DNA of 64,000 bases, taken from Gemmatimonadales bacterium (GTDB taxonomy: Bacteria > Gemmatimonadota > Gemmatimonadetes > Gemmatimonadales > GWC2-71-9). The translations under genes were made by a program, and so were the position numbers. The notes below the pieces were generated by a model that was given only the letters and a program-made list of their open reading frames with translations, had not been told where the DNA came from and searched no databases. Within the stretch, counting starts at the first letter, position 1. The number at the start of each line of letters is the position of its first letter. Positions 1 through 64,000 of this stretch are shown piece by piece. The DNA lies in NCBI GenBank assembly GCA_035699205.1, contig DASSBA010000209.1, positions 2,062 through 66,061 of the forward strand, read 5' to 3'.

Positions 1-675
1 AACGCGTCGATCAGCCGCCGCGTGTTCTTGCGGGGGGACACACCGCCGACCGCGAGCACGTACGGCGGGGCCTCGCCGGTTTCCATCCCGCCCGGCGGCG
101 CCGTGAACAGCGGATCGAGCCCATGGTGGACCACATCGATCCGGGCCGCGGGCACCCCGGCCCGGCGGACCAGGTCATCCGCCGTATAGCGGGACACCGC
201 GATGAACCGGTCGGCCCGGCGCACGACCCAGGGGAACAGGGCGCGGTACATCAGGCGCACGCGCTGGCTGTAGAGCTCGGGATGCACCTGCCAGCCGAGG
301 TCGTGCACCGTGGCGACGCAGCGGTCTCGCGCGCGCAGCGCGAAGGGGAGAAACCCGTCCATCCCGTGGAACAGGATGCCGTTCTTTCTCGGCACGGATC
401 GCAGGCAGCCCCACTGGTCGAACCAGAGCTTCCACAGCGTCGCCTGCAGCGAGGCCTGCGGGAAGTCCGGCCGACGGGCGGACACGACCTCGCGGACGCC
501 CGTCAGGCCGAGGTCGAGCGGTGCCCAGCTCAGCACGGTGATATGGACGCGGCCGCGCCGGGCCAGCTCGCGGAGGAGGGTCTCCATGTACACCTCGATG
601 CCGGTCCGGGGTCCGGTGAGGTGCCGGGCGTTGACCACGAGCTCCAGCCGGCCGCCTGCGTCCCCGTCGGGCATC
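1..675 (-). CDS. Glycosyltransferase family 4 (N-terminal part; C-terminus lies off the window)
   Basis: Not in the ORF track because it runs off the edge. My reverse-strand translation is open from the ATG at 675: MPDGDAGGRLELVVNARHLTGPRTGIEVYMETLLRELARRG...FIAVSRYTADDLV...PYVLAVGGVSPRKNTRRLIDA. This is a typical GT4 N-domain plus the start of a Glycos_transf_1 domain. An upstream in-frame ATG at 791 is also possible. Confidence 0.75.
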
Positions 676-1086
676 AGCAGCAGGCAGTCCGGGCGAGCGG
701 GGGCGCGGTGCGAGAAGGCATTCGCTTCCTCAATAGAAGCTTCATGAGTCCGGAGTCTATCGTGCGCGGAACGTACACCGGCCGCCGGCATCGCGGCGAT
801 TGTCGAGGCATGGCCCCACCTGAGGTGCGAGTGCCACACTCCGGGACCAAGCAGGCCGGCTTACATCTGGCGCAAAAGCTGCAGCTGATCGAAGTTACGC
901 AGCAGGACTCCCGCCGGATCCACGACCGGGTTCAGCCACCGCGGGACGAGAGGTCAGCCGACCATCGATGCGTCCGTCGCTCCGAGATGCAATGTCGCAG
1001 GTGACCGGAATTCGCCGGCGCGCGCCCGTTCCCCGGGTTCGTGCCGGCGCTATGCAGCAGTTCTCTCCTCTGGTTTCGGGTTCCTC

Positions 1087-3102
1087 ATGATGACCATCAA
1101 AAGCGCACGGGTCTGGTTGCTCGGGATCCTCGTGGTCGCGGCCTCGGTCACCTGCCGGGAGGACGTCGCCGGGCCCCTGCCGCAGCCGGCCACGGTCCGG
1201 ATGGTTGGGGGCGACAATCAGGTCGGGCAGCTCGGTCAGCCACTGGCAGACTCGCTCGAGGTGAAGGTCGAGGATGATCAGGGACAACCCGTCGCCGGCG
1301 TCGCCGTCGATTGGACGCTGGCGGGCGGCGGAAGCGTGAGCCAGTCCCGCGGGCTCAGCGGGACGGATGGCGTGGTCGAGGTACAGCGGGTCCTGGGTGG
1401 CACCGCGGGCCCGCAGACCACGACCGCCACCGTTTCAGGCCTGCCCGCCGTGGTCTTTACCGCCATGGCGGAGGCGGCCGGGCAGCCCCGGTTGACGGTC
1501 GTCACGCAGCCGTCGGGTGCGGCGCAGGATGGTGTGTCGCTCGAGCAGCAGCCGGTCATCCAGGCGCAGGACGCCGCCGGCCAACCCCTCGGTGCCGGAG
1601 TTCCCGTCACCGCCACGACCGAGGGTGGCGCCGCGCTCTCGGGAACCACGGTGGTCCAGACTGACGGATCCGGGATGGCGCGGTTCGGCGACCTCGCGCT
1701 CAGCGGCCCCTCCGGCAGCTACACGCTGACCTTTTCCGCACCCGACCTCGGCGCCGTCCGGTCCACCCCGATTTCGCTCAGCACGACCATGGGGGCCCTC
1801 GGCCAGTGGACACCGCCCTTCGCCTGGCCGATCGTGGCTATTCACGTGGTGCTGCTTCCGGATGGCCGGGTGCTCTCCATCGGACGCACCGGGACACCCG
1901 AGGTGTGGGATCCTGCGACCAACAGTTTCACCTCGATACCCAGCCCCGCCAGGCTGTTCTGTGCCGGGCACGTCCTGCTCGCCGACGGCAACGTGCTGGT
2001 GGTGGGCGGCCATATCAAGGACGGGTTCGGACTGCCGAACATGACGGTGTTTTCCGGCGCCAGCAATACCTGGACGTCGGATGCGCCGATGCCGCGCGGC
2101 CGGTGGTATCCGACCGCCACCGTCACGGGTACGGGCGAGGTGGTCATTCTCGCGGGCACCGATGAGGACAGCGCCGACGTCAGCATCCCGGAGGTGTGGA
2201 ACAACGGCTCCCTGCGGGAGCTCACCGGTGCGGACCACACGTTCGGTTGGTATCCTCGTGCCTTTCTGACGCCGGACGGCAGGATCTACGTGGCAGGGGC
2301 GGCCATCCGCACCCGTTTCCTGTCCCTCTCCGGCTCCGGGTCCTGGACCAACGGTCCGATGCGGCTGTATGGAATCCGGGACTACGGCTCGGCGGTGATG
2401 TACGATGACGGCAAGGTCATCTATGCAGGCGGCGGATTGACGACCAACACCGCGGAGCTGATAGACCTGAACCAGGCGACCCCGTCGTGGCAGTGGACGG
2501 GCTCGATGGCGTATCCCCGGCGGCACCTGAATCTGACCGTGCTTCCGACCGGTGAAGTGCTCGCGACGGGCGGGGTCGCCGGCACGACGTTCGACGACGT
2601 GACCAAGCCGGTGCATGCGGCGGAGCTGTGGGATCCGGCCACCGGCAAATGGACCACGCTTGCAAGCAACGTCGTGACGCGCGGGTATCACGGCACCTCG
2701 CTCCTCCTGCCCGACGGCCGGGTGCTGAACGCCGGCAGCGGCGAGGGGGCCGGTGCGCCGGACGAACGGAACGCGGAGCTCTTCGCACCGCCCTATCTCT
2801 TCCGCGGCCCCAGGCCGGAGATCACCAACGCGCCTTCCGAGGTGTCCTACGGCGCGCACTTCAGGATCGAAACCCCACAGGCGTCCGCGATCACCCACGT
2901 CAGCCTCATCCGGCTCGGTGCGGTGACCCATGCCTTCGACCAGAACCAGCGGTTCCTGCACCTCACCTTCACCGCGGACGCGAGCGGACTCACGGTGACC
3001 GCGCCGAGCGAGCCGAATCGGGCGCCGCCCGGGCATTACATGGTGTTCATCCTGAATGGGAGCGACGTGCCGTCCGTCGCCCGGATCGTCCGGCTGTTCT
3101 AG
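1087..3102 (+). CDS. Copper radical oxidase-like (galactose/glyoxal oxidase family) lipoprotein with N-terminal Ig-like domains and C-terminal DUF1929-type domain
   Basis: Signal peptide with a possible lipobox (VAASVTC). Ig-like repeats follow (GDNQVGQLGQPL...). Kelch-type propeller carries FCAGH, GRWYPT, RGYHGTSLLLPDGRVL and VTHAFDQNQR, matching the Cys/Tyr/Tyr-His/His copper ligand pattern of GlxA/GLOX-type enzymes. C-terminal E-set domain present. Confidence 0.8.
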   Translation: MMTIKSARVWLLGILVVAASVTCREDVAGPLPQPATVRMVGGDNQVGQLGQPLADSLEVKVEDDQGQPVAGVAVDWTLAGGGSVSQSRGLSGTDGVVEVQRVLGGTAGPQTTTATVSGLPAVVFTAMAEAAGQPRLTVVTQPSGAAQDGVSLEQQPVIQAQDAAGQPLGAGVPVTATTEGGAALSGTTVVQTDGSGMARFGDLALSGPSGSYTLTFSAPDLGAVRSTPISLSTTMGALGQWTPPFAWPIVAIHVVLLPDGRVLSIGRTGTPEVWDPATNSFTSIPSPARLFCAGHVLLADGNVLVVGGHIKDGFGLPNMTVFSGASNTWTSDAPMPRGRWYPTATVTGTGEVVILAGTDEDSADVSIPEVWNNGSLRELTGADHTFGWYPRAFLTPDGRIYVAGAAIRTRFLSLSGSGSWTNGPMRLYGIRDYGSAVMYDDGKVIYAGGGLTTNTAELIDLNQATPSWQWTGSMAYPRRHLNLTVLPTGEVLATGGVAGTTFDDVTKPVHAAELWDPATGKWTTLASNVVTRGYHGTSLLLPDGRVLNAGSGEGAGAPDERNAELFAPPYLFRGPRPEITNAPSEVSYGAHFRIETPQASAITHVSLIRLGAVTHAFDQNQRFLHLTFTADASGLTVTAPSEPNRAPPGHYMVFILNGSDVPSVARIVRLF

Positions 3103-3144
3103 CAGGAGGCCGTCGCCAGGACCCCCGCGCGCGCGGTGGCGCGC

Positions 3145-4272
3145 TCACCGTGCCGGACGTCGCGGGCCCGACGACGCCTCGAGCACCCGCAGCGTCTCGG
3201 CGGCGCAGCGGCTCCACTGGAACGCGGCGCTGCGCTCGCGCCCGGCGGCAATCAGCCGCTCCCGCAATCCCGCGTCGTCCAGCACCTGGCGGATTCCAGC
3301 GGCGATGACGTCCACCGATTCGGGGTCCACCAGCACCGCGGCGCCCTCGGCCAGTTCCTTGGTGCCGTAACGGTCCGCGGTCAGCACGGGGCACCCCGCC
3401 GCCATTGCTTCCAGTACGGGCAGACCACACGACTCGAACAGGGAGGGGAGGAGCAGGGCGTCCGCCATCGCGTAGAGTCCCGCCAGGTCGTCCTGCTCCG
3501 CCCAGCCGGGCCAGCGCACCCACTCCGTGATGCCCAGCGCCTCGGGCTCGCGGAGCTCATGCTCGGAGAGGAACCGGTTCTCGCCGCCGGCGATGACCAG
3601 CGGGATGCCGCGCTCGGGGCCGACCTCGGCGTAGGCGCGGACCAGGCGGGTGAAGTTCTTCGGCGGATAGATGGCGCCGGCGTACAGCAGGAAGCGCTCG
3701 GGAAGCGCGTACTTCCGCCGGATTTCGTCCAGGCGCGCCGGCCCGACCGGCCGCCGGAACACGTCGTCCACGCCCGAATAGACCGTCACCACCCGGTCCG
3801 CCGGGACGTGCAGGTATTCCATGACGTGGCGGCGGGTGACCTCGGAAACCGCGATGATCGCGGCCGCCCTCGAGGCATAGCGCGGGACCAGGAACCGATG
3901 GCTCAGCCGGTCGACATAGCGCGAAGCCCACGGCATCACATACCAGTCGAGCCCGTGGCAGACCCAGACTGCGGGGCAGCCGGAGCGGAGCGGGATGGAG
4001 TACTTGGGATTGAACAGCACGTCGATGCGGTGGCGCGTGACGGCGCGGGGAACAGCAAGCTGGTCCCACTCGACGACGGACCGGGCCGGCAGGGCGATCT
4101 CCTCGACCCCCGGCTCGCCCCGGTAGGTGCCGACCAGGTCGGGATTGCGGTACAGCAGCACGAACTCGTGCCCGCTCCGCAGGTCGAGCAGCGACCGCAG
4201 CAGCTTGCGGGTATACACACGGACGCCGCCCTGATGCTGGTCGTAGTGCCGCAGCATCACCCCGATCCGCAC
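3145..4272 (-). CDS. Glycosyltransferase family 4
   Basis: 375 aa ORF starting MRIGVMLRHYDQHQGGVRVYTRKLL. C-terminal half has the Glycos_transf_1 pattern (LLYAGAIYPPKNFTRLV...LLLPSLFESCGLPVLEAMAAGCPVLT). Confidence 0.85.
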   Translation of the reverse strand: MRIGVMLRHYDQHQGGVRVYTRKLLRSLLDLRSGHEFVLLYRNPDLVGTYRGEPGVEEIALPARSVVEWDQLAVPRAVTRHRIDVLFNPKYSIPLRSGCPAVWVCHGLDWYVMPWASRYVDRLSHRFLVPRYASRAAAIIAVSEVTRRHVMEYLHVPADRVVTVYSGVDDVFRRPVGPARLDEIRRKYALPERFLLYAGAIYPPKNFTRLVRAYAEVGPERGIPLVIAGGENRFLSEHELREPEALGITEWVRWPGWAEQDDLAGLYAMADALLLPSLFESCGLPVLEAMAAGCPVLTADRYGTKELAEGAAVLVDPESVDVIAAGIRQVLDDAGLRERLIAAGRERSAAFQWSRCAAETLRVLEASSGPRRPAR

Positions 4273-4399
4273 GACGGCTTCTCCCGGAAAGTCTTCATGT
4301 TTCCTCGGCTCGCCTGACCTACATTATGCTTTCGGCGGCGCGCTGCAGGCCACCGGACAGCCCACGCCTCGGGTACACCTTCGTGCCGAGGGTTCGCGA

Positions 4400-6547
4400 A
4401 TGACGATCCCACGTACCATCCGCAATTGGGTTCTGGCCGGAACGCTCGCGGCCGCCTCGTTCACCTGCGGCGGGGACACCGCGTCGCCGAACGGCGAGCC
4501 AGCCGCGCTCGAACCGGTCTCCGGCAACGGCCAGGTCGGCCTGCCCGGCCAGCTCCTGCCCGATCCGCTCGTCGTACTGGTCAAGGATGGCCAGGGGCGA
4601 CCTTTACAGGGCGTCGCCGTCACGTGGAGCGCGGCGGACGGCGGCAGTGTGAGCCAGTCCAGCGTCACCACCGGGAGCGATGGCCTCGCCTCGGTGCAGT
4701 GGACGCTGGGGCCGACCGCCGGGCAGGAAACCGCGTCCGCGGCCGTATCGGGCCTGTCGCCCGTGCAGTTCACGGCCATCGCCGGAGCGGGCAGCGGGAT
4801 GACGCTCGTGGTCACGCCTCCCTCCTCGGCGCTGGACCACGAGGTGTTTCGTCCCGACCAGCAGCCGGTGGTCTTCGTGGCCGACGAAAACGGCGCGCCC
4901 GCTCCGGGCGTCACCGTGACGGCCGCGCTGGCCTCGGGCGGCGGCGGCCTCGAAGGCACCCTCAGCGCGACGACCGGCGCCGACGGCCGGGCTGCCTTTG
5001 GAGACCTGGGCCTGACCGGCTCCGGCGCCCAGACGATCGAGTTTACCGCTGGCACCCGGGAGGTCGTCTCCGGCCCCGTAACCGTGGCGCCGCTCTCCGC
5101 GGCCGCCACCACCGGCGCCTGGGGACCCGTCGTGGACTGGAGCGCGAACGGCGCCGACATCGTGCCGCTTCACATGCATCTGCTGCCCACGGGCAAGGTG
5201 CTCGCGTGGGGAAGGGCCGGGCAGCCGTGGGTGTGGACGCCCCCGGCCGACGGAGACCCCGCGGGCGCGGGGAGCTTTCAGGAGTTCCCGGTGGACACGA
5301 TGCTGTTCTGCGCGGGCCACGCGTTCCTGCCGGACGGGCGCCTGCTGGTCTCCGGCGGCCACTTCAACGACGATCAGGGACTGGAGGTCACCCATACGTT
5401 CGATCCGTTCGCCGAGCGCTGGAGCGCGCGCGGCGAGCTGCCCGACATGCACTCCGGCCGCTGGTATCCGACCGTGACCATCCTGCCCGACGGTCGGGCG
5501 GTGACGGTCGCCGGGCGCGACAAGCAGGATACGGTCATCGCCGTGCCCGAGCTGTGGGATGGGAGCCAGTGGATCCAGCTCACCGGCGCGGCCAAGGCGT
5601 TCCCCTACTACCCGCGCGACTTCGTGGCGCCCAACGGGCTCGTCTTCTACGCCGGCGAGCGGGTGCAGTCCTGGTGGCTCGACGTCAACGCGAACGGCGG
5701 CGCGGGCGGCTGGACGGCCGGACCGAGCCACGTCTGGAAGTTCAACCGGGACTACGGCTCCGCGGTAATGTACGCGCCCGGAAGGATCCTGTACGCGGGC
5801 GGCGGCGGACACCCCGGCACCAACAACCCGCACGACGCCACGTCCGCCGCGCCGACCAACACGGTCGAGCTCATTGACCTGAACGACGCAAATCCGCAGT
5901 GGCGCTCCACCGCCTCGCTGCAGTACGCCCGCCGGCACCTCAACGCCACCATGCTGCCCGACGGCGACGTGCTCGTCACCGGTGGCCTGAGCGCGGGCGG
6001 GTTCAACACCCTCGCGAGCGCGGTGCATGTGGCGGAGCTCTGGAGCCCGGGAACCGGTCAGTGGACGCAGCTCGCGAGCAACGCGGTGGACCGCGGCTAC
6101 CACGCCGTCTCGCTGCTCCTCCCGGATGGCGCGGTGCTGCATGGGTCGAGTGGGGACGCGAATGCCCCGCCGGGTGAGCCGGGTGCGGGCACCGCCTACC
6201 CGCGACAGACGAACCACGAGATCTTCTCGCCGCCGTACCTGTTCAAGGGAAACCGGCCGACCATCGACGGGGTCTCGAGCCCCGAGGTGGGCTACGGCCA
6301 GTCCTTCGACGTCCAGACCGCGTACGCCGCGCAGATCACGAAGGTGAGCCTGGTGCGCCTGGGCTCGGTGACGCACGCATTCGACCAGAACGGGAGATTC
6401 ATGGAGCTGCAGTTCTCCCGCGGCGGCGGTGGGCTGAGCGTGACCGCGCCCGCCAGCCCGAATCTCGCGCCGCCGGGCCACTACCTGCTGTTCGTGCTGA
6501 ACCGGAACGGCGTGCCCTCGGCGGCCAAAGTCATCCAATTGCGCTGA
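4400..6547 (+). CDS. Copper radical oxidase-like lipoprotein, paralog of 1087..3102
   Basis: Same architecture as 1087..3102: lipobox-like AASFTC, Ig-like repeats, FCAGH, GRWYPT, RGYHAVSLLLPDG, SVTHAFDQNGR, and a DUF1929-like C-terminus (PPGHYLLFVLNRNGVPS). Alignable by eye along its whole length with the first copy. Confidence 0.8.
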   Translation: MTIPRTIRNWVLAGTLAAASFTCGGDTASPNGEPAALEPVSGNGQVGLPGQLLPDPLVVLVKDGQGRPLQGVAVTWSAADGGSVSQSSVTTGSDGLASVQWTLGPTAGQETASAAVSGLSPVQFTAIAGAGSGMTLVVTPPSSALDHEVFRPDQQPVVFVADENGAPAPGVTVTAALASGGGGLEGTLSATTGADGRAAFGDLGLTGSGAQTIEFTAGTREVVSGPVTVAPLSAAATTGAWGPVVDWSANGADIVPLHMHLLPTGKVLAWGRAGQPWVWTPPADGDPAGAGSFQEFPVDTMLFCAGHAFLPDGRLLVSGGHFNDDQGLEVTHTFDPFAERWSARGELPDMHSGRWYPTVTILPDGRAVTVAGRDKQDTVIAVPELWDGSQWIQLTGAAKAFPYYPRDFVAPNGLVFYAGERVQSWWLDVNANGGAGGWTAGPSHVWKFNRDYGSAVMYAPGRILYAGGGGHPGTNNPHDATSAAPTNTVELIDLNDANPQWRSTASLQYARRHLNATMLPDGDVLVTGGLSAGGFNTLASAVHVAELWSPGTGQWTQLASNAVDRGYHAVSLLLPDGAVLHGSSGDANAPPGEPGAGTAYPRQTNHEIFSPPYLFKGNRPTIDGVSSPEVGYGQSFDVQTAYAAQITKVSLVRLGSVTHAFDQNGRFMELQFSRGGGGLSVTAPASPNLAPPGHYLLFVLNRNGVPSAAKVIQLR

Positions 6548-7418
6548 TGGGAGCGGCCAGCGTCTCCACCGCCTCGAGCCGCCCGTGCTTGCGGCCGAGC
6601 ATCAGGCGGGCGTCCTCCCGGTCTCCGGCGGAACGGTACACGGCAAACAGGGTCGAGCCCGAGCCGCTCATCCGGCACACGAGCGGATGTGTACCGGCCA
6701 GCGCCTCGAACGCGGCCCGTATCCCGGGGACGCGCTCGAACACGGGCGACTCGAAGTCGTTTCCCGCCATCCTGCCGATGTCGCCCCAGCGGGACAGGGC
6801 GTCGAGGTCGAGCGCTACCGCCCCGCGCCGGGCGGCGGTCTGTCGCGTCTGGTCCACCCAGGCGTAGGCGTCCGCGGTGCCGATGCCGGCAGGCGGCGTC
6901 ACCAGCAGGGCGGGGGCGGCGGGCAGCGGAGGGAGCCGCAGCAGGCGCTCGCCGCGGCCCCAGGCCAGCGCGAGCGGCGCTCCGGTCACGAAGAACGGGA
7001 CATCGCTCCCGAGGCGCGCCGCGAACTGGAGCAGCTCGTGCCGGGGGACGGCACCGTTCGCGAGGGCGTTGACGGCGTGGAGCGCGGCGGCCGCGTCGCT
7101 CGAGCCGCCGCCCAGGCCCGCCCGGACCGGAATCCGCTTGGTCAGCGTCAGGTGCACGCCGAAGCGATGCCCCGTGGCCTCGAGTACCAGCGCGCCCGCG
7201 CGCGCGGCCAGGTTGTCCTCGGGCGGTCCCACCTCCGCACCGTCCACGTCGATCGAGATGCCGCGCTCCGCCCGGCGCTCGGCGCGCAGCGTGTCCGCCA
7301 GGCTCACCAGGCAGAAGAGCGTCTCGAGGGTGTGATAGCCGTCGCGCTCGCGGGCGAGTATCCGGAGCAACAGGTTGAGCTTGGCCGGAGCGGAGACCGT
7401 GACGGCGTCGGCGCTCAT
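6531..7418 (-). CDS. ispE: 4-diphosphocytidyl-2-C-methyl-D-erythritol kinase
   Basis: MSADAVTVSAPAKLNLLLRI..., GHMP kinase motif IPVRAGLGGGSSDAAAAL. The track ORF 6531..8360 extends upstream into the neighbouring gene frame. The start at 7418 gives an ATGA overlap with the upstream gene. Confidence 0.9.
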   Translation of the reverse strand: MSADAVTVSAPAKLNLLLRILARERDGYHTLETLFCLVSLADTLRAERRAERGISIDVDGAEVGPPEDNLAARAGALVLEATGHRFGVHLTLTKRIPVRAGLGGGSSDAAAALHAVNALANGAVPRHELLQFAARLGSDVPFFVTGAPLALAWGRGERLLRLPPLPAAPALLVTPPAGIGTADAYAWVDQTRQTAARRGAVALDLDALSRWGDIGRMAGNDFESPVFERVPGIRAAFEALAGTHPLVCRMSGSGSTLFAVYRSAGDREDARLMLGRKHGRLEAVETLAAPISAIG

Positions 7419-8533
7419 GGCTGCTGGGGCGCGCGCAGATCGCTGAGTGCCACCGGCGTGCGCGCGAGCGACCAGGCGCCGAGCAGGATGATGGGAACGA
7501 ACGTGGTCGCATGGAACGCGATGGCGAACGACGAGGCGAGGTCGTTGGCCACGCCGAAAAGGGCGAGGCCGGCGACGATCACGGCCTCGAACTGCCCCAG
7601 GAAGCCGGGGGTGAGCTGGACCGTGATGCCGAAGACGAGGACACCCTGCACCAGGAGCGCCCCTGGATAGTCGACCGGAATGTCGAACGCCGTGAAGCCC
7701 ACGTAGAAGGCCAGGGCGTTCGTCATCCAGAGCACCAGCGACCAGAACACGACGCCGGCCAGCAGCCAGGGCGAGCGCAGTACCGACAGCCCGTGACGCA
7801 ACCCCTCGATCAGATTGACGAGACGCTCGGTCAGGCCCCCGGCGGGGAGCACCCGCCGGACCAGCCGCTCGGCGCCGAGCGGAAACGCGACGACCAGCAC
7901 CGCGGCCATGAGCGCAGCCACCCCCATGGCGCCGGCCACCTGAGCCGCGTGGCGGACCGGGACCCCCCCGACGGCCACGCCGGGTGGAAGCTCCGACGCG
8001 AGCAGCGCGAAGCTGAGCAGCAGCACCACCGCCAGTCCGTCGAAGATCCGTTCGACCGCCACCGAGGACAGGGTGCTGCTGAAGCGCGCGCCCGTGAGCC
8101 GGGTGGCGGCCAGCACCCGCACCAGCTCGCCGGCGCGGAACGGCAGCATGTTGTTGGCCATGAAGCCGATCGCCACGGCGTGCCACAGCGGGGCCGCAGG
8201 GAGCGGCCCGCCGCCGGTATCGCGGAGGAGCAGGCGCCAGCGGATCAGCCGGATCGGGTAGGTGAGCGTTGCGAGGACGACGGCGGCCACGAGAGGAACC
8301 GCGTGCGCGTTCCGCAGGTGGGTCAGGACCTCCTGCGGGTGGACGCCCCGGAGCGCCCACACCAGCAGCACGAGCGCGATGGCGGCCCCGAGAACGGCGG
8401 AGAGCGTCCGCCGCCGTCCATTCGGCGCCGCGGGCTCAGGATTCGGCAAGCGCGAGCGGGACGAGGTCGAGGAGCTCCTGCAGGAGCGGCTTGATCGACT
8501 CGAGCCCGCCGTCGCGCGAGAGTTCGGCGGCAA
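7415..8533 (-). CDS. Flippase-like / lysylphosphatidylglycerol-synthase TM-region family (UPF0104) membrane protein
   Basis: Multi-pass hydrophobic protein with a family-typical segment (AIGFMANNMLPFRAGELVRV). The start is uncertain: the annotated start overlaps the upstream gene by 98 nt, and an in-frame TTG at 8449 would reduce this to 14 nt. Confidence 0.7.
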   Translation of the reverse strand: MPPNSRATAGSSRSSRSCRSSSTSSRSRLPNPEPAAPNGRRRTLSAVLGAAIALVLLVWALRGVHPQEVLTHLRNAHAVPLVAAVVLATLTYPIRLIRWRLLLRDTGGGPLPAAPLWHAVAIGFMANNMLPFRAGELVRVLAATRLTGARFSSTLSSVAVERIFDGLAVVLLLSFALLASELPPGVAVGGVPVRHAAQVAGAMGVAALMAAVLVVAFPLGAERLVRRVLPAGGLTERLVNLIEGLRHGLSVLRSPWLLAGVVFWSLVLWMTNALAFYVGFTAFDIPVDYPGALLVQGVLVFGITVQLTPGFLGQFEAVIVAGLALFGVANDLASSFAIAFHATTFVPIILLGAWSLARTPVALSDLRAPQQP

Positions 8534-10211
8534 GCTGCTGCCGCACCGCCACCGCCCGCTCGAGCGCGGCCCGGCCGCTGTAGCAGAGGACGCCGATCTC
8601 CACCGTCACCGTGTCGCCCGCGGCGGCGGGGGAGGGTGCTGCGCGTCCGAGCAGCGCTTCGAGCGAAGCCGGGACGGTGCCTCGCTCACGCCTGAGCGAA
8701 TCGTACGAGCGGAAGCTGGCCTCGAGGCCGCCGCCGGGGGCCAGTGATTCGATCGAGACCACCTCGCCGGCTTCGTCGTCGTAGCCGAGGCTTTCGACGG
8801 GCACGATGGGGAGCTCCGGCTGGGCGGCCGCAGCCGCAGGCGACGGCTCGTCGTAGAGCAGCGACGCGATCGGGACGATCGGCAACTCGGACCCGCCCGC
8901 CGGCGCGGGTGAGTGCGCGGGCGCGGCGGCAGGAGCCGGAGCCGCCGCGTGGAGAGATGGGGTCGTCTCGGCCAGGCGCAGGCCGTCGAGCCGATAGGCG
9001 GCGTCGAGGATGCGGCGGGAGATGAGCATGCGGTCGTCCGCGTCGGCTACCGCACGAAGCAGCTCGCCGGCTTCGCGGAGGCAACTCACCAGCGCCGGGG
9101 TGGCACGGGCGGCCACCCCGGCCGCCAGCGCTTCGCGGGCCGAACGGGCGAAGACCACCAGCGCGCCGGCGACGGGGTCGGGCCCCGCCGTGCCCGCCAC
9201 GCGCAGCGTGCCCAGCAGGTGGTAGAGCCGGAGGTCGCGCTCGATGGCGGAGCGGGAGCGCTCGATGAGGTCGGCGCTCTGGCAGAGGTGCTCGCCGTGG
9301 CTCACGAGCTCGAGCGGGCCGAGTGGCGCGGGCGCGGCGAACTGCGGCTGCGCCAGGGGCGGGGTCATCGGCTCGGGATCGCCGGTGAAGAACAGCGACT
9401 CGATCGGCACCACGTCGCGCTCCACGGCAAACGCCCGAAGCAGCAGCTCCGTGAACTGGCGCGCCTCCTCGGACTCCGGCTCGGGCCGGCCCTGCTCGGC
9501 GATGTCGCGCGAGATCCGCGTGAGCGCCAGCGCCGCCGCCGCCATGACTTCGTCCACGCCGGGCGGCGGCGCGAAGAGGCGGGTGAGGTCGCCCACCGCG
9601 AGCTCGATCCCGTCGAGGATTTCGGGGAGGGGGACGAGCTCGCCGAGCTCGGCCAGGCCGCGGAGTGACTGCATGCGGCGGATCACGGTGTAGAGCGGCT
9701 CGCGGTCGGCGGGCGCGGCGCGGAGCGCGCGGGCCGCGCGGTCGAGCGCGCTGGCGATGAGCGCGCCCTCGCGCGCCACGAAAGCCCGGACCCCGGTGTG
9801 GAGCTCGCCGTGCTCGTCGCGCCGCGGCATGGCGTCGGCGGTCCGGCCGGCGAGTGATTCGAGGCTCAGGCCCAGACGCACGCTCCGGGCCGTGTCCGCC
9901 TCGCTCCATTCGCGCACCCGGCGCACGAGCAGCCGGAACTCCTCGACCGCCTGGGTCACCTGCTCGCGGGTGGCCGCATCCCACGGGCGGCGGCCGTCAC
10001 GGTAGGCTCGCGCCACGCCTTCCAGCCCCGCGGCCGCCCGGGCGATCGGCTGCTGACCCGCCATCAGCGCGGATCCGCGCAGCACCCGGGCGGTCCGCAG
10101 GAGCTCCTCGGCGGCCGGCTCGTCCGGCCGGCCGGCCAGCGACTCGAGGCGATCGAGGCACTCGCCCGCTTCGAGGGCGAAGAAGTCCGCCGCGGCCAGG
10201 GGATTGGTCAT
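8436..10211 (-). CDS. Hypothetical protein with HPt-like helical segments that lack the phospho-accepting His
   Basis: 591 aa. The N-terminus (DFFALEAGECLDRLESL...EELLRTARVLRGSALMAGQQPIARAAAGLEGV) resembles a CheA-P1/HPt motif (R..H.lKGsA...G) with Arg in place of His. I do not recognise any other domain. Confidence 0.6.
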   Translation of the reverse strand: MTNPLAAADFFALEAGECLDRLESLAGRPDEPAAEELLRTARVLRGSALMAGQQPIARAAAGLEGVARAYRDGRRPWDAATREQVTQAVEEFRLLVRRVREWSEADTARSVRLGLSLESLAGRTADAMPRRDEHGELHTGVRAFVAREGALIASALDRAARALRAAPADREPLYTVIRRMQSLRGLAELGELVPLPEILDGIELAVGDLTRLFAPPPGVDEVMAAAALALTRISRDIAEQGRPEPESEEARQFTELLLRAFAVERDVVPIESLFFTGDPEPMTPPLAQPQFAAPAPLGPLELVSHGEHLCQSADLIERSRSAIERDLRLYHLLGTLRVAGTAGPDPVAGALVVFARSAREALAAGVAARATPALVSCLREAGELLRAVADADDRMLISRRILDAAYRLDGLRLAETTPSLHAAAPAPAAAPAHSPAPAGGSELPIVPIASLLYDEPSPAAAAAQPELPIVPVESLGYDDEAGEVVSIESLAPGGGLEASFRSYDSLRRERGTVPASLEALLGRAAPSPAAAGDTVTVEIGVLCYSGRAALERAVAVRQQLAAELSRDGGLESIKPLLQELLDLVPLALAES

Positions 10212-10227
10212 GGGATCATGTAAGCTA

Positions 10228-10950
10228 TCAGCGCCCCGCGCCCCGCACCAAGTGGAGCATCTCCTCCACCGCGCCGCGCATTCCCACCATCACCGCCCGG
10301 CTCACGATGCTGTGGCCGATGTTCAGCTCCTCGACCTCGGGGATGGCCGCGACGGGCACGACGTTCCGATAGGTAAGCCCGTGGCCGGCATGCACGAACA
10401 GGCCCATGTCCGCCGCGTGGCGGGCGGCCCGCCGGAGCTCGTCGAGCGGCGCGTCGCTCTCGCGCCAGCCATTGGCATAGCGGCCCGTGTGCAGCTCGAT
10501 CGCGGGAACACCCAGGTCCTTGGCCGCGTCGAGTGCCGACGGGTCGGGGTCGATGAACAGGCTCACCCGCGCGCCGGCCTCCTCCAGCCGGCGGATCGTC
10601 TCGCGCAGCCGGGGACTGGGCCGGCTCAGGTCGAGCCCACCCTCGGTGGTGACCTCCTCGCGGCGCTCGGGCACGAGGGTGGCCTGGTAGGGCCGGAGCC
10701 GGCAGGCGACCGCCAGGACGTCGGGGCTGGTCGCGAGCTCGAGATTGAGCACGCGCACCGCGGGCGCCAGCCGCTCGACGTCCGCGTCCTGGATGTGGCG
10801 CCGGTCCTCGCGCAGGTGCACCGTGATGCCGTCGGCGCCCGCGGCCTCGCACAGCCGCGCCGCCGCGAGCGGGTCGGGCTCATCGGTGCGGCGGGCCTCC
10901 CGGACGGTCGCGACGTGGTCGATGTTGACATAGAGTCGCGGCGGTGTCAT
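10228..10950 (-). CDS. pdxJ: Pyridoxine 5'-phosphate synthase
   Basis: [22 protein letters not shown]...[13 protein letters not shown]...VSLFIDP...IELHTG, typical of PdxJ. Confidence 0.92.
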
Positions 10951-11020
10951 TCCGGCATCATTGCTCGGGGCTCCACGGCCGGTTAGTTTCGCACGCTGTC
11001 ACTCGCCCAACGGGATACTC

Positions 11021-11494
11021 GTGATCAAGCGACGGTGGTACGCGGCGCTCGTGCTCCTGGCCGCATGCGGCGGTGGGGCTGGTGCCGGAGCGGTGCGTCC
11101 GGCCAACACGCCAGCCACGGCGGTCCAGGAGTTCATGCGCGCGGTGGCGGACAGCAACCTCGACAAGATGGCCATGCTGTGGGGGACCGCCAAGGGGCCG
11201 GCGGCGCGGACCCGGCAGCCGGCCGACTACGAGCGGCGGATCGTGATCATGCAGACCTACCTGAATCACGACGATTCGCGCATCCTGTCCGATACTCCCG
11301 ACGGCTCCGAAGGCCGTCACATGCTGCAGGTGGAGCTCCGGCGTCAGGCCTGCACCTGGACCGTGCCGTTCGGCCTCGTCCAGCTCGCCGACCAGAGCTG
11401 GATCATCCAGCAGATCGACCTCACCGCTGCCGGGAATCCGGCGCGGCCGTGTAATCCGTCGGCGCAGGACGCCTCGCCCGACAGCACGCGCTGA
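11021..11494 (+). CDS. Hypothetical lipoprotein
   Basis: GTG at 11021 gives VIKRRWYAALVLLAACGGG, a lipobox LLAAC. No recognisable domain. The track ORF starts earlier, at 10961. Confidence 0.6.
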   Translation: MIKRRWYAALVLLAACGGGAGAGAVRPANTPATAVQEFMRAVADSNLDKMAMLWGTAKGPAARTRQPADYERRIVIMQTYLNHDDSRILSDTPDGSEGRHMLQVELRRQACTWTVPFGLVQLADQSWIIQQIDLTAAGNPARPCNPSAQDASPDSTR

Positions 11495-11528
11495 CGCGGG
11501 AACCGGCCGCCCCGCACCTCCTGTTATC

Positions 11529-11924
11529 TTATTCCGTGAGCTCGAGCAGGATGCCGGCGGTCGCCTTCGGATGCACGAAGGCGACCCGGCGCCCGCCGGC
11601 CCCGACGCGCGGCACTTCGTCGATGAGGCGATACCCCGCACGTCGGCAGGCGGCCAGCGCGGCGTCGAGGTCCGGCACGCGATAGCAGACGTGATGGATG
11701 CCGGGGCCGCGGCGCGCGAGGAACCGGGCGATGGGCCCGTCGGGCGCGAGCGGCGCGAGCAGCTCGACGTCGGACTCGCCGAACGGCAGCGACACGATGG
11801 TGGCGCCGTCCGCCTGCTCCGGAGGAGGCGGCGCGAGGCCGAGCACGTCCCGGTAGAAGGCGAGCGCGGCCTCGAGGTCCGGCACGGCAATGCCGACATG
11901 CGCGATGCGGGGACGATCAGCCAC
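11529..11924 (-). CDS. mce: Methylmalonyl-CoA epimerase (VOC/glyoxalase fold)
   Basis: IAHVGIAVPDLEAALAFYRDVLG...GPGIHHVCYRVPDLDAA...VAFVHPKATAGILLELTE. The GTG at 11924 is preceded by GGAGGGA 6 nt upstream. The track start at 11960 is less likely. Confidence 0.85.
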   Translation of the reverse strand: MADRPRIAHVGIAVPDLEAALAFYRDVLGLAPPPPEQADGATIVSLPFGESDVELLAPLAPDGPIARFLARRGPGIHHVCYRVPDLDAALAACRRAGYRLIDEVPRVGAGGRRVAFVHPKATAGILLELTE

Positions 11925-11980
11925 GCGTTCCCTCCGTCGAATTGGACGAGATGGCAACACACCACAGGGAGAATATTATC

Positions 11981-12319
11981 ATGGCCGCGACGAATGCCCC
12001 GACTGTCCACGTCACCGATGCCTCGTTCGCCAGCGAGATCGAGCAGGCCGATGGACTCGTGCTGGTCGACTTCTGGGCGACGTGGTGCGGCCCGTGCCAG
12101 ATCGTGGCCCCCGTGCTCGAACAGCTCGCCGGTGAGTACGCCGGTCGCGCCAAGGTCGCCAAGGTGGATGTCGACGCCAACCAGCGCACCGCAATGCGCT
12201 TCAACGTCCGCTCGATCCCGAGCATCCTCTTCTTCAAGAACGGCCAGCACGTCGATACCGTGATCGGCGCGGTGCCGAAGGCGACGCTGGAGGGGAAGAT
12301 CAAGCAGCACCTGGCATAG
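11981..12319 (+). CDS. trxA: Thioredoxin
   Basis: WCGPCQ active site. The ATG at 11981 is preceded by GGGAGA. The stop TAG is at 12317-12319. Confidence 0.92.
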   Translation: MAATNAPTVHVTDASFASEIEQADGLVLVDFWATWCGPCQIVAPVLEQLAGEYAGRAKVAKVDVDANQRTAMRFNVRSIPSILFFKNGQHVDTVIGAVPKATLEGKIKQHLA

Positions 12320-12392
12320 ACGGAAGGACGGAAAGACGGAAAGACGGAAGGTGCGGCCCTTTCGTCCTTCCGTCTTTCCGTCTTTCCGTCCT
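12319..12392. repeat. Hairpin with tandem 8-mer arms: (GACGGAAR)x4 then (YTTCCGTC)x4
   Basis: Left arm 12319-12351, right arm 12359-12392. One register gives 26 perfect bp (12325-12350 with 12367-12392). An alternative register gives about 32 bp with 2 mismatches and 1 GU around an 8-nt loop. The element fills the trxA-rsmI spacer. Confidence 0.9.
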
Positions 12393-12402
12393 ACCTTTCT
12401 CC

Positions 12403-13236
12403 ATGCCCGGCACCCTCTACGTCGTCGCGACCCCGCTGGGGAACCTGGGCGACCTCTCGCCGCGCGCGGCGGAGCTGCTCCGGACCGTGCCGGTGGTGGC
12501 GGCGGAGGACACTCGCCGGACCCGTGGTCTGCTCTCCCATCTCGGGGCCGCGCCCAGGCTTCTCAGCTACCACGCACACTCGGACGGCCGGCGGCTCGAA
12601 AAGCTGCTCGGGATACTGGCGGAGGGGCGCGACGTCGCCCTCGTCTCCGACGCGGGCACACCCGCGGTGAGCGACCCTGGCGCCGACCTCGTGGCGGCGG
12701 CGCGCGAGGCCGGCGTCGCGGTCGTGCCCATCCCCGGCCCCTCGGCGGTCGCGACCGCGCTCTCGGCCGCGGGCCTCGGCGGCGACCGTTACCTGTTTCT
12801 CGGCTTCATCCCGCGCAAGGGCGGCGAGCGGACCCGACTGCTCGCACGTGCGGCTGCGGAGGAATCGAGCGTCGTGTTCTTCGAGGCGCCGCCCCGGCTG
12901 GCAGACCTGCTGGCGGATCTGACCCGGGCGGCGGGACCCGGACGGCGCGCCGTGGTGGCGCGGGAACTGACCAAGCTCCACGAGGAGTTCCGTGCGGGGA
13001 CGCTCGAGGAGCTTGCGGGCTATTATTCGGAGCATCCGCCGCGCGGGGAGCTCACCATCGTGCTCGAGGGAACCGGCACGCCGCCCGAGCCGCCGGACCG
13101 CACCGAGGATGCCGTGCAGCAGGCCGCTCTACTCCTCGCGGAAGGTCTTACTCGCCGGGAGGTGGTGCGCCGGTTGAGCCAGAGCCTGGGCCTGTCGCGG
13201 AACGATGCCTACCGGCTGGTGATGGAGCTGCCGTGA
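12403..13236 (+). CDS. rsmI: 16S rRNA (cytidine1402-2'-O)-methyltransferase
   Basis: MPGTLYVVATPLGNLGDLSPRAAELL...VAAEDTRRT, tetrapyrrole-methylase fold typical of RsmI. Confidence 0.9.
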   Translation: MPGTLYVVATPLGNLGDLSPRAAELLRTVPVVAAEDTRRTRGLLSHLGAAPRLLSYHAHSDGRRLEKLLGILAEGRDVALVSDAGTPAVSDPGADLVAAAREAGVAVVPIPGPSAVATALSAAGLGGDRYLFLGFIPRKGGERTRLLARAAAEESSVVFFEAPPRLADLLADLTRAAGPGRRAVVARELTKLHEEFRAGTLEELAGYYSEHPPRGELTIVLEGTGTPPEPPDRTEDAVQQAALLLAEGLTRREVVRRLSQSLGLSRNDAYRLVMELP

Positions 13237-13913
13237 TGAGACTGCGCGCGCTCGCGCTCGTGCTGCTGGTCGCGACCGCCGCCGCCGCCCCGCCGCCCCC
13301 CGGCGACGCCGGCGCGGTCATGACCATCGGCCGCCTGCACTACGACGGCGGCGGGGACTGGTACGCCAACCCCTCGAGCCTGCCGAACCTCCTCACCGCC
13401 ATCCGGACCCGCACCGGACTGCGGGTCACCGCGGAGGAAAAGGTCGTCACGCTCGATGACGACGAGCTCTGGAACGTGCCCTACATCTACATGACCGGGC
13501 ACGGCAACGTGCACTGGAGCGACCGGGACCTGGCGACGCTGCGCCGCTATCTCCTGCAGGGCGGGTTCCTCCATGCGGACGACAACTACGGGATGGACGC
13601 GTCGATCCGCCGAGAGCTGGCGCGACTCTTCCCCGACCATCCCCTGGTCGAGGTCCCGCTGGACCACCCGGTGTATCACCTGGTATTCGACTTCCCCAAG
13701 GGGATTCCCAAGATCCACCAGCACGACGGCAAGCCGGCGCAGGGATTCGGCATCTTTCTCGACGGCCGCCTCGCCGTGTACTACTCCTACCAGTCCGACC
13801 TCGGGGACGGGTGGGAGGATTTCGAGGTGCATCATGATCCGCCGGCCAAGCACGAGGCGGCGCTCCGCATGGGTGTGAATCTCTTCGCCTACGCCGTGGG
13901 GTACGGGGGGTGA
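13236..13913 (+). CDS. DUF4159 domain protein (secreted)
   Basis: MRLRALALVLLVATAAAA signal, then GRLHYDGGGDWYANPSSLPNLL...PYIYMTGHGNV...GGFLHADDNYGMD, as in the DUF4159 family. The start ATG overlaps the rsmI stop by 1 nt (sequence TGATG). Confidence 0.75.
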   Translation: MRLRALALVLLVATAAAAPPPPGDAGAVMTIGRLHYDGGGDWYANPSSLPNLLTAIRTRTGLRVTAEEKVVTLDDDELWNVPYIYMTGHGNVHWSDRDLATLRRYLLQGGFLHADDNYGMDASIRRELARLFPDHPLVEVPLDHPVYHLVFDFPKGIPKIHQHDGKPAQGFGIFLDGRLAVYYSYQSDLGDGWEDFEVHHDPPAKHEAALRMGVNLFAYAVGYGG

Positions 13914-16900
13914 CGTCGCCGGCCACCGAGCTCGCCCTCCGGCGCCTCGCGCGGCCGCTGCGGGCTCGCGCCGCGGCGGGCTGGGTTGCGCTGGCGCTCG
14001 GCGGTGGCGCGCTCGTGCTGGGCGCCGCCGCCTGGGCCGTGCGGATCGGCTGGCTGGAGGCGCCCTATTGGGTCCTCGCGGCCTGGGGCGCCGTGACCGC
14101 GCTGCTGGCCGGCGCGGCGTACGGCGCGTGGAGCCTGCGGGGGCGGCTGTCGGCCGGCGGGATCGCCGGCCGGCTCGAGGAACTCGGGGCCTGGCGCAGG
14201 GGCGCGTTGACCACCCTGCTCGACCGATCCGCCGCCGGCACGAGCGACGTGCTGCTGGCGCTGGCCGACCGGGTGCAGGCGGACGCCGTGGCCAGCCGCG
14301 GTCCCGCGGCCGCCGCACCGCTGGCCCGGCCGGTGCGCGCCCTCGGCCTGGCCGGCCTGGGAGTGCTCGTTGCCGGTGTGGCGGCCTTCGGCTCGGCCGG
14401 GCCGGTGCACGGGCCCGCGGCCGCACTCTGGCACCCCCGCCGCGCCTGGGCGGCCACGCTGGCGCCGCTGCGCCTGCGGCCCGCGCAAGCGGTGGTTGAT
14501 CGCGGCGACTCCACGGAACTGGCGCTCGAGGCGTTCGGCCGTCGGAACGCAACGCTGTGGCTGCGCGCGCCCGGCGAGGGATGGCGCCCCCGTCCCGTCC
14601 GCCTCGACTCCCTCGGTCGGGCGACAGTGACGACCGGACCACTCCAGAGCGACCTCTCCGCCCGCCTCACCAGCGGGAGCCGCTCGTCGGACACCGTGCT
14701 CGTCCGGGTGCGCCTGCCCGTCTTCCTCGGGACGCTCAGCGTCACCGCCCATTACCCCGCCTACCTGGGCCTCGAAGCCGAGCCGGTGCCGACCGGCGGC
14801 GACACGCTCCTGCTTCCGGCCGGGACGCGCCTGGAGACCCGCGGCGCGGCCACCGCGCCCCTGGCCAGCGCCGCCTGGGCCGCCGGAACGCGCACGGCCA
14901 CGCTCCAGGTGAAGGCGGGTCACTTCAGCGGCAGCTTCGTCCCGGTTGCCTCGGGGGAATACCGCCTGGCCCTGGCCACCGCGGGCGGCGTGCCGCTTAC
15001 CTCGGACACGGTGAGGCTGCCGATCCGTCTCGTCGCCGACAGCGCGCCCCGGGTGGACGTGCCGGTGCCCGGTGCGGACACTCTCGCGCCGATCAGTCTC
15101 CAGGTTCCGCTGGTGCTCGACGTCCGGGACGACCACGGCATCACGAGTGTCGCCATCGAGAGCCGACGCATCAGCCGGCTCGGCCTGGTGGACTCCGCGC
15201 GGCGGGACGTCGTCGAGCTCCCCTCGGGCACCCCCGACCGCGCCATCCTCACGCACACGCTCGACCTCACCCGCCGCGGCCTGCTTCCGGGCGATACGGT
15301 GCGCTATTCCGCCGTGGCCGCCGACAACACGCCGCGGCGCCAGATCGGTCGCTCGCGGGAGTATGTCCTCCGGCTGCCGACGATGAGCGAGGTGCGCGCG
15401 GCGGAGCGGCTTGCGACCGAGGCTGTCGGCAGCCGGCTCGACTCGGTGACCGCCGCCAGCCGGGAGCTGGAGCGGCAGACCGACGACCTCTCACGCGAAC
15501 GCCTCCGCTCCTCGGACGCTCGCGGCCAGAGGGACGCCCGGTCGCTGCCGTTCCAGGACGCCAAGCGGGCCGAGGCGGTAGCCCAGTCGCAGCAGGCGCT
15601 GATGCAACAGGCGGAGGGGCTGAAACAGTCGCTCGAGGCGCTCCGGAAGAGCGCCGAGGCGGCGGGCCTGGGCGACACCGCCTGGCAACGGCAGCTCGCC
15701 GAGATCGGGCGGGAGCTGGACCGCGCGCTTTCCCCCGAGCTGCGCGCCCGGCTGCAGGAGCTGCAGCAGGCGCTCAAGCAGCTCGATGCCGAACGGACCC
15801 AGGAGGCCCTGCAGCAGTTGGCCGAAAAGCAGCAGGAAGTGCGCGAGGCGCTGGAGCGGAGTCGCGAGCTCTTCCGCCGCGCCGCGCTGGAGGGCGACCT
15901 GGCCAACCTGGGCAGGGAGTCCAGGGAGCTGGCGCAGGAGCAGCATGAATGGAATCGCCACGTCGAGCGCGCGGACTCCTCTCACTCGGCTCAGGCGGAG
16001 CGTCAGCTCGCGGAGCGGGCCGACTCGCTCGCGGCCGCGCTCGACCGGCTTGGCAAGGCGGTGGGCGACTCGGGACGCCAGGCGCGGCTCGATGCCGCCG
16101 GCGAGCAGGCCGGGCGGGCCGGGAGGCAGATGCGGCAGGCAGCCAGCGCGAGCGAGCGGGGACAGCGGCCGCAGGCCAGGCAGCAGGGGGAGCAGGCCGA
16201 ACAGTCGCTGGCACCCCTGGGCGAGCGGCTGCAGCAGGAGCGTGAGGGGATGCAGCAGGAGTGGCGGCAGGAGGTCGTCACCGCCATCGATCAGGCGCTC
16301 GCGGAGACCAGCCGGCTCGCCGAGCGCCAGCTCGCCGTGCAGGAACAGCTTCAGAGCGGCGGCGACGCCGGGAGCGGTCTCAGGGCGGAGCAGGGTGCCA
16401 TCGAGGAAGGCGTGCAGCGACTGCTCGACCAGATGCGCAAGACGGCCGGAAAAAATGCGCTGGTATCTCCGGGGATCGGCACCGCACTGGGCGCGGCCCA
16501 GCGCCAGATGCAGCGGACTCGCGAGGCGATTGCGAGCGCCATCCCCAACACCCGCGAGGGCGCCGAGCAGGCCGGCGGGGCGGTGGACGCGCTCAACGCC
16601 ACCGCCTACCAGCTCGTGCGGGCACGTGGGGACGTGTCGGGCTCCGCCTCGGGCTCGGGGCTGGCGGAAGCGCTCGAGCGCATGGCGCAGTTGGCCAAGC
16701 AGCAGGGCGGGCTGGGGCGCCAGGGCGCCGGCCTGCTTCCGATGGCGGGCAACGGCGCCATCCGCGAGCAGCTCCGCCAGCTGGGTGCCCGGCAACAGGC
16801 GCTCGCCGAGGAGCTCCAGAAGTTGCGGGGCGGCGGGAACCTGCCGGGGGCGGGCGAGATGGCCGAGGAGGCGGAGGACCTCGCGAAGCGGATGGAAGCC

Positions 16901-17188
16901 GGAAGAATCGATCGCCGGATCGTGGAGCGCCAGGAGCGGCTGTTCCGCCGCATGCTCGATGCGGGCCGCACGCTTCAGGGAAGGGAGGAGGACGAGCGCA
17001 AGGAGCGGCAGAGCACTCCCGGCATCGAGGACAGCGTGCACCTGCCGCCGGCGCTGCGTGCCAGACTGCTCGGCGACGACGACCGCCTGCGCGTGCCCAC
17101 CTGGGAAGAGCTGCAGCAGCTCTCGCCCGAGGAGCGCCGGCTGGTGGTGGACTACTTCCGCCGGCTCTCCGAGCCGGAGGCGCGGTGA
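13910..17188 (+). CDS. Large membrane-anchored protein with a long Q/E/R/A-rich coiled-coil C-terminal half (DUF4175-like)
   Basis: 1092 aa with N-terminal TM helices, a central beta-rich region, then about 550 aa of helical low-complexity sequence ending ...RLFRRMLDAGR...DYFRRLSEPEAR. The DUF4175 assignment rests on remembered family architecture, not a search. Confidence 0.65.
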   Translation: MTSPATELALRRLARPLRARAAAGWVALALGGGALVLGAAAWAVRIGWLEAPYWVLAAWGAVTALLAGAAYGAWSLRGRLSAGGIAGRLEELGAWRRGALTTLLDRSAAGTSDVLLALADRVQADAVASRGPAAAAPLARPVRALGLAGLGVLVAGVAAFGSAGPVHGPAAALWHPRRAWAATLAPLRLRPAQAVVDRGDSTELALEAFGRRNATLWLRAPGEGWRPRPVRLDSLGRATVTTGPLQSDLSARLTSGSRSSDTVLVRVRLPVFLGTLSVTAHYPAYLGLEAEPVPTGGDTLLLPAGTRLETRGAATAPLASAAWAAGTRTATLQVKAGHFSGSFVPVASGEYRLALATAGGVPLTSDTVRLPIRLVADSAPRVDVPVPGADTLAPISLQVPLVLDVRDDHGITSVAIESRRISRLGLVDSARRDVVELPSGTPDRAILTHTLDLTRRGLLPGDTVRYSAVAADNTPRRQIGRSREYVLRLPTMSEVRAAERLATEAVGSRLDSVTAASRELERQTDDLSRERLRSSDARGQRDARSLPFQDAKRAEAVAQSQQALMQQAEGLKQSLEALRKSAEAAGLGDTAWQRQLAEIGRELDRALSPELRARLQELQQALKQLDAERTQEALQQLAEKQQEVREALERSRELFRRAALEGDLANLGRESRELAQEQHEWNRHVERADSSHSAQAERQLAERADSLAAALDRLGKAVGDSGRQARLDAAGEQAGRAGRQMRQAASASERGQRPQARQQGEQAEQSLAPLGERLQQEREGMQQEWRQEVVTAIDQALAETSRLAERQLAVQEQLQSGGDAGSGLRAEQGAIEEGVQRLLDQMRKTAGKNALVSPGIGTALGAAQRQMQRTREAIASAIPNTREGAEQAGGAVDALNATAYQLVRARGDVSGSASGSGLAEALERMAQLAKQQGGLGRQGAGLLPMAGNGAIREQLRQLGARQQALAEELQKLRGGGNLPGAGEMAEEAEDLAKRMEAGRIDRRIVERQERLFRRMLDAGRTLQGREEDERKERQSTPGIEDSVHLPPALRARLLGDDDRLRVPTWEELQQLSPEERRLVVDYFRRLSEPEAR

Positions 17189-18918
17189 GAGCGCGGACCG
17201 CGGCGCTGGCGCTGCTCCTCGCGGGGCTCGCGCCCGGTGCGCTTCATGCGCAGGACCCGGGGATGTCCCGGGCGTTCGAGCTGGAGCGGCGGGGCAGCTA
17301 CGCCGCGGCAGCCGAGGCCTATCGGGCCGTGCTCGCCTCCCGGCCGACCAACGCGGCGGCACTGCTCGGGCTGGAGCGCGCCCTGCTGCCGCTCGACCGG
17401 TCCGCCGACATCCTGCCGGAGGTACGCGCGGCGCTCGCGGCCGGGCCGCCGGGCGCGGCGGTGTACGGCGTGGCCCTGCGGGCGTGGGCCGCGGACGACG
17501 AGCCCGACAGCATGCGCGCGGTGGCCGAGCGCTGGGCGGCGGCGGACCCCGGCGACGAGGCGCCGTACCGGGAATGGGGCGCCGCCGCGCTTGGCCGCCG
17601 AGACCGGCCCGGCGCGACCGCCGCGTATCTCCGCGGGCGGGAACAGTTGCACCGTCCCGACGCGCTGGCCGCCGAGCTGGCGCAGGTGGCCGTGGCCGAC
17701 GGGAACTACCGTGCCGCACTGCGGGAATGGCTCGCCGCCGTGCGCAGCTTGCCCGGGTATCGAGGCACCGCGGCAAGCACGCTCGCTCAGGCGCCGGACT
17801 CGCTGCGCCATGACCTGCTGGAGCAGCTCGGGCACGAGCGCGACCTCCCGGCCACGCGGCTGGAAGCCGATCTCCGCACCCGCTGGGGCGACCCACTCGG
17901 CGGGCTGAACGCGCTGGAGGTGGCGTTGCCGGACCAGCGCCCCGCCGCGGTCGAGGCACTGCACGGCCTCCTCGATCAGCTGCGCACCCAGCGCGGGCGC
18001 GATGCGCGCGCGGCCCAGGGGCGCGCCCTGGAGCTCATCGCCGAGCGCAGCCCCCAGTCGCAGCAGGCGCGCTTCCGGCTCGAGGCGGCGCGGGCATATA
18101 CCCAGGCCGGCGAGCGAGAGGCCGCCCGCCGGATGCTCGTCGGGATCGCCGACGACCGGGGGGCGCCGCCGGCCGTCTCCGCCGGCGCCTCGTCCACGCT
18201 CGTGCAGGTGCTGATCGGCGAGGGCAAGCTGGACGAGGCGGCGCGCCGGCTCGCCGAGCACCGGAGTGCAATGGCCGGCGACGAGTATGCCGGGCTGCGC
18301 CGCCGCCTCGTGCTCGGCTACCTCCACGCCGGCGACCTCACGCGCGCGGATTCCCTGCTTGGGGCCGACAGTACCGTGGACGGGCTCGCGCTGGCCGGCC
18401 GGATCCGACTCTACCAGGGCGATCTCGCGGGAGCCGCCGAGCGGTTCACGGCAGCCGGGCCCTTCGCGGGAGACCGGGACGAGGCCACCGAACGCACCGC
18501 ACTGCTGGCGCTGTTGCAGCCGATCGAGGCGGACACCCTTCCGGAGCTGGGGCGGGCGCTGCTGCAATTGGCCCAGGGCGACACCGCCCGGGCGATCGCG
18601 GGGCTCGATCGGGTGGCCCGCGCGCTGCCGCCCGCTCGGGGCGCGGCCGAGGTGCGGCTGCTGGCGGGCCGGCTCGCCGCGGCATCGGCCAGACCGGGCG
18701 ACGCGGAGCGGCTGCTCCGGGCCGCCGCGGTGCCCGACGCCCCGGGGACGGCGCCCGCGGCCGAGCTCGCCCTGGCCGAGGTGCTGCTCGACCAGAAACG
18801 GGCGGCGGAGGCCGTGGCGCAGCTCGAGCACCTGATCCTCACCTACCCCGGGAGCGCGCTCGTCCCTCAGGCCCGCCGGCGGCTGGACGAGGCGCGCGGC
18901 GCGGTGCCGCGAACATGA
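17185..18918 (+). CDS. TPR-like repeat protein with signal peptide
   Basis: The GTG at 17185 overlaps the upstream stop (GTGA). VRARTAALALLLAGLAPGALHAQ signal. Ala/Leu/Arg-rich helical repeats follow (AAEAYRAVLASRPTNAAALLGLERAL...). Confidence 0.65.
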   Translation: MRARTAALALLLAGLAPGALHAQDPGMSRAFELERRGSYAAAAEAYRAVLASRPTNAAALLGLERALLPLDRSADILPEVRAALAAGPPGAAVYGVALRAWAADDEPDSMRAVAERWAAADPGDEAPYREWGAAALGRRDRPGATAAYLRGREQLHRPDALAAELAQVAVADGNYRAALREWLAAVRSLPGYRGTAASTLAQAPDSLRHDLLEQLGHERDLPATRLEADLRTRWGDPLGGLNALEVALPDQRPAAVEALHGLLDQLRTQRGRDARAAQGRALELIAERSPQSQQARFRLEAARAYTQAGEREAARRMLVGIADDRGAPPAVSAGASSTLVQVLIGEGKLDEAARRLAEHRSAMAGDEYAGLRRRLVLGYLHAGDLTRADSLLGADSTVDGLALAGRIRLYQGDLAGAAERFTAAGPFAGDRDEATERTALLALLQPIEADTLPELGRALLQLAQGDTARAIAGLDRVARALPPARGAAEVRLLAGRLAAASARPGDAERLLRAAAVPDAPGTAPAAELALAEVLLDQKRAAEAVAQLEHLILTYPGSALVPQARRRLDEARGAVPRT

Positions 18919-20216
18919 AGCGGCGCGACTTCCTGGCGCGGGGCGGTGCCGGGCTGCTGGCGCTTTCGCCAGCGCTCTCGCCCGTGCTGTCGCGGCTTCG
19001 CCTTCCGTCGGCGGCTCCCTGGCTCCTCGTCCCGATGGACGACACGCAGGCCGATCACCTGAAAGCGTATGGCCTGGCGTTCCGCCTGCTCGAGCGGGGT
19101 GGCCGGGGGGAGTGGTTCCTCAACTACCGCAACGGTTCGTTCCTCCTCCCGGCCGACGGCGCCACCGCGCGCGATGCGGCGCTCAACGGTGTGACGACCG
19201 AGCCGCTCGACGACGGTCAGCTCGTGCAGCTCCGGGGCGAGGTTCAGGGCGGCAACATGGACGCGGTGCCGCTCGAGAAGGCGCCGAAGGTGGCTGTCTA
19301 CGCGCCGCCGAACGCCGCACCATGGGACGATGCCGTCACGATGGCGCTCAATTATGCGGGGATCAGGTTCGAGAAGGTCTGGGATCCCGAGGTGCTCGGC
19401 GCGAAGCTCAGGTCCTACGACTGGCTGCACCTCCACCACGAGGACTTCACCGGCCAGTATTCGAAGTTCTTCCTGAACTACGCCGGCGCCTCCTGGCTGG
19501 TGGACATGGTGGACCGGAACCGCGGGATGGCGCGCCAGCTGGGGTATCCGTCGGTGCCGGCGGAAAAGCGCGCGGTGGCCGTGGCGATTTCCGAGTTCGT
19601 GCGGCGGGGCGGGTTTCTCTTCGCCATGTGCACGGCCACGGAAACCCTCGACCTCGCGCTCGCCGCGGACAAGGTGGACATCGCCGCCGCCTACGCCGAT
19701 GGCACGCCGATGGACGCCGATGCCTCGGCCCGGATGCGATGGGACGAGGCCCTGGCCTTCCAGAACGCCGAACTCGAGTTGAGCCCGACGATTCCGGTCT
19801 ACTCCGACATCGACGGCCACCAGGTCAACTCGCCGGAGCGGCGCCAGCCGCTCGGCTCGTTCACCCTGTTCAACTTCAGCGCCAAGATCGACCCGGTCGC
19901 GACGATGCTGGTGCAGAATCACCGGCAGGTCATCCCCGACTTCTACGGACTCACCACCTCGTTCACCCGGAAGCGGCTCAAGCCGAGCGTCACGGTGCTG
20001 GCGGACGAGCCCGGGGCGCCATGGGTCAAGTACATCCATGGAGAGCATGGGCAGGGGACGTGGACCTTCTTCGGCGGTCACGATCCGGAGGACCCGCAGC
20101 ACCAGATCGGAGACGTGCCCACCGATCTGTCGCTGCACCCGCACTCGCCGGGGTACCGGCTCATCCTCAACAACGTGCTGTTTCCGGCGGCCAAGAAGAA
20201 GGAGCTGAAGACCTGA
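18915..20216 (+). CDS. Tat-signal secreted protein of unknown function
   Basis: MKRRDFLARGGAGLLAL twin-arginine motif. ATGA overlap with the upstream gene. Well-balanced amino-acid composition (not a shadow ORF). I cannot assign a family with confidence. Confidence 0.7.
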   Translation: MKRRDFLARGGAGLLALSPALSPVLSRLRLPSAAPWLLVPMDDTQADHLKAYGLAFRLLERGGRGEWFLNYRNGSFLLPADGATARDAALNGVTTEPLDDGQLVQLRGEVQGGNMDAVPLEKAPKVAVYAPPNAAPWDDAVTMALNYAGIRFEKVWDPEVLGAKLRSYDWLHLHHEDFTGQYSKFFLNYAGASWLVDMVDRNRGMARQLGYPSVPAEKRAVAVAISEFVRRGGFLFAMCTATETLDLALAADKVDIAAAYADGTPMDADASARMRWDEALAFQNAELELSPTIPVYSDIDGHQVNSPERRQPLGSFTLFNFSAKIDPVATMLVQNHRQVIPDFYGLTTSFTRKRLKPSVTVLADEPGAPWVKYIHGEHGQGTWTFFGGHDPEDPQHQIGDVPTDLSLHPHSPGYRLILNNVLFPAAKKKELKT

Positions 20217-20284
20217 ATGGTATTATGTTGGAGACGCTTCGCTCAGGGTGACTCCGTAACCTGCACGATCAAGGATCATCGACC

Positions 20285-22810
20285 GTGAGCGCAGCCCCCT
20301 CCGAACGCATCGCCCCCGGCGTCCGGGCCTTCCTGGCCGGCGAGATCGCCGACGCCGGCGGCCGCGAGGTGTCGTTCGTCGCCCAGGTGGACCGGGACGG
20401 CGTCGTGACCGCCGCGCGCGCGGTGGCGCGCGGCACGGTGGACATGGTGCTCGCGCTCCCCGGCATAGCCGTCCGCGGCGAAATGCTGCTGCACAACCAC
20501 CCGAGCGGCCGGCTCGACCCCTCCGGAGCCGACCTCGACGTGGCCGCCCGTCTGCACGACGCCGGTATCGGCTTCGGGATCGTGGACAACGGGGCCACCG
20601 CCCTCTACGTGGTGGTGGAGGTGCCGCACGATCGGCCGGTGCTCCGGATCGACCCCTTCGAAGTGATCGCCACGCTCGGCGAGCGCGGGCCCGTTGCCGG
20701 GCAGCTCGGCCAGTTCGAGGACCGGCGCAGCCAGCGCGACATGGCCGCCTACGTCGCGGACGGCTACAACGACGGCGGGGTGCAGCTGCTGGAGGCGGGC
20801 ACCGGGGTGGGGAAGTCGTTCGCCTACCTGGTGCCCGCGCTCCACTGGGCGCGCGTCAACGGCGAGCGCACGGTCGTCAGCACCAACACGATCAATCTCC
20901 AGGAACAGCTGGTCGGCAAGGACCTGCCGCTGCTCCGGCGCGCCCTCCAGACCGCCGATTACAAGCCGACGTTCGCGCTGCTCAAGGGTTGGCGGAACTA
21001 TCTCTGCCTGTCGCGCATGCACCAGGCGGTGGCGTCCCAGCGGACGCTGCTGGAGCAGGAGAAGCTCGACGAGCTGGTCGGCATCGCCGAGTGGGCGGGG
21101 CACACCGCCGACGGTACGCTCAGCGATCTCCCGGTCACGCCGTCGGGCGAGGTGTGGGACGAGGTGAGCGCCGAGGCCGACCTCTGCACCCGCCTCAAGT
21201 GCACGCACTTCGACAAGTGCTTCCTGTTCCGGGCCCGGCGGCGCGCCGCCGAGGCGGACGTGGTGGTGGTCAACCACCACCTGCTCGCCGCCGACCTCTC
21301 GGTGCGCCAGGCGCAGGACAACTGGGAGGAAGCGGCGGTGCTGCCGCCCTACCGGCGGCTCGTCCTGGACGAGGCGCACCATCTCGAGGACGTCGCGGCC
21401 GCCCACCTCGGCACCCAGGTGAGCAGCCGGGCGGTGCGCCGCCTGCTCGCGCGGTTCGAGCGGAACGGCCGCGGGCTGGCGCCGACGCTGGCGCACGAGC
21501 TGATGGGCCGGAGCGATCTGCTGAGCCGGGCCAGTCTGGATCTGCTCAAGCAGCGGCTGCTGCCGGCGCTGGCCGACGCGCGCCGCGCCGGCGAGGCGAT
21601 GTTCCTCCGGCTGTACCAGCGGCTCGACGGATTGCCGGCGGGGCAGCTCCGGCTGGCGGACGACTTCGCGACCGACGAGATCTGGGACCAGGGGCTCGGC
21701 TTCGAGCTCGACGCCACGCTCGGGGCGTTCCGCTCGCTGCGGGAGACCGTCGAGACCATCGCCGACCGGCTGGCGGAGTCCGAGGAGACCGAACGCCGGG
21801 GCGCCATTCTCCAGGAGCTGCGCGCGGTCATGCGCCGGCTGGACAGCGTCTCGGACGGCCTCAACCGCACGCTCCGGCCCGGCGCCCGGGCGAACGGGGC
21901 CGGAGCACCGACCGTGCGTTGGATGGAGCGGAGCCAGCGCGGGCAGCAGGTGAGCCTCTCGGCGGTGCCGCTCGACCTCGCGCCCGTGCTCCGGGCGCTC
22001 CTGTTCGACCGGCTCGACACCGTGGTGCTCACGAGCGCCACGCTCGCCGCGGGCGGGGAGTTCGGCTTCCTGGAGTCGCGCCTCGGCCTGGCGGGCGAGG
22101 ACTCCCCGGTCACGGTGCGCGAGGCCTTCGCGTCGCCGTTCGACTATCCCTCGCAGTGCGTGTTCGGCATCCCCAACGACATGCCCGAGCCGCGCGAGGA
22201 CGAGCACGCCCACGCCACCGCGGTGGTGCAAGTCGTCACCGACCTGGCCTACGCGTCGGACGGCGGGATGTTCGTGCTCTTCACCAGCCACGCGGCACTG
22301 CGCAAGGCGGCACACGAGGTGCGGGCGGTGCTCGGCAGCCGCTGGCCCATCCTGGTGCAGGGAGAGGGGCCGCGCGACGTCCTTCTCCGGCGGTTCCGCG
22401 AGGCGGAGAACGCCATCCTGCTCGGCACGGATTCGTTCTGGGAAGGGGTCGATGTGCCCGGCCGCGCGCTCCGCACGCTGGTGCTCAACAAGCTACCTTT
22501 CAAGGTGCCCAGCGAGCCGCTCACGGCGGCGCGGCTCGAGCGGCTGGCGGAAGAGGGGCAGGACGGGTTCATGAACTATCTCCTGCCCCACGCCGCGCTC
22601 AAGCTCAAGCAGGGCTTCGGCCGCCTGATCCGGAGCCGGCAGGACATGGGCGTCGTGGTGCTGCTCGACAGCCGGGTGGTCACCAAGCGCTATGGGCCGC
22701 TGCTCCTCGGGGGCCTGCCGCGCGCCGAGCGGATCATCGGGAGCTGGGCGCAGGTCCGTACCAGGTGCGAGGACTTCTTCGCCCGGCACGGCATCGGGGC
22801 GGTCGCGTGA
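20285..22810 (+). CDS. dinG: RadC-like JAB/MPN+ domain fused to a DinG/XPD-family Fe-S DNA helicase
   Basis: The N-terminal ~115 aa carry GREVSF...HNHPSGRLDPSGADLD (E...HxHx7Sx2D JAMM motif in its RadC form). Then come Walker A AGTGVGKS, four Cys (CLSR, CTRLKCTHFDKC), DEAH (VLDEAHHLE), and helicase C motifs (LLGTDSFWEGVDVPG, QGFGRLIRS). GTG start. Confidence 0.85.
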   Translation: MSAAPSERIAPGVRAFLAGEIADAGGREVSFVAQVDRDGVVTAARAVARGTVDMVLALPGIAVRGEMLLHNHPSGRLDPSGADLDVAARLHDAGIGFGIVDNGATALYVVVEVPHDRPVLRIDPFEVIATLGERGPVAGQLGQFEDRRSQRDMAAYVADGYNDGGVQLLEAGTGVGKSFAYLVPALHWARVNGERTVVSTNTINLQEQLVGKDLPLLRRALQTADYKPTFALLKGWRNYLCLSRMHQAVASQRTLLEQEKLDELVGIAEWAGHTADGTLSDLPVTPSGEVWDEVSAEADLCTRLKCTHFDKCFLFRARRRAAEADVVVVNHHLLAADLSVRQAQDNWEEAAVLPPYRRLVLDEAHHLEDVAAAHLGTQVSSRAVRRLLARFERNGRGLAPTLAHELMGRSDLLSRASLDLLKQRLLPALADARRAGEAMFLRLYQRLDGLPAGQLRLADDFATDEIWDQGLGFELDATLGAFRSLRETVETIADRLAESEETERRGAILQELRAVMRRLDSVSDGLNRTLRPGARANGAGAPTVRWMERSQRGQQVSLSAVPLDLAPVLRALLFDRLDTVVLTSATLAAGGEFGFLESRLGLAGEDSPVTVREAFASPFDYPSQCVFGIPNDMPEPREDEHAHATAVVQVVTDLAYASDGGMFVLFTSHAALRKAAHEVRAVLGSRWPILVQGEGPRDVLLRRFREAENAILLGTDSFWEGVDVPGRALRTLVLNKLPFKVPSEPLTAARLERLAEEGQDGFMNYLLPHAALKLKQGFGRLIRSRQDMGVVVLLDSRVVTKRYGPLLLGGLPRAERIIGSWAQVRTRCEDFFARHGIGAVA

Positions 22811-23433
22811 ACGTGGTGCGTCCGTCGAAGATCGTCTGCGTCGGGCGGAACTACCTGGCCCACGCGAAGGAGCTGGGCAATGAGGTTCCCCCGGTTCCGA
22901 TGCTCTTCCTCAAGCCGCCCAGCGCGCTCATCGGCCCCGGCGAGCCGATCATGCTCCCCGGCGTGTCGCGCCAGGTCGAGTACGAGGCCGAGATCGGCGT
23001 GGTCATCGGCTCGCGGCTGCAGCGCGTGGACGAGGCGCAGGCGGAGCGGGGAATCAAAGGTTACGTGTGCGTGAACGACGTCACCTGCCGCGACCTCCAG
23101 AAGACGGATGGCCAGTGGGGCCGCGCCAAGGGGTTCGACACGTTCTGTCCGGTCGGCCCCGCGGTGCGGAACGGCCTGGACTGGCGGGCGCTCGAGGTGA
23201 TCTGCCGGGTCAACGGCGCGGAGCGCCAGCGCGCGCCGGCCACGGACATGCATTTCTCCATTCCGGCGCTGGTGGCGTTCATCAGCGGCATCATGACCCT
23301 GGAGCCGGGCGATCTGATCGCCACCGGCACGCCGGCCGGTGTCGGCCCCCTCCACCACGGCGACGTCGTCGAGGTCGAGATCCCCGGCGTCGGCGTCCTC
23401 TCCAACCCCGTTCGCGACGGCACCGCCCGATGA
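22807..23433 (+). CDS. Fumarylacetoacetate hydrolase (FAH) family protein
   Basis: VVRPSKIVCVGRNYLAHAKELG...EYEAEIGVVIG...NDVTCRDLQ...KGFDTFCPVGP...GDLIATGTPAGVG. The GTG start overlaps the dinG stop. Confidence 0.88.
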   Translation: MNVVRPSKIVCVGRNYLAHAKELGNEVPPVPMLFLKPPSALIGPGEPIMLPGVSRQVEYEAEIGVVIGSRLQRVDEAQAERGIKGYVCVNDVTCRDLQKTDGQWGRAKGFDTFCPVGPAVRNGLDWRALEVICRVNGAERQRAPATDMHFSIPALVAFISGIMTLEPGDLIATGTPAGVGPLHHGDVVEVEIPGVGVLSNPVRDGTAR

Positions 23434-24626
23434 TCGAATTCAGCCAGCGTCTTCACGCGCTCCCCGGCTACCCGCTCGCCGAGATCCCGACGCTCAAGCG
23501 CCGGCTCCTCGAGGCGGGGGTGGACGTCATCGACCTCGGCGCGGGCGACAATGACGCGCCGCCGCCGGACGCGGCCGTCGCGGCGATGACCGAGGCGTTG
23601 CGCGATCCGGCCTACAGCAAGTACGGCTTCCAGCAGGGGCTGCCGGCGTTCCGGCAGGCGGCTTCGCGTTGGGTGGAACGGCGGTTTGGTCTCCGCTTCG
23701 ATCCGTTCACCGAGACGCTGCCGCTCATCGGCAGCAAGGAAGGGCTGTCTCACCTGCCCCTGGCGGTGGTGAACCCGGGCGATGCCACCATCGTCCCCGA
23801 GCCGGGCTACCAGGCCTATGCGGGCGGCTCGATCCTGGCGGGCGCGGAGCCGTACATCGCGCCGCTGCGGCCGGAGCAGGATTTCCTGCTGGAGCTCGAG
23901 CGGGTGCCCGAGGCCGTGCTGCGCCGGGCCAAGCTGGTGTTCGTCAACTACCCAAACAATCCTACGGCGGCGGTCGCCACTCCGGAGTATCTCGAGCGCA
24001 CGGTCGCAATCTGCCGGCGGCACGGCATGCTCCTCGCCTACGACAACGCCTATTGCGATCTCACGTTCGACGGCTATCGCGCGCCCAGCATCTTCGAGAT
24101 CGCCGGGGCCCGCGAGGTGGCGATCGAATTCTTCTCGCTCTCCAAGAGCTTCTCGATGACCGGCTGGCGGCTCGGATTCGCCGTGGGACGTCCCGAGCTG
24201 ATCAGCGCCCTGACCCGGGTCAAGTCATACGTCGATACCGGGCCGTTCCTGGCGGTGCAGAAGGCGGGGGCCGCGGCGCTCGACCAGGCCGAAGCGCTGG
24301 TGGCGCCGATCCGGACGGAGCTCGAACGGCGCCGCGATGCCGCGGTGGCCGCGCTGCGTGAGGCCGGGTTCTCGCTCGAGGCGCCGAAGGCCGCGATGTA
24401 TCTCTGGATCGCGCTGCCGGCGGGTGTCCTGTCGGCGGCGTTCGCGAAGCGTGCGCTGGAGGAAACGGGCGTCGTCGTGCTGCCGGGCAGCGGGTTCGGT
24501 CCCGCGGGCGAAGGGTTTTTCCGAATCGCGCTCACCGTCGGTGCCGATCGCCTGCGGCTCGCAGCGGTCCGGCTCGGCCAGACGCTCGGCGCCATGCGTC
24601 GAGGGGAGCTTGCGCCCACTCGCTGA
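23430..24626 (+). CDS. Class I/II PLP-dependent aminotransferase (DapL/AspC-like)
   Basis: MIEFSQRLHALPGYPLAEI...NYPNNPTAA...FSLSKSFSMTGWRLGF (PLP lysine motif). ATGA overlap with the FAH gene. Confidence 0.85.
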   Translation: MIEFSQRLHALPGYPLAEIPTLKRRLLEAGVDVIDLGAGDNDAPPPDAAVAAMTEALRDPAYSKYGFQQGLPAFRQAASRWVERRFGLRFDPFTETLPLIGSKEGLSHLPLAVVNPGDATIVPEPGYQAYAGGSILAGAEPYIAPLRPEQDFLLELERVPEAVLRRAKLVFVNYPNNPTAAVATPEYLERTVAICRRHGMLLAYDNAYCDLTFDGYRAPSIFEIAGAREVAIEFFSLSKSFSMTGWRLGFAVGRPELISALTRVKSYVDTGPFLAVQKAGAAALDQAEALVAPIRTELERRRDAAVAALREAGFSLEAPKAAMYLWIALPAGVLSAAFAKRALEETGVVVLPGSGFGPAGEGFFRIALTVGADRLRLAAVRLGQTLGAMRRGELAPTR

Positions 24627-25476
24627 GCTCGGGCTGCCGCCCAGGCGGCCCTGGCCATGGATCGCGATCCTGGCCAGTCTTGCCGTGCACGGCCTCCTGC
24701 TGTTCGGCTTCCTCGAAGCTCCTCGGCCCGCACCCCCGCACCGGAGCTCCGCCATTCTCCTGCTGCTGCCTCCCGCCGAAGGACCGGCCGCCGTGCCGAT
24801 GCCGTACCGCACGCCAGCCGCGCCCGGTCGCACGCCGACCGGGACCTCCACCAGGCGCTCGGCGCGCCCGGCGCTTCGCCCGCCGCCGCGGACGATCACC
24901 GCGTTGCCGGAGCCCCGGCCGGAGCCGGCGCCGGTCGACACCGGCGGGGCACCCGCGTCGCGCCCCCGCCCCTCCATCGGCCGCATCGGGCCGGGGCTCG
25001 CCAACGGCCGGCTGTGGGTCCGCCCGCTTCCGCTGCCGCCCAAGGAGTTGGCCCAGCGGCTCAGCCGGGACCACGTGCAGCTGGTGGACAGCGCCGTGAC
25101 CGCGATCGTGCAGGCGTACCTCGACTCGATCGCCAACGAACCGTCGTCGCGGGGGCAGACGCTGCCGAGCTGGACGACCGAGGTGGCGGGCAAGAAATTC
25201 GGCATCGACTCGAAGAGCATTTACATTGCCGGCCTCAAGATCCCCGCGGCCGTCCTGGCCTTGCTGCCGATCGGCGGCGGGAACATCGATCAGAACCGCG
25301 CGTACAACCATCTCATGGACATGCGAGCGGATCTGCAGTACGCGGCCCAACGGGCGGAGAATCTCGAGGAGTTCAAGACGATGATTCGGGAGATGCGGCT
25401 TCGCAAGGAGCGGGAGCGCGAGTTCGAGCGGAACCAGCGCACGGCCCCGCCGCCCGAGGAGCCGGCCACCCCATGA
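24610..25476 (+). CDS. Hypothetical membrane-anchored Pro-rich protein
   Basis: One TM helix (PWIAILASLAVHGLLLFGFL), a Pro-rich linker and a conserved-looking C-terminal domain ending in a charged helix (MRLRKEREREFERNQR). The start is uncertain: it may be the TTG at 24610, and the track ORF start at 24337 lies inside the aminotransferase gene. Confidence 0.55.
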   Translation: MRPLAELGLPPRRPWPWIAILASLAVHGLLLFGFLEAPRPAPPHRSSAILLLLPPAEGPAAVPMPYRTPAAPGRTPTGTSTRRSARPALRPPPRTITALPEPRPEPAPVDTGGAPASRPRPSIGRIGPGLANGRLWVRPLPLPPKELAQRLSRDHVQLVDSAVTAIVQAYLDSIANEPSSRGQTLPSWTTEVAGKKFGIDSKSIYIAGLKIPAAVLALLPIGGGNIDQNRAYNHLMDMRADLQYAAQRAENLEEFKTMIREMRLRKEREREFERNQRTAPPPEEPATP

Positions 25477-25498
25477 TCGCGGAGAGGACGGCATCACG

Positions 25499-25942
25499 AT
25501 GAAGCTCGTGGACACCGAGGAGACGGTCGTGCTGGTGACCGGCTCGTCCGCCACCGCCGAGGAGCGAGACCGGCCGCTGGCCGACCTGCTCAAGTCCGAA
25601 ATCGACCGCCGCGGGGCGGGGCACGCCTACCGCCGCGCGGTGGTGGTGGGCGACGTATGGTACCTGGAGAACCGGCTGTTCCACCTGAACCCGACGATCG
25701 CGATCGGGGGGCCGGGCGTGAACGGGGTTGCCCAGGAATTCAGCGGCTTCCTCGCCACGGTCTACAGCCGCGAGGAGGAGGTCTTCGTTCAGGCGGACTT
25801 CGAGGGCGAGCTGAAGCGGGCGGCGTTGTGGGGGGTGAACTCGACGTGCACCGCCTCGGCGGTCGAGGCGTTCAGCGCCCGGGGATTCCTGGATGAGCTG
25901 CTCGGGAAGATCTGGAGATTTCGGGTGGGGATGTTCGTTTGA
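25499..25942 (+). CDS. Hypothetical protein (147 aa)
   Basis: Balanced composition and an ATG start 22 nt after the previous gene. No family recognised. Confidence 0.55.
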   Translation: MKLVDTEETVVLVTGSSATAEERDRPLADLLKSEIDRRGAGHAYRRAVVVGDVWYLENRLFHLNPTIAIGGPGVNGVAQEFSGFLATVYSREEEVFVQADFEGELKRAALWGVNSTCTASAVEAFSARGFLDELLGKIWRFRVGMFV

Positions 25943-25956
25943 GGAGGTGAGCCCGC

Positions 25957-26538
25957 TCAGTTCTCACCGCCTTCCAGCCCCAACAGATCCGCCAGCGCCC
26001 GATCCACCACTTCCGACGTCTCACCCTCGATGATTCTGCGCAGCACGTCCACCGCCTCGAGCGGCAGGCTCTCGGGGTGGACCCGGTCACGCTCGTAGCG
26101 GACGATATTGCCCAGCGGGATCGGCGCCACGGCGGGGTCCTCGTCCGGCTCATCCTCATCCTCTTCCACCACCGACTCGTAGGATGACCCGGGCACGCTC
26201 GCGCTCCACGGCTCGTCCTCCTCGTCCTCCTCGTCGGGCAGCGGGACCATCGCGTACAGTTGGCACTGGAGGCCCGGGGGCGCCGTGCGTGCCACCAGAA
26301 CGACCTGGACCGGCTCGTCGAAGATCCCGTAATCGTGGATCTGGCCCCATGCCTCCGGCGGCAGCACCGCGCGCGCCACCAGGCGCCCGTTGCGGTAGCT
26401 GCCCATGCAGACCATGCCGTCGGGGACGCGCTCGTCCTGAAGCAGGCCGACCGTGAGCTGCACGGGGTGCTCGGTGGCGGCGATGGCGGCGGGAGCGGGG
26501 CTGTCGCCGCCCGCCGGCCGGGGGGAATCGCTGGTCAT
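25957..26538 (-). CDS. Hypothetical acidic protein (193 aa)
   Basis: ATGA overlap with the upstream capA-like gene. Contains acidic tracts DEEDEEDEPW and EEDEDEPDED. No family recognised. Confidence 0.55.
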   Translation of the reverse strand: MTSDSPRPAGGDSPAPAAIAATEHPVQLTVGLLQDERVPDGMVCMGSYRNGRLVARAVLPPEAWGQIHDYGIFDEPVQVVLVARTAPPGLQCQLYAMVPLPDEEDEEDEPWSASVPGSSYESVVEEDEDEPDEDPAVAPIPLGNIVRYERDRVHPESLPLEAVDVLRRIIEGETSEVVDRALADLLGLEGGEN

Positions 26539-27797
26539 CGAGAATCAGTAGGCGGATGCACGGGCGGTGGCAAGCTCGAATCGGCAGCGGTGATCACGCC
26601 ATCGGCGGCGATCCGCGCGCCGGACGGGCCGAAATCCTCGGCCGAGAGCCGGCGCAGCTCGTCGATTGCCGCGCCGTCCGGATCGGGGGCGGGTCCCTCA
26701 CCGGGGTGCTGCACCATTGGCACGAGCCGGGCGAGCCGGAGCCGCCGGTCGGGCCCGAACTCGAGCTGGAGTACCCCGGTGACGCCGCGCGGGCCTTCCA
26801 GATTGAAGCCGCGATAGGTGACGAAGTTGCCCAGCGAGTAGACCACCGGCTTACCGCGGTAGAACTCGATTCCCCGGAGTACGTGCGGCCCATGGCCGAC
26901 GACGGCATCCGCGCCGGCGTCGATCACGGCGCGGGTCCACCGGCGGAGGTCGCCCCGCGGCTCGCGGCCCAGCGATTCGGCGGCCTCCGGCACGTGCAGG
27001 GCCCGCAGGCCCTCCGCGCCGCCGTGAAACGTGACGATCAGCAGGTCGACGAGCGGCCGCAGCGAATCCACCACGGCCGCGCTCCGGCCGATGTCGAGCA
27101 GGTCGTACGAATGGGGGTAGGTCGCGAACCCGAGCAGGCCGACGACCGTCAGGCTGTCGCCGCGGCGAACGCTGTCGATCGCGATGCGTCCGAGCGGGCC
27201 GTAGAGCCGGATGCCCAGGCTGTCCAGGATCCGCTCGGTCGACTCGCGCCCCGCGGACCCGTAATCGTTCGCGTGATTGTTGGCGAGGTTCAAGTGGGTG
27301 AAGCCGGCCTCCACCAGGCGCGGCGCGAGCGCGGTGGGTGTGCGGAAGGCATAGCAGCCCGGCACGGCGGCAGTGGTGTCCGTGGTGGTGTGCCGCTGGG
27401 CGCGGCGCGGCGGCGGAGGCGGCTCGCGGAGGATCTCCGCGCATTTCTCCGACGTGCCGGTGTCCGCGAGCACGCCCTCGAAGTTGCCGATCACCATGTC
27501 ACCGGCGAGCGCGGCACGGGCGCGCGCGAGCAGGCCGCGGCCCGTATCCGGCGGCACCCCGTCGGGCAGCGTGCTGGTGCCGAGGTTGATGTCGCCGACG
27601 AAAGCGAGCCGGACGGGCGCGAACCGGCGAAGCGGCGGCGGGGGAGGGCGCATGGGTCTGGGGCTCAGCTGCGGGCGCGCCGGCGCCGGCCGCGCCGACA
27701 CGCTGTCGGGCGCGGGCCGCGGGCTGGGCGGGATCGGATGGCTGGCGCACGCCGCGATGCCCGCGAGGGCGAGCGGGAGGCCGGCCCGGCCCATCAT
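26535..27797 (-). CDS. CapA-family (PGA_cap metallophosphatase-like) lipoprotein
   Basis: Lipobox LAGIAAC. FVGDINLG, LANNHANDYG, VTFHGGAEG and GHGPHVLRGIE motifs are typical of CapA/YwtB-type proteins. 4-nt overlap with gltX. Confidence 0.8.
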   Translation of the reverse strand: MMGRAGLPLALAGIAACASHPIPPSPRPAPDSVSARPAPARPQLSPRPMRPPPPPLRRFAPVRLAFVGDINLGTSTLPDGVPPDTGRGLLARARAALAGDMVIGNFEGVLADTGTSEKCAEILREPPPPPRRAQRHTTTDTTAAVPGCYAFRTPTALAPRLVEAGFTHLNLANNHANDYGSAGRESTERILDSLGIRLYGPLGRIAIDSVRRGDSLTVVGLLGFATYPHSYDLLDIGRSAAVVDSLRPLVDLLIVTFHGGAEGLRALHVPEAAESLGREPRGDLRRWTRAVIDAGADAVVGHGPHVLRGIEFYRGKPVVYSLGNFVTYRGFNLEGPRGVTGVLQLEFGPDRRLRLARLVPMVQHPGEGPAPDPDGAAIDELRRLSAEDFGPSGARIAADGVITAADSSLPPPVHPPTDSR

Positions 27798-29251
27798 CCG
27801 TGAGCGACGCGGGCGTCGCCGCCGTGGCCCCAGCGGGCCGCCACCTCACCCAGGCGGGCCAGCGCCGTCGACCGATCCATCACGGCGAGCAGCTCGTTCA
27901 CCGGCTCGGAGACGGTGGACCCGGTGAGTGCCACGCGCACCGGCTGCATCGCATCGCCCAGCTTGAGTGCGTTCGTCTCCGCGACCCGCTTGAGGCAGTC
28001 GAGGATGGGTGCGGTGGTCCAGGCGGTGGGCGGGAGCTGCTCGAGCGCCGCCGCCGCGAGGCGCAGGTTGGCGGCGAACGCGCCGCCCATCTTCCGGATG
28101 AGCGCCTCGCCCCTGGAGTCGAGCGTGCCCCGCGCGGGGTCGAGCCGGACCGCCACCCGCTCCGCGATCTGGAGCATCGTCCGCGAGCGGGCCTTCACCG
28201 CATTTACCAGCGGGGCGAGGTCCCGGCCCGCGGCCGGCACGTTCATGCGCGCGAGCTCGCGCTCTACCGCCGGTACCAGCTCCGCCGCGGGCAGCGCGGA
28301 GAGATACTCCCCGTTCATCCACTCGAGCTTGGTGATGTCGAAGACGGCTGCCTTCTTCTGGATCCCCTCGAGCGTGAACAGCCGGATCATCTCGGCGTCC
28401 GTGAGGATCTCCCGGTCGCCGCCGGGCGACCAGCCGAGCAGGGCGAGAAAGTTGCGCATGGCGGCCGGCCAGATCCCCAGGTCCTGGTAGTCGCCCACCG
28501 CGGTGGCGCCGTGCCGCTTCGAGAGCTTCTTGCCATCGGTGCCCAGGATCATCGGCACGTGGGCGAACACCGGGGGCGCATGGCCGAGCGCACGGTAGAG
28601 CGCGATCTGCTTCGGCGTGTTGGAGATGTGGTCGTCTCCCCGGATCACGTGGCTAATCCCCATGGCGATGTCGTCACTCACCACCGCGAGGTTGTAGATG
28701 GCGGTACCGTCGCTCCGGAGGATCACGAAATCGTCGAGATCCCGGCCCTGGAAGCTGATGCGGCCATGCACCGCGTCGTCCCAGGCGATCTCGTCATCCT
28801 GCAGCAGAAAGCGGAGCGTGAACGGCGTGCCGGCCGCGAGACGCGCCTCCAGTTCCGGGGCAGCAAGGCGGCAGCACCCGCGATCGTATCGAAACGCGCT
28901 GCCGGACGCCTCGGCCCGCGCGCGCTGGGCCTCGAGCTCCTCGCGGGTGCAGAAGCAGCGGTAGGCCTTGCCTTCGGCAAGGAGTCGCTCGGCGTCGGCG
29001 CGGTGGCGCGGCCCGTACTCGCCCTGGAAGAACGGTCCCTCGTCCCAGGGGATTCCCAGCCACCCGAGGCCGTCCAGGATCACCCGCGTGTGCGCCTCGG
29101 TGCTGCGCTCCCGGTCGGTGTCCTCGATGCGCAGCACGAAGGTGCCGCCGGTGTGGCGCGCGAACAGCCAGTTGAACAGCGCCGTGCGGGCCCCGCCGAC
29201 GTGCAGGTAGCCGGTGGGCGACGGGGCGAAGCGAACGCGCGGAGTGGTCAT
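27794..29251 (-). CDS. gltX: Glutamate--tRNA ligase
   Basis: MTTPRVRFAPSPTGYLHVGGARTALFNWLFAR...LRIEDTD...KLSKRHG (HIGH and KMSKS-type motifs). The track ORF 27794..29734 runs on through the tRNA gene and is an artefact upstream of 29251. Confidence 0.92.
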   Translation of the reverse strand: MTTPRVRFAPSPTGYLHVGGARTALFNWLFARHTGGTFVLRIEDTDRERSTEAHTRVILDGLGWLGIPWDEGPFFQGEYGPRHRADAERLLAEGKAYRCFCTREELEAQRARAEASGSAFRYDRGCCRLAAPELEARLAAGTPFTLRFLLQDDEIAWDDAVHGRISFQGRDLDDFVILRSDGTAIYNLAVVSDDIAMGISHVIRGDDHISNTPKQIALYRALGHAPPVFAHVPMILGTDGKKLSKRHGATAVGDYQDLGIWPAAMRNFLALLGWSPGGDREILTDAEMIRLFTLEGIQKKAAVFDITKLEWMNGEYLSALPAAELVPAVERELARMNVPAAGRDLAPLVNAVKARSRTMLQIAERVAVRLDPARGTLDSRGEALIRKMGGAFAANLRLAAAALEQLPPTAWTTAPILDCLKRVAETNALKLGDAMQPVRVALTGSTVSEPVNELLAVMDRSTALARLGEVAARWGHGGDARVAHG

Positions 29252-29270
29252 GGGGCCTGCCGGATGCGTG

Positions 29271-29306
29271 AAAGGTGAAAGGTGAGTGACTTCACCTTTC
29301 ACCTTT
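29271..29306. repeat. Hairpin with tandem 7-mer arms: (GGTGAAA)x2 / (TTTCACC)x2
   Basis: 15 perfect bp (29271-29285 with 29292-29306) and a 6-nt loop. It lies 13 nt past the 3' end of tRNA-Ser and 19 nt before the gltX start (both on the minus strand). Confidence 0.8.
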
Positions 29307-29319
29307 GGGTGTGGTCGGA

Positions 29320-29409
<90 letters not shown>

Positions 29410-29548
29410 AGAGGCGTGCAAAATCGCCGGTCTTCGACATCCAGGCAAGGGTTCGGCCATGTCTCCGGGACTTGCGGTGGCTCCCGGACCGTACAAGGTT
29501 TGACCTCCCACGAACTCCCAACCCGGACCGCGACGAGGACCCCCCCGC

Positions 29549-29956
29549 TTGATCGCTCCCGTGCCGCAGGGCGAGCGCCCTCCCGGCGGATACACCGTCC
29601 TGGTGGTGGACGACGAGGAGGCAGTGCGCCGGCTGGCGGTGCGGATGCTCACCTGGACGGGCTATCAGGCCATCGAGGCGCGGCACGGGCGCGAAGCGCT
29701 GGCGGCCATCGAGCAGCACAGCGGTCCGGTCCACCTCGTGCTCACCGACATCAAGATGCCGGGGATGAACGGCCGCGAGCTGGGCCGTTGCGTCGAGGAG
29801 CGGTGGCCCGGGAAACCGATACTGTACATGTCGGGCTTCGCGTCGGAGGTGTTTCAGGGCGGGCTGCTCGAGCCCGGGGCGCCCTTCCTGGCCAAGCCGT
29901 TCACGCAGGAGGATCTGACCGCCAAGGTCCGCTCCCTGCTGGAGTCCGGCGCCTAG
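29549..29956 (+). CDS. Stand-alone response regulator receiver (CheY-like) protein
   Basis: VLVVDDEEAVRRL...LVLTDIKMPGMNG...PILYMSGF. The start is TTG at 29549, or possibly GTG at 29561. Confidence 0.85.
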   Translation: MIAPVPQGERPPGGYTVLVVDDEEAVRRLAVRMLTWTGYQAIEARHGREALAAIEQHSGPVHLVLTDIKMPGMNGRELGRCVEERWPGKPILYMSGFASEVFQGGLLEPGAPFLAKPFTQEDLTAKVRSLLESGA

Positions 29957-30117
29957 CCACAGTTCGGTGTTGCGGGATCACGGCATACCGGTGCCGGGCG
30001 TGGCGAAGCTCGCCCGGCCACGAGGGCACGGATGCCGGCCAAGTGGCATAAATGTTGATCTTTCAGGCACGTCCCCATAGGCTTCGCCTCTGTTGGACGA
30101 CCTGTCGAGGCAGTGAG

Positions 30118-31413
30118 ATGACGTCACTCGAGGTGGCGGTCCAGTCCCGGAAGCGGCCTTCGCTTCCGGGCAGGGGCCCCAGAGCATCCTTGCGCATCAT
30201 TTGCCCCACCTACTGGTATCCCCAACACGCCGCCGATACCCAGGCCACGTACGTCCACGACATTAACCGCCACCTGGTGCGTCGGGGACATCGGGTCACG
30301 GTCGTGACGCCCGGGAACCCATCGATCGCGGCGAGCGACAGCTTCGACGGCGTCGACGTGGTCCGGTTCCCCATGGAGCTCCCGGTGGACCTCACCTATG
30401 GCCGGGTGGCGCAGAGCCGGGTAAACATCTGGGGGAAGTTCGCGCGCCTGGCGGTCATGGCTCACTATCTGGAGGCGCAGTACCGGGCCACGCTCGCCGC
30501 CGTCCATGAGCGGGGAGCCGATGTGGTCCATGCGCACTGGGCCATCCCGACCGGGCCTGCCGCGGTTCATGCCGCCCGGCGGCTGGGACTCCCGAGCGTC
30601 ATCACGATGCATGGGGGCGACGTCTACGTGAATCCGGCGCAGGGCTATGACTTCCCGACCCGGTGGTACGTCCGGCCGGCTCTCCGGTGGACCCTCCGGC
30701 ACGCCGCGGCCCTTACGGCGATCACCGAGGACTGCCGCCAGCACGCGCTCCGGGCAGGCGCCCCCGACCGGTCGGTGCACCTGGTCTTCAACGGCACGGA
30801 TCTGCGGCGGTTCAGCCCGGCGCCGAACGGCAGCCGCGCGGTGGATCCGCGGTACGGGGCACACATGATTTTCGCGTGCCGCCAACTGTTCCCCCGGAAG
30901 GGGATCCGTTTTCTCATCGAGGCCGCGGCGGCGCTCAAGCCGCGCTTCCCGGACGTGAAGGTGGTCATCGCGGGCGACGGCTTCGAGCGTCCGGAGTTGA
31001 TCAGTCTCGCCGAATCCCTCGGAATCGCCCGCGACGTGACCTTCCTGGGCTGGGTCCCGAACAGCGAGCTGCCGCCGTACTACCGCGCCGCCGCGGTGTC
31101 GGTCATCCCGTCGCTGGAAGAGGGGTTCGGCATCCCTGCCGCGGAGGCGATGGGCTGCCAGACGCCGGTCGTCGCGAGCGATGCGGGCGGGCTGCCCGAG
31201 GTGGTGGAGAACGGCGTGACCGGTCTGGTCGTCCCCCGCGGCGACTCGAGCGCACTCGCGGACGCCATCGGCACCCTGCTGGCCGATCCCGCGCGGCGGG
31301 TGCAGATGGGCCGCGCCGGCCGGGAGCGGGCGCTGCGCTTGTTCGACTGGGACCGGACGGCCGAGCAGCTCGAGCGGATCTACGCCGACGTGCTGCCGAG
31401 GGCGGGCCGGTGA
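30118..31413 (+). CDS. Glycosyltransferase family 4
   Basis: GHRVTVVTP..., C-terminal EEGFGIPAAEAMGCQTPVVASDAGGLPEVVENGVTG. The start is ambiguous: ATG at 30052, ATG at 30118, or TTG at 30190 (which gives the typical MRIICPTYWYP). Confidence 0.85.
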   Translation: MTSLEVAVQSRKRPSLPGRGPRASLRIICPTYWYPQHAADTQATYVHDINRHLVRRGHRVTVVTPGNPSIAASDSFDGVDVVRFPMELPVDLTYGRVAQSRVNIWGKFARLAVMAHYLEAQYRATLAAVHERGADVVHAHWAIPTGPAAVHAARRLGLPSVITMHGGDVYVNPAQGYDFPTRWYVRPALRWTLRHAAALTAITEDCRQHALRAGAPDRSVHLVFNGTDLRRFSPAPNGSRAVDPRYGAHMIFACRQLFPRKGIRFLIEAAAALKPRFPDVKVVIAGDGFERPELISLAESLGIARDVTFLGWVPNSELPPYYRAAAVSVIPSLEEGFGIPAAEAMGCQTPVVASDAGGLPEVVENGVTGLVVPRGDSSALADAIGTLLADPARRVQMGRAGRERALRLFDWDRTAEQLERIYADVLPRAGR

Positions 31414-32267
31414 CTGATCGGCTGTTCTCGTTTCGCTGGGACATCGATCACCGGGTCTGCATCACCGACGGGCTGCCGCGCATTTCGGCCGTCTGCCGCG
31501 ACTTCGGGGTGCCCAACACCTTCTTCGTCAATCTGGGCCGCTCCACCAATCTCCGCGAATGGCTGGGGGACGGGATCGCCCGCTCCAAGGCCAAGCTCGC
31601 CGACCGCGAGGCGGTCCACCTGATCAAGAAGACGGGCTGGCCCCGCTTTCTCATGGAGACCGCGCTCGCGCGGCCCGTGGGCCTGCGCTTCATCCCGGTG
31701 CTGCAGGCGCTGCAGGCGGAAGGTCACGAGCTGGGACTGCACGGCGGGATGGATCACGTCATCTGGAGCCGCCGGTTTCACGAGCTCGCCGCCGACGAGC
31801 TGAGCGCCGATGTGGAGCAGTCGCACGGGCACTTCATCCGCCACTTCGGCCCTCCGGCCGGATTCTCCTCGCCCGGCTTCTACTCCGACCAGCGCGTCAT
31901 GCTGATTCTGGACCGGCTCGGCTTCCTGTACAACGGCGACGGGATCGGCGGCGAGCCGCATCGCGCGATGGCCGTCGGCCGCGCGCTGCGCCACTGGACC
32001 ATCCCGGTCACGCTGTCCGGGCCCCGCACGATCCCGTTCCTCGAATATCACGGCGCGCGCGAGACGCCGGAGGCCGAGGTGCTCCGGCTGCTGGACGAGC
32101 ACCTCGAGGCGCACGACGAGGTCGTCCTGTACGGCCATCCCTGCTACGAGGGCGTGCGGGAGGCGATGCTCCGCAAGGTCTTCGCGCGCGTGATGGAGCA
32201 CGGGTTCCGCTTCGTCACGATGCAGACGATGGCGGAGCGGCTGCAGGCGGCCACCTCCGCGCGATGA
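31410..32267 (+). CDS. Polysaccharide deacetylase-like (CE4/NodB-type) protein
   Basis: FRWDIDH...PNTFFVNLGR...GHELGLHG. The GTG start overlaps the GT4 stop. The family call is made from these motifs only. Confidence 0.65.
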   Translation: MTDRLFSFRWDIDHRVCITDGLPRISAVCRDFGVPNTFFVNLGRSTNLREWLGDGIARSKAKLADREAVHLIKKTGWPRFLMETALARPVGLRFIPVLQALQAEGHELGLHGGMDHVIWSRRFHELAADELSADVEQSHGHFIRHFGPPAGFSSPGFYSDQRVMLILDRLGFLYNGDGIGGEPHRAMAVGRALRHWTIPVTLSGPRTIPFLEYHGARETPEAEVLRLLDEHLEAHDEVVLYGHPCYEGVREAMLRKVFARVMEHGFRFVTMQTMAERLQAATSAR

Positions 32268-33376
32268 TTCGCGTCCTGAGCGTCTTCGGCACCCGGCCGG
32301 AGGCGGTCAAGATGGCCCCGGTCGTGCGGGCGCTTCGCGCCGCGCCCGAACGGTTCGAGAGCGTCGTCTGCATCACGGCCCAGCATCGGGCCATGCTCGA
32401 CCAGGTGCTCCAGGTGTTCGAGCTGGAGGCGAACGCCGATCTCGACCTCATGGTACCGGGTCAGTCGCCGGCCGAGATCGTGGCCGGCGTCCTCGCCCGT
32501 CTCCCGCCGCTCATCCGCCGCGTCCGCCCCGACGTCGTGCTGGTGCAGGGCGACACGATGACCACCTTCGCGGCGGCCTTCGCCGCGTTCCTCGAACGGG
32601 TGCCGACCGGCCACGTCGAAGCGGGTCTCCGCACCGGGGATCGCTGGCAGCCGTTTCCCGAAGAGATGAACCGGGTGCTCGCCACCCGGATCGCCGCGCT
32701 GCACTTCGCGCCGACGGCCGCATCCCGCGACGCCTTGCTCGCGGAGGGGGTGCCCGCGGCCGACGTCTATCTCACGGGCAACACCGTCATCGACGCGCTG
32801 CTCCAGACGGTCCGGCCGGGTTATCGGTTCCGTACCCCGGCGCTCGCGGCGCTCGAGCCTGGCCGGCGCCTGGTGCTGGTCACGACCCATCGGCGCGAAA
32901 GCTTCGGCGCGCCGCTCCGCTCGATCTGCGGCGCCGTCCGCGAGCTTGCCGGCCGCTTCCCCGATCTCCAGTTCGTCCTGCCGGTGCACCCGAATCCCCA
33001 GGTGAAGGCCACGGTCGAGGAGTTCCTCTGTGACCTTCCGGCCATGCACCTGATCGAGCCGGTGGACTATCTCGAGTTCGTGCATCTCATCGCGCGGGCG
33101 GATCTGGTCCTCACCGACAGCGGAGGCGTGCAGGAGGAGGCGCCCTCGCTCGGCAAGCCGGTGCTCGTGCTGCGCGAGGTGACCGAACGACCGGAGGGGG
33201 TCGCGGCCGGTACCGCGCGCCTGGTCGGGACCGGGCAGGACCGGATCGTCGCGGCGGCCAGCGAGCTCCTGACCTCACCCGAGGCGTATGCCCGGATGGC
33301 GAACGCGGTCAACCCGTACGGGGACGGCCATGCCGGCCAGCGGATCGCCGCGGTGCTGGCCGAGCGGTTCGGATGA
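32264..33376 (+). CDS. wecB: UDP-N-acetylglucosamine 2-epimerase (non-hydrolysing)
   Basis: MIRVLSVFGTRPEAVKMAPVV...VLVQGDTMTTFAAAFAAF...HVEAGLRT...DSGGVQEEAPSLGKPVLVLR. Confidence 0.92.
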   Translation: MIRVLSVFGTRPEAVKMAPVVRALRAAPERFESVVCITAQHRAMLDQVLQVFELEANADLDLMVPGQSPAEIVAGVLARLPPLIRRVRPDVVLVQGDTMTTFAAAFAAFLERVPTGHVEAGLRTGDRWQPFPEEMNRVLATRIAALHFAPTAASRDALLAEGVPAADVYLTGNTVIDALLQTVRPGYRFRTPALAALEPGRRLVLVTTHRRESFGAPLRSICGAVRELAGRFPDLQFVLPVHPNPQVKATVEEFLCDLPAMHLIEPVDYLEFVHLIARADLVLTDSGGVQEEAPSLGKPVLVLREVTERPEGVAAGTARLVGTGQDRIVAAASELLTSPEAYARMANAVNPYGDGHAGQRIAAVLAERFG

Positions 33377-34371
33377 AGCTGCTGGTCACCGGCGGGACCG
33401 GGTTCATCGGGTCTCACCTCGCGGAGGAGGGACGGCGGCGGGGGGCGAAGGTGGTGGCGCTCGGGCTCACCGCGCGGCCGGAGGACGCCGCCAACGCCGA
33501 GCTCCTCGCGCGGCAGGGGGTGGAGATCCTGCCCGGCAGCATCACCGACCCCGAGCTCTGCGAGCGAGCCATGCGCGGCGTCACGCACGTGTTTCACCTC
33601 GCGGTCGCGATGCGCGAGGGCGGGAAGGGCGACGAGTTCTTCGAGGCGGTCAACCTCGACGGCACCCGGCGGCTGCTCGAGGCCGCGGGCCGGGGCCGGG
33701 TCGAGCGATTCGTCTACTGCAGCACGATCGGCATCTACGGCCACCGCGCCCCGGGCATCACCACCGAGGAGTCACCGCTCCGGCCGGGGAACATCTACGA
33801 GCGCACCAAGGTGGCGGCCGAGCGACTGGTGCGCGAGCTCGCCCCCGGTGGTGCGGTGCCGTTCACGATCCTCCGTCCGGCGGACGTGTACGGTCCCCGG
33901 GATCAGCGGCTGCTCAAGCTGTTCCGGGGCGTGAGCGCGGGGCGTTTCCCCCTCTTCGGGGCCGGCGCGGGCCGCCGCCACATGGTGTACGTGGACGACG
34001 TGGTCTCGGCCTTCTTCAGGGCATGCGACCGGCCGGACGCGGTCGGCGAGGCGATGATCGTCGCCGGGCCGCGCACGTGCACGCTCCGCGAGCTGATCGA
34101 GCAGGTGCGCCGCGCCAGCGGAAGCCGGCGGTTCGGCCGCCGGCTCCCCCTCGCGCCGATGCTCGCGGCGGCGGCCGTGGTCGAGGACGTCTGCCGGCCC
34201 CTCCGCCTCGACCCGCCGATCTACCGCCGCCGGATGGATTTCTTCACCAGCGATTCCGAGTTCGATACGTCGCGCGCGCGCCGGCTGCTCGACTGGGCAC
34301 CGCGGGTGGAGCTGGAAGAGGGGGTGCGGCGGACGTACGAGAGTTATCGGGCGGCGGGGGCGCTGGACTGA
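33373..34371 (+). CDS. NAD-dependent epimerase/dehydratase (extended SDR)
   Basis: MKLLVTGGTGFIGSHL, YERTK catalytic motif. ATGA overlap with wecB. Confidence 0.88.
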   Translation: MKLLVTGGTGFIGSHLAEEGRRRGAKVVALGLTARPEDAANAELLARQGVEILPGSITDPELCERAMRGVTHVFHLAVAMREGGKGDEFFEAVNLDGTRRLLEAAGRGRVERFVYCSTIGIYGHRAPGITTEESPLRPGNIYERTKVAAERLVRELAPGGAVPFTILRPADVYGPRDQRLLKLFRGVSAGRFPLFGAGAGRRHMVYVDDVVSAFFRACDRPDAVGEAMIVAGPRTCTLRELIEQVRRASGSRRFGRRLPLAPMLAAAAVVEDVCRPLRLDPPIYRRRMDFFTSDSEFDTSRARRLLDWAPRVELEEGVRRTYESYRAAGALD

Positions 34372-34516
34372 TGGGTCGTGCATCAGTCGCCCGGGAGCGG
34401 GTCGAGGGCCGCGGAGCGGATCCTTCGGAGAGCCGTCGGGCAGGTGCCCGCGTGCGGCAGGATTCGTCGCTGCGCGTGCTATCATTCACCGGAACCGTCC
34501 CACTGGAGACCCCCTC

Positions 34517-35323
34517 GTGACCGGGCCCTGGCAGCTCCAGCTCTTCCGGCGCTCGCTCAAGAAGCGGCAAACCGTCGACGCGCTCATGGAACACCTGCCC
34601 CCGGTGGAGGGCCGCCTCTGCCTCGAGCTGGGCTGCGGCACCGGGCTCACCTCGCACTTCCTGCGCGAGCGCGGCGGCACCTGGGTCAGCTGCGATTTCG
34701 AGCGTGACCATGTCCGCTCGGCCAGGGCGCTGGTCGGCGACCGCGTGGTCCAGATCGGCGAGCGCGAGCTCCCGTTCCGGCCGGCGGCCGTGGACGTGGT
34801 GGCCGCGATCAACTTCCTCGAGCATATCGAGGACGACGAGCGCTTCTTCGCGGAAATGGTGCGCGTGCTCAAGCCCGGCGGCAGCTTCCTGTTCATGGCG
34901 CCCCGGGGGGACCACGGACGACCCGGGTTCGCGCTCAAGCGCGTGCTCGGGTTCACCGCGGACCAGGAGGGGTTCGGCCACGCGCGGGACGGCTACCCGC
35001 TGCCGGCGGCGCGGGCGATCATGGAGCGCCACGGGATCGAGGTGCAGGGGCAGGAGAGCTACTGCCGGCTCTTCACCGAGTCGCTCGAGGACCTGCTCAA
35101 CTACGCCTATCATCGCAAGGCAACGCAGGGAAAGGACACCGCCGAGCAGGACTTCCACGGTGACACGGCCCCGATGTCGGCCGATGCGCTGAACAAGGTC
35201 GGGACCGCGTACAAGGTCTATTCCGCCGTGTACCCGGCACTCCGCGCGTGGACCATGCTCGACCACCTCATCCCCTTCTCCGGCGGCTACATGATGGTGG
35301 CCTGGGGAAAGAAGGTCCGCTGA
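34517..35323 (+). CDS. Class I SAM-dependent methyltransferase
   Basis: LELGCGTGLTSHFL (motif I) and LKPGGSFLF. The GTG start is preceded by GGAGA. Confidence 0.8.
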   Translation: MTGPWQLQLFRRSLKKRQTVDALMEHLPPVEGRLCLELGCGTGLTSHFLRERGGTWVSCDFERDHVRSARALVGDRVVQIGERELPFRPAAVDVVAAINFLEHIEDDERFFAEMVRVLKPGGSFLFMAPRGDHGRPGFALKRVLGFTADQEGFGHARDGYPLPAARAIMERHGIEVQGQESYCRLFTESLEDLLNYAYHRKATQGKDTAEQDFHGDTAPMSADALNKVGTAYKVYSAVYPALRAWTMLDHLIPFSGGYMMVAWGKKVR

Positions 35324-35324
35324 C

Positions 35325-37283
35325 ATGTGCGGCATCGTCGGGGTCGTCGGCCCGGGAACGGTGGTGGAGGCGGAGCTCGCGCGCATGTGCGACGCGATCC
35401 GCCACCGCGGGCCGGACGACTGGGGTACGTTCGCCGAAGAAGGTGTCGGGCTCGGCATGCGCCGGCTCAGCATCATCGACCTCGCCGGCGGGCATCAGCC
35501 GCTCGCCAACGAGGACGGCAGCGTGCAGGTGGTCCTCAACGGCGAGATCTACAACCACGAGGCGCTCCGGCGCGAGCTCGTGGCGCGCGGGCACACCTTC
35601 CGCACCCGATCCGACACCGAGGTCCTGGTCCACCTGTACGAGGACGAGGGCGAGCGGATGCTCCAGCGGCTCCGCGGCATGTTCGCGCTGGCCCTGTGGG
35701 ACCGGCGGCGCCGGCGCCTGCTCGTGGCGCGCGACCACTTCGGGCAGAAGCCGCTGTTCTACACCGAGCACGGCGGCCGGCTGACGTTCGCCTCGGAGAT
35801 CAAGGCGCTGCTCGCGAGCGATCCCACGCTCGCCACCCTGTCGCCGTTCGCGCTCGACCAGTACCTCACGCTCCGCTTCGTCCAGCCGCCGGATACCTTC
35901 TTCGAGCGCATCCGCGCGCTGCCTCCGGCCCACTTCCTGGTGCATGAAGACGGGAGGACACGGATCGAGCGCTACTGGGACCTCACCTACGGACCCAAGT
36001 GGACCTACAGCGAGGCCGACACGCTCGACCGGATCGACGAGCTGCTGGCGGAGACGGTCGCGCTCCACCTCACGAGCGACGTGCCGGTGGGCGCGTTTCT
36101 GAGTGGCGGGCTGGACTCGACGCTCATCGCGTCGTACGCGGCCAGGGTGCTCGGGCCGGAGCTCCGCACGTTCTCCATGGGCATCCCGTACCGCGACCTG
36201 AACGAGCTCCCCGCGGCGGCGGCAGTGGCGCGGCGCTACGGCACGCGGCACTTCGCCGAGGAGGTGACCCCGTCGGTCGGCGCCGACCTGCCGCGGCTCA
36301 TCGCGGCGCTGGACGAGCCGGCGGACCCGCTGTCGATCTGCCTGCTCCACCTGGCCCGAATGACCGCGCGCGAGGTGAAGGTGGTCCTCGGCGGCGACGG
36401 CGGCGACGAACTCTTCGGCGGCTACGACCGCTACGCGGCCGACCGCTGGCTCGATGCCTACCGCGCGGTGCCGGCAGTGGTGCGGGATCTGGTCGCGAAT
36501 CAGGTGCTGCAACGGCTCCCGGACCAGTTCACCTTCAAGAGCTTCACCCACAAGCTCCGCTGGGTGGACCTGATGGCGCGGAAGACCGGCGGGGAGCGTT
36601 ATGCGGAAAGCCTGCAGTATTTCTGGTTCAACGAAGCCCGCCGCGCCGAGCTGTACACCCCCGGATTCCGCGCCCGCCTCGACGGGCGCCGGCCGGAGTC
36701 CTGCCTGCTCGATCTGTACGCCACCCGGAACGCGGACGAGGCGGTGGACCGGATGATGTACGTGGACGTGATGTCGCGGCTCCCGGGGCAGTCGCTCATG
36801 ATCCTCGACCGGGCGACGATGGCGTACAGCCTCGAGTCCCGCTCGCCCTTCCTCGACCCGCGGTTCGCCGAGTTCATGGCCCGCGTGCCGGTGGGCCTCA
36901 AGATCCGGGGGCGCCGGCTCCGCTACCTCGAACGACGGCTGGGCGAGCGGCACCTGCCGCCCGAGGTGCTCCAGCGGAAGAAGCAGGGCTTCGCCTCGCC
37001 GCTCATGTACATCATGGACGACGAAGTGCGAAAGCTCGCGCCGGCACTGCTGCTCGAGAGCGAGCTGGTGCGGGACGGCTACCTCGAGGGCGCCGCCGTA
37101 CGAGTGCTGGTGGACGAGCACCTGGCGCGCCGCCGGGACCATGGCAACCGGATCTGGCTGCTGCTGAGCGCGGAGGTCTGGTACCGCCGCTACATCGGTG
37201 GGCGAACCACCGCGGATCTCGAGGTGGAGCTGCAGGAGGCCCGGCCGCGCACGGCACCGGCGCTCGCGCGGAGCGCCCCATGA
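35325..37283 (+). CDS. asnB: Asparagine synthase (glutamine-hydrolysing) family amidotransferase
   Basis: MCGIVG N-terminal nucleophile. SGGLDS PP-loop (FLSGGLDSTLIA). Confidence 0.9.
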   Translation: MCGIVGVVGPGTVVEAELARMCDAIRHRGPDDWGTFAEEGVGLGMRRLSIIDLAGGHQPLANEDGSVQVVLNGEIYNHEALRRELVARGHTFRTRSDTEVLVHLYEDEGERMLQRLRGMFALALWDRRRRRLLVARDHFGQKPLFYTEHGGRLTFASEIKALLASDPTLATLSPFALDQYLTLRFVQPPDTFFERIRALPPAHFLVHEDGRTRIERYWDLTYGPKWTYSEADTLDRIDELLAETVALHLTSDVPVGAFLSGGLDSTLIASYAARVLGPELRTFSMGIPYRDLNELPAAAAVARRYGTRHFAEEVTPSVGADLPRLIAALDEPADPLSICLLHLARMTAREVKVVLGGDGGDELFGGYDRYAADRWLDAYRAVPAVVRDLVANQVLQRLPDQFTFKSFTHKLRWVDLMARKTGGERYAESLQYFWFNEARRAELYTPGFRARLDGRRPESCLLDLYATRNADEAVDRMMYVDVMSRLPGQSLMILDRATMAYSLESRSPFLDPRFAEFMARVPVGLKIRGRRLRYLERRLGERHLPPEVLQRKKQGFASPLMYIMDDEVRKLAPALLLESELVRDGYLEGAAVRVLVDEHLARRRDHGNRIWLLLSAEVWYRRYIGGRTTADLEVELQEARPRTAPALARSAP

Positions 37284-37963
37284 GCCAGACGCTGGCGACC
37301 CGCCCCGCGGACGCGGCCAGGGGTGGCGCCACCGCGGCGCAACTTCTCCGGTCGGCCTACGACTGGGAAAGCGCGCGCGAATCCATCACCCTGGGCGACG
37401 CCATCCGGCGATTTCGCAAGGTGAACGGCTACGTGGGCCTGCCCGTGCCCGCCCGGCCGGCGTTCCTCAAGGTGTTCCGCCGGCTCATCAACGGGCGGAG
37501 GCCGCCGGAGCAGATCTATCTGGTGCACGACGCATCGCACGTGCTGACCGGCACGACCTTCACTCACGACGAGCCGCCGCTGGTGCTGCTGGCCGCGGAG
37601 GCGGTGGAGCAGGGATTCTACTTCGCGTCGAGGGGCACACCGAGGCTCGTGGGCTGGGTCCTGTTCTATGGCGGGGCGTTCGTCGAGTGCGCCAGGCGGA
37701 TCGCCTCGTTTCGGCAGGTGTTCCGCGGGATCCGGCTGGGTCTGTTCAACCGCGCCTACGACTATGCGGCGCGCACCCGGCTCACCAATCTCTTCGACAT
37801 CCCCGAGGAGGAGTTCCGCGGCCTGACGGTGGCTGAGGCGCGCCGCCGGCTGGGGATGCCGGTCGGCGGGCCGGCGGCGGAGCTGTACGCCGAGATCCCG
37901 ATCCCGGTGCCGCTGGCGAGCGCGCTGCGCCGGGAATGGGAGGAGTTCGGGGTGAGGCGTTAG
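37280..37963 (+). CDS. Hypothetical protein with a Coq4-like HDxxH-x10-E motif
   Basis: ATGA overlap with asnB. LVHDASHVLTGTTFTHDEPP matches the putative zinc-ligand motif of the Coq4 family. Nothing else recognised. Confidence 0.55.
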   Translation: MSQTLATRPADAARGGATAAQLLRSAYDWESARESITLGDAIRRFRKVNGYVGLPVPARPAFLKVFRRLINGRRPPEQIYLVHDASHVLTGTTFTHDEPPLVLLAAEAVEQGFYFASRGTPRLVGWVLFYGGAFVECARRIASFRQVFRGIRLGLFNRAYDYAARTRLTNLFDIPEEEFRGLTVAEARRRLGMPVGGPAAELYAEIPIPVPLASALRREWEEFGVRR

Positions 37964-37974
37964 GCGGTTCCGCG

Positions 37975-38415
37975 TCAGCTCGCACGGCGGCGGTTGTCGA
38001 GGCTCGCCGGCCCGGCGCCGTTGCCCAGGAGGAACAGGAAGACCAGCATGTAGAGCAGCGGCACCTCGCCGCCGTTCTCCAGCGGCACGCCGCCCTTCGG
38101 CAGATGGGCCTGGAAGAACGCCACCAGCATCTCGCCCGCCAGCACGAACGCCACCGGCCGGGTGAACAGGCCGAGCAGCAGCAGCAGCCCGCCGAACGTT
38201 TCCAGCACACCAGCGAGTCCCATCTGCGACCAGAGCGTGACGGTGCCGCCGGGCGTTGCCCCGACGCCGCCGAACATGCCGAACAGCTTCTGCAGCCCGT
38301 GCTCCATGTAGAGGAGGGCGGCGCCGATGCGAAGCAGCGCGTGAGTGACGGGGGCGAGCCGGGCGAAGCCGGCCGATCGGCTGGACAGCGCGGTATCGCG
38401 CGGGACGGTTGTCAT
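37975..38415 (-). CDS. DoxX family membrane protein
   Basis: LLRIGAALLYMEHGLQKLFGMFGG..., four hydrophobic helices. The start is taken at MTTVPRD (38415). The track ORF starts at 38481. Confidence 0.8.
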   Translation of the reverse strand: MTTVPRDTALSSRSAGFARLAPVTHALLRIGAALLYMEHGLQKLFGMFGGVGATPGGTVTLWSQMGLAGVLETFGGLLLLLGLFTRPVAFVLAGEMLVAFFQAHLPKGGVPLENGGEVPLLYMLVFLFLLGNGAGPASLDNRRRAS

Positions 38416-38611
38416 CGTGCGTCCCTCCGGAACGAGGTTCGAGCCTGGGCGGAAGCTGACCGGCTCCGGACCGTCGGACAAGGCCAGGTGCGGCCTCCGC
38501 CACCTGAGGGACGACGGAGGAGACCCGGGGCGGCGAGATGCCGTTGGAGAGTGCCGGTCGAAGGAACGCTGGAGGGTAGCCGAGGCAGGTCGGCAAACGA
38601 GGGGGCATCGA

Positions 38612-38698
38612 CGGCGTGGGTGAGATTCGAACTCACGAAGGACTTGCGCCCTTGGCGGTTTTCAAGACCGCTGCCTTCAACCACTCGGCCACCACGCC
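38612..38698 (-). tRNA. tRNA-Ser (anticodon UGA), class II
   Basis: Hand-folded. Acceptor GGCGTGG/CCACGCC plus G. Anticodon arm GCGGT-CTTGAAA-ACCGC. Long variable arm. T arm GTGAG-TTCGAAT-CTCAC. CCA is not encoded. Confidence 0.9.
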
Positions 38699-38768
38699 TG
38701 GTGGGTACAACGTATTCTGGCCCAACGAGTTGTTCAAGTGAGCTACGAGACAACGCGAAGTCGCTGGC

Positions 38769-39383
38769 TCAGGTGTGCTTGACGGTGATGGTCTCGAGCT
38801 CGTTGGCCACGTCATCGCACGCGTCGAGCGTATCTTCGAGCTGGTCGTACAAGGCCTTCCACCGGATTACGTCCACCGGCTCCGGATTCCCGGTGAACAG
38901 CTCCGTCACCGCCGCTTCCCAGACCGCATCCCCTTCCTCCTCGGCCCGCTTGATCGCCTGGCACCGGGCCAGCACTTCGTCACCCGTCCGGATGTGCCTG
39001 ACCGCACCTTCGATCTCGCGTACGGCCCGGACCAGAATGCGAGCCAGCACCACGGCAGGTTCGCGCCGTGCCGTGGCCCGGAGGCTCACGGCGCGTCGGG
39101 CCGTTCCGCCGATGAACTCGGCCACCTGACCCAGTCTCGTGGACAGCAGGTGAATGTCCTCCCGGTCCATGGGCGGGACGAAGAGCTTGTCCACATTGAC
39201 GTCGAGGTCGTGCGCGGCCTCGTCCGTTTCGTGCTGGACGCGATCGATCTGCGCGAGGAGGGCCGGTAGCCGCGCCGGGTCGTCCAACCCCTCTTCCAGA
39301 AGGGTGGCAACCGTGGTCAGGCGCGTGGCGATCCCGCTGAAGTGGTCGAAGAACTTGCGCTCGTCGGGAAACAGCCAGCTCAT
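38769..39383 (-). CDS. DUF47 / PhoU-like (TIGR00153, Pit-accessory type) protein
   Basis: MSWLFPDERKFFDHF...HETDEAAHDL...FVPPMDREDIHLL...LEDTLDACDDVANEL, typical of the YkaA/DUF47 family. Confidence 0.8.
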   Translation of the reverse strand: MSWLFPDERKFFDHFSGIATRLTTVATLLEEGLDDPARLPALLAQIDRVQHETDEAAHDLDVNVDKLFVPPMDREDIHLLSTRLGQVAEFIGGTARRAVSLRATARREPAVVLARILVRAVREIEGAVRHIRTGDEVLARCQAIKRAEEEGDAVWEAAVTELFTGNPEPVDVIRWKALYDQLEDTLDACDDVANELETITVKHT

Positions 39384-39434
39384 GGTGTGCTCCGATGTCC
39401 TGCCGGCGAATGCGGGCCGGGATGGCCTCCGGCG

Positions 39435-39902
39435 TCAGGTTGGAATCATGACCCTGCGCATCACCACGGCCGATGTGGGGCAGGCGCCACGGAACTCGAC
39501 CGACGCCTTCACGCCTGCGGGCACTTCCTCCCGGGCAATGCGGTCGAACCCGAAACGCGGGAAGTAGCGCTCGGCGGTCGTGGTGAGGAGGTAGACGGCC
39601 CGGACGCCGCGCTCGCGCGCATGGCCCAAAATGCGTTGGACGAGCGCCTGGCCGGTGCCGGTGCCCTGGGCAGCAGCCTCCACGACCGCCGACCGAAGCA
39701 GGGCATCCGGCCCGTACAGTTCGAGTCCCACCGCCCCCACTATGCGCCCCTGGTCCTCCGCCACATAGAAATCGGTGAGCGTGGGCGATACACCCGTCAC
39801 GGGGAGGTTGGCTGCCTCCAGCAAACCCACCACGCCCCGGTAGTCGGCTCCGGTGGCGCGTCGCACCGCTGCCAGCGGCCGGGCGTCGCCAACGGCGATC
39901 AC
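39435..39902 (-). CDS. arsN2: GNAT acetyltransferase, ArsN2-like
   Basis: GNAT core (RIVGAVGLE...QGTGTGQALV). The C-terminal ...ACPTSAVVMRR and the position right after arsM (4-nt overlap) fit ArsN2-type proteins. Confidence 0.7.
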   Translation of the reverse strand: MIAVGDARPLAAVRRATGADYRGVVGLLEAANLPVTGVSPTLTDFYVAEDQGRIVGAVGLELYGPDALLRSAVVEAAAQGTGTGQALVQRILGHARERGVRAVYLLTTTAERYFPRFGFDRIAREEVPAGVKASVEFRGACPTSAVVMRRVMIPT

Positions 39903-40738
39903 GCGGCCCGTGCCGGCTTGCGGGCGCGGATGAATGCCCCCATGAGCCGGCCCCCGACTTCGCGGGCGAGCACCTCGGTGTCGAGGCCGCTGCCCGAGAG
40001 GAACACCCTGGCGTCCTCGAACTCGTAGATGCGGGTGGGCTCGATCCCGATCTCCTCGAAGCCCGCCTCCCGCAGCAACCGCTCAAATTCCTGCTCGGTG
40101 AGCGCGCCGGCGACGCAGCCCACCCACAGCTCCATGCTGGACCGCACGGCGGCCGGGACCTCGCCCCGCACCACCACGTCGGACACGGCGAACCGGCCGC
40201 CGGGCTTGAGGACGCGGAACGCCTCGACGATCACCTTCCGCTTGTCAGCCGAGAGGTTGACGACGCAGTTGGAGATGATCACGTCCACGGAGGCATCGGG
40301 GAGCGGGATGTCCTCGATCTGGCCGCGCAGGAATTCAGCATTCTCCACGCCGGCCTTGCGCTGATTGTCCCGCGCCAGCGCCAGCATTTCGTCGGTCATG
40401 TCGAGCCCGTACGCCTTGCCCGAGGCACCGACCCGCCTGGCCGAGAGCAGGACATCGATGCCGCCGCCCGAACCCAGGTCGAGCACGACCTCGCCTTCGT
40501 GCAGCTCCGCCAGCGCGGTGGGGTTGCCGCATCCGAGCGAGGCCAGCACGGCCTCGGCCGGGAGGACCGCGGTCTGGGCGGCGCTGTAGAGGTTGGACGT
40601 GATCGGATCGTCGGACGACGTCCCGCACGAGCCACCGCAGCACGACGACCCGGCCCCGCTGGTCACCCGCAGCGCCGCCTCGCCGTAGCGCGCCCGCACG
40701 GTGGTCCTGATGTCCACTCCGCTCATCCGATACCTCAT
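39899..40738 (-). CDS. arsM: Arsenite S-adenosylmethionine methyltransferase
   Basis: VRARYGEAAL..., Cys-rich SSCCGGSCG, LGCGNP, VLDLGSGGGIDV SAM motif, and NCVVNL. The track start (TTG at 40741) is one codon upstream of the ATG at 40738. Confidence 0.88.
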   Translation of the reverse strand: MRYRMSGVDIRTTVRARYGEAALRVTSGAGSSCCGGSCGTSSDDPITSNLYSAAQTAVLPAEAVLASLGCGNPTALAELHEGEVVLDLGSGGGIDVLLSARRVGASGKAYGLDMTDEMLALARDNQRKAGVENAEFLRGQIEDIPLPDASVDVIISNCVVNLSADKRKVIVEAFRVLKPGGRFAVSDVVVRGEVPAAVRSSMELWVGCVAGALTEQEFERLLREAGFEEIGIEPTRIYEFEDARVFLSGSGLDTEVLAREVGGRLMGAFIRARKPARAA

Positions 40739-40775
40739 CAAAAATGGTTGATATGTGACCGAAACAGCGGGCGGC

Positions 40776-41099
40776 TCAACAGCAGCCGCTCCGGCGCTCC
40801 GCCGCCGAGGGTGTGGAGGCGAGCGCCTCCAGCAGTTCGGCCGTTTCCGCCAGCGCCTCGGCGTTTACCGTGTAGTACATCCAGCGGCCCTCCCGGCGGT
40901 CCGTCACCAGCCCGGCATCCTTGAGCACCTTGAGGTGGAACGACAGCCGGGACTGGGCGGCATCGAGCGCATCGGTGAGGTCGCAGACGCACCGTTCGCC
41001 GTGGCGCAAGCGATTCAGGATGGACAGCCGGGTCTGGTCGGACAGCGCCCGAAACAGGCGGACCGCCCGCTCGGTGTCGGGCCTCGTACGAGTTGCCAT
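40776..41099 (-). CDS. arsR: ArsR/SmtB family metalloregulator
   Basis: LFRALSDQTRLSILNRLRHGERCVCDL...SFHLKVLKDAGLV. Carries the CVC metalloid-binding motif and a C-terminal CC pair. Confidence 0.9.
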   Translation of the reverse strand: MATRTRPDTERAVRLFRALSDQTRLSILNRLRHGERCVCDLTDALDAAQSRLSFHLKVLKDAGLVTDRREGRWMYYTVNAEALAETAELLEALASTPSAAERRSGCC

Positions 41100-41110
41100 G
41101 GCCTGAATAT

Positions 41111-41126
41111 ATCAACGAGCGTTGAT
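41111..41126. promoter_or_regulatory. Perfect 7-2-7 palindrome ATCAACG-AG-CGTTGAT, candidate ArsR operator
   Basis: Lies 12 nt upstream of the arsR start, in the arsR / 41211 divergent spacer. The extended half-site ATATCAAC recurs on the minus strand at 40747-40754, 9 nt upstream of the arsM ATG. Confidence 0.55.
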
Positions 41127-41210
41127 GTGTCAAGGACGGTGGCGGCGGTTCATGGCGGCAGTCCGCCGCGCTGGCGACGGCCGGGACCTTCGGGTATTCT
41201 CGCACGTACC

Positions 41211-41621
41211 ATGCGGCCCGAAAGCGACTTCCAGGACAGCGGCCCGTGGCCGCGGGGAGCGGGACCACGTCATCCGATCCTCGTCGGCCTGGTCATGATC
41301 GTGGTGGCCGCGGCCGTAGGGTTCCTGCTGCTCCGCAATCTCGACGCGGCTGGAGGCGCCGGCCTCGTGTCGCCCGGCGGGGTGGCGATCGCGGGGCCCA
41401 ACGACTCCGCCGGGGCTCCCGCCGCGCGGCCCGATTCTCCGTCGGCGCCGAACGTCAGTCCGTTCCGCCGGGCTCACCCGTGGGCCGCGCCGCCGGGTGG
41501 CCGGTACTACTACCGGAGCGACTGCCGAGCGGTGCTGGCGCGTCCCGACCTCGTGTTCTTCCGGACCGAGCGCGAGGCGCGCGCCGCCGGATTCGTGCCC
41601 GCGCGTCGGCCGGAGTGCTGA
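41211..41621 (+). CDS. Hypothetical membrane-anchored protein with a C-terminal Cys-containing (Ada-like/sunset-type) motif
   Basis: TM helix ILVGLVMIVVAAAVGFLLL. The C-terminus (YYYRSDCRAVLARPDLVFFRTEREARAAGFVPARRPEC) resembles small metal-binding tails. Weak assignment. Confidence 0.5.
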   Translation: MRPESDFQDSGPWPRGAGPRHPILVGLVMIVVAAAVGFLLLRNLDAAGGAGLVSPGGVAIAGPNDSAGAPAARPDSPSAPNVSPFRRAHPWAAPPGGRYYYRSDCRAVLARPDLVFFRTEREARAAGFVPARRPEC

Positions 41622-41624
41622 GGG

Positions 41625-43742
41625 TCATAACGCGCCGCGGCCGCTGAGTTCCCGCGCCACGTCCCGCGCCACGCCGGTCGCCCTGGCCGCCAGTGCCGAG
41701 TCGCCCCGGGCCTCGAGCACCCGCGCCGACCCGCCATAGACCACCGCGTAGAGCTGCAGGATCGAGCCCGACGGCGCGTCTACCCAGCCGAAGGGCCGCT
41801 CACGCGTGGCGGTCTTCCAGTGGTACACGTCCCAGAGGAGCGCCTTGTTCCGCGGCACATCCAGGTAGCCCAGCCCCGGGCTCATCACGACCGACTCGCT
41901 GGGCTTCACCGGCACGGGCATCAGCTTGCGCACGAACCCCTGGGACACGAGATACGGGCTCAGCCCGAGGGTCTGGTCGGGATAGCCCCCGTCGCTCCAG
42001 CTGAAGAACACCGGGCGCTTTCCCTGGTTGTCGCGGATCAGGAAGATGGCCGCGAGGTCCTGCCGCAGCAGCACGTCCTGGCCGAACCGGATCTGCAGAC
42101 TATCGAAGGTGATCCCGCCGTTGGCGGGCACCTGCATCGCCTCGGGGAGGCTGTCCACCTCGGCCTGGCTCAGCGTGAGCGCCGGCGTGGTGGGCCGCGG
42201 CGGCACCGGCACGGATCGCCAGATGGGATCGGCCTTCGAGGGATCGAACGCGGGCGTCTCGCGCCGGGCGAGCTGGCGGAGGTGCCAGTTGGTATTCATG
42301 AGCGAGAGGTTCGCCAGGGTGACGTCCGGCCGGATCCCCTCGACCTCCTGCGCGTACCAGAGGGGGAAGGTGTCGTTGTCGCCGGCGGTGATGAGGATGC
42401 CGTAGGGCTCCACGCTGTTGAGCATGTCGTAGGCGAAGTCGCGCGCCATCGTCTCGTGGGCGCGGCTGGCGGTGGCATGGTTGCCGAACAGGGGAATGAG
42501 CGCCAGCGCCAGGACCGGCGAGGCGGCGGCCCAGCGCGCGGCCTCCGAGCCGCGGTCGCGGAGGCCATCCGCGATCGACTGCATCAGCGCGCCGAGACCG
42601 CATGCCACGAACGCGCCGTAGACGGCGAACGAGCCGATGAAGAAGTAGTCGCGCTCGCGCACCTCGCGGGGCAGGGACGGCTGGCCCGGATACTGGGAGA
42701 ACCCGTACTTGAAGTTCATGTAGAACACGAGGCCGACCGACAGCGTCCCGAGCAGGGCCAGACCGGCCAGCCCCGCGCGCCGGTCCGACTTCCACAGCGC
42801 CCACAGCCCGCTCAGTCCCAGGACCGCGAAGATCGCCGTGGCCACTCCGGAGAGCCGTCCGGGCCAGTCGCGGGCGAACTGCCAGGAGTAGTACTGCCAG
42901 AAATTGCCGAGTTGTCCCCAGAAGCTCGCCTGGCGCTCGGTGAGCGGCGGCTTGCCGTACTGCACCCGGTTGAGCACGTCCTGCAGTGCCTGGCTGAAGA
43001 AGCCGACCGGCTCGCCCTCGTTGATGGGCGGATACTGGGCCGCGCGCATCGGGAGCCACAGATAGTTGAGCGAAATGCCCACGAGCACGACGAGGATGAT
43101 CCCCGCGAGCACCCTCGGACGGGTGACGACGCTCCAGTCCGTCCACAGCACGTACACCACCAGCGCCGGCACCGCGAGCACCCCCATGAGGTGGTTCGTG
43201 GAGGTGAGCGCCAGCACGTAGGCGATCAACACGAGCCAGCGATCGCGGTGCGGCCCGGGCTCGTCGTCGCCCCAGCGGACCACCAGCCACATGACCAGGG
43301 CGATGGAAAACAGCGAGACGGTGTACACCTTCTCGTTCACCGTACTCTGATTCCATACCGACCACGAGGTGGCGCCCACCAGCACGCCGCCGAAGGCCGC
43401 GGCGTACCGGGCCCAGCGCACCGAGACGATCCCGCGCAGCCACCGCTCGGCGACGAGAAACCAGAACCCGGCCGCCGCGGCGCTGGTGACCGCCGCGAAG
43501 AGGTTGATTCGTACCGCGTACTCCGTGGCGAGCGGGAGCAGCCCGAAGCTGTGGGCCAGGATGACGAACAGCGGGTTGCCGGGCGGGTGAGGGATCCCGA
43601 GCACCTTGGCCGCGGCGATGTACTCCGAGGTGTCCCAGAACGCCGTGGTCGGCGCCAGGGTCAGCAGGTAGATCACCAGGACGGCGACGAAGGTGCAGAA
43701 CGCGAACAGGTACGGCGGGCGTTCCTGCGACGTGGTGGTCAT
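41625..43742 (-). CDS. DUF2723 (TMEM260-like, glycosyltransferase-C fold) integral membrane protein
   Basis: LAPTTAFWDTSEYIAAAKVLGIPHPPGNPLF is the hallmark N-terminal motif. More than 10 TM helices, then a soluble C-terminal domain. Confidence 0.8.
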   Translation of the reverse strand: MTTTSQERPPYLFAFCTFVAVLVIYLLTLAPTTAFWDTSEYIAAAKVLGIPHPPGNPLFVILAHSFGLLPLATEYAVRINLFAAVTSAAAAGFWFLVAERWLRGIVSVRWARYAAAFGGVLVGATSWSVWNQSTVNEKVYTVSLFSIALVMWLVVRWGDDEPGPHRDRWLVLIAYVLALTSTNHLMGVLAVPALVVYVLWTDWSVVTRPRVLAGIILVVLVGISLNYLWLPMRAAQYPPINEGEPVGFFSQALQDVLNRVQYGKPPLTERQASFWGQLGNFWQYYSWQFARDWPGRLSGVATAIFAVLGLSGLWALWKSDRRAGLAGLALLGTLSVGLVFYMNFKYGFSQYPGQPSLPREVRERDYFFIGSFAVYGAFVACGLGALMQSIADGLRDRGSEAARWAAASPVLALALIPLFGNHATASRAHETMARDFAYDMLNSVEPYGILITAGDNDTFPLWYAQEVEGIRPDVTLANLSLMNTNWHLRQLARRETPAFDPSKADPIWRSVPVPPRPTTPALTLSQAEVDSLPEAMQVPANGGITFDSLQIRFGQDVLLRQDLAAIFLIRDNQGKRPVFFSWSDGGYPDQTLGLSPYLVSQGFVRKLMPVPVKPSESVVMSPGLGYLDVPRNKALLWDVYHWKTATRERPFGWVDAPSGSILQLYAVVYGGSARVLEARGDSALAARATGVARDVARELSGRGAL

Positions 43743-43753
43743 GAGGTCCGGGG

Positions 43754-45283
43754 CTAGTGTCTGAACTGGCGGTGGCCGGTCATGACCATCGCGATGCCGT
43801 GGAGGTTGGCGGCCTCGACCACCTCGGCGTCGCGGATGGAGCCGCCGGGCTGAATGATCGCGGTTACCCCCGCGGCCGCGGCCTGCTCGACGCCGTCGGC
43901 AAAGGGGAAGTAGCCGTCCGATGCCAGCACGCTGCCTGCCGGGTCGTGCCCCTGCTGGCGGGCCTTGTGGACCGCCAGGAAGGCGCTGTCCACCCGGCTC
44001 ATCTGTCCGGCGCCGATGCCGATGGCCGCCTCGTCGCGGGCCAGCAGGATGGCGTTGGACTTGATGGAGGCGACCGCCGGCCAGGCGAACCGGAGGTCAT
44101 TCCATTCGCGCTCGGTGGGGTGGCGGTCGGTGGCCACCTTCCAGTCATGGTCGGTCGGCTCGATCTGGAACTGGTCCTGCACCAGGAAGCCTCCCCGGAC
44201 GCGCTTGAGGTCTAGCGAGCCCGAGCCGCGGCTCACCGGGAGCTCCACCACCCGCAGCGCCTTCTTGGCCGCGAAGACGGCGAGCGCCTCGTCGTGGAAC
44301 GATGGCGCCACGACCACCTCGACGAAGAGATCCTTCATCGCCTCGGCGGTGGCACGGTCCACCACCGTATTGAAGGCGACCACCGACCCGAACGCCGATA
44401 CCGGATCGGTGGCCCGCGCTTTCCGGAACGCCTCACTGGCGGAGGCGGCCACGGCGATGCCGCACGGCGTGGTGTGCTTGATGACGCTGCAGGCCGGCCG
44501 CGTGTTCCAGCAGGCCACCGCCCACATCGCGGCATCGAGGTCGAGCAGGTTGTTGAACGAGAGCTCCTTCCCCTGGCGCTGGGTCAGGTCCCGCATCCCG
44601 CGCGGCTCCTCGGTGACGTAGAGCGCCGCGCGCTGACCCGGGTTTTCGCCGTAGCGGAGCGTCTGCACCCGCTCCATGGCGAGGCCCAGCCGCCGAGGGA
44701 GCCCGTCCTCGGAGGGCGTGAGAAAGCCCGCGATCGCCGCGTCGTAATCCGCCGTATGAGCGAACACCTTGGCCGCGAATTCGCGACGGAGTTCGGGCGT
44801 GAGCCCGCCGGCGCGGAGCAACTCGAGCACCTGCGGGTAATCGGTGGGGTCCACCACGGGCAGCACGAATTCGTGGTTCTTGGCCGCGGAGCGGAGCATC
44901 GATGGTCCGCCGATGTCGATGTTCTCGACGGCGTCGTCGAAGGAGACGTCGGCCTGGGAGATCGTCATCTGGAACGGATACAGATTCACGGCGACGAGGT
45001 CGATCGGCGTGATGCCATGCTCGCGGAGCGCGGCGAGGTGCGCGGGCAGGTCGCGCCGCGCCAGGAGCGCGCCATGCACGGCGGGGTGGAGCGTCTTCAC
45101 CCGGCCGTCGAGCAGCTCGGGGAACCGGGTGATCTCGTCCACCGGGGTCACCGCCAGCCCCGCCGCACGCAGCGCCGCGGCGGTGCCGCCGGTCGAGACG
45201 ATCTCCCAGCCGAGCTGTGACAACCCCTGGGCAAAAGCGACGATTCCCCGCTTGTCGCTGACCGAGATCAGCGCGCGCGGCAT
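43754..45283 (-). CDS. purH: Bifunctional AICAR transformylase / IMP cyclohydrolase
   Basis: MPRALISVSDKRGIV...GGTAAAL...GRVKTLHP...QPGGSIRD. The track ORF extends upstream to 45568 in the same frame. Confidence 0.92.
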   Translation of the reverse strand: MPRALISVSDKRGIVAFAQGLSQLGWEIVSTGGTAAALRAAGLAVTPVDEITRFPELLDGRVKTLHPAVHGALLARRDLPAHLAALREHGITPIDLVAVNLYPFQMTISQADVSFDDAVENIDIGGPSMLRSAAKNHEFVLPVVDPTDYPQVLELLRAGGLTPELRREFAAKVFAHTADYDAAIAGFLTPSEDGLPRRLGLAMERVQTLRYGENPGQRAALYVTEEPRGMRDLTQRQGKELSFNNLLDLDAAMWAVACWNTRPACSVIKHTTPCGIAVAASASEAFRKARATDPVSAFGSVVAFNTVVDRATAEAMKDLFVEVVVAPSFHDEALAVFAAKKALRVVELPVSRGSGSLDLKRVRGGFLVQDQFQIEPTDHDWKVATDRHPTEREWNDLRFAWPAVASIKSNAILLARDEAAIGIGAGQMSRVDSAFLAVHKARQQGHDPAGSVLASDGYFPFADGVEQAAAAGVTAIIQPGGSIRDAEVVEAANLHGIAMVMTGHRQFRH

Positions 45284-45293
45284 GACGGACGGC

Positions 45294-45899
45294 TCACGGG
45301 TGGGACTCCACGGTTTCGGGAAGCGGTACGGGGCGCCCGGCCAGGGCGGCCGCCAGCACCGCCGCGGGCAGCAGCCGGTGCTCGACCGCGAGGACGCGCA
45401 CGGCCAGCCGGTCGGGCGTGTCATCCGGCAGAACGGGGACGCGACCCTGGGCGAGGATCGTCCCGCGGTCGTAGACCTCGTCCACCAGGTGGACGGTGGC
45501 CCCGCTCTCGCGGGCGCCGCTGGCCAGCACGGCCTCGTGCACGCGGCGGCCGTACATCCCGCGCCCACCGAACGCCGGGAGCAGGGCGGGGTGCACGTTC
45601 AGGATCCGGTCGCGGTAGCGGGTGATGACGGCGGCGGGGACCAGCTTGAGGTAGCCGGCCAGTACCAGCAGTTCCACACGATGCCGTTGGAGCCGTTCGA
45701 GCCAGTCGGCAGCGTCGGACGGGTCGGAGAGCAGCTCGGTGGCCACCATGTGGGCGCGCGCCCGCTCGAGGGCATCCGCGTCCGGGTTGTTGCTCAGCAC
45801 GAGCACCACCCGGGCCGGAGCGTCGGGTCCCAGCGCGCGCAGCAGCGCCTCGAGATTGCTGCCGCGCCCCGAGACGGCGACGGCCACGCGCATGGTCAT
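45294..45899 (-). CDS. purN: Phosphoribosylglycinamide formyltransferase
   Basis: MRVAVAVSGRGSNLEALL...ILNVHPALLPAFGG...GATVHLVDEVYDRG. The track ORF 45294..46760 is an upstream extension. Confidence 0.9.
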   Translation of the reverse strand: MTMRVAVAVSGRGSNLEALLRALGPDAPARVVLVLSNNPDADALERARAHMVATELLSDPSDAADWLERLQRHRVELLVLAGYLKLVPAAVITRYRDRILNVHPALLPAFGGRGMYGRRVHEAVLASGARESGATVHLVDEVYDRGTILAQGRVPVLPDDTPDRLAVRVLAVEHRLLPAAVLAAALAGRPVPLPETVESHP

Positions 45900-45976
45900 G
45901 GCCGAGGAAGGTAATCCGGGGCGGCGTGCGGGGAAATCCTGGTGACGCGCGGCCGCGGCACCGCCGAAGCTGACGA

Positions 45977-46531
45977 TCACTGCCCTCGGTCCGCCAGGAT
46001 CAGCCGGGTCGCGCTGGCGAGATCGCGCGTGGTCGGCCAGAGGCGGGCGTCGGGTCGCTGCGACTCGCGCGTGCCAGCGCCGGTGAGCAGCAGCACGCCC
46101 CGGCCGCCGAACGCGCCGGCGGCGGCGATGTCGCGGACCCGGTCGCCGACCCACCAGCTCCGGCTCAGATCCAGGCCGAGATCCGCCGCCGCCCGCTGAT
46201 AAAGCAGGGGGCCCGGCTTGCGGCAGGTGCAAGGTCCCGAGAGGTCGGGGTGGTGCGGGCAGTGATAGCGGGCCTCGAGCCGGGCGCCTTCGCGTGCGAG
46301 GAGCTCGTCGAGCCGCCTGGCCGTGGCGGCGTAGTCCGCCTCGTTCAGCAGCCCGCGGGCGATTCCGGACTGGTTGGTGACCAGGACGGCCGCGCGGCCC
46401 GCGGAGTTGAGCTTCCGGACCGACTCCGCCGCGCCCGGGAGGAGGCGGACGCCGGCCGGATCGCGGAGATAGTGGCGGTCCTCGATCAGCGTGCCGTCGC
46501 GATCGAGGAACACCGCCGGCCGGCCGTTCAT
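45977..46531 (-). CDS. gmhB: HAD-IIIA phosphatase, GmhB-like (D,D-heptose 1,7-bisphosphate phosphatase type)
   Basis: VFLDRDGTL, VTNQSGIARG, Zn motif CPHHPDLSGPCTCRKP, and WWVGDRVRD. Confidence 0.8.
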   Translation of the reverse strand: MNGRPAVFLDRDGTLIEDRHYLRDPAGVRLLPGAAESVRKLNSAGRAAVLVTNQSGIARGLLNEADYAATARRLDELLAREGARLEARYHCPHHPDLSGPCTCRKPGPLLYQRAAADLGLDLSRSWWVGDRVRDIAAAGAFGGRGVLLLTGAGTRESQRPDARLWPTTRDLASATRLILADRGQ

Positions 46532-47883
46532 GCCAGGAGGGCCTGCGCGAGCGCGCGGCTGATGATGGGCTCGACCTCCTCGGGGAGGGTGCGCGGATCG
46601 AGCAGCACCCGGCCGCCGCCGACGCGTGCCACCACCGCCGGCTCGCCCAGCCGAAGCCGGAGCGCGAGCCCGTCCGGACCGAGGTCGCCGGCGTCGAGGG
46701 CGACGAGCGTCGTCGGCAGGATCGCTCCGGGGAACGACCCGCCGCCGACCGCGCTCTCACCGGGCTGCAGCTCGGGCTGCAGCTCCGGCGGGCAGTGAAG
46801 GGCCAACCGTTCCGCTCGCGCCGCCAGCGCCTGCTCGCCGAGCGTGAGCATGCGCAGGACGGGGATCTCCCGGACCGCCGTGGCGGGGTCCTCGTAGAGA
46901 CCGAGCGTGGCTTCCAGGGCGGCGAAGGTCAGCTTGTCGGCCCTGAGGGCGCGCGCGAGCGGGTTGGCGCGACACCGCCCCACCAGGTCGCGCCGGCCGA
47001 CCAGGCATCCCGCCTGCGGTCCGCCGAGCAGCTTGTCGCCGCTGAAGAGGACGAGACCGGCGCCGGCCGCGACCGCGTCGGCCACGCGGGGCTCCGACGT
47101 GAGCCCCCAGGGGGCGAGGTCCGCCAGCAGTCCGCTCCCGACATCGTGGAGGTACGGAATTGCGGCCGCGTCCGCCAATTCCGCGAGCGAGGTCGGCTCG
47201 GGCGACGTGACGAACCCTCGCTGCTCGAAGTTGGAGCGGTGCACCGTCAGGACGGCGGCGACGCTTCCGCCCAGCGCTCGCCGGTAGTCGTCGAGGTGGG
47301 TGCGGTTGGTGGTGCCCACCTCGCGCAGCCGCGCGCCGCTCCGGGCGATGATGTCGGGGATCCTGAACGAGCCGCCGATCTCGATCAGCTCTCCGCGGGA
47401 GATGAGCACCTCCCGCCCCGCCGCCACCGCGTTGAGCGCCAGCACGAGCGCGCCCGCGGCGTTGTTCACCACCAGCCCGTCCTCGGCGCCGCTCACCCGC
47501 CCGAGCAGCTCGCGGCAGTGGTCCGAGCGGCTGCCGCGACGGCCGGTGCCGAGCTCGAGCTCGAGGTTGCTGTAGCCGCTCGCGATCGTGACGAGGGCCT
47601 GGACGGCGGCCTCGGCCAGCGGTGCGCGGCCGAGATTGGTGTGCAGGACCACACCCGTCGCGTTGAGCACCGGGCGGAGGCTCGGGCGGCGGCGCTCCAC
47701 CAGCCGCTCCCGGATCTCGGCGGCCCAGTCCTCCGGGCCGGCGTGCCGGACTCGCGCGGCGGCGAGTGCCTCACGCGCCGCCGCCACCACCATGGCGCGC
47801 GGCACGCTGACGAGCAGCGCCTCCACCTCGGCCTCCCGAAGCAGCCGGTCCACGGAGGGGAGCCGCCGGCGCCGGTCGGTCAC
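46528..47883 (-). CDS. selA: L-seryl-tRNA(Sec) selenium transferase
   Basis: LPSVDRLL N-terminus, NNAAGALVLAL, ISRGELIEIGGSFRIPD, EVGTTNRTHLDDY, and PLP-lysine motif FSGDKLLGGPQAG. The GTG start at 47883 overlaps the upstream stop. Confidence 0.88.
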   Translation of the reverse strand: MTDRRRRLPSVDRLLREAEVEALLVSVPRAMVVAAAREALAAARVRHAGPEDWAAEIRERLVERRRPSLRPVLNATGVVLHTNLGRAPLAEAAVQALVTIASGYSNLELELGTGRRGSRSDHCRELLGRVSGAEDGLVVNNAAGALVLALNAVAAGREVLISRGELIEIGGSFRIPDIIARSGARLREVGTTNRTHLDDYRRALGGSVAAVLTVHRSNFEQRGFVTSPEPTSLAELADAAAIPYLHDVGSGLLADLAPWGLTSEPRVADAVAAGAGLVLFSGDKLLGGPQAGCLVGRRDLVGRCRANPLARALRADKLTFAALEATLGLYEDPATAVREIPVLRMLTLGEQALAARAERLALHCPPELQPELQPGESAVGGGSFPGAILPTTLVALDAGDLGPDGLALRLRLGEPAVVARVGGGRVLLDPRTLPEEVEPIISRALAQALLA

Positions 47884-49250
47884 GGGGTCTTCCTGGCGGG
47901 CCGGTTGCGGAGCGAGTCGGGGCGCCGCTTCAGCGAGTCGGGCGCGGCCTTCAGCGAGTCGGGCCTCCGACCGAGCGAATCGGCGGCGCGCCGGAGCGAG
48001 TCCGGCGGCGGCGGCTTGGGGACCGCGAGCACGCCGCTCGCGTCTCCCGCCGCGCCGGTCACGTTCCGGATGCCCCGGAGATCGATGGCGTAGCGTCCGT
48101 CCGGCTTCCACGGCTGCTCGACTCTGAGCACGAGGCGGTCGCTGAGGGGCGGGCGCGTGGTGAGCGGCTTGGGCTCGGCCGCCCCGCGGGCGCCTGGTGC
48201 GCCCGGTGGCGCACCCTCCTCGACCTCCGCGATGCCCGGGCGCCGGGCGGCAGCCCGGTTGCGTGCGGCGGTGTCCCGCGCCGTCGTGTCGCGTGCCGTC
48301 GTATCGCGGCGGGTGGTATCGCGCGCCGCCCCAGCGCGCTGGTGGAGGCTGTCGTCCACCGGCTTGGGGAGCAGCGAGCTCACCCGCACGGGCGTCGAAT
48401 CGGGCAGGAGCCGAACCCTGGCCGCGGCGGCGGTCAGGCGCTGCCGCGGGTCGAGGCTCTGGGTGAGCTCGATGGTGGCGGACACGCTGTCGGCGACGGT
48501 GATGGTCCGGATGCGCGGCGGCGTCGTATCGTGCACGAACGCCCAGAGCTCACCCGCCGACGTCTTCCCCCGGGCCAGGCGCACGCTGTCGAACGCCTCG
48601 CGCGGGTCGAATCGCAGGTTGTGGTTCTGGTCGAGCACCCCGCGGACCAGGTACTCCCCCGCGGGCAGCGGGCCGAGGGAGATGTGACCGCTCGAGTCGG
48701 TCACCCCGCGGTAGGGGAGGCTGTCCGGCAGCAGGATCGCCTCGAGCAGCGCGGCCGGCGCCGGGCGGCTGGTGCTCCAGTCCACCACGGTGCCCTCGAT
48801 TTTCGCCGCCGGCAGGGGCGCGCCGGTCGTGAACGTCACGACGGCCCCGGTGTCGCTCCGGTTGCGCCGGAGATCGGTGACCCCCGGGAGCAGCTCCACC
48901 CGGTAGACGCGGTCGGCCCGCCAGCCTTCGCTCGGGCGCACGTCGATGCGGTCCCGGTGCCAGCTCACGTCCGGTACTCGAATGGCGGGCGAGAGGATGA
49001 TGAGCTTCTCCAGATCGCCCGTGCCGGTGCCTTCATTGGGCGTGGACCCCTCGGAGATGACCTCGTCGAAGCGGAACTCCACGCTCCCGCCGAAGTCCGG
49101 GATGCGGGCGAACGAGTCCGGGCGGGTGGCGAGGAGCTGCGGGGGTGAGATGTCGGGCGGGCCGCCGGGGGGCGGCTCGATGCGGGCGCAGGAAAGGAGC
49201 AACGGGACGGAGAGACGGAGGGACGGAGCGACGGAGCGACACAAGCCCAT
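47880..49250 (-). CDS. Lipoprotein with Ig-like (SbsA/Big_5-type) domains and basic C-terminal peptide repeats
   Basis: MGLCRSVAPSLRLSVPLLLSCARIE (lipobox LLLSC). Central beta-rich domains. The C-terminal region carries RDTT[AR] x4 and a [PA]DSL-containing 7-aa repeat x5. The start codon lies in the loop of the 49214..49296 hairpin. Confidence 0.7.
   Translation of the reverse strand: MGLCRSVAPSLRLSVPLLLSCARIEPPPGGPPDISPPQLLATRPDSFARIPDFGGSVEFRFDEVISEGSTPNEGTGTGDLEKLIILSPAIRVPDVSWHRDRIDVRPSEGWRADRVYRVELLPGVTDLRRNRSDTGAVVTFTTGAPLPAAKIEGTVVDWSTSRPAPAALLEAILLPDSLPYRGVTDSSGHISLGPLPAGEYLVRGVLDQNHNLRFDPREAFDSVRLARGKTSAGELWAFVHDTTPPRIRTITVADSVSATIELTQSLDPRQRLTAAAARVRLLPDSTPVRVSSLLPKPVDDSLHQRAGAARDTTRRDTTARDTTARDTAARNRAAARRPGIAEVEEGAPPGAPGARGAAEPKPLTTRPPLSDRLVLRVEQPWKPDGRYAIDLRGIRNVTGAAGDASGVLAVPKPPPPDSLRRAADSLGRRPDSLKAAPDSLKRRPDSLRNRPARKTP
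47905..48010 (-). repeat. In-frame 21-nt tandem repeat x5 encoding a 7-aa unit with [PA]DSL core
   Basis: The AGCGA[GA]TC[GC]GG motif recurs at 47911, 47932, 47953, 47974 (one-mismatch copy, GA swapped to AG) and 47995. It translates as PDSLRRAADSLGRRPDSLKAAPDSLKRRPDSLRNRP. Confidence 0.8.
48268..48330 (-). repeat. In-frame 15-nt tandem repeat x4 encoding RDTT[AR]
   Basis: Imperfect units gcggtgtcccgcgcc / gtcgtgtcgcgtgcc / gtcgtatcgcggcgg / gtggtatcgcgcgcc, read as ARDTTRRDTTARDTTARDTAARN. Confidence 0.75.
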
Positions 49251-49296
49251 CCGGGTGGCTTTCCGCTCCGTCGCTCCGTCGCTCCGTCCCTCCGTC
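49214..49296. repeat. Hairpin with tandem 8-mer arms: (GACGGAGS)x3.4 / (SCTCCGTC)x3.4
   Basis: 27 perfect bp (49214-49240 with 49270-49296) and a 29-nt loop (49241-49269). One arm ends 1 nt from the valS stop (49298-49300). The loop holds the ATG at 49250-49248. The other arm encodes residues 4-13 of the lipoprotein signal peptide. Confidence 0.9.
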
Positions 49297-49297
49297 C

Positions 49298-51997
49298 TCA
49301 ACATCCCAGCCGCTCCCGCTTCCGCACCAGCACCTGGCGCTGCTCGCTCCAGGCCGCCAGCTTTTCGCGCTCGCGGGCGACCACGTCGGCAGGGGCGCGG
49401 GCGACGAACTGCTGGTTGCCGAGCTTCTTTTCCTGCGAGGCGACGAGCGTGGCGAGACGGTCGGTCTCCGCGCCGAGCCGGCTGCACTCGCGCCCGACGT
49501 CGATGGCGTCGCCCAGGGGAACGAACACGGCCGTGCCATCGGGCAGCACGGCGTGGCCGCCCACCCGCTCGGTGCTCTCGGCGAGGACCAGCTCCGAGAG
49601 CCGGGCCATTCGCAGGATGGTGCCCCGCTCCGACTCCAGGGCGGGCGCGGACCACCCGCCGTCCTGACTCACGAAGGCTCGCACCGTCCGGCCCGGCTGC
49701 ACGCCGTACTCGGCGCGGATGCCGCGGATGGCCCCGACCACCTGCTGCACCAGCTCGAACTCGGCCAGCGCCTCCGCGTCCTCCGCCCGCGCGTCGGGTC
49801 GAGGCCACGGGGCCACCGAGATGGATGCGTCGGCGGGACGGCCGGGAAAGCGCTGCCAGAGCGCCTCGGTGATGAACGGCATGACCGGGTGGAGCAGCCG
49901 GAGCGCCACGTCGAATGTCTGCACCGCCACCGCGCGGGCCACCTCGCCGCCGGGGATGTCGCCATAGAGCCGAGGCTTGATCTGCTCGATGTACCAGTCG
50001 GCCAGATCGCTCCACAGGAAGCGGTACACCGCGCCCGCGGCCTCGTTCAGGCGGAACTTCTCGTACGCCTCCGTGGCCTCGCGCACGGTCGCGTCGCACC
50101 GGGCGATGATCCAGCGGTCGGCCAGGGTCAGCTCGTCGCGCCGGACCGCGTTCGGCGCCCCCGCGAGCGGCCGGAGCGCCGACGCAGGTCCGGCGGGCGC
50201 CAGGTTCGAGAGGATGAAGCGTCCGGCGTTCCACAGCTTGTTGGCGAAGTTCCGGCCCGGAGCGAACGACGCCTCGAGGTCGGCCGGATCCAGGATGACA
50301 TCGGTCCCCACCGACATCCCCGAGACGATCGAGTAGCGGAGCGCGTCCGCGCCGTAGCGCTCGACCACCTCGAGCGGGTCGATGCCGTTGCCCAGCGTCT
50401 TGGACATCTTGCGGTGCTGGGTGTCGCGCACCGTGCCGTGCAGGTAGATGTCCGTATACGGCACCTCGCCCATGAAGTGGAGCCCGGCCATGATCATGCG
50501 CGCCACCCAGAAGAACAGGATCTCGGGCGCGGAGACGAGCGTGTGGCCGGGATAGAACGCGGTGAGATCGCGGGTGTGCTCCGGCCAGCCCAGGCTGGAG
50601 AACGGAACCAGCCACGAGGAGAACCAGGTGTCGAGCACGTCCTCGTCCTGACGGACCGGCCCGCCGCACGCGGGGCAGCTCTCGAGGTCGGTGCGGCTGA
50701 CGGACACCCGGGCGCAGCTTTCCGCGTCGCAGTACCAGACCGGGATCCGATGGCCCCACCAGAGCTGGCGGGAGATGCACCAGTCGCGGATTCCCTCGAG
50801 CCACTGGGTGTAGTCGTCACCCCGGCGCTCGGGGATGAAGTGCAGCGTCCCGTCCCGGTAGGCCTCCAGGGCGGGTCGGGCGAGCGGCTCCATCCGGACG
50901 AACCACTGGTCCGAGAGCCGCGGCTCGATGATGGTATCGCAGCGGTAGCAATGGCCCACCGCATGCCGGTGCGGCTCGACCTTCGCGAGCAGCCCGGCGC
51001 CCTCGAACTCGGCGACGACCCGCGCGCGGGCCTCGAACCGGTCGAGCCCCTGGAACCGCTCGGGCGCGGCGAGGCTGATGCGCGCCTCGGGCGTCATCAC
51101 GTCGATCGATGGCAGGCCGTGCCGGCGGCCGATCTCGAAGTCGGCCGGGTCGTGCGCCGGCGTCACCTTCACCGCGCCGGAGCCGAAGGCCGGGTCCACC
51201 GCCTCGTCGGCCACGATCGGGACCCGCCGGTCCACCACCGGCAGCAGCAGCTCGCGCCCGACGAGGTCCCGGTATCGCCCGTCGTCCGGGTGCACCGCCA
51301 CGGCAGTATCGCCCAGCATCGTCTCGGGGCGGGTGGTGGCCACGGTGACGTGGCCGCCGCCGTCGGCCAGCGGATAGCGGAGATGCCAGATGCGTCCCTC
51401 GGTCTCGCGCTTCTCCGCCTCCTCGTTGGAGAGCGCGGTGAGGCAGCGGGGGCACCAGTTGATGATGTAATGCCCCCGGTAGATGAGCCCCTCGTCGTAC
51501 AGCGTGACGAACGCCTCGCGGACGGCGCGGGAAAGCCCCTCGTCCAGCGTGAAGTAGGTGCGGCTCCAGTCGGCCGAGCACCCGATGGCCTCGAGCTGCT
51601 GGAGGATGGCGGCGCCGGTGGCGCGGACGTAGGCCCAGACGCGCTCGACGAACGCGTCGCGGCCCACGTCGAAGCGGGTGAGGCCTTCTTTCGCCAGCAG
51701 CCGCTCCACCACGTTCTGCGTCGCGATGCCGGCATGGTCGGTGCCCGGCAGCCAGAGCGTCCGGCGCCCGCGCATCCGCTCGAACCGGACCAGGACGTCC
51801 TGCACCGTGTTGTTGAGGCCGTGACCCATATGCAGCACCGCCGTGACGTTGGGCGGCGGCATCATGATGACGTAGGGTGCTCCGGCGGGGCCGGCGGGGT
51901 TGGCGTCGGGCGAGAACAGCCCGCGCTCCCGCCACCAGGCGTAGAGGGCGGACTCGATGGTGGAGGGATTGTACTGGGGGGCGAGCGGCTCGGTCAT
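49298..51997 (-). CDS. valS: Valine--tRNA ligase
   Basis: 899 aa with PPPNVTAVLHMGH (HIGH) and KMSKTLGN (KMSKS) motifs and a C-terminal coiled coil. Confidence 0.93.
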   Translation of the reverse strand: MTEPLAPQYNPSTIESALYAWWRERGLFSPDANPAGPAGAPYVIMMPPPNVTAVLHMGHGLNNTVQDVLVRFERMRGRRTLWLPGTDHAGIATQNVVERLLAKEGLTRFDVGRDAFVERVWAYVRATGAAILQQLEAIGCSADWSRTYFTLDEGLSRAVREAFVTLYDEGLIYRGHYIINWCPRCLTALSNEEAEKRETEGRIWHLRYPLADGGGHVTVATTRPETMLGDTAVAVHPDDGRYRDLVGRELLLPVVDRRVPIVADEAVDPAFGSGAVKVTPAHDPADFEIGRRHGLPSIDVMTPEARISLAAPERFQGLDRFEARARVVAEFEGAGLLAKVEPHRHAVGHCYRCDTIIEPRLSDQWFVRMEPLARPALEAYRDGTLHFIPERRGDDYTQWLEGIRDWCISRQLWWGHRIPVWYCDAESCARVSVSRTDLESCPACGGPVRQDEDVLDTWFSSWLVPFSSLGWPEHTRDLTAFYPGHTLVSAPEILFFWVARMIMAGLHFMGEVPYTDIYLHGTVRDTQHRKMSKTLGNGIDPLEVVERYGADALRYSIVSGMSVGTDVILDPADLEASFAPGRNFANKLWNAGRFILSNLAPAGPASALRPLAGAPNAVRRDELTLADRWIIARCDATVREATEAYEKFRLNEAAGAVYRFLWSDLADWYIEQIKPRLYGDIPGGEVARAVAVQTFDVALRLLHPVMPFITEALWQRFPGRPADASISVAPWPRPDARAEDAEALAEFELVQQVVGAIRGIRAEYGVQPGRTVRAFVSQDGGWSAPALESERGTILRMARLSELVLAESTERVGGHAVLPDGTAVFVPLGDAIDVGRECSRLGAETDRLATLVASQEKKLGNQQFVARAPADVVAREREKLAAWSEQRQVLVRKRERLGC

Positions 51998-52428
51998 GCG
52001 CTCTGGTCGGTGGCGCGCGCGTCCCGGGCCCGGGTGAGGTCGTCCTCGCCGCGGACGAGCAGGCTGTTGATGACGCTCTCGATCCCGGGCACGGCCAGGG
52101 CGGCCCGACCCGCGATGGCGCGGGCCGCCCGCGTCGGCACCCAGCCGCGGAGCTCCACCACACCGCGGGCGACGGCCATGGCTTCGATCGGGATGCCGGC
52201 GAGCCGGGGTTCGGCCGCCAGCGCGGCCTCGACCGCGCGCGCCGACGCCGAGGAGGTGAGCCGTGTCGGGCTACCCTGCCGGAGGCGCCGCGCCACACCC
52301 CTGACGCGGACCCGGTTCACCCCGCCCACCCATTCGCTCAGCAGGAAGCCCGCTACCAGACCGGCCCCGACGCCCAGGCCGCTCCAGAGCATCACCTGCA
52401 TCCCAGTCAGCCGATCGCGTTGGCGCAC
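51994..52428 (-). CDS. BON domain membrane protein
   Basis: TM helix MLWSGLGVGAGLVAGFLL, then a BON-like VARGVVELRGWVPTRAARAIAGRAALAVPGIESVINSL. ATGA overlap with valS. The start is GTG at 52428 or ATG at 52401. Confidence 0.7.
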   Translation of the reverse strand: MRQRDRLTGMQVMLWSGLGVGAGLVAGFLLSEWVGGVNRVRVRGVARRLRQGSPTRLTSSASARAVEAALAAEPRLAGIPIEAMAVARGVVELRGWVPTRAARAIAGRAALAVPGIESVINSLLVRGEDDLTRARDARATDQSA

Positions 52429-52521
52429 GCCGTATCCTCTTACGTGAAGATTTGTCGTCCGATTAAGTTAACATTTTCAGCGGGTAAACGCAGGAATCGG
52501 GCCTTCTTCCAGGGTCTCCGG

Positions 52522-52671
52522 ATGAACGACCAACGCACGACCGCGCGCGGGCCCGAGCTGGGCCGGTGGATGTTCGTCGCCGCGCTGCTGCTCATCGGGC
52601 TGGGTCTCTACTTCGCCTTCGCGCCGAGGAGCGAGCCGCCCGCGCCCGCGGCGGCGCAGGAGAGTCGGTGA
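52522..52671 (+). CDS. Small hypothetical membrane peptide (49 aa) coupled to thrS
   Basis: MNDQRTTARGPELGRWMFVAALLLIGLGLYFAF... has one TM helix. Its stop overlaps the thrS GTG (GTGA). Support is positional only. Confidence 0.4.
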   Translation: MNDQRTTARGPELGRWMFVAALLLIGLGLYFAFAPRSEPPAPAAAQESR

Positions 52672-54593
52672 GCGACACGATCCGGATCACGCTTCCGGAT
52701 GGCAGCGTGCGCGAGGTGCCGCAGGGCACGACGCCGCGCCAGCTCGCCGAGGGCATCGGCGCGGGCCTCGCGCGCGCGGCGCTCGCGGCCCGGGTGGACG
52801 GCACCGTCCGGGATCTGGACCGCCCGCTCGAGGCCGACGCCGCCGTGGCCATCCTGACCGAGCGCGACCCGGAAGCCCTCGAGCTCCTGCGCCACTCTTC
52901 GGCGCACATCCTGGCCACGGCGGTCCGCGAGCTCTTCCCCGGCGCCGGGATCGGGTTCGGGCCGCCGATCGAAGACGGCTTCTACTACGACTTCGAGGTG
53001 GACCGGCCGTTCACCCCCGAGGACCTCGCGCGTATCGAGGCCAAGATGGCGGAGGTCGCGGCGCGGGACTATCCGTTCGAGCGGGAAGTGGTGGACCGCC
53101 GCGAGGCCAACCGCCGGTTCGCCGACGATCCGCTCAAGCTCGAGCGGATCGGCGAACTGGGGGACGACGAGACCATCACCGTCTACACCGACGGCCCGTT
53201 CCAGGACCTCTGCCGGGGTCCCCACATCCCCCGCACCGGCCGGCTCAAGCACTTCAAGCTGCTCTCCGCCGCGGGCGCGTACTGGCGGGGCGATGAGCGC
53301 CGCCAGATGCTCCAGCGGATCTACGGCACGGCCTGGTTCAGGAAGGAGGAGCTCGACGGGTATCTCCACCGGCTCGAGGAAGCGCGCAAGCGCGACCACA
53401 GGCGGGTCGGACGCGAGCTCGACCTGTTCATGTTCCACCCCTCGGCGCCGGGCGCGGTGTTCTGGACCGAGCGGGGGACGACGCTGTACAACCTGCTGGT
53501 CGAGTTCGTTCGCGAGCGGCAGGCGGCGGCGTTCAAGGAGATCAAGACGCCGCTCATCTACAACAAGATGCTGTGGGAGATCTCGGGGCACTGGGGGAAG
53601 TACCGGGACAACATGTTCCTGGTGCTGAACAAGGAGACCGGGGAGCATGATTCGTCGCTCAAGCCGATGAACTGCCCGTCCCACTACCTGCTGTACTCCG
53701 CGAAGAAGCACTCCTACCGCGAGCTGCCGCTCCGCTACGTGACCTTCGACGTGCTGCACCGGAACGAGGTGACCGGCGCGCTCTCGGGGCTCACCCGCGT
53801 GCGCCAGTTCGCCCAGGACGACTGCCACGTGTTCCTGACCGACGGGCAGATCGTGGACGAGGTGAAGTTCCTCATGGACTTCATCCTGGCCTACTATCGC
53901 ACGTTCGGGCTGGAGCCCAGCCTCAAGTTCGCCACCCGGCCCGAGACCCGGATCGGGAGCGACGAGCTGTGGGACCGCGCCGAGGGCGCGCTGCGCGGCG
54001 CGCTGGAGGCGACCGGCATGGGCTACGAGCTCAAGCCCGGCGATGGGGCGTTCTACGGTCCCAAGATCGACTTCGACGTGACCGACTCGATCGGCCGGAG
54101 CTGGCAGCTCGGCACCATCCAGCTCGACTACAACGCGCCCGAGCGGTTCGACCTGGTCTACGTGGGCGACGACAACACCGAGCACCGGCCCGTCGTCATC
54201 CACCGGGCCGTGAGCGGCTCGTTCGAGCGGTTCATCGCCATCCTCATCGAGCACTTCGCGGGGGCGTTCCCGGTCTGGCTGGCGCCCGAGCAGGTACGGG
54301 TGATCCCCATCTCCGACGCGCAGATCGACGCCGCGCGCGGCATTACCGAGCGGCTCGCGGCGGCTGGAATCCGGGCGCATCTCGACGACCGGAGCGAGAC
54401 GCTCAATTACCGCATCCGCGAAGGCGAAGTCGCGAAGATCCCGTACATGGCCGTGGTCGGCCAGCGGGAGGCGGAGAGCGACAGTGTGGCACTCCGGGTG
54501 CGGGGCGCGGGCAGGAAGCAGGACGTGCTGACGGTTCAGGCGTTCCTCGATCGGGTCACCGGCGAGGTGCGCTCGCGCGCGCTGGCGCCCTGA
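52668..54593 (+). CDS. thrS: Threonine--tRNA ligase
   Basis: TGS domain ([13 protein letters not shown]), editing-domain HSSAHILA, class II core (FRNE-type [22 protein letters not shown]), and a C-terminal anticodon-binding domain. Confidence 0.93.
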
Positions 54594-54661
54594 GGCTCGC
54601 CCTACCGGGACCCGGGGAGCCCGCCTATCTTGCCCTCGCGAACACTGGACCCGAGGTGCAT

Positions 54662-55852
54662 GTGAGCGATACGACAACGCCGGTCATCGTCTCCGCCGTC
54701 CGGACGCCGATCGGCCGCTATCTTGGCGGGCTGGCCTCCTTCGCCGCCCCCCAGCTCGGCGCCCGCGTCATCCGCGAGGCGGTCCGCCGCGCCGGCGTGG
54801 ACGGCGCGGCCGTGGACGAAGTCATCATGGGGCAGGTGGTGCAGGGCGGCTCGGGGCAGGCCCCGGCGCGCCAGGCGCTCATTCACGCCGGCCTTCCCGC
54901 CGCGATTCCCGCGCTCACCATCAACAAGGTCTGCGGCTCCGGCCTCAAGGCCGTCATGCTCGCAGCCCAGGCCATCAAGGCGGGCGACGCCGAGTGCATC
55001 GTGGCCGGCGGCCAGGAATCCATGTCCTCCGCGCCACATTATGTGTACGGCATGCGCACCGGGATCAAGGCGGGCAACCAGACCATGGTGGACGGCATGA
55101 TCCACGACGGCCTGTGGGACTCGTTCGGCTGCTGCCACATGGGTGAATACGCCGAGTACACGGCGGACAAGGCGGGCGTCTCGCGCGAGGACCAGGACCG
55201 GTTCGCCTACGAGAGCCATCGCAAGGCCATCGCGGCCATCGAGGAGGGCAAGTTCAAGGCCGAGATCCTGCCGGTCCAGGTCCCGGGAAAGAGCGGTCCC
55301 ACCACCGTCTCCACCGACGAGGCGCCCCGGAAGGACACCAGCCCCGAAACGCTCGCCCGGCTCAAGCCGGCATTCAAGCCCGACGGCGGCACGGTGACGG
55401 CGGGCAACGCCCCCGGGCTCAACGACGGCGCGAGCGCGCTCGTGGTCACCTCCGAGGCGTTCGCGAAGGCCCATGGCCTGACGCCGATGGCCCGCATCAC
55501 CGGCTACGCCACCGGCGGCGGGGAGCCGCGCGACCTCTTCTTCGCGCCGGTGCTCGCGGTCAGGACCCTCATGGACAAGACCGGCACCACCATCGACCGT
55601 TACGACCTGATCGAGGCCAACGAGGCGTTCGCGGTCCAGGCGCTGGCCGACGGCCGCGAGCTGGGCTGGGACTGGGACCGGGTCAACGTGCACGGCGGCG
55701 CGGTCGCGCTGGGGCACCCGATCGGCGCCAGCGGCGCGCGGGTCCTCACCACGCTGCTCTACGCGCTGCGCGACCGCGGCGGCTCGACCGGCCTCGCCAC
55801 CCTCTGCCTCGGCGGCGGCAACGCCGTGGCGCTCAGCGTGGAGCTGGTGTGA
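54662..55852 (+). CDS. Acetyl-CoA C-acetyltransferase (thiolase II)
   Basis: [12 protein letters not shown]..., active-site [11 protein letters not shown], and C-terminal [17 protein letters not shown]...[13 protein letters not shown] start at 54662 (or 54656). Confidence 0.9.
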
Positions 55853-56427
55853 TGGGGGCCTCGCGCGAAGCGCTCGGCGCCGTCCCCGCACCCGCGCGGA
55901 TGCGATTGGCGCGGCGCCTGGTCGAGATCGGGCTCGGCGCGCTCGTGGTAGCTGCCGCCGCGCAGGTGCTGGTGCCGGTGCCGTTCAGCCCGGTGCCGAT
56001 GACGCTCCAGCCGCTGGCGGTGCTGGTGGTGGGCGGGCTCCTCGGCGCGGCCGGCGGAGTGGCGGCGCTGGTGGCCTACCTGGCGCTCGGACTGCTCGGG
56101 CTCCCGGTGTTCGCCGGCGGGTCGTCGGGCGTGCTCCACCTGCTGGGGCCGACCGGCGGGTACCTGCTGGCTTTCCCGATCGCGGCGGGCGTCACCGGCG
56201 CGCTCGCCCGGCGCGGGGCGGGCGTGCTCCGGGTGCTGCTGGCCTGCGCGCTCGGCATGGTCGTCATCCACGCCGGCGGCGTGGCGCAGCTCGCGCTGCT
56301 CGGGGGTGACCCCGCGCTGGCGTTCCGCGTCGGCTTCGTGCCGTTCCTCACCGGCGACCTGCTCAAGGTCGGACTCGCCGCGGCCGTCGTGCTCGGGCTG
56401 CGGCCGGTCCTCCGCGGCGCGCGTTGA
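55849..56427 (+). CDS. bioY: BioY family biotin transporter S-component
   Basis: [23 protein letters not shown]...[11 protein letters not shown]...[12 protein letters not shown] overlap with the thiolase gene. Confidence 0.85.
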
Positions 56428-57308
56428 CCGAGCCGACGCCGCCCAGGCGCCAGCGCCCGGTGCTCCGGGCCATCGGCGCCGTCATCTGTTTCTACCTGCT
56501 CGGCGTCCTCCTCGTTTCGCTGCTGCTGCTGCCGTTCGCCAGGCAACTGACCTCGGGCGCATCCCCCACCGAGCTGGCCGCGCATCCGACGCCGCTGTTC
56601 GCGCTGGTGCAGGGCGTCGCGCTCCTGCTGGCGTTCGGCGCCGCCACCTGGATCGTCGGCGTCCGCGCGCTCCGGTTCGGGGCCGCCGACCTCCGCTGGC
56701 GAACCCGGCTGGGCTGGGCCCGGGGGCTCGGCGCCGGCCTGGTCTTCGGCATCCTCCCTGCCGCGATCGCGATGACCCTCGGCGTGTTCACCGCCGGCGC
56801 GGGGTGGATTCACGACGGCGGCTCGCTGCAGCAATGGGTGCTGCAGGCGGGGAAGACCGTGCTGATCCTCGCGCCGGCGGCGCTCGCGGAGGAGCTGATG
56901 TTCCGGGGGCTCCCCATGGTCATCGCCGGCCGGACGCTCGGCCGCGGCCGCGCGATCCTGCTGCTCTCGCTGCTCTTCTCGCTGGCTCACATCCGGAATC
57001 CCGACGTGACCTCCGCCGGTCTCGCCAACATCGCGCTGGCCGGAATCTGGCTCTCGCTCGCGTTCTTCAGCGCGGGCGGCATGTGGACCGCGTTCGGGGC
57101 GCATCTCGGCTGGAACGCCACCCTGGCGGCGCTGGCGGCGCCGGTGAGCGGCCTCCCGTTCGACATCCCCTACATCGATTACCGGATGGGGGCTCCCGCC
57201 TGGCTCACGGGCGGCGCGTTCGGACCCGAGGGCGGTCTGCTCGGCACGCTGGCGCTCACCGTGACGGTAGTGCTCGCGGCCCAGTGGATCCGGCGGGAGC
57301 CGACATGA
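56424..57308 (+). CDS. CPBP family (CAAX/Abi) intramembrane glutamic endopeptidase
   Basis: EELMFRG motif, [11 protein letters not shown] and GAHLGWN motifs, multi-pass membrane protein. Confidence 0.85.
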
Positions 57309-58153
57309 GTCGCGCCGCCGTCATCGGCGCGGGCACCATGGGCAACGGTATCGCCCACGTCTTCGCGCAGCATGGGTGGGCGGTGGCGCTGATCGACACG
57401 GCGCCGGCCGCCCTCGAAAAGGCCACGGCGACCATCCGGGCCAATCTCGACCGGCAGGTGAAGAAGGGGACGCTGGCGCCAGAGGCGCCGGCCGAGGTGC
57501 TGGGACGCATCACCACCGCCACCGAACTCGGGGCCGCAGCGGGCGCGACGCTGGTGGTCGAGGCGGCGAGCGAGAATCCGGCGGTCAAATTCGCGGTCTT
57601 CGAGCAGCTCGACCGCGAGTGCGGGCCGGACGCGATCCTGGCCACCAACACCAGCTCGATCTCGGTCACCGAAATCGCCGCCCGTACGCGCCGGCCGGGG
57701 CAGGTGATCGGGATGCATTTCATGAACCCGGTGCCGGTCATGCAACTCGTCGAGGTGATCCGGGGCCACGCCACGAGCGACGCCACCACGCGAATGGTGA
57801 TGGAGACGGCCGCCGCGCTGGGCAAGACGCCGGTCGAGGTGAACGACTATCCGGGTTTCATCTCCAACCGCGTCCTGATGCCGATGGTCAACGAGGCGAT
57901 CTTCTGCGTCATGGAAGGCGTGGCGGCGCCGGAGGCGATCGATACCGTCATGAAGCTCGGGATGGCGCACCCGATGGGTCCGCTCGCGCTCGCCGATTTC
58001 ATCGGCCTCGACGTCTGCCTGGCCATCCTGGAGGTGCTGCAGCATGGCCTGGGCGACGACAAGTACCGGCCCTGCCCGCTGCTCCGGAAGATGGTGGCCG
58101 CGGGGGACCTGGGGAGGAAGAGCGGGCGGGGGTTTTTTCTCTATAAGTCGTGA
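57305..58153 (+). CDS. hbd: 3-hydroxybutyryl-CoA dehydrogenase
   Basis: [15 protein letters not shown]..., [39 protein letters not shown]. Confidence 0.92.
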
Positions 58154-58256
58154 GTCGTGAGTCGTAAGTCGTGAGTCGTAAGGCATGACTCAGCGCCGAT
58201 CACACACCGTCCGACTCACAAGGTCGACTCACGACTCACGACTCACGACTCACGAC
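58147..58256. repeat. Hairpin with tandem 7-mer arms: (GTCGTRA)x5 / (TCACGAC)x4+
   Basis: About 32 bp with one A-C mismatch (58147-58178 with 58225-58256) and a loop of about 46 nt. The hbd stop TGA (58151-53) is inside the first repeat. The element ends 13 nt before the next start (58270). Confidence 0.88.
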
Positions 58257-58269
58257 CTGCGACTATCCC

Positions 58270-59337
58270 ATGGACCTCCTCGCCCAGATGCACGCGCTCG
58301 GCCACGAGCAGGTACTGTTCTCTCACGACCCCAGCTGCGGCTACTTCGGCATCATCGCCATCCACGACACCACGCTCGGCCCCGCGCTCGGCGGCACCCG
58401 ATTCTGGCAATACGCCTCCACCGAGGACGCCACCACCGACGCGCTCAGGCTGGCGCGCGGGATGACCTACAAGTCGGCCGTCATGGGGATCAATCTCGGC
58501 GGGGGCAAGTCGGTGATCGTGGGCGACAACAAGCGGCCGGACCGGGAAGCGCTGTTTCGCGCCCACGGCCGCTTCATCGAGACGCTCGGCGGCCGCTACA
58601 TCACCGCCGAAGACATCGGCACCAGCCCTGCCGACATGGAATACATCAAGCTGGAAACCGACCACGTGGCCGGCCTGCTGGGTCTCTCCGGCGACCCGTC
58701 GCCGGTGACCGCCTTCGGCGTGTACGTCGGGATGAAGGCGGCGGCCAGGGCCCGCTGGGGGGACGATCGGCTGGAGGGAAAGACGGTGGCGGTGCAGGGA
58801 TGCGGCCACGTGGCGACGCATCTCTGCCGGCATCTGCACGCGGACGGGGTCCGGCTCATCGTGACCGACATCGACGGCGAGAAAGTCCGGCGGGTGATGG
58901 ACGAGACCGGCGCCGGCTGCGTGGCCCCGGAGGCGATCTACGACCAGGTCGCCGACATCTATGCGCCCTGCGCCCTGGGCGCCACCATCAACGACGAGAC
59001 GCTGCCGCGGCTCAAGGTGGAGATCATCGCCGGGGCCGCCAACAACCAGCTCGCGGAGGACCGCCACGGCGACCTGCTCGAGCAGCGCGGGATTCTCTAC
59101 GCGCCGGACTACGTGATCAACGGCGGCGGCGTCATCAACGTCTATGGCGAGCTGCACCGCTGGCCGCACGAGCGCTCGAAGCAGAAGGCCGGCGAGATCT
59201 ACGATACGCTGCTCCGCATCTTCGACATCGCCACGCGCGAGCGCATCCCGACCTACCGCGCGGCGGACCGGCTGGCCGAGGAGCGGATCGCGGCGGTGGG
59301 GGGGCTGGACCGGATGTGGATGGGCGACGGACGGTGA
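58270..59337 (+). CDS. Leucine/valine/phenylalanine dehydrogenase family enzyme
   Basis: [22 protein letters not shown] (catalytic Lys), [16 protein letters not shown] Rossmann motif. Confidence 0.88.
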
Positions 59338-59403
59338 GCGGTAAGCGGTGAGCGGTAGTTTCCGGGTGCCGCCGCTCACCGCTCACCGCTTACCGCTCAC
59401 CGT
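59331..59403. repeat. Hairpin with tandem 7-mer arms: (GCGGTRA)x3.7 / (TYACCGC)x3.7
   Basis: 26 perfect bp (59331-59356 with 59378-59403) and a 21-nt loop. The stop TGA (59335-37) is inside the first repeat. One unit has a G-to-A change on the left arm matched by C-to-T on the right arm. Confidence 0.9.
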
Positions 59404-59533
59404 TCCCCCCTCTCCCCCTCCCGCGAATTCTTATACATTAGGTACCGGAAGCCCGAAGTCATTTCCATCGGATCGGACCATGCCGGCGTGGAGTTGAAGG
59501 CGCGCCGCGTCGCACCATCGACGAGGAGCAGGA

Positions 59534-60817
59534 ATGAGTCTGGATCACAACGCATCGCTCCGGGAGGCCGATCCGCTGGTGGCGCGGCTCATCGACCGCG
59601 AACTGCGCCGCCAGCAGAACGGCCTCGAGCTGATCGCGAGCGAGAACTTCGCCAGCCGGGCGGTCATCGATGCCATGGGTACGCCGCTCACCAACAAGTA
59701 CGCCGAGGGCTACCCGGGGCGGCGCTACTACGGCGGGTGCGAGGTGGTGGACGAGATCGAGCAACTGGCCATCGACCGCCTGAAGGAGTTGTTCGGCGCG
59801 GAGCACGCCAACGTGCAGCCGCACTCGGGCGCGCAGGCCAACTTCGCGGCCTTCATGGCCGTCATCAAGCCGGGCGCCACCATCATGGGGATGTCGCTGC
59901 CGCACGGCGGCCATCTCACACATGGCGCGCCGGTCAGCCACAGCGGCGTGATCTGGCGGGCGGTGCACTACGGCGTGAACCCCGCCACCGGCCTCATCGA
60001 TTACGACGCGGTCCGCCGGCTGGCCCTGCAGGAGCAGCCGGCGCTCGTCATCGCGGGCGGGAGCGCGTATGCGCGCGTCATCGACTTCCCGGCCTTCCGC
60101 TCGATCGCCGACGAGGTGGGCGCGATCTTTCTGGTGGACATGGCCCACTTTGCCGGGCTGGTCGCGGGCGGCGTCTATCCCTCGCCGGTGCCGCACGCGC
60201 AGGTGGTCACCAGCACCACCCACAAGACGCTCCGCGGGCCGCGGGCCGGACTCATTCTCTCGATCGCCGAGCACGCCAAGGCCATCGACAAGTCGGTCTT
60301 CCCCGGCACCCAGGGCGGGCCGCTGGAACACGTGATCGCCGCCAAGGCCGTGGCCTTCGGCGAGGCGCTCACCCCCGACTTCCGCGTCTACGCCCGGCGG
60401 GTGGTGGAGAATGCGCAGACCCTGGCCGACGCGCTGATCGAGCGGGGCTTCGACATCGTCTCCGGCGGGACCGACTCGCACCTGATGCTGGTGGATCTCC
60501 GGCCCAAGGGCCTCACCGGCAAGGTGGCCGAAAAGACGCTCGACCAGGCCGGGATCACGGTCAACAAGAATACCGTGCCCGACGACCCGCAGTCCCCGTT
60601 CGTGACCAGCGGGATCCGGCTGGGCACCCCGGCCCTCACGACGCGCGGGATGGGACGGGCCGAAATGGTCCGCGTGGCCGAGCTGATCGACCGCGCGCTC
60701 ACCCGTCCCGACGAGGCCACCCTCGGCCGGGTGAAGCAGGAGGTCGAGGAGCTGACCTCCACGTTCCCGCTGTACCAGTCGGCGAAACCCGCCGGCCGCG
60801 TGCGGCGGAGCGCCTGA
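59534..60817 (+). CDS. glyA: Serine hydroxymethyltransferase
   Basis: ELIASENF...[16 protein letters not shown]...[12 protein letters not shown] (PLP lysine). Confidence 0.93.
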
Positions 60818-60839
60818 GCTCCGGGGAGCCGTCGCCCGC

Positions 60840-61226
60840 GTGAACGAACTGCAGTTTGCCGAAGATGTCCTCGCGCGCATCCGCGCGCGGGGCGGTCCCT
60901 ATCACGAGCGCAGCTTCCTCTTCATGCTCGCCGCCATCGAGTACCTGCAGTCGCGCCTGGACGCGCGGCGCCACGTGGACGGCGCCGAGCTCGCGTGGGC
61001 CTGCCGCGATTTCGCCCGGGCGCAGTTCGGCCTGCTCGCGCCGCACGTGCTGGCGCACTGGGGCGTCACGCGCACCGAGGACTTCGGCCGCATCGTCTTC
61101 ACGCTGGTGGAGGTGGGACTGCTGGTCACCCAGCCGGGCGACCAGGAGGGGGACTTCGAGGGTGTCTTCGACTTCGCCGAGGCGTTCGGCGACGTCTACG
61201 AGTGGTCCGGCGTGCGGGGCGCCTGA
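60840..61226 (+). CDS. Hypothetical protein, possibly Minf_1886-like (TIGR04138) family
   Basis: HVDGAELAWACRDFARAQFGLLAPHVLAHWGVTRTEDFGRIVFTLVEVGLL resembles that family as I remember it. GTG start. Confidence 0.55.
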   Translation: MNELQFAEDVLARIRARGGPYHERSFLFMLAAIEYLQSRLDARRHVDGAELAWACRDFARAQFGLLAPHVLAHWGVTRTEDFGRIVFTLVEVGLLVTQPGDQEGDFEGVFDFAEAFGDVYEWSGVRGA

Positions 61227-61257
61227 CCGGGGGACGGGGTCCATCATCGGGGGGCAC

Positions 61258-61452
61258 ATGGACAAGACCGAATGGCCGGCGTGCCAGAAGTGCTCGCAGG
61301 GTACCCTCATTCCGCTCTCCGATTACGGGCGCGAAGGCGCGCCGATCACCTATAAGGCCTGGGTCTGCACCAACCCCGAGTGCGGCTTCAATCTCCGGAT
61401 CGACAACGGGGAGATCTCCTTCGGGCGGGCGATCGGGCAGAGCTACAAATGA
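61258..61452 (+). CDS. Small zinc-ribbon protein (64 aa)
   Basis: CQKC ... CTNPEC gives two Cys pairs. The ATG is preceded by a GGGGGG purine run. Confidence 0.5.
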   Translation: MDKTEWPACQKCSQGTLIPLSDYGREGAPITYKAWVCTNPECGFNLRIDNGEISFGRAIGQSYK

Positions 61453-61455
61453 GGA

Positions 61456-61530
61456 GCGGTGAGCGGTGAGCGGTGAGCGGTATACGCTTCCGTCGCTCAC
61501 CGCTCACCGCTCACCGTTTACCGCTCACCG
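61456..61530. repeat. Hairpin with tandem 7-mer arms: (GCGGTGA)x3.8 / (TCACCGC)x3+ (same unit as 59331..59403)
   Basis: 23 perfect bp (61457-61479 with 61494-61516) plus 2 GU, with a loop of about 10 nt. An extra TTTACCGCTCACCG unit allows a slipped register. It starts 4 nt after the stop (61450-52) and ends 6 nt before the nnr ATG (61537). Confidence 0.88.
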
Positions 61531-61536
61531 TCCACC

Positions 61537-63084
61537 ATGCCCCCCGTCCTTTCCCCCACCCAATCCGCCGCCTGGGACGCGACTGCCGTCGCGGGGGGTA
61601 TCGCGCTCGCCACCCTGATGGAGTGCGCGGGCAGAGCCGCCGCGGCGGTGATTGCGGCGCGGTATGCCCACCGGCTGCGCGACGGTGTGCTGGTGGCCGC
61701 CGGCCCCGGGCACAACGGAGGAGACGGCTGGGTGGTGGCGCGGGCACTCCATCGCGTGGCGGTGCCGGTCTGGGTTGCGGCGCCGCCGGGGCCCGGAGCG
61801 GAGTTGCGCGATGCCATGGCGGCACGGGCTCGCGAGGAGGGCGTGCGCGAGGTGCCGCCCGATGGACCGTGGCCCGGCGTGGGTCTCGTCGTGGACGCGC
61901 TGCTCGGCACCGGCGCGCGCGGAGCCCCGCGGCCCGCGATGGCCGCGCTGCTCGACCGCATCCTGGACCTGGAGCTGCCCGTCGTCGCCATCGACGGGCC
62001 CACGGGTATGGACCTCGAATCGGGGATCGTGCACGGGACCACACGGGCGGACCTCACGATCACCTTTGGCGGTGCGAGGCGGGGACACCTGCTCGCCCGC
62101 GACGAGACCGGCACCCTGGTGGTGGTGGACGTCGGCCACCCTCCGCCCGACCCGGCCTGGCCGTCGCTCGTGACGGACCGGCAGGCCGCGGACTGGCTTC
62201 GCCGGCTCCGGAGCCGGGACCACAAGGGCGCGCGCGGTCGAGTCGTCGTGGTCGGCGGCGATGCGGGAATGGTCGGCGCGGCGCGCATGGCGGGCCGGGC
62301 CGCATTCGGTGCGGGGGCCGGGCTGGTCCACGTGGTCGCACCGCCCGCCTCCGTGGCGGCGCTGATCCAGGCGGAGCCGGACCTGCAGACCCTCGCGCAT
62401 GCGTTCGACCAGGAGCCCACGGCCGCGCTGCTCGAGCTGGTGGAGCGGGCGGACGCGGTGATCGTCGGACCGGGGCTCGGCCGGGAGCCGGGGCGCCGCG
62501 CGTTCGTGACCCGGCTGGTACGGGCCGCACGCGCGGTGGTGCTCGACGCTGACGCGCTGGTCGCGTTCCACGGCGCGGCCGCCGAGCTTCGCGCGCTCGC
62601 GTCGGAGCGCTCGCTGGTCCTGACTCCCCATCCGGGCGAGTTCCGCGGCCTGTTCCCCGAGCTGGCTCCGATCCGGGAGCTGGATCCCTGGGGTGCCGCG
62701 GCGGCCGCGGCGGAGCGGTCGGCCGCGACGGTGCTGCTCAAGGGGGTGCCCACGGTGATTGCCCGGACGGGGTGGGCGCCGCTCACCGTGGCCGCGGGGA
62801 ATCCGGGCCTCGCCACCGGGGGGAGCGGCGACGTGCTGAGCGGGCTCGTGGCCACCGCGCTCGCCCAGCAGCTCACGCCCGAGGCCGCCGCGGCCCTCGG
62901 CGCCCAGGCGCTCGGCCGGGCCGCCGATCTGGCCGCCCGCCGGACCTCCGCCCGCACGCTCCGGCCGATGGACGTGGTCGCGGCCCTGCCGGATCTCTGG
63001 CGTGCGTGGGAGCTGCTCCGCCTCGCGCCACCGCTGCCCCGGCCGCCGATCCTGTTCGAGCTCGCTGCACCCCTGACGGTCTGA
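61537..63084 (+). CDS. nnr: Bifunctional NAD(P)H-hydrate epimerase / ADP-dependent dehydratase
   Basis: YjeF-N (VLVAAGPGHNGGDGWVVAR) plus YjeF-C/carbohydrate kinase (HKGARGRVVVVGG...GNPGLATGGSGDVLSG). Confidence 0.9.
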   Translation: MPPVLSPTQSAAWDATAVAGGIALATLMECAGRAAAAVIAARYAHRLRDGVLVAAGPGHNGGDGWVVARALHRVAVPVWVAAPPGPGAELRDAMAARAREEGVREVPPDGPWPGVGLVVDALLGTGARGAPRPAMAALLDRILDLELPVVAIDGPTGMDLESGIVHGTTRADLTITFGGARRGHLLARDETGTLVVVDVGHPPPDPAWPSLVTDRQAADWLRRLRSRDHKGARGRVVVVGGDAGMVGAARMAGRAAFGAGAGLVHVVAPPASVAALIQAEPDLQTLAHAFDQEPTAALLELVERADAVIVGPGLGREPGRRAFVTRLVRAARAVVLDADALVAFHGAAAELRALASERSLVLTPHPGEFRGLFPELAPIRELDPWGAAAAAAERSAATVLLKGVPTVIARTGWAPLTVAAGNPGLATGGSGDVLSGLVATALAQQLTPEAAAALGAQALGRAADLAARRTSARTLRPMDVVAALPDLWRAWELLRLAPPLPRPPILFELAAPLTV

Positions 63085-63146
63085 CTCCCGCCGCGCGGTG
63101 ACCTCGATCGAGGCGGCGGCCTTCAGGCCCGGATAAATTGCCGCCT

Positions 63147-64000
63147 ATGCGCCTCCCCGTCGTCGCCGCCGCGCTTGCGCTGGCCACCACTGCCGTTCCC
63201 GCGGGCGCGCAATCGCCGACCCGGGATTGGCGCCCCGAAGACCGCGCCGTCATCGGCGACTTCAGCCACATCACCTCGGTAGCGACCGCCATCGACCGCG
63301 TGTATGTGACCTCCACGGCGGCGGCACTCATCTGGAACCCGCAGTTCAGGCAATGGCGCGGCCCGTTCGATCCGCCCGATCCCACGCTCCTCTCCCGCGT
63401 GACGGGCGCGCTGGTGGACCCGCTCGACAACTCGCTCTGGCTGGCCCGGCCCGACGGTTGGATCCACTTCCAGCCCGAGCTGGAGCTGTGGGACCAGGGT
63501 CCCGTGCCGGAGGGAGTCCAGACCATCGCCTTTGACGCCGATGATCCGACGGTCGGCCTCTATCTCCGCAGTCGCAGCGGGTGGCTGTTGCTGCCGCGCG
63601 GCGGGCTGATCGCCTCGCCCGGGCGCGCGCCGGCCCATCCGACCACGCCGGCGCGGATCGACGACGTGCTCCGCAGCAACCCGACCCTCCAGACCAACGC
63701 GGCCCAGATCCTCCTGGACCCGCGGCTCAACACGGCCCGCTTCACCGCCGCGGCGCGCTCGGTCGACAACCTCGGCTGGTATCTCGGCACCTGGGGGGTC
63801 GGGCTGCTGTATCTGCCCGACGGTGCCGCGCTGCCGGACCGGCTCTCCTACGGCCTCAAGTCGCCCGTCGTCGGCGCCGTGTTCGGCTGGCCGGACGGCG
63901 TCTGGGCCGCCACGGACCGGACGACCCGGACCGACGCCACGCTCACCTTCGTGGATCGCGAGCTCGACGCGTTCCGCACGCTGGAGGGGCTGCCCGCCGC
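63147..64000 (+). CDS. Secreted hypothetical protein (N-terminal part; continues beyond the window)
   Basis: Not in the ORF track because there is no stop in the window. My translation from the ATG at 63147 is open to the end: MRLPVVAAALALATTAVPAGAQSP (signal peptide), then Trp/Asp-rich repeats suggestive of a beta-propeller. Confidence 0.6.
   Translation, partial: MRLPVVAAALALATTAVPAGAQSPTRDWRPEDRAVIGDFSHITSVATAIDRVYVTSTAAALIWNPQFRQWRGPFDPPDPTLLSRVTGALVDPLDNSLWLARPDGWIHFQPELELWDQGPVPEGVQTIAFDADDPTVGLYLRSRSGWLLLPRGGLIASPGRAPAHPTTPARIDDVLRSNPTLQTNAAQILLDPRLNTARFTAAARSVDNLGWYLGTWGVGLLYLPDGAALPDRLSYGLKSPVVGAVFGWPDGVWAATDRTTRTDATLTFVDRELDAFRTLEGLPA

Follow-up and report, generated by a model that had tools for sequence, protein, structure and literature searches.

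Hairpins with arms of inverted short tandem repeats at gene ends in a Gemmatimonadales genome region

Introduction

The REP, BIME and REPIN elements of Enterobacteria and Pseudomonas are dispersed extragenic palindromes situated after genes, between co-directional or convergent neighbors. The arms of REP elements are conserved while loops and flanks are variable, and the transcribed stem-loops stabilize the upstream mRNA. This stabilization was reportedly studied by Newbury in 1987 and by Liang, Rudd and Deutscher in 2015, with an effect on the upstream gene said to occur within ~15 nt of its stop codon. The literature on these elements includes Higgins 1982, Espeli 2001, Nunvar 2010, and Bertels and Rainey 2011.

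Paired arrays of short tandem repeats have been described at gene ends in other bacteria. Xanthomonas campestris and X. axonopodis possess inverted pairs of heptamer arrays, (GGGAATC)n or (GGGANTN)n (Rehm et al. 2015, PMC4692102). There are 70–75 such convergent, stem-loop-capable pairs per genome, with ~4 unit copies preferred; the coding strand carries the G-rich array, placed at the stop codon or overlapping it, and the complementary array shortly precedes the following ORF (PMC4692102). Most pairs lie between co-directional ORFs, 16% are convergent and divergent positions are depleted; the arrays vary strongly in length and sequence among close relatives, transcripts start or stop at them somewhat more often than at controls, and no function of the inverted pairs has been established (PMC4692102). 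A paper on Geobacter metallireducens describes paired tandem-repeat "global regulator binding sites" of classes 1–3, consisting of 3–5 repeats of 7–9 nt on opposite strands with variable spacing, in 8–24 pairs per class, one of which is located between proB and proA (Aklujkar et al. 2009, PMC2700814). The authors interpret them as putative IHF/HU sites, with no function established (PMC2700814). Among the TAACTGA repeats of Beggiatoaceae, 1 set of 170 is inverted in "Maribeggiatoa" (PMC4679880).

Here we describe six hairpins in the genome of a Gemmatimonadales bacterium whose arms are built of tandem 7–8 nt units, and compare them with these systems.

Materials and Methods

The window analyzed is a stretch of 64,000 nt from a Gemmatimonadales bacterium (contig DASSBA010000209.1). 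A scan based on TRF collected pairs of same-period arrays in inverted orientation no more than 80 nt apart; it was also run on 30 dinucleotide-preserving shuffles of the window. The comparison set comprised 80 orthologous Gemmatimonadales loci, and an independent sample of 39 metagenome contigs provided 30 sites with a classified gene context.

Results

The TRF-based scan recovered exactly six inverted pairs of 7–8 nt arrays in the window, designated S1–S6 (Table 1), compared with 0 in the 30 shuffles; direct-orientation pairs also numbered 0 in the window. Nearly all strong 7–8 nt arrays of the window belong to the inverted pairs, which supply 20 of its 25 longest inverted repeats. A first-pass annotation of the window had listed six hairpins and suggested checking whether such structures exceed their frequency in shuffled sequence; each was located at its position, and an excess over shuffled sequence was observed within the window. 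Its description of the units, stems and loops is likewise borne out, with arms of 15–37 nt that are 86–100% complementary and loops of 5–46 nt, and the multiple slipped pairing registers that it had noticed are indeed present in the arms. The only strongly structured spacers of the window are those holding the hairpins (z from −3.1 to −12.2, other spacers above −2.5). All six fall within the non-coding 5.6% of the window (chance ~3e-8), and they account for ~13% of this non-coding portion in a very compact region. Four to five unit families are represented among the six.

Table 1. Repeat-armed hairpins of the window and two neighboring genes.
Feature	Position	Strand	Repeats and loop	Arms	dG (kcal/mol)	z	Basis
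S1 hairpin	12318..12392	+	~4 GACGGAAR, loop 6–8 nt, ~4.4 YTTCCGTC	33 nt at 91% or 30 nt at 97%	−58.6	−12.2	TRF scan, fold, Pfam on flanking genes
S2 hairpin, shortest of six	29268..29306	−	~2.5 GGTGAAA per arm, loop 5 nt	15–17 bp stem	−23	−3.1	TRF scan, fold
S3 hairpin	49205..49297	−	~4.4 GACGGAGS, loop 23–25 nt, ~4.1 SCTCCGTC	34 nt at 94% or 27 nt at 100%	−80.9	−11.6	TRF scan, fold
S4 hairpin	58146..58264	+	~5 GTCGTRA, loop 45 nt with decayed units, ~4.6 TCACGAC	32 nt at 97%	−63.5	−7.4	TRF scan, fold, Pfam on flanking genes
S5 hairpin	59331..59403	+	~3.7 GCGGTRA, loop 14–21 nt, ~4.4 TYACCGC	26 nt at 100%	−63.4		TRF scan, fold, Pfam on flanking genes
S6 hairpin	61454..61530	+	4 GCGGTGA, loop 12 nt, ~5.3 TCACCGC	23 nt at 100% or 28 nt at 93%	−62.7	−7.9	TRF scan, fold
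Zinc-ribbon protein gene, 64 aa, upstream boundary of S6	61258..61452	+					Conservation
tRNA-Ser(GCU), upstream gene of S2	29317..29410	−					Rfam match

Five of the six hairpins (S1, S3–S6), rather than the four counted previously, begin on the upstream stop codon or no more than 2 nt away from it. S1 starts inside the stop codon of trxA (TAG, 12317–12319), S3 directly follows that of valS (49300–49298), the first units of S4 and S5 contain those of the 3-hydroxyacyl-CoA dehydrogenase gene (TGA, 58151–58153) and the LeuDH gene (TGA, 59335–59337), and S6 begins 2 nt past that of the zinc-ribbon gene, whose product is found with 73–100% amino acid identity (mostly >90%) in 64 of the 80 Gemmatimonadales loci. 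S2 lies 10 nt after the tRNA gene. On the other side, the nearest start codon is reached after 10 nt for S1 (ATG of a TP_methylase, rsmI-like gene), 16 nt for S2 (gltX, start at 29251), ~3 nt for S3 (predicted TTG of a Big_5-domain gene, an uncertain start), 13 nt for S4 (LeuDH ATG at 58270), 131 nt for S5 (glyA) and 6 nt for S6 (nnr ATG at 61537). The gene context proposed at first needs correction at S2 and S3, which lie on the minus strand, and at S6, whose upstream gene is the zinc-ribbon gene; the plus-strand ORFs apparently used at S2 and S3 are spurious.

The metagenome sample contained 18 co-directional, 10 convergent and 2 divergent sites, and the hairpins between convergent genes overlap or abut both stop codons. 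The earlier restriction of the hairpins to operon interiors is thus too narrow. The distance to the adjacent stop codon has a median of −1 nt (n = 45); the adjacent start codon lies at a median of 43 nt and up to 377 nt in the metagenome sample. The G-rich arm is the 5′ one in 53 of 55 array hairpins, compared with 15 vs 8 in plain hairpins; G-rich-first polarity is specific to the array-hairpin class.

Many Gemmatimonadales hairpins carry the stop codon at the 5′ base and a start codon 0–17 nt from the 3′ base, an arrangement that might assist translation, either by juxtaposing stop and start for shunt-like re-initiation or through a G-rich arm mimicking a Shine–Dalgarno (SD) sequence and a C-rich arm mimicking an anti-SD. 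Consistent with this, an SD is present in 1 of 18 genes starting within 20 nt of a hairpin vs 35% overall; however, the C-rich arm fills the space in question, so the absence of an SD is forced. In SD-likeness the units score no differently from shuffles of matched composition (3.67 vs 3.65, p = 0.5), S2 comes after a tRNA gene, S5 and most metagenome hairpins are far from the next start, and a third of the sites are convergent. We consider a translational role very improbable.

The 80 orthologous loci yielded 49 further hairpins, with periods of 7, 8, 9 and 10 nt, and ~24 unit families are known from the clade. What is found at one and the same gene junction varies from genome to genome: one unit or another, a plain hairpin, or no hairpin at all. 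An array hairpin occupies the S6 slot in 22 of 55 genomes (15 units), the S4 slot in 11 of 72 (7 units) and the S3 slot in 8 of 38 (8 units), and other palindromic families are found in the same slots of relatives. A given slot has no hairpin in about a third or more of the related genomes, so the hairpin must be dispensable; in one relative (L018), for instance, the S6 slot reads "TAG C TTG" with no hairpin. At the S4 slot of L003 and L016, two relatives, the hairpin is a plain one, GTCGTGAGTCGCG/CGCGACTCACGAC, amounting to ~1.5 units of S4-type sequence vs 5 in the window, and the upstream gene ends in TCG-TGA in L001, L003 and L016, with or without the array. As the earlier proposal to compare orthologous spacers anticipated, units and copy numbers differ between genomes at one slot. 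Variant units show no mirrored compensatory pattern between the arms (p = 0.19).

The GCGGTRA unit family recurs at ~33 unrelated loci, whose 68 flanking proteins form 62 clusters, and is present even in a contig of 51% GC. Five near-identical elements, four of them from one metagenome sample, stand in different contexts; the similarity ends exactly at the hairpin ends, with the unit order in common and the loops different. Pairs of different slots in the same genome share units in 17% of cases vs a 7.7% background (p = 0.055). These sequence comparisons are no more than suggestive of copying between sites, and no target-site duplication of the MITE type is visible at filled/empty junctions, where the entire spacer is the element. 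Nor did the 64-kb window and the slices of up to 21 kb from metagenome-assembled genomes reveal a transposase.

Recurrence of this unit at many loci, including the contig of 51% GC, and the strand symmetry of the elements would also suit DNA-level binding sites, occupied by IHF/HU, another nucleoid protein, or cold-shock-domain proteins (each taking ~7 nt of single strand), with a multimer on both arrays. The Geobacter authors make such a guess for IHF/HU (PMC2700814), and binding of heptamer repeats by CspB is cited in PMC4679880. However, the clade displays ~24 unrelated unit families with periods of 7–10 nt, four to five within one genome, and therefore no single sequence-specific protein fits; nor does a 7–8 bp period resemble the helical repeat of DNA. 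We give this possibility only a slim chance.

The turnover described above agrees with the idea that the hairpins are neutral or selfish by-products, that is, palindromic simple sequence repeats (SSRs) generated by slippage or REP-like copying and having no function for the cell. They would be tolerated only where a strong hairpin is harmless, after stop codons, and be lost from promoters, 5′ UTRs and coding sequence. Empty slots are frequent in relatives, unit and copy numbers change rapidly, further palindromic families share the slots, and neither sense-strand asymmetry nor a mirrored compensatory pattern is seen. Among long SSR units in bacteria the heptamer is the most frequent, and in Xanthomonas, too, the arrays differ between close relatives. 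On the other hand, slippage alone does not predict that nearly all strong 7–8 nt arrays are inverted-paired with 0 direct pairs; G-rich-first polarity and the use of one unit in both arms require selection or a copying mechanism, and the elements occupy 13% of the non-coding sequence within a very compact region. We hold this reading to be less likely than not, yet only slightly behind the REP-like functional one.

No T-tract follows any of S1–S6, as had been reported, and T-rich tails number 2 vs 3.6 expected. At least 5 T in the 10-nt tail occur in 13 of 75 hairpins vs 17 of 75 with mirrored A-rich heads, and the tails contain more C (0.40) than T (0.26). Terminators following tRNA-Met in the same clade are ordinary, with short GC stems and T-rich tails. 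In agreement with the first-pass annotation, a classical intrinsic terminator is rejected on account of the missing U-rich tail and the different appearance of these tRNA-Met terminators. The remark that the spacers leave no promoter room also holds true: orthologous junctions without a hairpin measure only 1–8 nt and are operon-like, so the downstream genes must depend on read-through transcription.

Terminators or attenuators of another kind, lacking a U-tract, acting bidirectionally at convergent genes, possibly aided by NusA, NusG or Rho and offering the polymerase a closed stem every 7–8 nt, could explain the location at gene 3′ ends, where a third of the sites are convergent and touch both stops while divergent sites are rare. 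S2 following a tRNA gene, the minority of T-rich tails, the TTT within the 3′-arm units of S1 and S2, and the somewhat greater frequency of Xanthomonas transcript starts or stops at arrays than at controls would agree with such a role. We nevertheless judge it unlikely, as a general T-tail is absent and the conventional terminators of the clade look different. At S1, S3, S4 and S6 the next gene begins 3–13 nt past the stem with no promoter room, and efficient termination would therefore silence these downstream genes. A terminating ribosome would hinder the folding of a stem that includes the stop codon, which also counts against termination.

Folds of the sense strand are not more stable than those of the antisense strand (28 vs 23, p = 0.79), and G-U pairs are equally numerous on both (131 vs 134). 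The initial proposal of intra-operon RNA elements is supported in part: the operon-type junctions favor it, but signs of selection on the sense RNA are lacking. Covariance models of Rfam matched two tRNAs and no hairpin in the window at the gathering threshold, in line with the initial remark that the hairpins belong to no named repeat family.

Discussion

We tentatively interpret S1–S6, with somewhat less than even confidence, as dispersed, fast-evolving extragenic palindromes whose arms are inverted 7–10 nt SSR arrays: REP-like, grown by slippage, partly copied, read through, and probably acting at the 3′ end of the mRNA, either as a barrier or as a stem for processing. The arms would lengthen and shorten via replication slippage of the unit. 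In S4 the repeated unit appears to be the last codon of the upstream gene plus its stop codon, and the array may have grown from a plain hairpin overlapping the stop, the plain form of L003 and L016 and the five units of the window representing the two states. Whole elements would sometimes be copied from site to site in a REP-like manner. RNA polymerase is expected mostly to read through the hairpins, since the downstream genes have no promoter room, and the transcript would then fold into a stem-loop of 15–46 bp. Like REP or an intercistronic processing hairpin, this stem-loop may stop 3′ exonucleases and/or serve as a target of a double-strand-specific RNase. The fates of the upstream and downstream cistrons would thereby be uncoupled by means other than classical termination.

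A bolder proposal treats inverted-SSR hairpins with a 5′ G-rich arm as functional gene-end elements across phyla, in Gemmatimonadota, Xanthomonas and Geobacter, with the repeat-built arms as the mechanism itself. A closed stem would stand beside the polymerase or ribosome at every 7–8 nt step or slipped register, giving U-tract-independent, tunable, bidirectional attenuation or 3′-end formation, whose strength would be reset by slippage in copy number. We find this improbable.

The array hairpins turn up repeatedly throughout an entire order of soil bacteria that are abundant and for the most part uncultured. Independent observations exist of this architecture in Xanthomonas, with like position rules and polarity, and in Geobacter. 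Their function, or lack of it, bears on whether a general class of REP-like, SSR-built extragenic palindromes exists, on how high-GC genomes poor in classical terminators keep neighboring genes apart at the transcript level, and on why the G-rich arm leads. Our preferred reading leaves the G-rich-arm-first polarity unaccounted for. Such hairpins can also break short-read assemblies and confuse the prediction of gene ends and operons in metagenome-assembled genomes.

By architecture, S1–S6 may be the Gemmatimonadales counterpart of the Xanthomonas (GGGAATC)n pairs and of the paired repeats of Geobacter metallireducens. The novelty implied by the initial description is thus overstated, as inverted arrays of this kind had been described, without a name, in Xanthomonas (PMC4692102) and in Geobacter metallireducens (PMC2700814). 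As in Xanthomonas, arrays of the same unit are convergent, a short distance apart and on opposite strands; the G-rich-first order, the stop-codon distance and the proportions of gene orientations given above conform as well, as do the differences in copy number and sequence among relatives at one site. Two Gemmatimonadales loci (L062 and L064) carry essentially the Xanthomonas heptamer. The differences are that Xanthomonas, a member of another phylum, uses one unit family genome-wide, as opposed to ~24 in Gemmatimonadales and four to five in the window; that periods of 8–10 nt occur here beyond the 7 of Xanthomonas; and that many Xanthomonas arrays are unpaired, while nearly all strong window arrays are paired.

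G-quadruplex and i-motif arrays have been proposed for the Xanthomonas and Nostoc arrays, and the G-rich strand polarity and position rules of the hairpins match PMC4692102. Xanthomonas G3+ tracts, however, have no equivalent in the window, where each arm contains 0–1 GGG tracts, and the quadruplex reading is therefore not transferable. The window sequences fail the four-G-tract requirement, and a three-tetrad form is impossible for most units (GCGGTGA, GTCGTGA, GGCTATT and others), which makes this explanation barely credible.

Judged by its published description, the Geobacter-type architecture is present here, and reverse-complementing the class 2 unit TCTCCGTS gives the S3 unit GACGGAGA. 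The available Geobacter text gives neither polarity nor position relative to stop codons. It describes three fixed unit classes, in contrast to the many of Gemmatimonadales, where a multi-copy consensus exists for GCGGTRA but not for most units. The STRR of cyanobacteria, which Mazel reportedly described in 1990 as direct heptamer arrays, and the TAACTGA arrays are also abundant, lineage-specific intergenic tandem heptamers; unlike the hairpins discussed here, they are essentially direct only, are situated mostly right before start codons and form no hairpins. Intrinsic terminators share with the array hairpins a GC-rich hairpin just past a stop codon or tRNA gene, often between convergent genes, but the array hairpins have no U-tract, their stems are two- to fourfold longer and enclose the stop codon, and the next gene begins a few nt after the stem. 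REP arms, in turn, are not tandem repeats, follow one consensus per genome and are linked to RAYT, an IS200/IS605-like Y1 transposase, and the array-hairpin stems are longer, with up to ~46 pairs. Most plausibly, the array hairpins work like REP elements, which they resemble in being extragenic and palindromic and in having near-identical arms in different contexts.

Structure and genomic position of the hairpins

Direct reading of the sequence bears out the first-pass annotation, which had described six hairpins built of 7–8 nt tandem repeats: at each of the six sites (S1–S6, in coordinate order), tandem units are followed by a loop and then by reverse-complement units. Tandem Repeats Finder independently recovers 12 of the 12 arms. 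When the window is scanned for pairs of arrays that share a period, are inverted relative to each other and lie at most 80 nt apart, exactly S1–S6 are returned, against no such pair in 30 dinucleotide-preserving shuffles; the same-period scan gives no direct-orientation pairs in the window. Of the 25 longest inverted repeats of the window, 20 come from the six sites. Each site is listed in more than one pairing register, confirming the slipped pairing proposed earlier.

All six hairpins lie in non-coding DNA (chance approximately 3e-8), a fraction comprising only 5.6% of the window (G+C content 71.5%), and they occupy about 13% of it. Among approximately 35 spacers of at least 25 nt, strong structure is confined to those containing S1–S6, all other spacers having fold z-scores above −2.5. 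S2 has a predicted fold stability of −23 kcal/mol; for the remaining hairpins the range is −58 to −81 kcal/mol.

Tandem-arm hairpins of the window and their gene context, according to Pfam and codon-likelihood gene calls
Hairpin	Coordinates	Strand	Upstream gene	Downstream gene	Position relative to upstream gene	Distance to next start	Spacer fold z-score
S1	12318–12392	+	trxA	TP_methylase (rsmI-like)	on trxA stop codon	10 nt	−12.2
S2	29268–29306	−	tRNA-Ser	gltX	10 nt past tRNA	16 nt	−3.1
S3	49205–49297	−	valS	Big_5-domain gene	abuts valS stop codon	3 nt (start uncertain)	−11.6
S4	58146–58264	+	3-hydroxyacyl-CoA dehydrogenase	Leu/Glu-type dehydrogenase (LeuDH)	stop codon within first unit	13 nt	−7.4
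S5	59331–59403	+	LeuDH	glyA	stop codon within first unit	131 nt	−4.1
S6	61454–61530	+	64-aa zinc-ribbon protein	nnr	2 nt past stop codon	6 nt	−7.9

The zinc-ribbon protein preceding S6 (MDKTEWPACQKCSQG...CTNPECG...; 61258–61452, plus strand) can readily escape ORF-length and score filters, was omitted by the codon-likelihood caller in most loci, and yields no Pfam match while embedded in a longer ORF. Its conservation across 64 of 80 related loci is 73–100%, in most cases over 90%, and we therefore regard the gene as real. Consequently, five of the six hairpins begin on or within 2 nt of a stop codon; the earlier placement at stop codons stands, but its count of four does not. Co-directional flanks likewise hold at the window sites, but the plus-strand ORFs apparently used to describe S2 and S3 are spurious.

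Two other features of the window were noted. A 21-nt tandem repeat (47911–47964; 2.5 copies, 91% matches), in-frame-sized and unrelated to the hairpins, lies where the minus-strand genes 46528–47883 and 47880–49202 meet. ARAGORN calls a tRNA-Tyr at 54072–54166 (minus strand) within a confidently coding plus-strand gene (52668–54593); this call is probably a false positive, as the Rfam tRNA model has no match there at the gathering threshold.

Turnover at orthologous gene junctions

Scanning genome contigs with the LeuDH protein produced 80 loci, all from Gemmatimonadales MAGs, at 67–93% identity. Within 1.21 Mb of these loci, the detector used for the window found 49 further hairpins with periods of 7 (34), 8 (8), 9 (6) and 10 (1); together with those of the window they comprise approximately 24 unit families. 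The same gene junctions carry hairpins with different units in relatives.

Survey of orthologous junctions (slots) with a stem finder; other hairpin, stem of at least 9 bp; the S5 count is an undercount, the survey filters having missed four assigned hairpins (the window and three relatives, including L035 and L038)
Slot	Genomes with slot	Tandem-arm hairpin	Different units	Other hairpin	None
S3	38	8	8	14	16
S4	72	11	7	21	40
S5	24	0	0	15	9
S6	55	22	15	14	19

Hairpin-free junctions can be as short as 1–8 nt, as in the relative L018 (TAG-C-TTG). From such sequence comparisons, the hairpin appears dispensable and its turnover is fast. Junctions lacking it are of operon type. Where a hairpin is present, transcription therefore has to pass across it to reach the next gene, and RNA polymerase would accordingly read through these structures.

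The S4 unit GTCGTGA coincides with the last codon and stop codon of the upstream gene, an ending present in relatives both with and without the array (L001, L003, L016). At this slot, L003 and L016 possess a plain 13-bp hairpin, GTCGTGAGTCGCG/CGCGACTCACGAC, of about 1.5 units, which is likely the precursor of S4, later enlarged by slippage. The relative L017 carries at the S6 slot a 9-bp proto-hairpin of the unit present in 4–5 copies in the window. More generally, arms may grow and shrink via replication slippage.

Some relatives contain large or unequal arrays. The spacer upstream of LeuDH in L067 (9895–10001) is filled by approximately 13 direct copies of GTGACCT/GTGACCG, with only a short terminal hairpin; this array is large and unpaired, whereas paired arrays occupy the slot elsewhere. 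Arm copy numbers are very unequal in L023 (9897–9993; 2.3 vs 11.1) and L021 (2956–3059; 4.3 vs 9.6), leaving a long unpaired C/T-rich, G-poor stretch 3′ of the stem that resembles a putative Rho-loading site.

A second, unrelated REP-like palindrome (GTCATCCTGAGCGnAGCGAAGGATC and its complement) occurs in stop-to-start junctions of some relatives, always intergenic, with 20 half-sites in 10 loci and none in the window. It is located upstream of LeuDH in L015, L032 and L039 and downstream of the zinc-ribbon gene in L070 and L034, and some of the "other hairpins" in the slot survey are of this type. Since this family shares the same junctions, stop-to-start junctions may be general landing pads for palindromic elements.

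Metagenomic contexts and dispersal

The unit family of S5 and S6, GCGGTRA, was followed in metagenomes with a pattern of three units, a 3–33 nt loop and three complementary units, giving 39 contigs. The 68 proteins encoded beside these hairpins group into 62 clusters, corresponding to approximately 33 unrelated loci. The contexts are co-directional in 18 cases, convergent in 10 and divergent in 2, with 9 cut by the contig end. The median distance to the adjacent stop codon is −1 nt (−23 to +37, one outlier of 165), meaning that in many cases the stop codon comes from the array, and to the adjacent start 43 nt (12–377); between convergent genes, the hairpin abuts or overlaps the stop codon of each. 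These data tie the element to gene 3′ ends, not starts, and the confinement to operons suggested by the first-pass annotation fails on the convergent sites. One contig of 51% G+C with AT-rich flanks carries a perfect GCGGTGA/GCGGTAA hairpin (L117:142–215), placing the family also outside high-GC genomes.

Five elements with different contexts (L082, L083, L094, L108, L112) have a common outer boundary, and their TGA and TAA variant units follow an identical order; their loops and flanks are unrelated. This REP-like pattern suggests copying between sites, which may happen occasionally. Units are shared by 17% of pairs from the same genome and different slots, 21% from different genomes and the same slot, and 7.7% from different genomes and different slots (genome effect, permutation p = 0.055). 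These values are compatible with vertical inheritance at each slot combined with a degree of within-genome spread, though not conclusively.

These hairpins constitute a lineage-wide class of extragenic palindromes with arms of inverted simple-sequence arrays, anchored at stop codons and turning over fast, and including at least one dispersed unit family. They also possess a polarity: the G-rich arm is 5′ and the C-rich arm 3′ in 53 of 55 hairpins, and 22 of 24 unit families, counted from the unit list, are G-rich, against no such bias in plain intergenic hairpins (15 vs 8). Because the element is a palindrome, the rule is valid on both strands.

Possible roles in the transcript

The first-pass annotation read the hairpins as RNA elements other than classical terminators. 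The latter part holds: no T-tract follows any of S1–S6, and sites combining a consensus hairpin with a T-tract are not above chance (2 found vs 3.6 expected). The 10 nt past the stem consist of C 0.40, T 0.26, G 0.18 and A 0.16, with at least five T in only 13 of 75 cases and mirrored A-rich heads in 17 of 75. The clade does use conventional terminators, as many relatives have classical-looking ones after tRNA-Met, with TTTCTCA, TTTTCC or TTTTTTAT behind a GC stem of 8–14 bp (L002, L003, L006, L011, L020, L023 at 20705–20735, L024, L027, L028, L033 and others). Given their different appearance and the lack of T-tract excess, the tandem-arm hairpins are a different thing. Terminators working without a U-tract, for which the position at gene 3′ ends might be cited, strike us as quite improbable; such a role has to be set against the operon-type junctions.

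An RNA role itself is unproven. For 52 hairpins of known transcription direction, the sense fold is the more stable in 28 and the antisense in 23 (p = 0.79), and G-U pairs number 131 vs 134. Variant units are not mirrored between arms in excess of permutation (p = 0.19). Taken together, nothing here shows selection on sense RNA or exact pairing. C-rich sense-strand loops are a weak signal: they reach significance among the GCGGTRA metagenome hairpins (18 vs 5) but not in the orthologous loci (25 vs 19). Hairpins that are purely neutral or selfish would agree with these nulls and with turnover; we consider this somewhat less likely than the proposal favored below.

With regard to translation, of 18 genes whose start lies no more than 20 nt from a hairpin, 1 is preceded by a Shine–Dalgarno sequence, compared with about 35% of genes overall in these loci, an absence that is forced because the C-rich arm fills that space. 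The rsmI-like gene (12403), LeuDH (58270) and nnr (61537) start 6–13 nt past a very stable stem without such a sequence; many LeuDH orthologues without the hairpin have GGAG 5–8 nt before the start. Units resemble Shine–Dalgarno sequences no more than shuffled units do, which discards SD/anti-SD mimicry, and G-quadruplexes are excluded, the units having no quadruplex potential. To protein-binding, translational and quadruplex readings we accord little probability.

Two candidate general properties were also rejected. The presence of a stop codon in every reading frame of the 5′ arm cannot define the class, since only 23 of 49 such arms contain any stop triplet. An excess of units in the downstream arm (29 vs 9 in non-independent orthologous loci) disappears in the independent set (9 vs 11).

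By analogy with REP elements, as generally known, and from position, we hypothesize that the hairpin in the transcript would form a 15–46 bp stem-loop comparable in behavior to REP elements or to intercistronic processing hairpins. Such a stem might act as a barrier to 3′ exonucleases or as a substrate for a double-strand-specific RNase, separating the fates of neighboring cistrons. Slippage, copying, read-through and such a stem-loop, taken as one package, are a tentative proposal to which we give somewhat less than an even chance.

Comparison with known systems

No Rfam family matches S1–S6, and a literature search on Gemmatimonadetes hairpins or terminators and on STRR stem-loops found nothing relevant. 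The claim that they belong to no named family holds in this respect, but the kind has been described before, in Xanthomonas and Geobacter metallireducens. Among long bacterial SSRs, heptamer units are the most frequent, and the arrays of Xanthomonas are in use as VNTR markers. Those Xanthomonas arrays that form inverted (GGGAATC)n pairs (PMC4692102), to which no function is assigned either, come closest to the present hairpins, resembling them in architecture, position rules, depletion between divergent ORFs and variability between species; their "convergent orientation" apparently corresponds to the same polarity. Xanthomonas, however, has one unit with G-tracts, whereas here there are many units without them. 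In G. metallireducens, opposite-strand paired sets of 7–9 nt tandem repeats were guessed to be IHF/HU sites (PMC2700814).

Identical units recur across phyla. The S3 unit GACGGAGN (49205–49240) is the reverse complement of the G. metallireducens class 2 unit TCTCCGTS (PMC2700814), and the Xanthomonas heptamer GGGANTN has its counterpart in the matching units of the relatives L062 and L064.

The hairpins do not belong with intrinsic terminators. REP/BIME elements would offer the best functional analogy, as a likeness and not as a claim of membership. New here are the phylum and the diversity of units; the kind itself is known but obscure, and has never been linked to a function. The main interest of these hairpins lies in the polarity rule together with their recurrence across phyla.

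Follow-up and report, generated by a model that had tools for sequence, protein, structure and literature searches.

Short dispersed hairpin-forming repeats of the REP type occur at gene ends, REP and REPIN elements being associated with RAYT transposases, and the Rickettsia palindromic elements (RPE) are palindromic repeats tolerated in frame inside open reading frames. The hairpin class to which the element described here belongs is known from Xanthomonas and cyanobacteria. G-rich heptamers (GGGAATC in Xanthomonas, GGGGA(C/T)T in Nostoc) form genome-dispersed tandem repeats, including 70-75 convergent, stem-loop-capable array pairs per Xanthomonas genome, with one array on each strand (Rehm et al. 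2015, PMC4692102). These repeats favor positions <=50 bp from a stop codon, are rare between divergent genes and under-represented in coding regions; signal peptides are not mentioned in that study (PMC4692102). Cyanobacterial STRR, which are 7-bp tandem units able to form hairpins, lie between the operon genes hupS and hupL and may affect transcript stability (PMC2670836). In Neisseria, the CTCTT repeats of opa lie within DNA encoding a cleaved leader peptide, where the pyrimidine-rich unit yields hydrophobic residues (PMC3960869).

We analyzed a hairpin at the junction of valS and a predicted lipoprotein gene in a 64,000-nucleotide stretch of a Gemmatimonadales genome (the window). The features of this region, in window coordinates, are as follows.

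46528..47883, minus strand: selA (TIGR00474, 512 bits)
47880..49304, minus strand: predicted gene for an Ig-like (Big_5 / CarboxypepD_reg-like) lipoprotein, 474 codons from ATG 49304
49188..49190, minus strand: lipobox cysteine codon (LLLS-C), the predicted first mature residue; C-ARIEPPPGGPPD is conserved across orthologues
49205-49297, minus strand: the whole valS-abutting hairpin, 27-bp perfect or 34-bp near-perfect, of tandem GACGGAGN octamers
49205..49238, minus strand: hairpin 3' arm of NCTCCGTC octamers, which give the CRSVAPSLRLSV portion of the signal peptide
49239..49263, minus strand: hairpin loop, containing a short inner stem (AGCCC/GGGCU) as well as an in-frame ATG (49250-49248)
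49264..49297, minus strand: hairpin 5' arm in the RNA sense, made of four GACGGAGN octamers that give RTEGRSDGATE, a charged n-region
49302..49304, minus strand: most likely lipoprotein start, the ATG of ATGTTGA, where it overlaps the stop of valS
49313..49317, minus strand: Shine-Dalgarno-like GGGAG in valS Arg-Glu codons, 8 nt before ATG 49304
49298..51997, minus strand: valS, valine--tRNA ligase (NCBIfam NF004349, 1111.7 bits; TIGR00422, 993 bits), with its TGA stop at 49300-49298

The lipoprotein gene product matches Pfam Big_5 (32.7 bits, cut-off 23.6) and has 2047 homologues in the Gemmatimonadales. Its mature part is under purifying selection (dN/dS 0.12 against the closest relative, L104, as compared with approximately 1.0 for the signal peptide), and the gene, to judge by these substitutions, is still functional. 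Because the GTG start of selA overlaps the lipoprotein stop (GTGA), valS, the lipoprotein gene and selA would form a translationally coupled chain.

As the original prediction stated, a perfect 27-bp hairpin directly follows the stop of valS, an assignment confirmed by NF004349: the arms at 49214-49240 and 49270-49296 are 100% complementary and 29 nt apart, and the hairpin as a whole begins 0 nt past the TGA. A slipped register pairs 34-nt arms (49205-49238 and 49264-49297) at 94%. Tandem Repeats Finder (TRF) reported period 8 in both arms, with 4.4 copies of GACGGAGC at 49206-49240 and 4.1 copies at 49264-49296, and all six occurrences of the octamer pattern in the window are at the hairpin (0.15 expected). 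The predicted RNA fold of the 141-nt region has an energy of -103.4 kcal/mol (z = -9.6), equaled by none of 200 shuffles. An intrinsic (Rho-independent) terminator was considered and rejected, as the tail, CCGUUGCUCCUUUCCUG, has no U-tract directly 3' of the stem and a terminator scan made no call at the hairpin.

The same kind of structure is dispersed through the source genome. Tandem arrays of 6-9-nt units number 319 in its 3.7 Mb, and 57 of these pair as hairpins, drawn from few unit families; the GACGGAG octamer is found at about 12 loci. The G-rich arm comes first in 55/55 of the genome's hairpins, and where a hairpin side faces the 3' end of a gene, it begins -2 to +12 nt from the stop in about half of cases. 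The window hairpin has the properties of this class, namely head-to-tail 7-9-nt units, arrays that converge and pair, dispersed copies and placement at a stop codon. In the order of the arms and the number adjoining stops, the genome's hairpins resemble the Xanthomonas and Nostoc heptamers, but the units here are of 7, 8 or 9 nt and contain GG in place of GGG tracts, and the hairpin at valS is itself signal-peptide coding sequence. For the STRR, which come from another phylum and have other unit sequences, neither translation nor a position on overlapping start and stop codons has been described. Unlike REP/REPIN elements, the arms are built of microsatellite-like units in tandem and not of a single conserved palindrome, and no target-site duplication was seen. 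A search for the RAYT/Y1 transposase domain PF01797, which matched 6/14 control genomes, had no match in the source genome, where absence is not proof at 90.5% completeness.

We compared the locus with 54 canonical orthologous junctions, from genomes that are related rather than independent, so that the counts given here overstate significance. At the position equivalent to ATG 49304, every junction has a start codon (GTG in 38, ATG in 16), and in 30/54 a GGGAG stands at the same 8-nt spacing. This start derives from valS Gly-Cys codons (GGR-TGY), even though GGC accounts for 58% of the genome's Gly codons; in the closest orthologue, P0002, the gene is called from the equivalent ATG. The frame from ATG 49304 is open through both hairpin arms. 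The distance from the valS stop to the lipobox Cys ranges from 32 to 146 nt, yet it is 2 mod 3, and thus in the same frame, in 49/54 junctions. Further, stop codons are absent from all 32 in-frame hairpin loci, whereas only 31% of frames in the genome's hairpins are stop-free, and 18 of these 32 loci have no in-frame ATG, GTG or TTG within the insert. The conserved start, the conserved frame and the frequent lack of an internal start together argue that translation most likely covers the entire hairpin. Lipoprotein translation therefore most likely begins upstream of the hairpin and not in its loop, and we infer from these sequence comparisons that ATG 49304 is the start codon used in vivo. 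This architecture is not universal, since one small clade (L052, L054, L061, L076 and L079) has GGC, and so CTG, at the start position, and its valS runs into the 5' arm.

While the frame is conserved, the hairpins are not. A strong hairpin (-47 to -95 kcal/mol) is present in 34/54 orthologous junctions, with unrelated sequences and in the majority of cases with 9-nt units, and it is missing from 18/54, including the sister clade; near-identical proteins can carry unrelated hairpins or none, indicating rapid turnover at this site among related soil bacteria while the reading frame is kept.

The original prediction that the 3' arm is translated as a signal peptide ending in the lipobox LLLSC was also upheld: the frame of ATG 49250 reads CRSVAPSLRLSV and then PLLLSC, and L-L-S-C fits the lipobox pattern [LVI][ASTVI][GAS] before Cys. 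Every orthologue whose N-terminus is complete has this Cys, as C-A-R-I-E-P-P-P-G-G. The repeat element is thus at once a very stable stem and signal-peptide coding sequence, as had been proposed, and comparison with orthologues, suggested at the same time, revealed other repeat-derived signal peptides, which read TEKTEKTER...SVLSVLSVLSC. Translated 5' arms contain 44% charged residues and 3' arms 19%. In the window, the n-region is positive from either start (net charge +4 from ATG 49304, +2 from ATG 49250). The predicted export signal is nevertheless marginal. Because the 8-nt units rotate the frame and bring in Arg, just eight uncharged residues (LSVPLLLS, mean hydropathy 2.0) precede the Cys, and the peptide misses an approximate PROSITE-PS51257-style pattern that the tested orthologues, with 12-22 uncharged residues, fit.

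We consider it probable that the hairpin is one member of the genome-wide tandem-repeat class that happens to be sited inside the 5' coding region of the lipoprotein gene and is translated, from the start in ATGTTGA, as the signal peptide. Hairpins of this class consist of arms of tandem 7-, 8- or 9-nt units, G-rich arm leading, placed mostly right behind stop codons; since the lipoprotein start overlaps the valS stop, a hairpin so placed falls within the lipoprotein coding region. It occupies the entire space from the valS stop to the lipobox Cys codon; the purine-rich 5' arm would supply the charged n-region, RTEGRSDGATERK, and the pyrimidine-rich 3' arm plus six more codons the lipobox and the hydrophobic core before it, SVAPSLRLSVPLLLS-C. 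After export this peptide would be cleaved off, and nearly any sequence of the right polarity should be tolerated, so that selection need only keep the frame open. The stem (about -80 kcal/mol) would start 7 nt past the start codon, so that initiation by free 30S subunits should be poor, and lipoprotein translation should hinge on ribosomes arriving from valS by termination-reinitiation.

Occupancy of 63% at this junction, compared with about 2% genome-wide (~57 hairpins per ~2900 open reading frame junctions), hints at either selection or a hot spot, and a model in which hairpins are tolerated passengers leaves it unexplained. One bolder reading, which we advance tentatively as a real possibility, is that some process anchored to stop codons has this junction as a hot spot and builds or installs new hairpins there again and again, very quickly replacing whole signal peptides de novo from repeat DNA, with the stem making downstream expression strictly dependent on upstream translation. 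As the purine-rich arm always comes first, each new hairpin would arrive as a ready-made signal peptide, with charged region, hydrophobic region and lipobox.

The same occupancy, reached with unrelated sequences, could instead reflect selection of the hairpin as a regulator or insulator between valS and lipoprotein-selA, its translation being a side effect. This is compatible with a translated member of the repeat class, and we regard it as somewhat unlikely. Candidate roles are translation-dependent attenuation, or protection of the valS mRNA at its 3' end by a stem that reduces expression downstream or makes it conditional. Where the arms of the window and L104 differ, pairing is preserved or improved, the class clusters at stop codons as do the Xanthomonas heptamer repeats (PMC4692102), and an effect on transcript stability has been suggested for the STRR hairpins (PMC2670836). 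A mutational hot spot would equally explain the high occupancy, however, and the absence of the hairpin from 18 orthologues and of any U-tract or terminator call also speaks against a regulatory role. In addition, overlapping start and stop codons imply that the genes are transcribed together and coupled in translation, and under those conditions the stem would stay melted.

A start inside the loop, as originally predicted, now appears improbable. Under that proposal translation begins at ATG 49250, coding sequence is confined to the 3' arm, and ribosomes finishing valS open the stem and so control access to the codon. This ATG does lie in the loop, but it is not the only plausible one, given the in-frame ATG 49304-49302 on the valS stop. 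In its favor, the equilibrium fold leaves the AUG in the loop much more exposed (probability unpaired 0.85, as compared with 0.04 for the AUG at 49304), this AUG is conserved in L104, and it would yield a 21-residue signal peptide of normal length. At another locus of this genome (C221, 1211-1357), a loop ATG is followed by a canonical KRRPRR n-region, and the final 5' unit places its GGAG at Shine-Dalgarno distance; the clade whose valS runs into the 5' arm has to begin downstream. Conversely, the nearest GGAG to ATG 49250 is 15 nt upstream and inside the stem, leaving no Shine-Dalgarno sequence at a usable distance, and an internal ATG is present in only 9/32 in-frame hairpin-bearing orthologues. 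A loop start would also impose no frame constraint relative to the valS stop, contrary to the conserved frame and to the universal upstream ATG or GTG of the canonical junctions. Nor does the proposed coupling follow from the loop geometry, because an AUG in the loop requires no opening of the stem; stem opening by ribosomes terminating at valS gains plausibility with the upstream start, by termination-reinitiation at ATGTTGA.

Gain or loss of one 8-nt unit would shift the frame, and a further reading is a contingency locus, in which slipped-strand mispairing toggles the lipoprotein, and selA coupled to it, as with the opa CTCTT repeats of Neisseria. Both systems have repeats in the coding region of a leader peptide (PMC3960869), and five junctions are out of frame. 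All five, however, are from the MFD-series metagenome-assembled genomes (5/18, vs. 0/36 elsewhere), and in three of them the mature-part matches are likewise of a length not divisible by three. Unit numbers are identical in the window and L104, most orthologous hairpins have 9-nt units that cannot shift the frame, each arm has just about four units, and altering one arm would break the stem as well. Whereas opa has a single direct array whose copy changes switch the frame (phase variation), this locus has two inverted arrays, a stem and a conserved frame. Phase-variable repeats of the opa type were rejected on the equal unit numbers, the 0/36 count and the 9-nt units, and we consider switching here very improbable. 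That the G-rich arm works as a G-quadruplex, as proposed for the Xanthomonas and Nostoc heptamers, is hardly credible: geometry and placement match those repeats, with a G-rich array on each strand near stops (PMC4692102), but because the unit GACGGAGN (GACGGAG) has GG runs and no G3+ tracts the hairpin falls outside the quadruplex-forming subclass, and with a fully complementary arm at a distance of 25-29 nt a duplex of ~-80 kcal/mol would outcompete a two-tetrad quadruplex.

A second case of a class hairpin probably translated as a signal peptide is found in the same genome (C78, 24328-24418), where the junction is a GTGA overlap, both arms are in frame and the lipobox reads LYLAC.

The 8-nt tandem-repeat hairpin (window 49205-49297, minus strand) begins at the base directly after the valS stop codon, ahead of the lipobox codon of a lipoprotein gene. 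Its surroundings and arms are:

49298-51997, minus strand: valS (NF004349, 1112 bits), with its TGA stop codon at 49300-49298
49270-49296 and 49214-49240, minus strand: the hairpin arms, 27 nt each, perfectly complementary, with 29 nt between them

In a slipped register, 34 nt of the arms are paired at 94%. Each arm consists of about four 8-nt units in tandem (GACGGAGN and its complement), and folding of the 141-nt region gave -103.4 kcal/mol (z = -9.6), a value that none of 200 shuffles reached. An in-frame ATG (49250-49248) lies within the loop, and in its frame the 3' arm is read as CRSVAPSLRLSV, followed by PLLLS and then cysteine. The original prediction had thus described the hairpin, the loop ATG and the arm-encoded signal peptide correctly. 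It erred in taking the loop ATG for the sole candidate start: a second ATG (49304-49302) shares this frame and overlaps the valS stop (ATGTTGA), with a GGGAG 8 nt before it. An Rfam search (evalue mode) of 48900-49600 returned no known RNA family, only sub-threshold matches to microRNA precursors, which reflect a generic long hairpin. A terminator/promoter scan made no call at the hairpin, and a U-tract is absent.

The downstream gene encodes an Ig-like (Big_5) protein with more than 2000 homologues, the named ones all being from Gemmatimonadales. Because C-A-R-I-E-P-P-P-G-G is common to all orthologues with a complete N-terminus, the cysteine is a genuine lipobox residue. Comparison of the mature part with that of the closest relative (L104), which carries the same hairpin, yielded a dN/dS of 0.12 at dS = 0.27, indicating that the gene is maintained; for the signal-peptide codons of this pair, dN/dS was approximately 1. 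Tandem repeats also encode portions of the C-terminal part of the lipoprotein (47911-47964 and 48271-48328), with a 21-nt period yielding PDSL(K/R)xxP motifs and a 15-nt period yielding RDTTA motifs.

From Gemmatimonadales MAGs we took 80 orthologous loci; 54 of them, in which valS ends in a canonical tail (...KKRELLGC[x], then the stop), were used for dissection of the junction. In every one of these the valS Gly-Cys codons are GGR-TGY, which creates a GTG (38 junctions) or an ATG (16 junctions) 4-7 nt ahead of the valS stop; GGC makes up 58% of the glycine codons in the source genome. A Shine-Dalgarno GGGAG lies 8 nt upstream of this overlapping start in 30 of the 54. Between the valS stop and the Cys codon lie 32 to 146 nt, a spacing that is 2 mod 3 in 49 of 54 junctions. 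All five exceptions, L035, L057, L065, L072 and L090, belong to one series of MAGs, ‘MFD’ (5/18, versus 0/36 for the others), which we take to be long-read assemblies; in three of them the tblastn matches of the mature part are also of a length not divisible by three, and the five look like assembly errors. Each of the 32 in-frame loci with a large insert is stop-free from the overlapping start to the Cys codon; of the frames through the source genome's hairpins, only 31% are stop-free.

We weighed these data against the original prediction that translation of the lipoprotein begins at the ATG in the hairpin loop. A loop start imposes no frame constraint relative to the valS stop, yet the frame is kept in nearly all junctions; moreover, 18 of the 32 in-frame large-insert loci have no ATG, GTG or TTG inside the insert, and only nine have an ATG. 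On the other side, an equilibrium fold of the window sequence leaves the loop AUG 0.85 unpaired versus 0.04 for the upstream AUG; in hairpin-less orthologues, too, the start is 0.01-0.41 unpaired. In a small clade with GGC at the start position, valS continues into the hairpin's 5' arm, so that a more downstream start is required for the lipoprotein there, and a contig of the source genome (C221) holds a convincing start within a long hairpin loop. We consider a loop start in the window quite unlikely. Judged from sequence, the data favor (i) use of the upstream start, and (ii) translation of the entire hairpin. Thus, the observation was confirmed, but the interpretation attached to it was supported only in part.

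In seven loci (L052, L054, L061, L073, L076, L079 and L086) valS does not end at ...LLGC[x] but reads into the 5' arm, and ValRS gains a repeat-encoded C-terminal tail, e.g., ...LLGCGAAGRRDGGADGR. At two of them, L073 and L086, one stretch of DNA is read in two frames, by the extended valS and by the lipoprotein gene. In addition, complementarity exists between the valS end GGGUGCG (49299-49305), within which the lipoprotein gene starts, and UGCGCCC of the Cys-Ala-Arg codons (49184-49190); the same holds at these positions in L024, L025, L037 and other loci. This pairing would form a closing stem around the signal-peptide coding region, even in hairpin-less orthologues; both sides are fixed by conserved codons, and the complementarity may simply follow from them.

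Between the valS stop and the Cys codon the hairpin takes up all the space, and the lipobox comes from the final unit of its 3' arm, so that the hairpin effectively is the signal peptide. The purine-rich 5' arm encodes Thr, Glu, Lys, Arg and Gly, and the pyrimidine-rich 3' arm Ser, Val, Leu, Phe, Pro and Ala; in translations of the source genome's hairpins, charged residues constitute 44% for 5' arms versus 19% for 3' arms. Orthologues are read (5' arm...3' arm) as TEKTEKTEKTER...SVLSVLSVLSAC, AEKAERAER...SAISAISAISALSC and GSGAAGQRG...LLPICPAALLAC. Most have 9-nt units at this junction, which keep a single phase. In the window, the 8-nt units rotate the frame and thereby introduce Arg into the signal peptide, leaving only eight uncharged residues ahead of the Cys. 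Phase variation of the opa type (PMC3960869), in which repeat number changes, is unlikely, because the reading frame is conserved among orthologues and 9-nt units predominate.

The same design occurs elsewhere in the source genome, at 24328-24418 (minus strand) of contig C78, where the GTG start and the stop of the preceding gene overlap as GTGA, and the two octamer arms can be read in frame (VKTEGRKDGKTEG...SVFPSFRLSVLVVSVLYLAC) up to a lipobox, LYLAC. The sole hairpin of this genome with 9-nt units (C221, 1211-1357, minus strand) adjoins the TAG of the upstream gene with its 5' arm. Its loop of about 75 nt holds an ATG with a canonical KRRPRR n-region, the GGAG of the last 5' unit lies at Shine-Dalgarno distance from this ATG, and the 3' arm encodes the hydrophobic core LSALSVLSVL; by these features it appears to be a genuine example of a start in the loop.

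The reading best supported for the valS junction is of a stop-anchored repeat hairpin that landed in a gene with a start codon overlapping the stop of its upstream neighbor. The hairpin would survive because a cleaved signal peptide tolerates the insert, and because the fixed purine-then-pyrimidine polarity would mimic the succession of n-region and h-region. With the stem beginning 7 nt past the upstream start codon, 30S subunits should bind poorly de novo, and lipoprotein expression would be expected to rely on ribosomes fresh from termination at the valS UGA, which would already have melted the base of the stem. The coupling proposed in the original prediction is thus kept in spirit, with a different start codon, as something we infer.

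In a tree of the mature protein, the sister group of the window and L104 consists of three genomes that lack the hairpin and have an ordinary signal peptide (MRVTRAVRPVSVLLALAALAC). Elsewhere in the tree, branch lengths of 0.02-0.05 separate proteins with unrelated hairpins or none (L055 and L058; L059 and L063; L047, L048, L051 and L081). A hairpin of -47 to -95 kcal/mol is present in 34 of the 54 junctions (63%); the source genome overall has about 57 hairpins for some 2900 ORF junctions. The GACGGAG octamer is lineage-specific: the source genome has about 12 loci, the hairpin-less sister genomes have one or two, and of 60 further genomes sampled across the family only four gave matches. Arms of the window and L104 differ at four positions, each at the variable N of the unit, and in each case pairing is kept or improved. 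These observations are consistent either with a mutational hot spot immediately past the stop codon or with selection for the presence of some stem. Two other histories were rejected: (i) simple insertion into an intact ancestral signal peptide, as the stop-to-Cys interval is hairpin throughout and the junction shows no target-site duplication, and (ii) an ancient conserved hairpin, given the unrelated units in near-identical relatives and the hairpin-less sister clade.

A complete and presumably functional signal peptide has been swapped repeatedly for unrelated repeat hairpins while the mature protein stayed nearly identical. As a clean natural case, the locus illustrates how little sequence information suffices for a signal peptide, and how non-coding repeat DNA is recruited into coding sequence. 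As a well-defined site with many independent replacements, it suits study of the origin of the repeats and of the effect of a stem on translational coupling. For annotation, the N-terminus of an exported protein can be wholly repeat-encoded in these genomes where it follows a start/stop overlap; gene callers are inconsistent with such starts, putting some ahead of both arms and others in the loop.

The element is a variant of an already known kind of repeat; general literature on repeats includes PMC4692102, PMC4679880, PMC2670836 and PMC3960869. Among published classes, the G-rich heptamer repeats of Xanthomonas and Nostoc come closest; they are dispersed, form 70-75 convergent pairs per Xanthomonas genome, lie preferentially <50 bp from stop codons and are rare in coding regions (PMC4692102). 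The units described here lack G3 tracts, and therefore do not belong to the quadruplex subclass. The cyanobacterial STRR heptamers, with their capacity for hairpin formation between genes of an operon, are similar as well (PMC2670836). No account of the phenomenon emerged from literature searches on repeat hairpins in Gemmatimonadetes and on signal peptides encoded by hairpins or repeats. What this locus adds is quantitative evidence on frame and start codon from 54 junctions of orthologues, together with a demonstration that replacement at one site is rapid.

A scan of the entire 3.7-Mb source assembly (71% G+C) revealed 319 tandem arrays of 6-9-nt units, 57 of them paired as hairpins, from a few unit families (AGTCGTG, AGCGGTG, AGGACGGA/AAGGCGGA/GACGGAGC and one 9-mer). 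The G-rich arm comes first in 55 of 55 hairpins. About half of the hairpin sides that face the 3' end of a gene begin -2 to +12 nt from the stop codon, distances that are approximate because the GC3-based gene map missed some genes, including the lipoprotein gene; most downstream genes begin just past the hairpin. A search of this genome for RAYT genes found none. Hairpins of AAGGCGGA/TTCCGCCT octamers at about 15 loci have long loops of 110-170 nt (e.g., C124 38991-39199, C147 9649-9839 and C268 9951-10192). Five further tandem-repeat-arm hairpins lie in the window, at 12318-12392, 29268-29306, 58146-58256, 59332-59402 and 61454-61536, with the units AGACGGAA, GTGAAAG, AGTCGTG, CGGTAAG/CCGCTCA and GAGCGGT; several adjoin gene ends. 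Finally, two paralogous protein-kinase-like ORFs (C49 5731-5795 and C92 1666-1733) carry an in-frame AGTCGTG heptamer hairpin at the same position, read as …LDSGEA[VVSRESWVV..TTHDPRLTT]LRWYTMPYIDGESLR…, an RPE-like in-frame insertion.

Follow-up and report, generated by a model that had tools for sequence, protein, structure and literature searches.

Repeat hairpins at three gene ends

Three genes on the plus strand of the window (the whole stretch of 64,000 nt analysed here) end in hairpins whose arms are built of tandem heptamers, and each heptamer carries a stop triplet, which raises the question of whether these stops serve a purpose or simply come with the repeat. A preliminary description proposed that they catch frameshifted or read-through ribosomes, with the caveat that they could be a by-product of a GTGA-containing unit. 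We believe the caveat to be the better reading, and we put a probability of roughly 0.7 on the stops being an unselected side effect of two of the repeat units used by small selfish hairpin elements that occur throughout the genome.

Direct reading of the sequence confirmed all of the stop triplets that had been listed, and the ends of the three ORFs, which were identified using Pfam, agree with stops supplied by repeat units. The first gene, hbd (57284-58153), runs into a family A (GTGAGTC) array on the plus strand, (AGTCGTG)x5 at 58146..58181, so that its last two codons (AAG TCG) are already array sequence. This 5' arm contains the hbd stop (TGA, 58151-58153) and four more (TGA 58158, TAA 58165, TGA 58172, and TAA 58179), and is followed by a loop of about 45 nt (58182..58224) without an ORF, which marks a cargo-less copy, and by a plus-strand 3' arm of (CGACTCA)x4.6 and one degenerate unit (58225..58264). 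The ATG of a Glu/Leu/Phe/Val dehydrogenase gene (58270-59337) lies 5 nt past the end of this arm. The dehydrogenase in turn terminates inside the 5' arm of hairpin 2, a family B (GGTGAGC) array of (CGGTRAG)x3.7 at 59332..59357 (+), which holds its stop (TGA, 59335-59337) and then TAA 59342, TGA 59349, and TAG 59356; the 3' arm is (CCGCTCA)x4.4 at 59372..59402 (+). The 5' arm of hairpin 3 (61450..61481, +, family B) consists of a partial unit, TGAG, followed by (GAGCGGT)x4, and has TGA triplets at 61450, 61460, 61467, and 61474, the first of which (61450-61452) is the real stop of a zinc-ribbon ORF (61258-61452). Its 3' arm, (CGCTCAC)x5.3 at 61494..61536 (+), is flush against the ATG (61537) of a YjeF/Nnr gene. 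As seven is not a multiple of three, a TGA-bearing array closes all three reading frames, and the presence of one stop per unit follows from the unit sequence. Closure of every frame within 21 nt had been claimed, but hairpin 3 needs 27 nt, its real stop at 61450 being in a degenerate partial unit that lies 10 nt (not 7) before the next TGA.

The arrays of all three hairpins and their inverted partners were detected by TRF, and they fold into stems of 28-35 bp (-63 to -65 kcal/mol, z = -7.7 to -10.9) with loops of 12-45 nt that have no PF05635 ORF inside. These are G+C-rich hairpins, but a terminator scan found a T-run after none of the three (the sequences directly past the 3' arms are CTGCGAC, CCCCCCTC, and ATGCCC), so they lack the U-tract of intrinsic (Rho-independent) terminators and we rejected a canonical terminator. 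Rfam gave only sub-threshold matches to microRNA hairpin models, as any long hairpin yields, and a search of contig records with the dehydrogenase protein as query returned no match. The window also holds a family C hairpin, (AGACGGAA)x4 / (CCTTCCGT)x4.4, at 12318..12392, where the unit is stop-free and the first letters of the array are the AG of the upstream gene's TAG. An 8-mer hairpin, (GACGGAGC)x4.4 / (CGCTCCGT)x4.1, at 49206..49296 also has a stop-free unit, and a short one, (GTGAAAG)x2.6 / (TTCACCT)x2.3, lies at 29268..29306, just 3' of a minus-strand tRNA-Ser(gct) gene (29317-29410).

Genome-wide catalogue and placement

The genome under study (hereafter G000; 3.7 Mb, Gemmatimonadota-like, from an assembly that is 90% complete) contains about 171 inverted tandem-array hairpins, whose arms are tandem units of 7-9 nt. 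Hairpins assigned to a family number 44 for A, 32 for B, 51 for C (GGCGGAAA type), 25 for D, and 6 for E. The TGA-bearing heptamers of families A and B account for 76 hairpins, and stop-free units of 8 or 9 nt account for 82 of the 158 that are family-assigned, family C being the largest. The idea that stop-bearing units are preferred after coding sequences was not supported, as stop-free units are equally common here, and 9 of 14 heptamer units in related cassettes have none.

Gene ends were called with our own codon-bias gene caller and are not curated annotation. On these calls, 83 of the 89 hairpins flanked by genes of one direction are closer to the gene end than to the following start (median gaps of 1 and 34 nt, p = 2e-18), and hairpins are depleted four-fold in divergent, start-to-start spacers (8 observed vs 34 expected, p = 4.5e-8). 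Family C, despite its stop-free unit, abuts stops more tightly still, mostly at -2 to +4 nt. There was no sign of strand-specific folding in 84 hairpins between co-directional genes (sense vs antisense 46 vs 37, p = 0.37), and G-U pairs were about as frequent in the sense folds as in the antisense folds of the same hairpins (232 vs 227). We therefore rejected strand-specific optimisation at the RNA level. A purine-rich 5' arm is true of G000, but it was rejected as a universal rule because the 5' arms of four cassettes of relatives, described below, have a purine fraction of 0.43. A cross-phylum scan with (GTGAGTC)x3.5 matched more than 120 contigs from many phyla; since an inverted partner was present in only 6 of 84 arrays, the scan says little about hairpin elements.

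Genes that end inside arrays

Arrays of families A and B overlap the coding sequence by at least 4 nt at 34 of 69 gene ends, as opposed to 5 of 55 for family C (Fisher p = 1.6e-6), and 33 of the 69 genes facing A or B arrays have their stop inside the array. The claim that the real stop codon is the first repeat unit describes all three cases in the window, but genome-wide it describes only 11 of these 69 gene ends; the real stop lies in the second, third, and fourth unit in 10, 7, and 5 cases, respectively. Across units 1-3 there is no departure from a uniform distribution (p = 0.63), which matches the prediction for an array placed in random phase, and for the five genes that stop in unit 4 an earlier in-frame unit must have lost its stop. 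Penetration of the array by the ORF was at most about three units in 28 cases.

At least 20 proteins have array-coded C-termini, ending in ...AVSGER*, ...SGKR*, or ...VVSRES*. For two of the genes we checked the orthologues, and in most congeneric ones the alignment breaks off about 5 residues short of the C-terminus and a different tail follows; the array-coded tail is missing from both orthologue sets. The arrays appear to remodel protein C-termini, with dozens of unrelated proteins in one genome ending in a common array-coded peptide. This tail varies among species of a single genus, which is relevant to annotators and to comparative protein work.

Cassettes with cargo genes

Both genes in G000 for the 23S-rRNA-intervening-sequence protein (IVP, PF05635) lie in loops of about 450 nt between arrays of the families described above, namely family B on contig C10 (ORF 1946-2251, 69.8 bits) and family C on contig C196 (ORF 275-589, 107.9 bits). 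Inverted arrays occur at 21 of 27 IVP loci, with 370-500 nt between the arms. In congeners, the arrays flanking the IVP gene use a unit that the species also has as a dispersed family: GTGACAA in G005, RGCTAAC in G009, and GTGATGAA in G020. At one and the same junction, different congeners have different units, and the stop-bearing heptamer families are abundant, with 76 loci in G000, about 98 pattern matches in G005, and over 1000 in G009. IVP is not the only cargo, as a GIY-YIG gene and a PDDEXK_3 gene sit between B-type and D-type arrays. All of the element copies examined lie between protein-coding genes, and none in a 23S rRNA helix. At the full-length cassette on C10, both of the convergent host genes terminate within the arrays. 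A family A cassette with cargo was not found in the 90%-complete assembly. As a unit family comes with a cargo gene that lies between arrays of its own unit, the function of the intervening-sequence proteins becomes directly testable.

A search of the 90%-complete G000 assembly did not turn up the Y1/RAYT transposase domain (PF01797), although a control search matched six well-known genomes, and we rejected the REP/RAYT model on this basis. IVP is Avd-like, which would suit templated synthesis of the arrays by a reverse transcriptase, but PF00078 was not found in G000, G005, G004, or G020, and we rejected such synthesis as a general route. A search of G000 for the RNase III domains PF14622 and PF00636 was likewise negative, and PF14622 was found in 0 of 66 genomes of its class, compared with 14 of 15 genomes of other classes. 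Because the domains were found in neither the genome nor the class, the classical mechanism, in which RNase III excises the hairpin as in rRNA intervening sequences (IVSs), appears unlikely here. A class seemingly without RNase III, which processes classical IVS hairpins, invites the question of what becomes of such long RNA hairpins there. We did not find a clean link between the loss of RNase III and the spread of IVP, as the class's other orders, which have no RNase III, are mostly without IVP as well (1 of 10 with it), and one RNase III-positive family has it.

Origin of the stops

A random cyclic heptamer would contain a stop with a probability of 0.12 given the composition of the genome, or 0.24 given that of the arms. 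Stops are present in only 5 of the 14 heptamer units of related IVP cassettes (p = 0.24 against the 24% expected), and four of five 8/9-mer units of such cassettes have none. Within family A, the TGA is the most variable portion of the GTGAGTC unit, with T, G, and A conserved at 84%, 82%, and 76%, respectively, vs 93-97% in the GTC part. The claim that variants of the unit remain stops holds for family B, in which 93% of single-substitution variants retain one, but not for family A, in which only 42% do, with 62% expected for either; array units are not independent copies, which inflates the p-values. In family B, A often replaces G, turning TGA into TAA and so keeping the stop; this could reflect selection, but a founder or 14-mer-block effect explains it equally well. 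The signal of stop conservation is therefore inconsistent, with family A below and family B above expectation. Arms that face gene ends retain stops about as often as those that face gene starts (64-65% vs 61% for A, 93% vs 91% for B), a weak control because complementarity ties the two arms together.

Taken together, we think it most probable that the three hairpins in the window are cargo-less copies of dispersed small palindromic elements, each arm being built of 7-9-nt units in tandem. In full-length copies the loop holds a tiny gene, encoding an IVP, a GIY-YIG nuclease, or a PD-(D/E)XK nuclease, and the elements sit at the 3' ends of genes, where they abut or cover the stop codon. GTGAGTC and GGTGAGC would contain TGA by chance, in keeping with the observation that most stop-bearing heptamers of the order are of the form GTGAG+NN. 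An array that spreads or lands on the last codons of a gene would make it end within three units without read-through. As a result, about half of the facing genes now take their stop from the array, which also encodes their last 2-6 residues. The stops would then be an incidental, permissive property of the unit that is not maintained by selection as back-up terminators. The arrays presumably spread outward or overwrite existing sequence, and the cargo proteins may propagate their own unit.

A bolder version, which we regard as unlikely, is that these are an undescribed class of mobile cassettes, free of transposase and reverse transcriptase, in which each of these tiny cargo proteins would recognise a species-specific unit of 7-9 nt as its own and cause hairpins to be copied over gene ends across the genome, stop-bearing heptamers having evolved as a 'gene-end cap' for rewriting host C-termini. 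If this is true, the 23S-rRNA-IVS proteins, which have long been orphans, would acquire a function. We are more doubtful that stop-bearing units were favoured for the benefit of the selfish element itself, as a selected cap and not a service to the host. Such stops would allow the element to sit on or inside a host 3' end without read-through, and would shield the hairpin and its cargo ORF from upstream ribosomes, much as has been argued for tolerance of TAACTGA repeats (MacGregor 2015, PMC4679880). Both abundant heptamer families of G000 are indeed stop-bearing, as are most of the abundant ones in the sampled relatives (GTGAG+NN, GTGACAA, and RGCTAAC), overlap with coding sequence is largely limited to stop-bearing arrays, and the convergent genes on C10 both end within them. 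However, stop-free families are as abundant and as firmly anchored at gene ends, most units of the IVP cassettes have no stop, and the triplet is the least conserved portion of the family A unit.

It is highly improbable that the arrays are kept by the host as a fail-safe that closes all frames to read-through or frameshifted ribosomes, which is the purpose implied by the preliminary description. All three frames are closed within 30 nt after 66% of the genes facing family B and 27% of those facing family A, compared with 0% of ordinary genes, and the retention of stops in family B is also what a fail-safe would predict. Yet about 99% of 3002 ordinary genes do without such a back-up even within 60 nt, and start-facing arms retain their stops equally well. 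Native C-termini appear to have been overwritten rather than given an added back-up, and no selection for extra stops emerged from an analysis across bacteria (PMC6764699). The proposal also fails on both counts by which it was to be judged, as half of the hairpins have stop-free units and family A loses its stops faster than chance. Local seeding, in which slipped-strand duplication of a heptamer spanning the gene's own stop would put a stop in the unit by construction, can point to the G005 unit ACAAGTG, which recurs in the end of the orthologous zinc-ribbon gene (...tACAAGTGA), and to the array-less end of the G010 dehydrogenase gene (...CGG TAA GCG), which equals one B-type unit, but it has very little chance of being correct, as a genome has one and the same unit at dozens to hundreds of loci and also beside its cargo genes, for which an origin at each site is inadequate, and stop-free units also abut stops.

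Comparison with known systems

Fail-safe stops and the 'ambush' hypothesis concern extra in-frame or off-frame stops that limit the cost of read-through or frameshifting, as had been proposed for this locus. Those are dispersed single triplets, for which no selection for additional in-frame stops was found in eubacteria (Ho & Hurst 2019, PMC6764699; Morgens et al. 2013, PMC3700767), whereas here a repeat element supplies all of the stops together; their conservation is not consistent, and only family B exceeds the neutral expectation. REP/REPIN sequences with their RAYT transposases are short extragenic palindromes (Bertels & Rainey 2011, PMC3116915) that resemble our elements in their dozens to hundreds of copies just after genes, in a sequence that is particular to the species, and in a cognate gene with the repeats on either side of it. 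They are fixed palindromes of 20-40 nt, however, while our arms consist of tandem units in varying number, in a genome where Y1/RAYT was not found.

The 23S rRNA IVS of Coxiella burnetii has a 28 bp stem of terminal inverted repeats and a loop of about 430 nt with a PF05635 ORF encoding a four-helix bundle, as well as variable-number tandem heptamers (GACAGAT) in its 5' part, and is regarded as selfish (Warrier et al. 2016, PMC4990558). The two full-length IVP copies in G000 share the long inverted-repeat stem around a 0.4-0.5 kb loop with a PF05635 ORF, and the three hairpins in the window would be derivatives that have no ORF. IVSs sit within helices of the 23S rRNA, from which RNase III removes them; our elements lie between protein-coding genes, mostly lack an ORF, have an entire stem made of repeats, and occur in a genome in which an RNase III domain was not found. 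The GGGAATC heptamers of Xanthomonas and GGGGA(C/T)T of Nostoc also form dispersed intergenic arrays, with 70-75 convergent inverted pairs per Xanthomonas genome, and have been read as G-quadruplex formers (Rehm et al. 2015, PMC4692102). Dispersal and inverted pairing are common to both, but those repeats have one stop-free unit per genus, in contrast to several per genome here, and no described cargo genes. Closeness to stop codons therefore needs no stop in the unit.

The closest precedent for the stops themselves is the TAACTGA heptamer of Beggiatoaceae, cyanobacteria, and Bacteroidetes, direct repeats of which overlap upstream ORF ends by at most about 18 nt and place stops in all three frames, the property by which their tolerance at gene ends is explained (MacGregor 2015, PMC4679880). 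Here too a stop-bearing heptamer is repeated in tandem on the strand of the upstream gene, with 64% (family A) and 93% (family B) of the units in end-facing arms carrying TGA, TAA, or TAG, and penetration by the ORF is limited to about three units. The 169 sets of TAACTGA are almost all direct (a single one is indirect), lie mostly just upstream of start codons, and share one unit across several phyla (PMC4679880); the arrays described here are inverted pairs that form long hairpins, anchored at gene 3' ends, with species-specific units and a link to cargo genes. The stop-codon idea is thus in itself ordinary, as three-frame closure by a stop-bearing heptamer and overlap with ORF ends have already been published for TAACTGA.

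Tandem-unit hairpins in the window and across the genome

The stop triplets listed in the preliminary description after three plus-strand genes were all found at the given coordinates by direct reading. The hbd gene (57284-58153), which encodes 3HCDH domains, ends in ...TAT AAG TCG TGA, and its terminal AAG TCG TGA is already part of an (AGTCGTG)n array (hairpin 1). The Glu/Leu/Phe/Val dehydrogenase gene (58270-59337) ends in ...GGA CGG TGA, within a (GCGGTRA)n array (hairpin 2), and the zinc-ribbon ORF of 64 codons (61258-61452) finishes in an incomplete unit, TGAG, located 10 nt ahead of the first full unit of its array (hairpin 3). TRF reported an inverted partner for each array, and the RNA folds have stems of 28-35 bp (-63.5, -64.5, and -64.0 kcal/mol; z = -7.7 to -10.9 relative to shuffled sequences). 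No T-run was found after these hairpins by sequence reading or a terminator scan. Among 84 of the genome's hairpins, all between co-directional genes, sense and antisense RNA folds are equally stable, which gives no pointer to a strand-specific RNA role. The proposal that all frames close within 21 nt holds for hairpins 1 and 2 and fails for hairpin 3, where closure takes 27 nt. Congeners carry an intact RpiB gene of 147-148 codons (MPEVIPIGADHAG...) in the stretch separating the dehydrogenase gene from glyA; the window has a remnant at 59443-59533 that retains only about 20 5' codons, in which AAG replaces ATG, together with a short 3' piece, after the deletion of roughly 350-380 nt.

The window is part of a 3.70-Mb assembly (G000; 296 contigs, 71% G+C) whose best DNA matches among named loci are MAGs of Gemmatimonadota and Gemmatimonadales, with 72-81% identity across 1-3.7 kb. 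To place the hairpins in this genome, we identified arrays with TRF and then paired those that were reverse-complementary. Our catalogue contains 171 hairpins: 44 in family A (unit GTGAGTC), 32 in family B (GGTGAGC), 51 in family C (GGCGGAAA-type 8-mers), 25 in family D (CACRGAGG(G) 8/9-mers), 6 in family E (CACGAAGGG), and 13 others, mostly within genes. This is a minimum, and copies with cargo may have been missed, because the repeats break the assembly; contigs often start or finish in hairpin arrays (e.g., C2:1-33, C282:1-26, C16:59-78, and C250:29-57). Each hairpin is its own reverse complement, so that the neighbor on either side is faced by the purine-rich arm, which is stop-bearing in families A and B. 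Some hairpins have loops of 116-146 nt (e.g., C4:14815-14938, C49:3134-3273, and C174:128-249, as well as locus L007) with a second conserved repeat (...CTGTCATCCCGAGCGNAGCGAGGGATC...) nested inside. Gene ends were taken from gene calls that we made from codon bias (3387 genes, 90.5% coding), which recover the Pfam-confirmed genes of the window.

Anchoring at gene 3' ends

The hairpins are concentrated at the ends of genes. They lie in 28 convergent, 89 co-directional, and 8 divergent spacers, compared to 15, 76, and 34 expected from spacer numbers (p = 4.5e-8), and in 83 of the 89 co-directional spacers they are nearer to the end of the upstream gene than to the next start (median gap 1 vs 34 nt; p = 2e-18). 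The tightest placement is that of the stop-free family C, whose arrays mostly start between -2 and +4 nt from the stop, usually on the stop codon's own two purines (T|AGGCGGAA, T|GACGGAA, T|AAGGCGG). Closeness to the stop therefore characterizes the element family as a whole, independent of stops in the unit; the GGGAATC repeats of Xanthomonas are stop-free and likewise lie close to stop codons (PMC4692102). Genes abutting family C arrays, such as the one with its stop at 12315-12317 of the window, end in TAG in 29 of 50 cases, compared to 22.6% genome-wide (p = 7e-8). As the array usually begins on the final two purines of the codon, it appears to determine which stop codon the gene uses.

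Stops and protein tails supplied by the arrays

Of 69 gene ends facing arrays of family A or B, 33 use a unit's own triplet as the stop and another 35 have it 0-16 nt 5' of the first recognizable unit. The array-supplied stops belong to units 1, 2, 3, and 4 in 11, 10, 7, and 5 cases, respectively. Units 1-3 are used evenly (p = 0.63), which fits an array that meets the reading frame in random phase rather than one built outward from the stop. Overlap with the coding sequence by at least 4 nt occurs at 34 of the 69 A/B ends but at only 5 of 55 family C ends (p = 1.6e-6), and 20 unrelated proteins have array-coded C-termini (...AVSGER*, ...AVSGKR*, and ...GGER* for B; ...VVSRES* and ...VSRGS* for A). 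For two genes checked in congeners, the alignment mostly stops about five residues before the end and the tails are unlike, for example ...RRYIxEKLG* in most congeners compared to ...RRYVREKVVSRGS* in G000. Two congeners have tails from their own heptamers: in G009, DSKE* precedes GGAGTGA units, and G016 has YEVRGER*. Taken together, the overlap and the array-coded tails indicate that stop-bearing arrays overwrote gene ends and now provide both tail and stop. The G016 tail belongs to the orthologue (L237, on G016:C241) of the gene at G000:C285:1450-2610; GGTGAGR units encode it, no hairpin follows, and it looks like an array-derived tail that has outlasted its hairpin.

Are the stops kept by selection?

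Stop retention in families A and B points in opposite directions. TGA is the most variable part of the family A unit (T 84%, G 82%, and A 76%, compared to 93-97% for GTC), and GTGGGTC is a more frequent variant than GTAAGTC. Among single-substitution units a stop is still present in 42% in family A, against 62% expected, and in 93% in family B, nearly all through TGA to TAA, although p-values for such retention are overstated because units are copied from one another. Arms facing gene starts keep stops about as often as those facing gene ends (61% vs 64-65% in A, 91% vs 93% in B), but this is a weak control, as the arms are coupled by complementarity.

We consider it most probable, at roughly 70%, that the stops are a by-product of the unit that also permits overlap with genes. 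The caveat raised earlier, that stops ride on a GTGA-containing core, is supported, as most stop-bearing heptamers are GTGAG+NN (NN = TC, CG, AG, AC, AA, GA, or TT). Of the 14 heptamers of the IVS-protein cassettes described below, 5 have a stop in the outward-facing arm, where arm composition predicts 24% (p = 0.24) and genome composition 12% (p = 0.02); of their 8/9-mers, 1 of 5 does. Element-level selection for a “gene-end cap” is an unlikely alternative explanation. The suggestion that three-frame stops are a fail-safe for ribosomes is not supported, given the loss of stops beyond expectation in family A and the 3002 hairpin-free genes, of which none has all three frames shut within 30 nt and only about 1% within 60 nt. 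Nearly all of these genes thus manage without back-up, in agreement with Ho & Hurst 2019 (PMC6764699), and even beside arrays only 17% (A) and 40% (B) of genes have all frames shut within 21 nt.

Cargo cassettes

We also examined the link between arrays and the 23S-rRNA-intervening-sequence (IVS) protein (IVP; PF05635) using a PF05635 search, TRF, and direct reading. Of 61 genomes from the order, 54 have IVP genes, with 1-13 copies each, and inverted arrays are present at 21 of the 27 IVP loci examined. Both IVP genes of G000 lie in loops of about 450 nt between arrays, one in the cassette at C10:1824-2419 between (CGGTGAG)5.6 and (CTCACCG)16.3 of family B, and the other in the cassette at C196:186-756 between (GACGGAAA)3.9 and (CTTTCCGT)8.1 of family C. 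Host genes on either side stop within the arrays or directly against them, and at C10 both convergent genes terminate within them (...TVSGER* and ...AAGKR*). In three related genomes, the units flanking IVP genes likewise match families dispersed elsewhere in that genome: GTGACAA and GGTCGAA in G005, RGCTAAC and GAGAGGACG in G009, and GTGATGAA in G020. In G004, whose sole IVP gene is broken, a 200-kb sample contained no array hairpins. Other cargo is found in G000 as well, namely a GIY-YIG nuclease gene (102 aa; C11:63131-63700) between B-type arms and a PDDEXK_3 gene (PF13366, 109 aa; C87:877-1308) between D-type CACAGAGGG arms. Family D hairpins with loops of about 90-110 nt may be leftovers of PDDEXK_3 cassettes. 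As the arrays are shared with cargo cassettes, the best reading of hairpins 1-3, whose loops measure 12-45 nt, is as derivatives of these that lack cargo.

Turnover and spread

Comparison with congeners shows rapid turnover at orthologous junctions. The zinc-ribbon gene is followed by (GGTGAGC)n in G000, G012, and G010, by (GTGACAA)n in G005, by (RGCTAAC)n in G009, and by short unique sequence with no tandem array in G001, G004, G013, G014, and G018. After the dehydrogenase gene, G000 has a B-type array, some congeners have an 8-mer or 9-mer array, and several have none. The units are species-specific yet genome-wide: GTGACAA arrays are confined to G005, where they occupy dozens of loci, and RGCTAAC arrays to G009, where they occupy hundreds. 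Exact (GTGAGTC)x3.5 was also seen on more than 120 contigs spanning many phyla, among them Chloroflexia, Thermomicrobiales, Chitinophagaceae, Vulcanimicrobiota, Halomonas, and Streptomyces (L053-L132). These cross-phylum matches are mostly direct arrays without a partner, and in low-GC genomes a long ORF ends in the array in about a third.

We did not find a Y1 transposase in G000, nor a reverse transcriptase. Copy-and-overwrite or palindrome extension would spread the arrays until they are halted by selection on the flanking gene, with the limit probably at the T of the stop codon for stop-free units and a few codons inside the gene for stop-bearing heptamers.

Comparison with known systems

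The classical IVS is a stem-loop with an S23p ORF in its loop and tandem heptamers of variable number, and is excised by RNase III (PMC4990558). No RNase III domain was found in G000. PF14622 was found in none of 66 genomes of the class, including closed ones at 98-100% completeness; in the phylum's other classes, 14 of 15 genomes have it, each as a single copy. PF00636 was absent from the five genomes searched. It looks as though RNase III has been lost class-wide. The closest parallel for the stops is the work of MacGregor 2015 (PMC4679880), in which forward TAACTGA repeats put stops in all three frames; this limits ORF-end overlap to about 18 nt and accounts for where the repeats are tolerated. 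The principle is common to both systems, but the architecture in G000 differs, with inverted arrays tied to IVS-type cassettes. We would therefore regard our finding as a fresh instance of the already published TAACTGA principle in another architecture.
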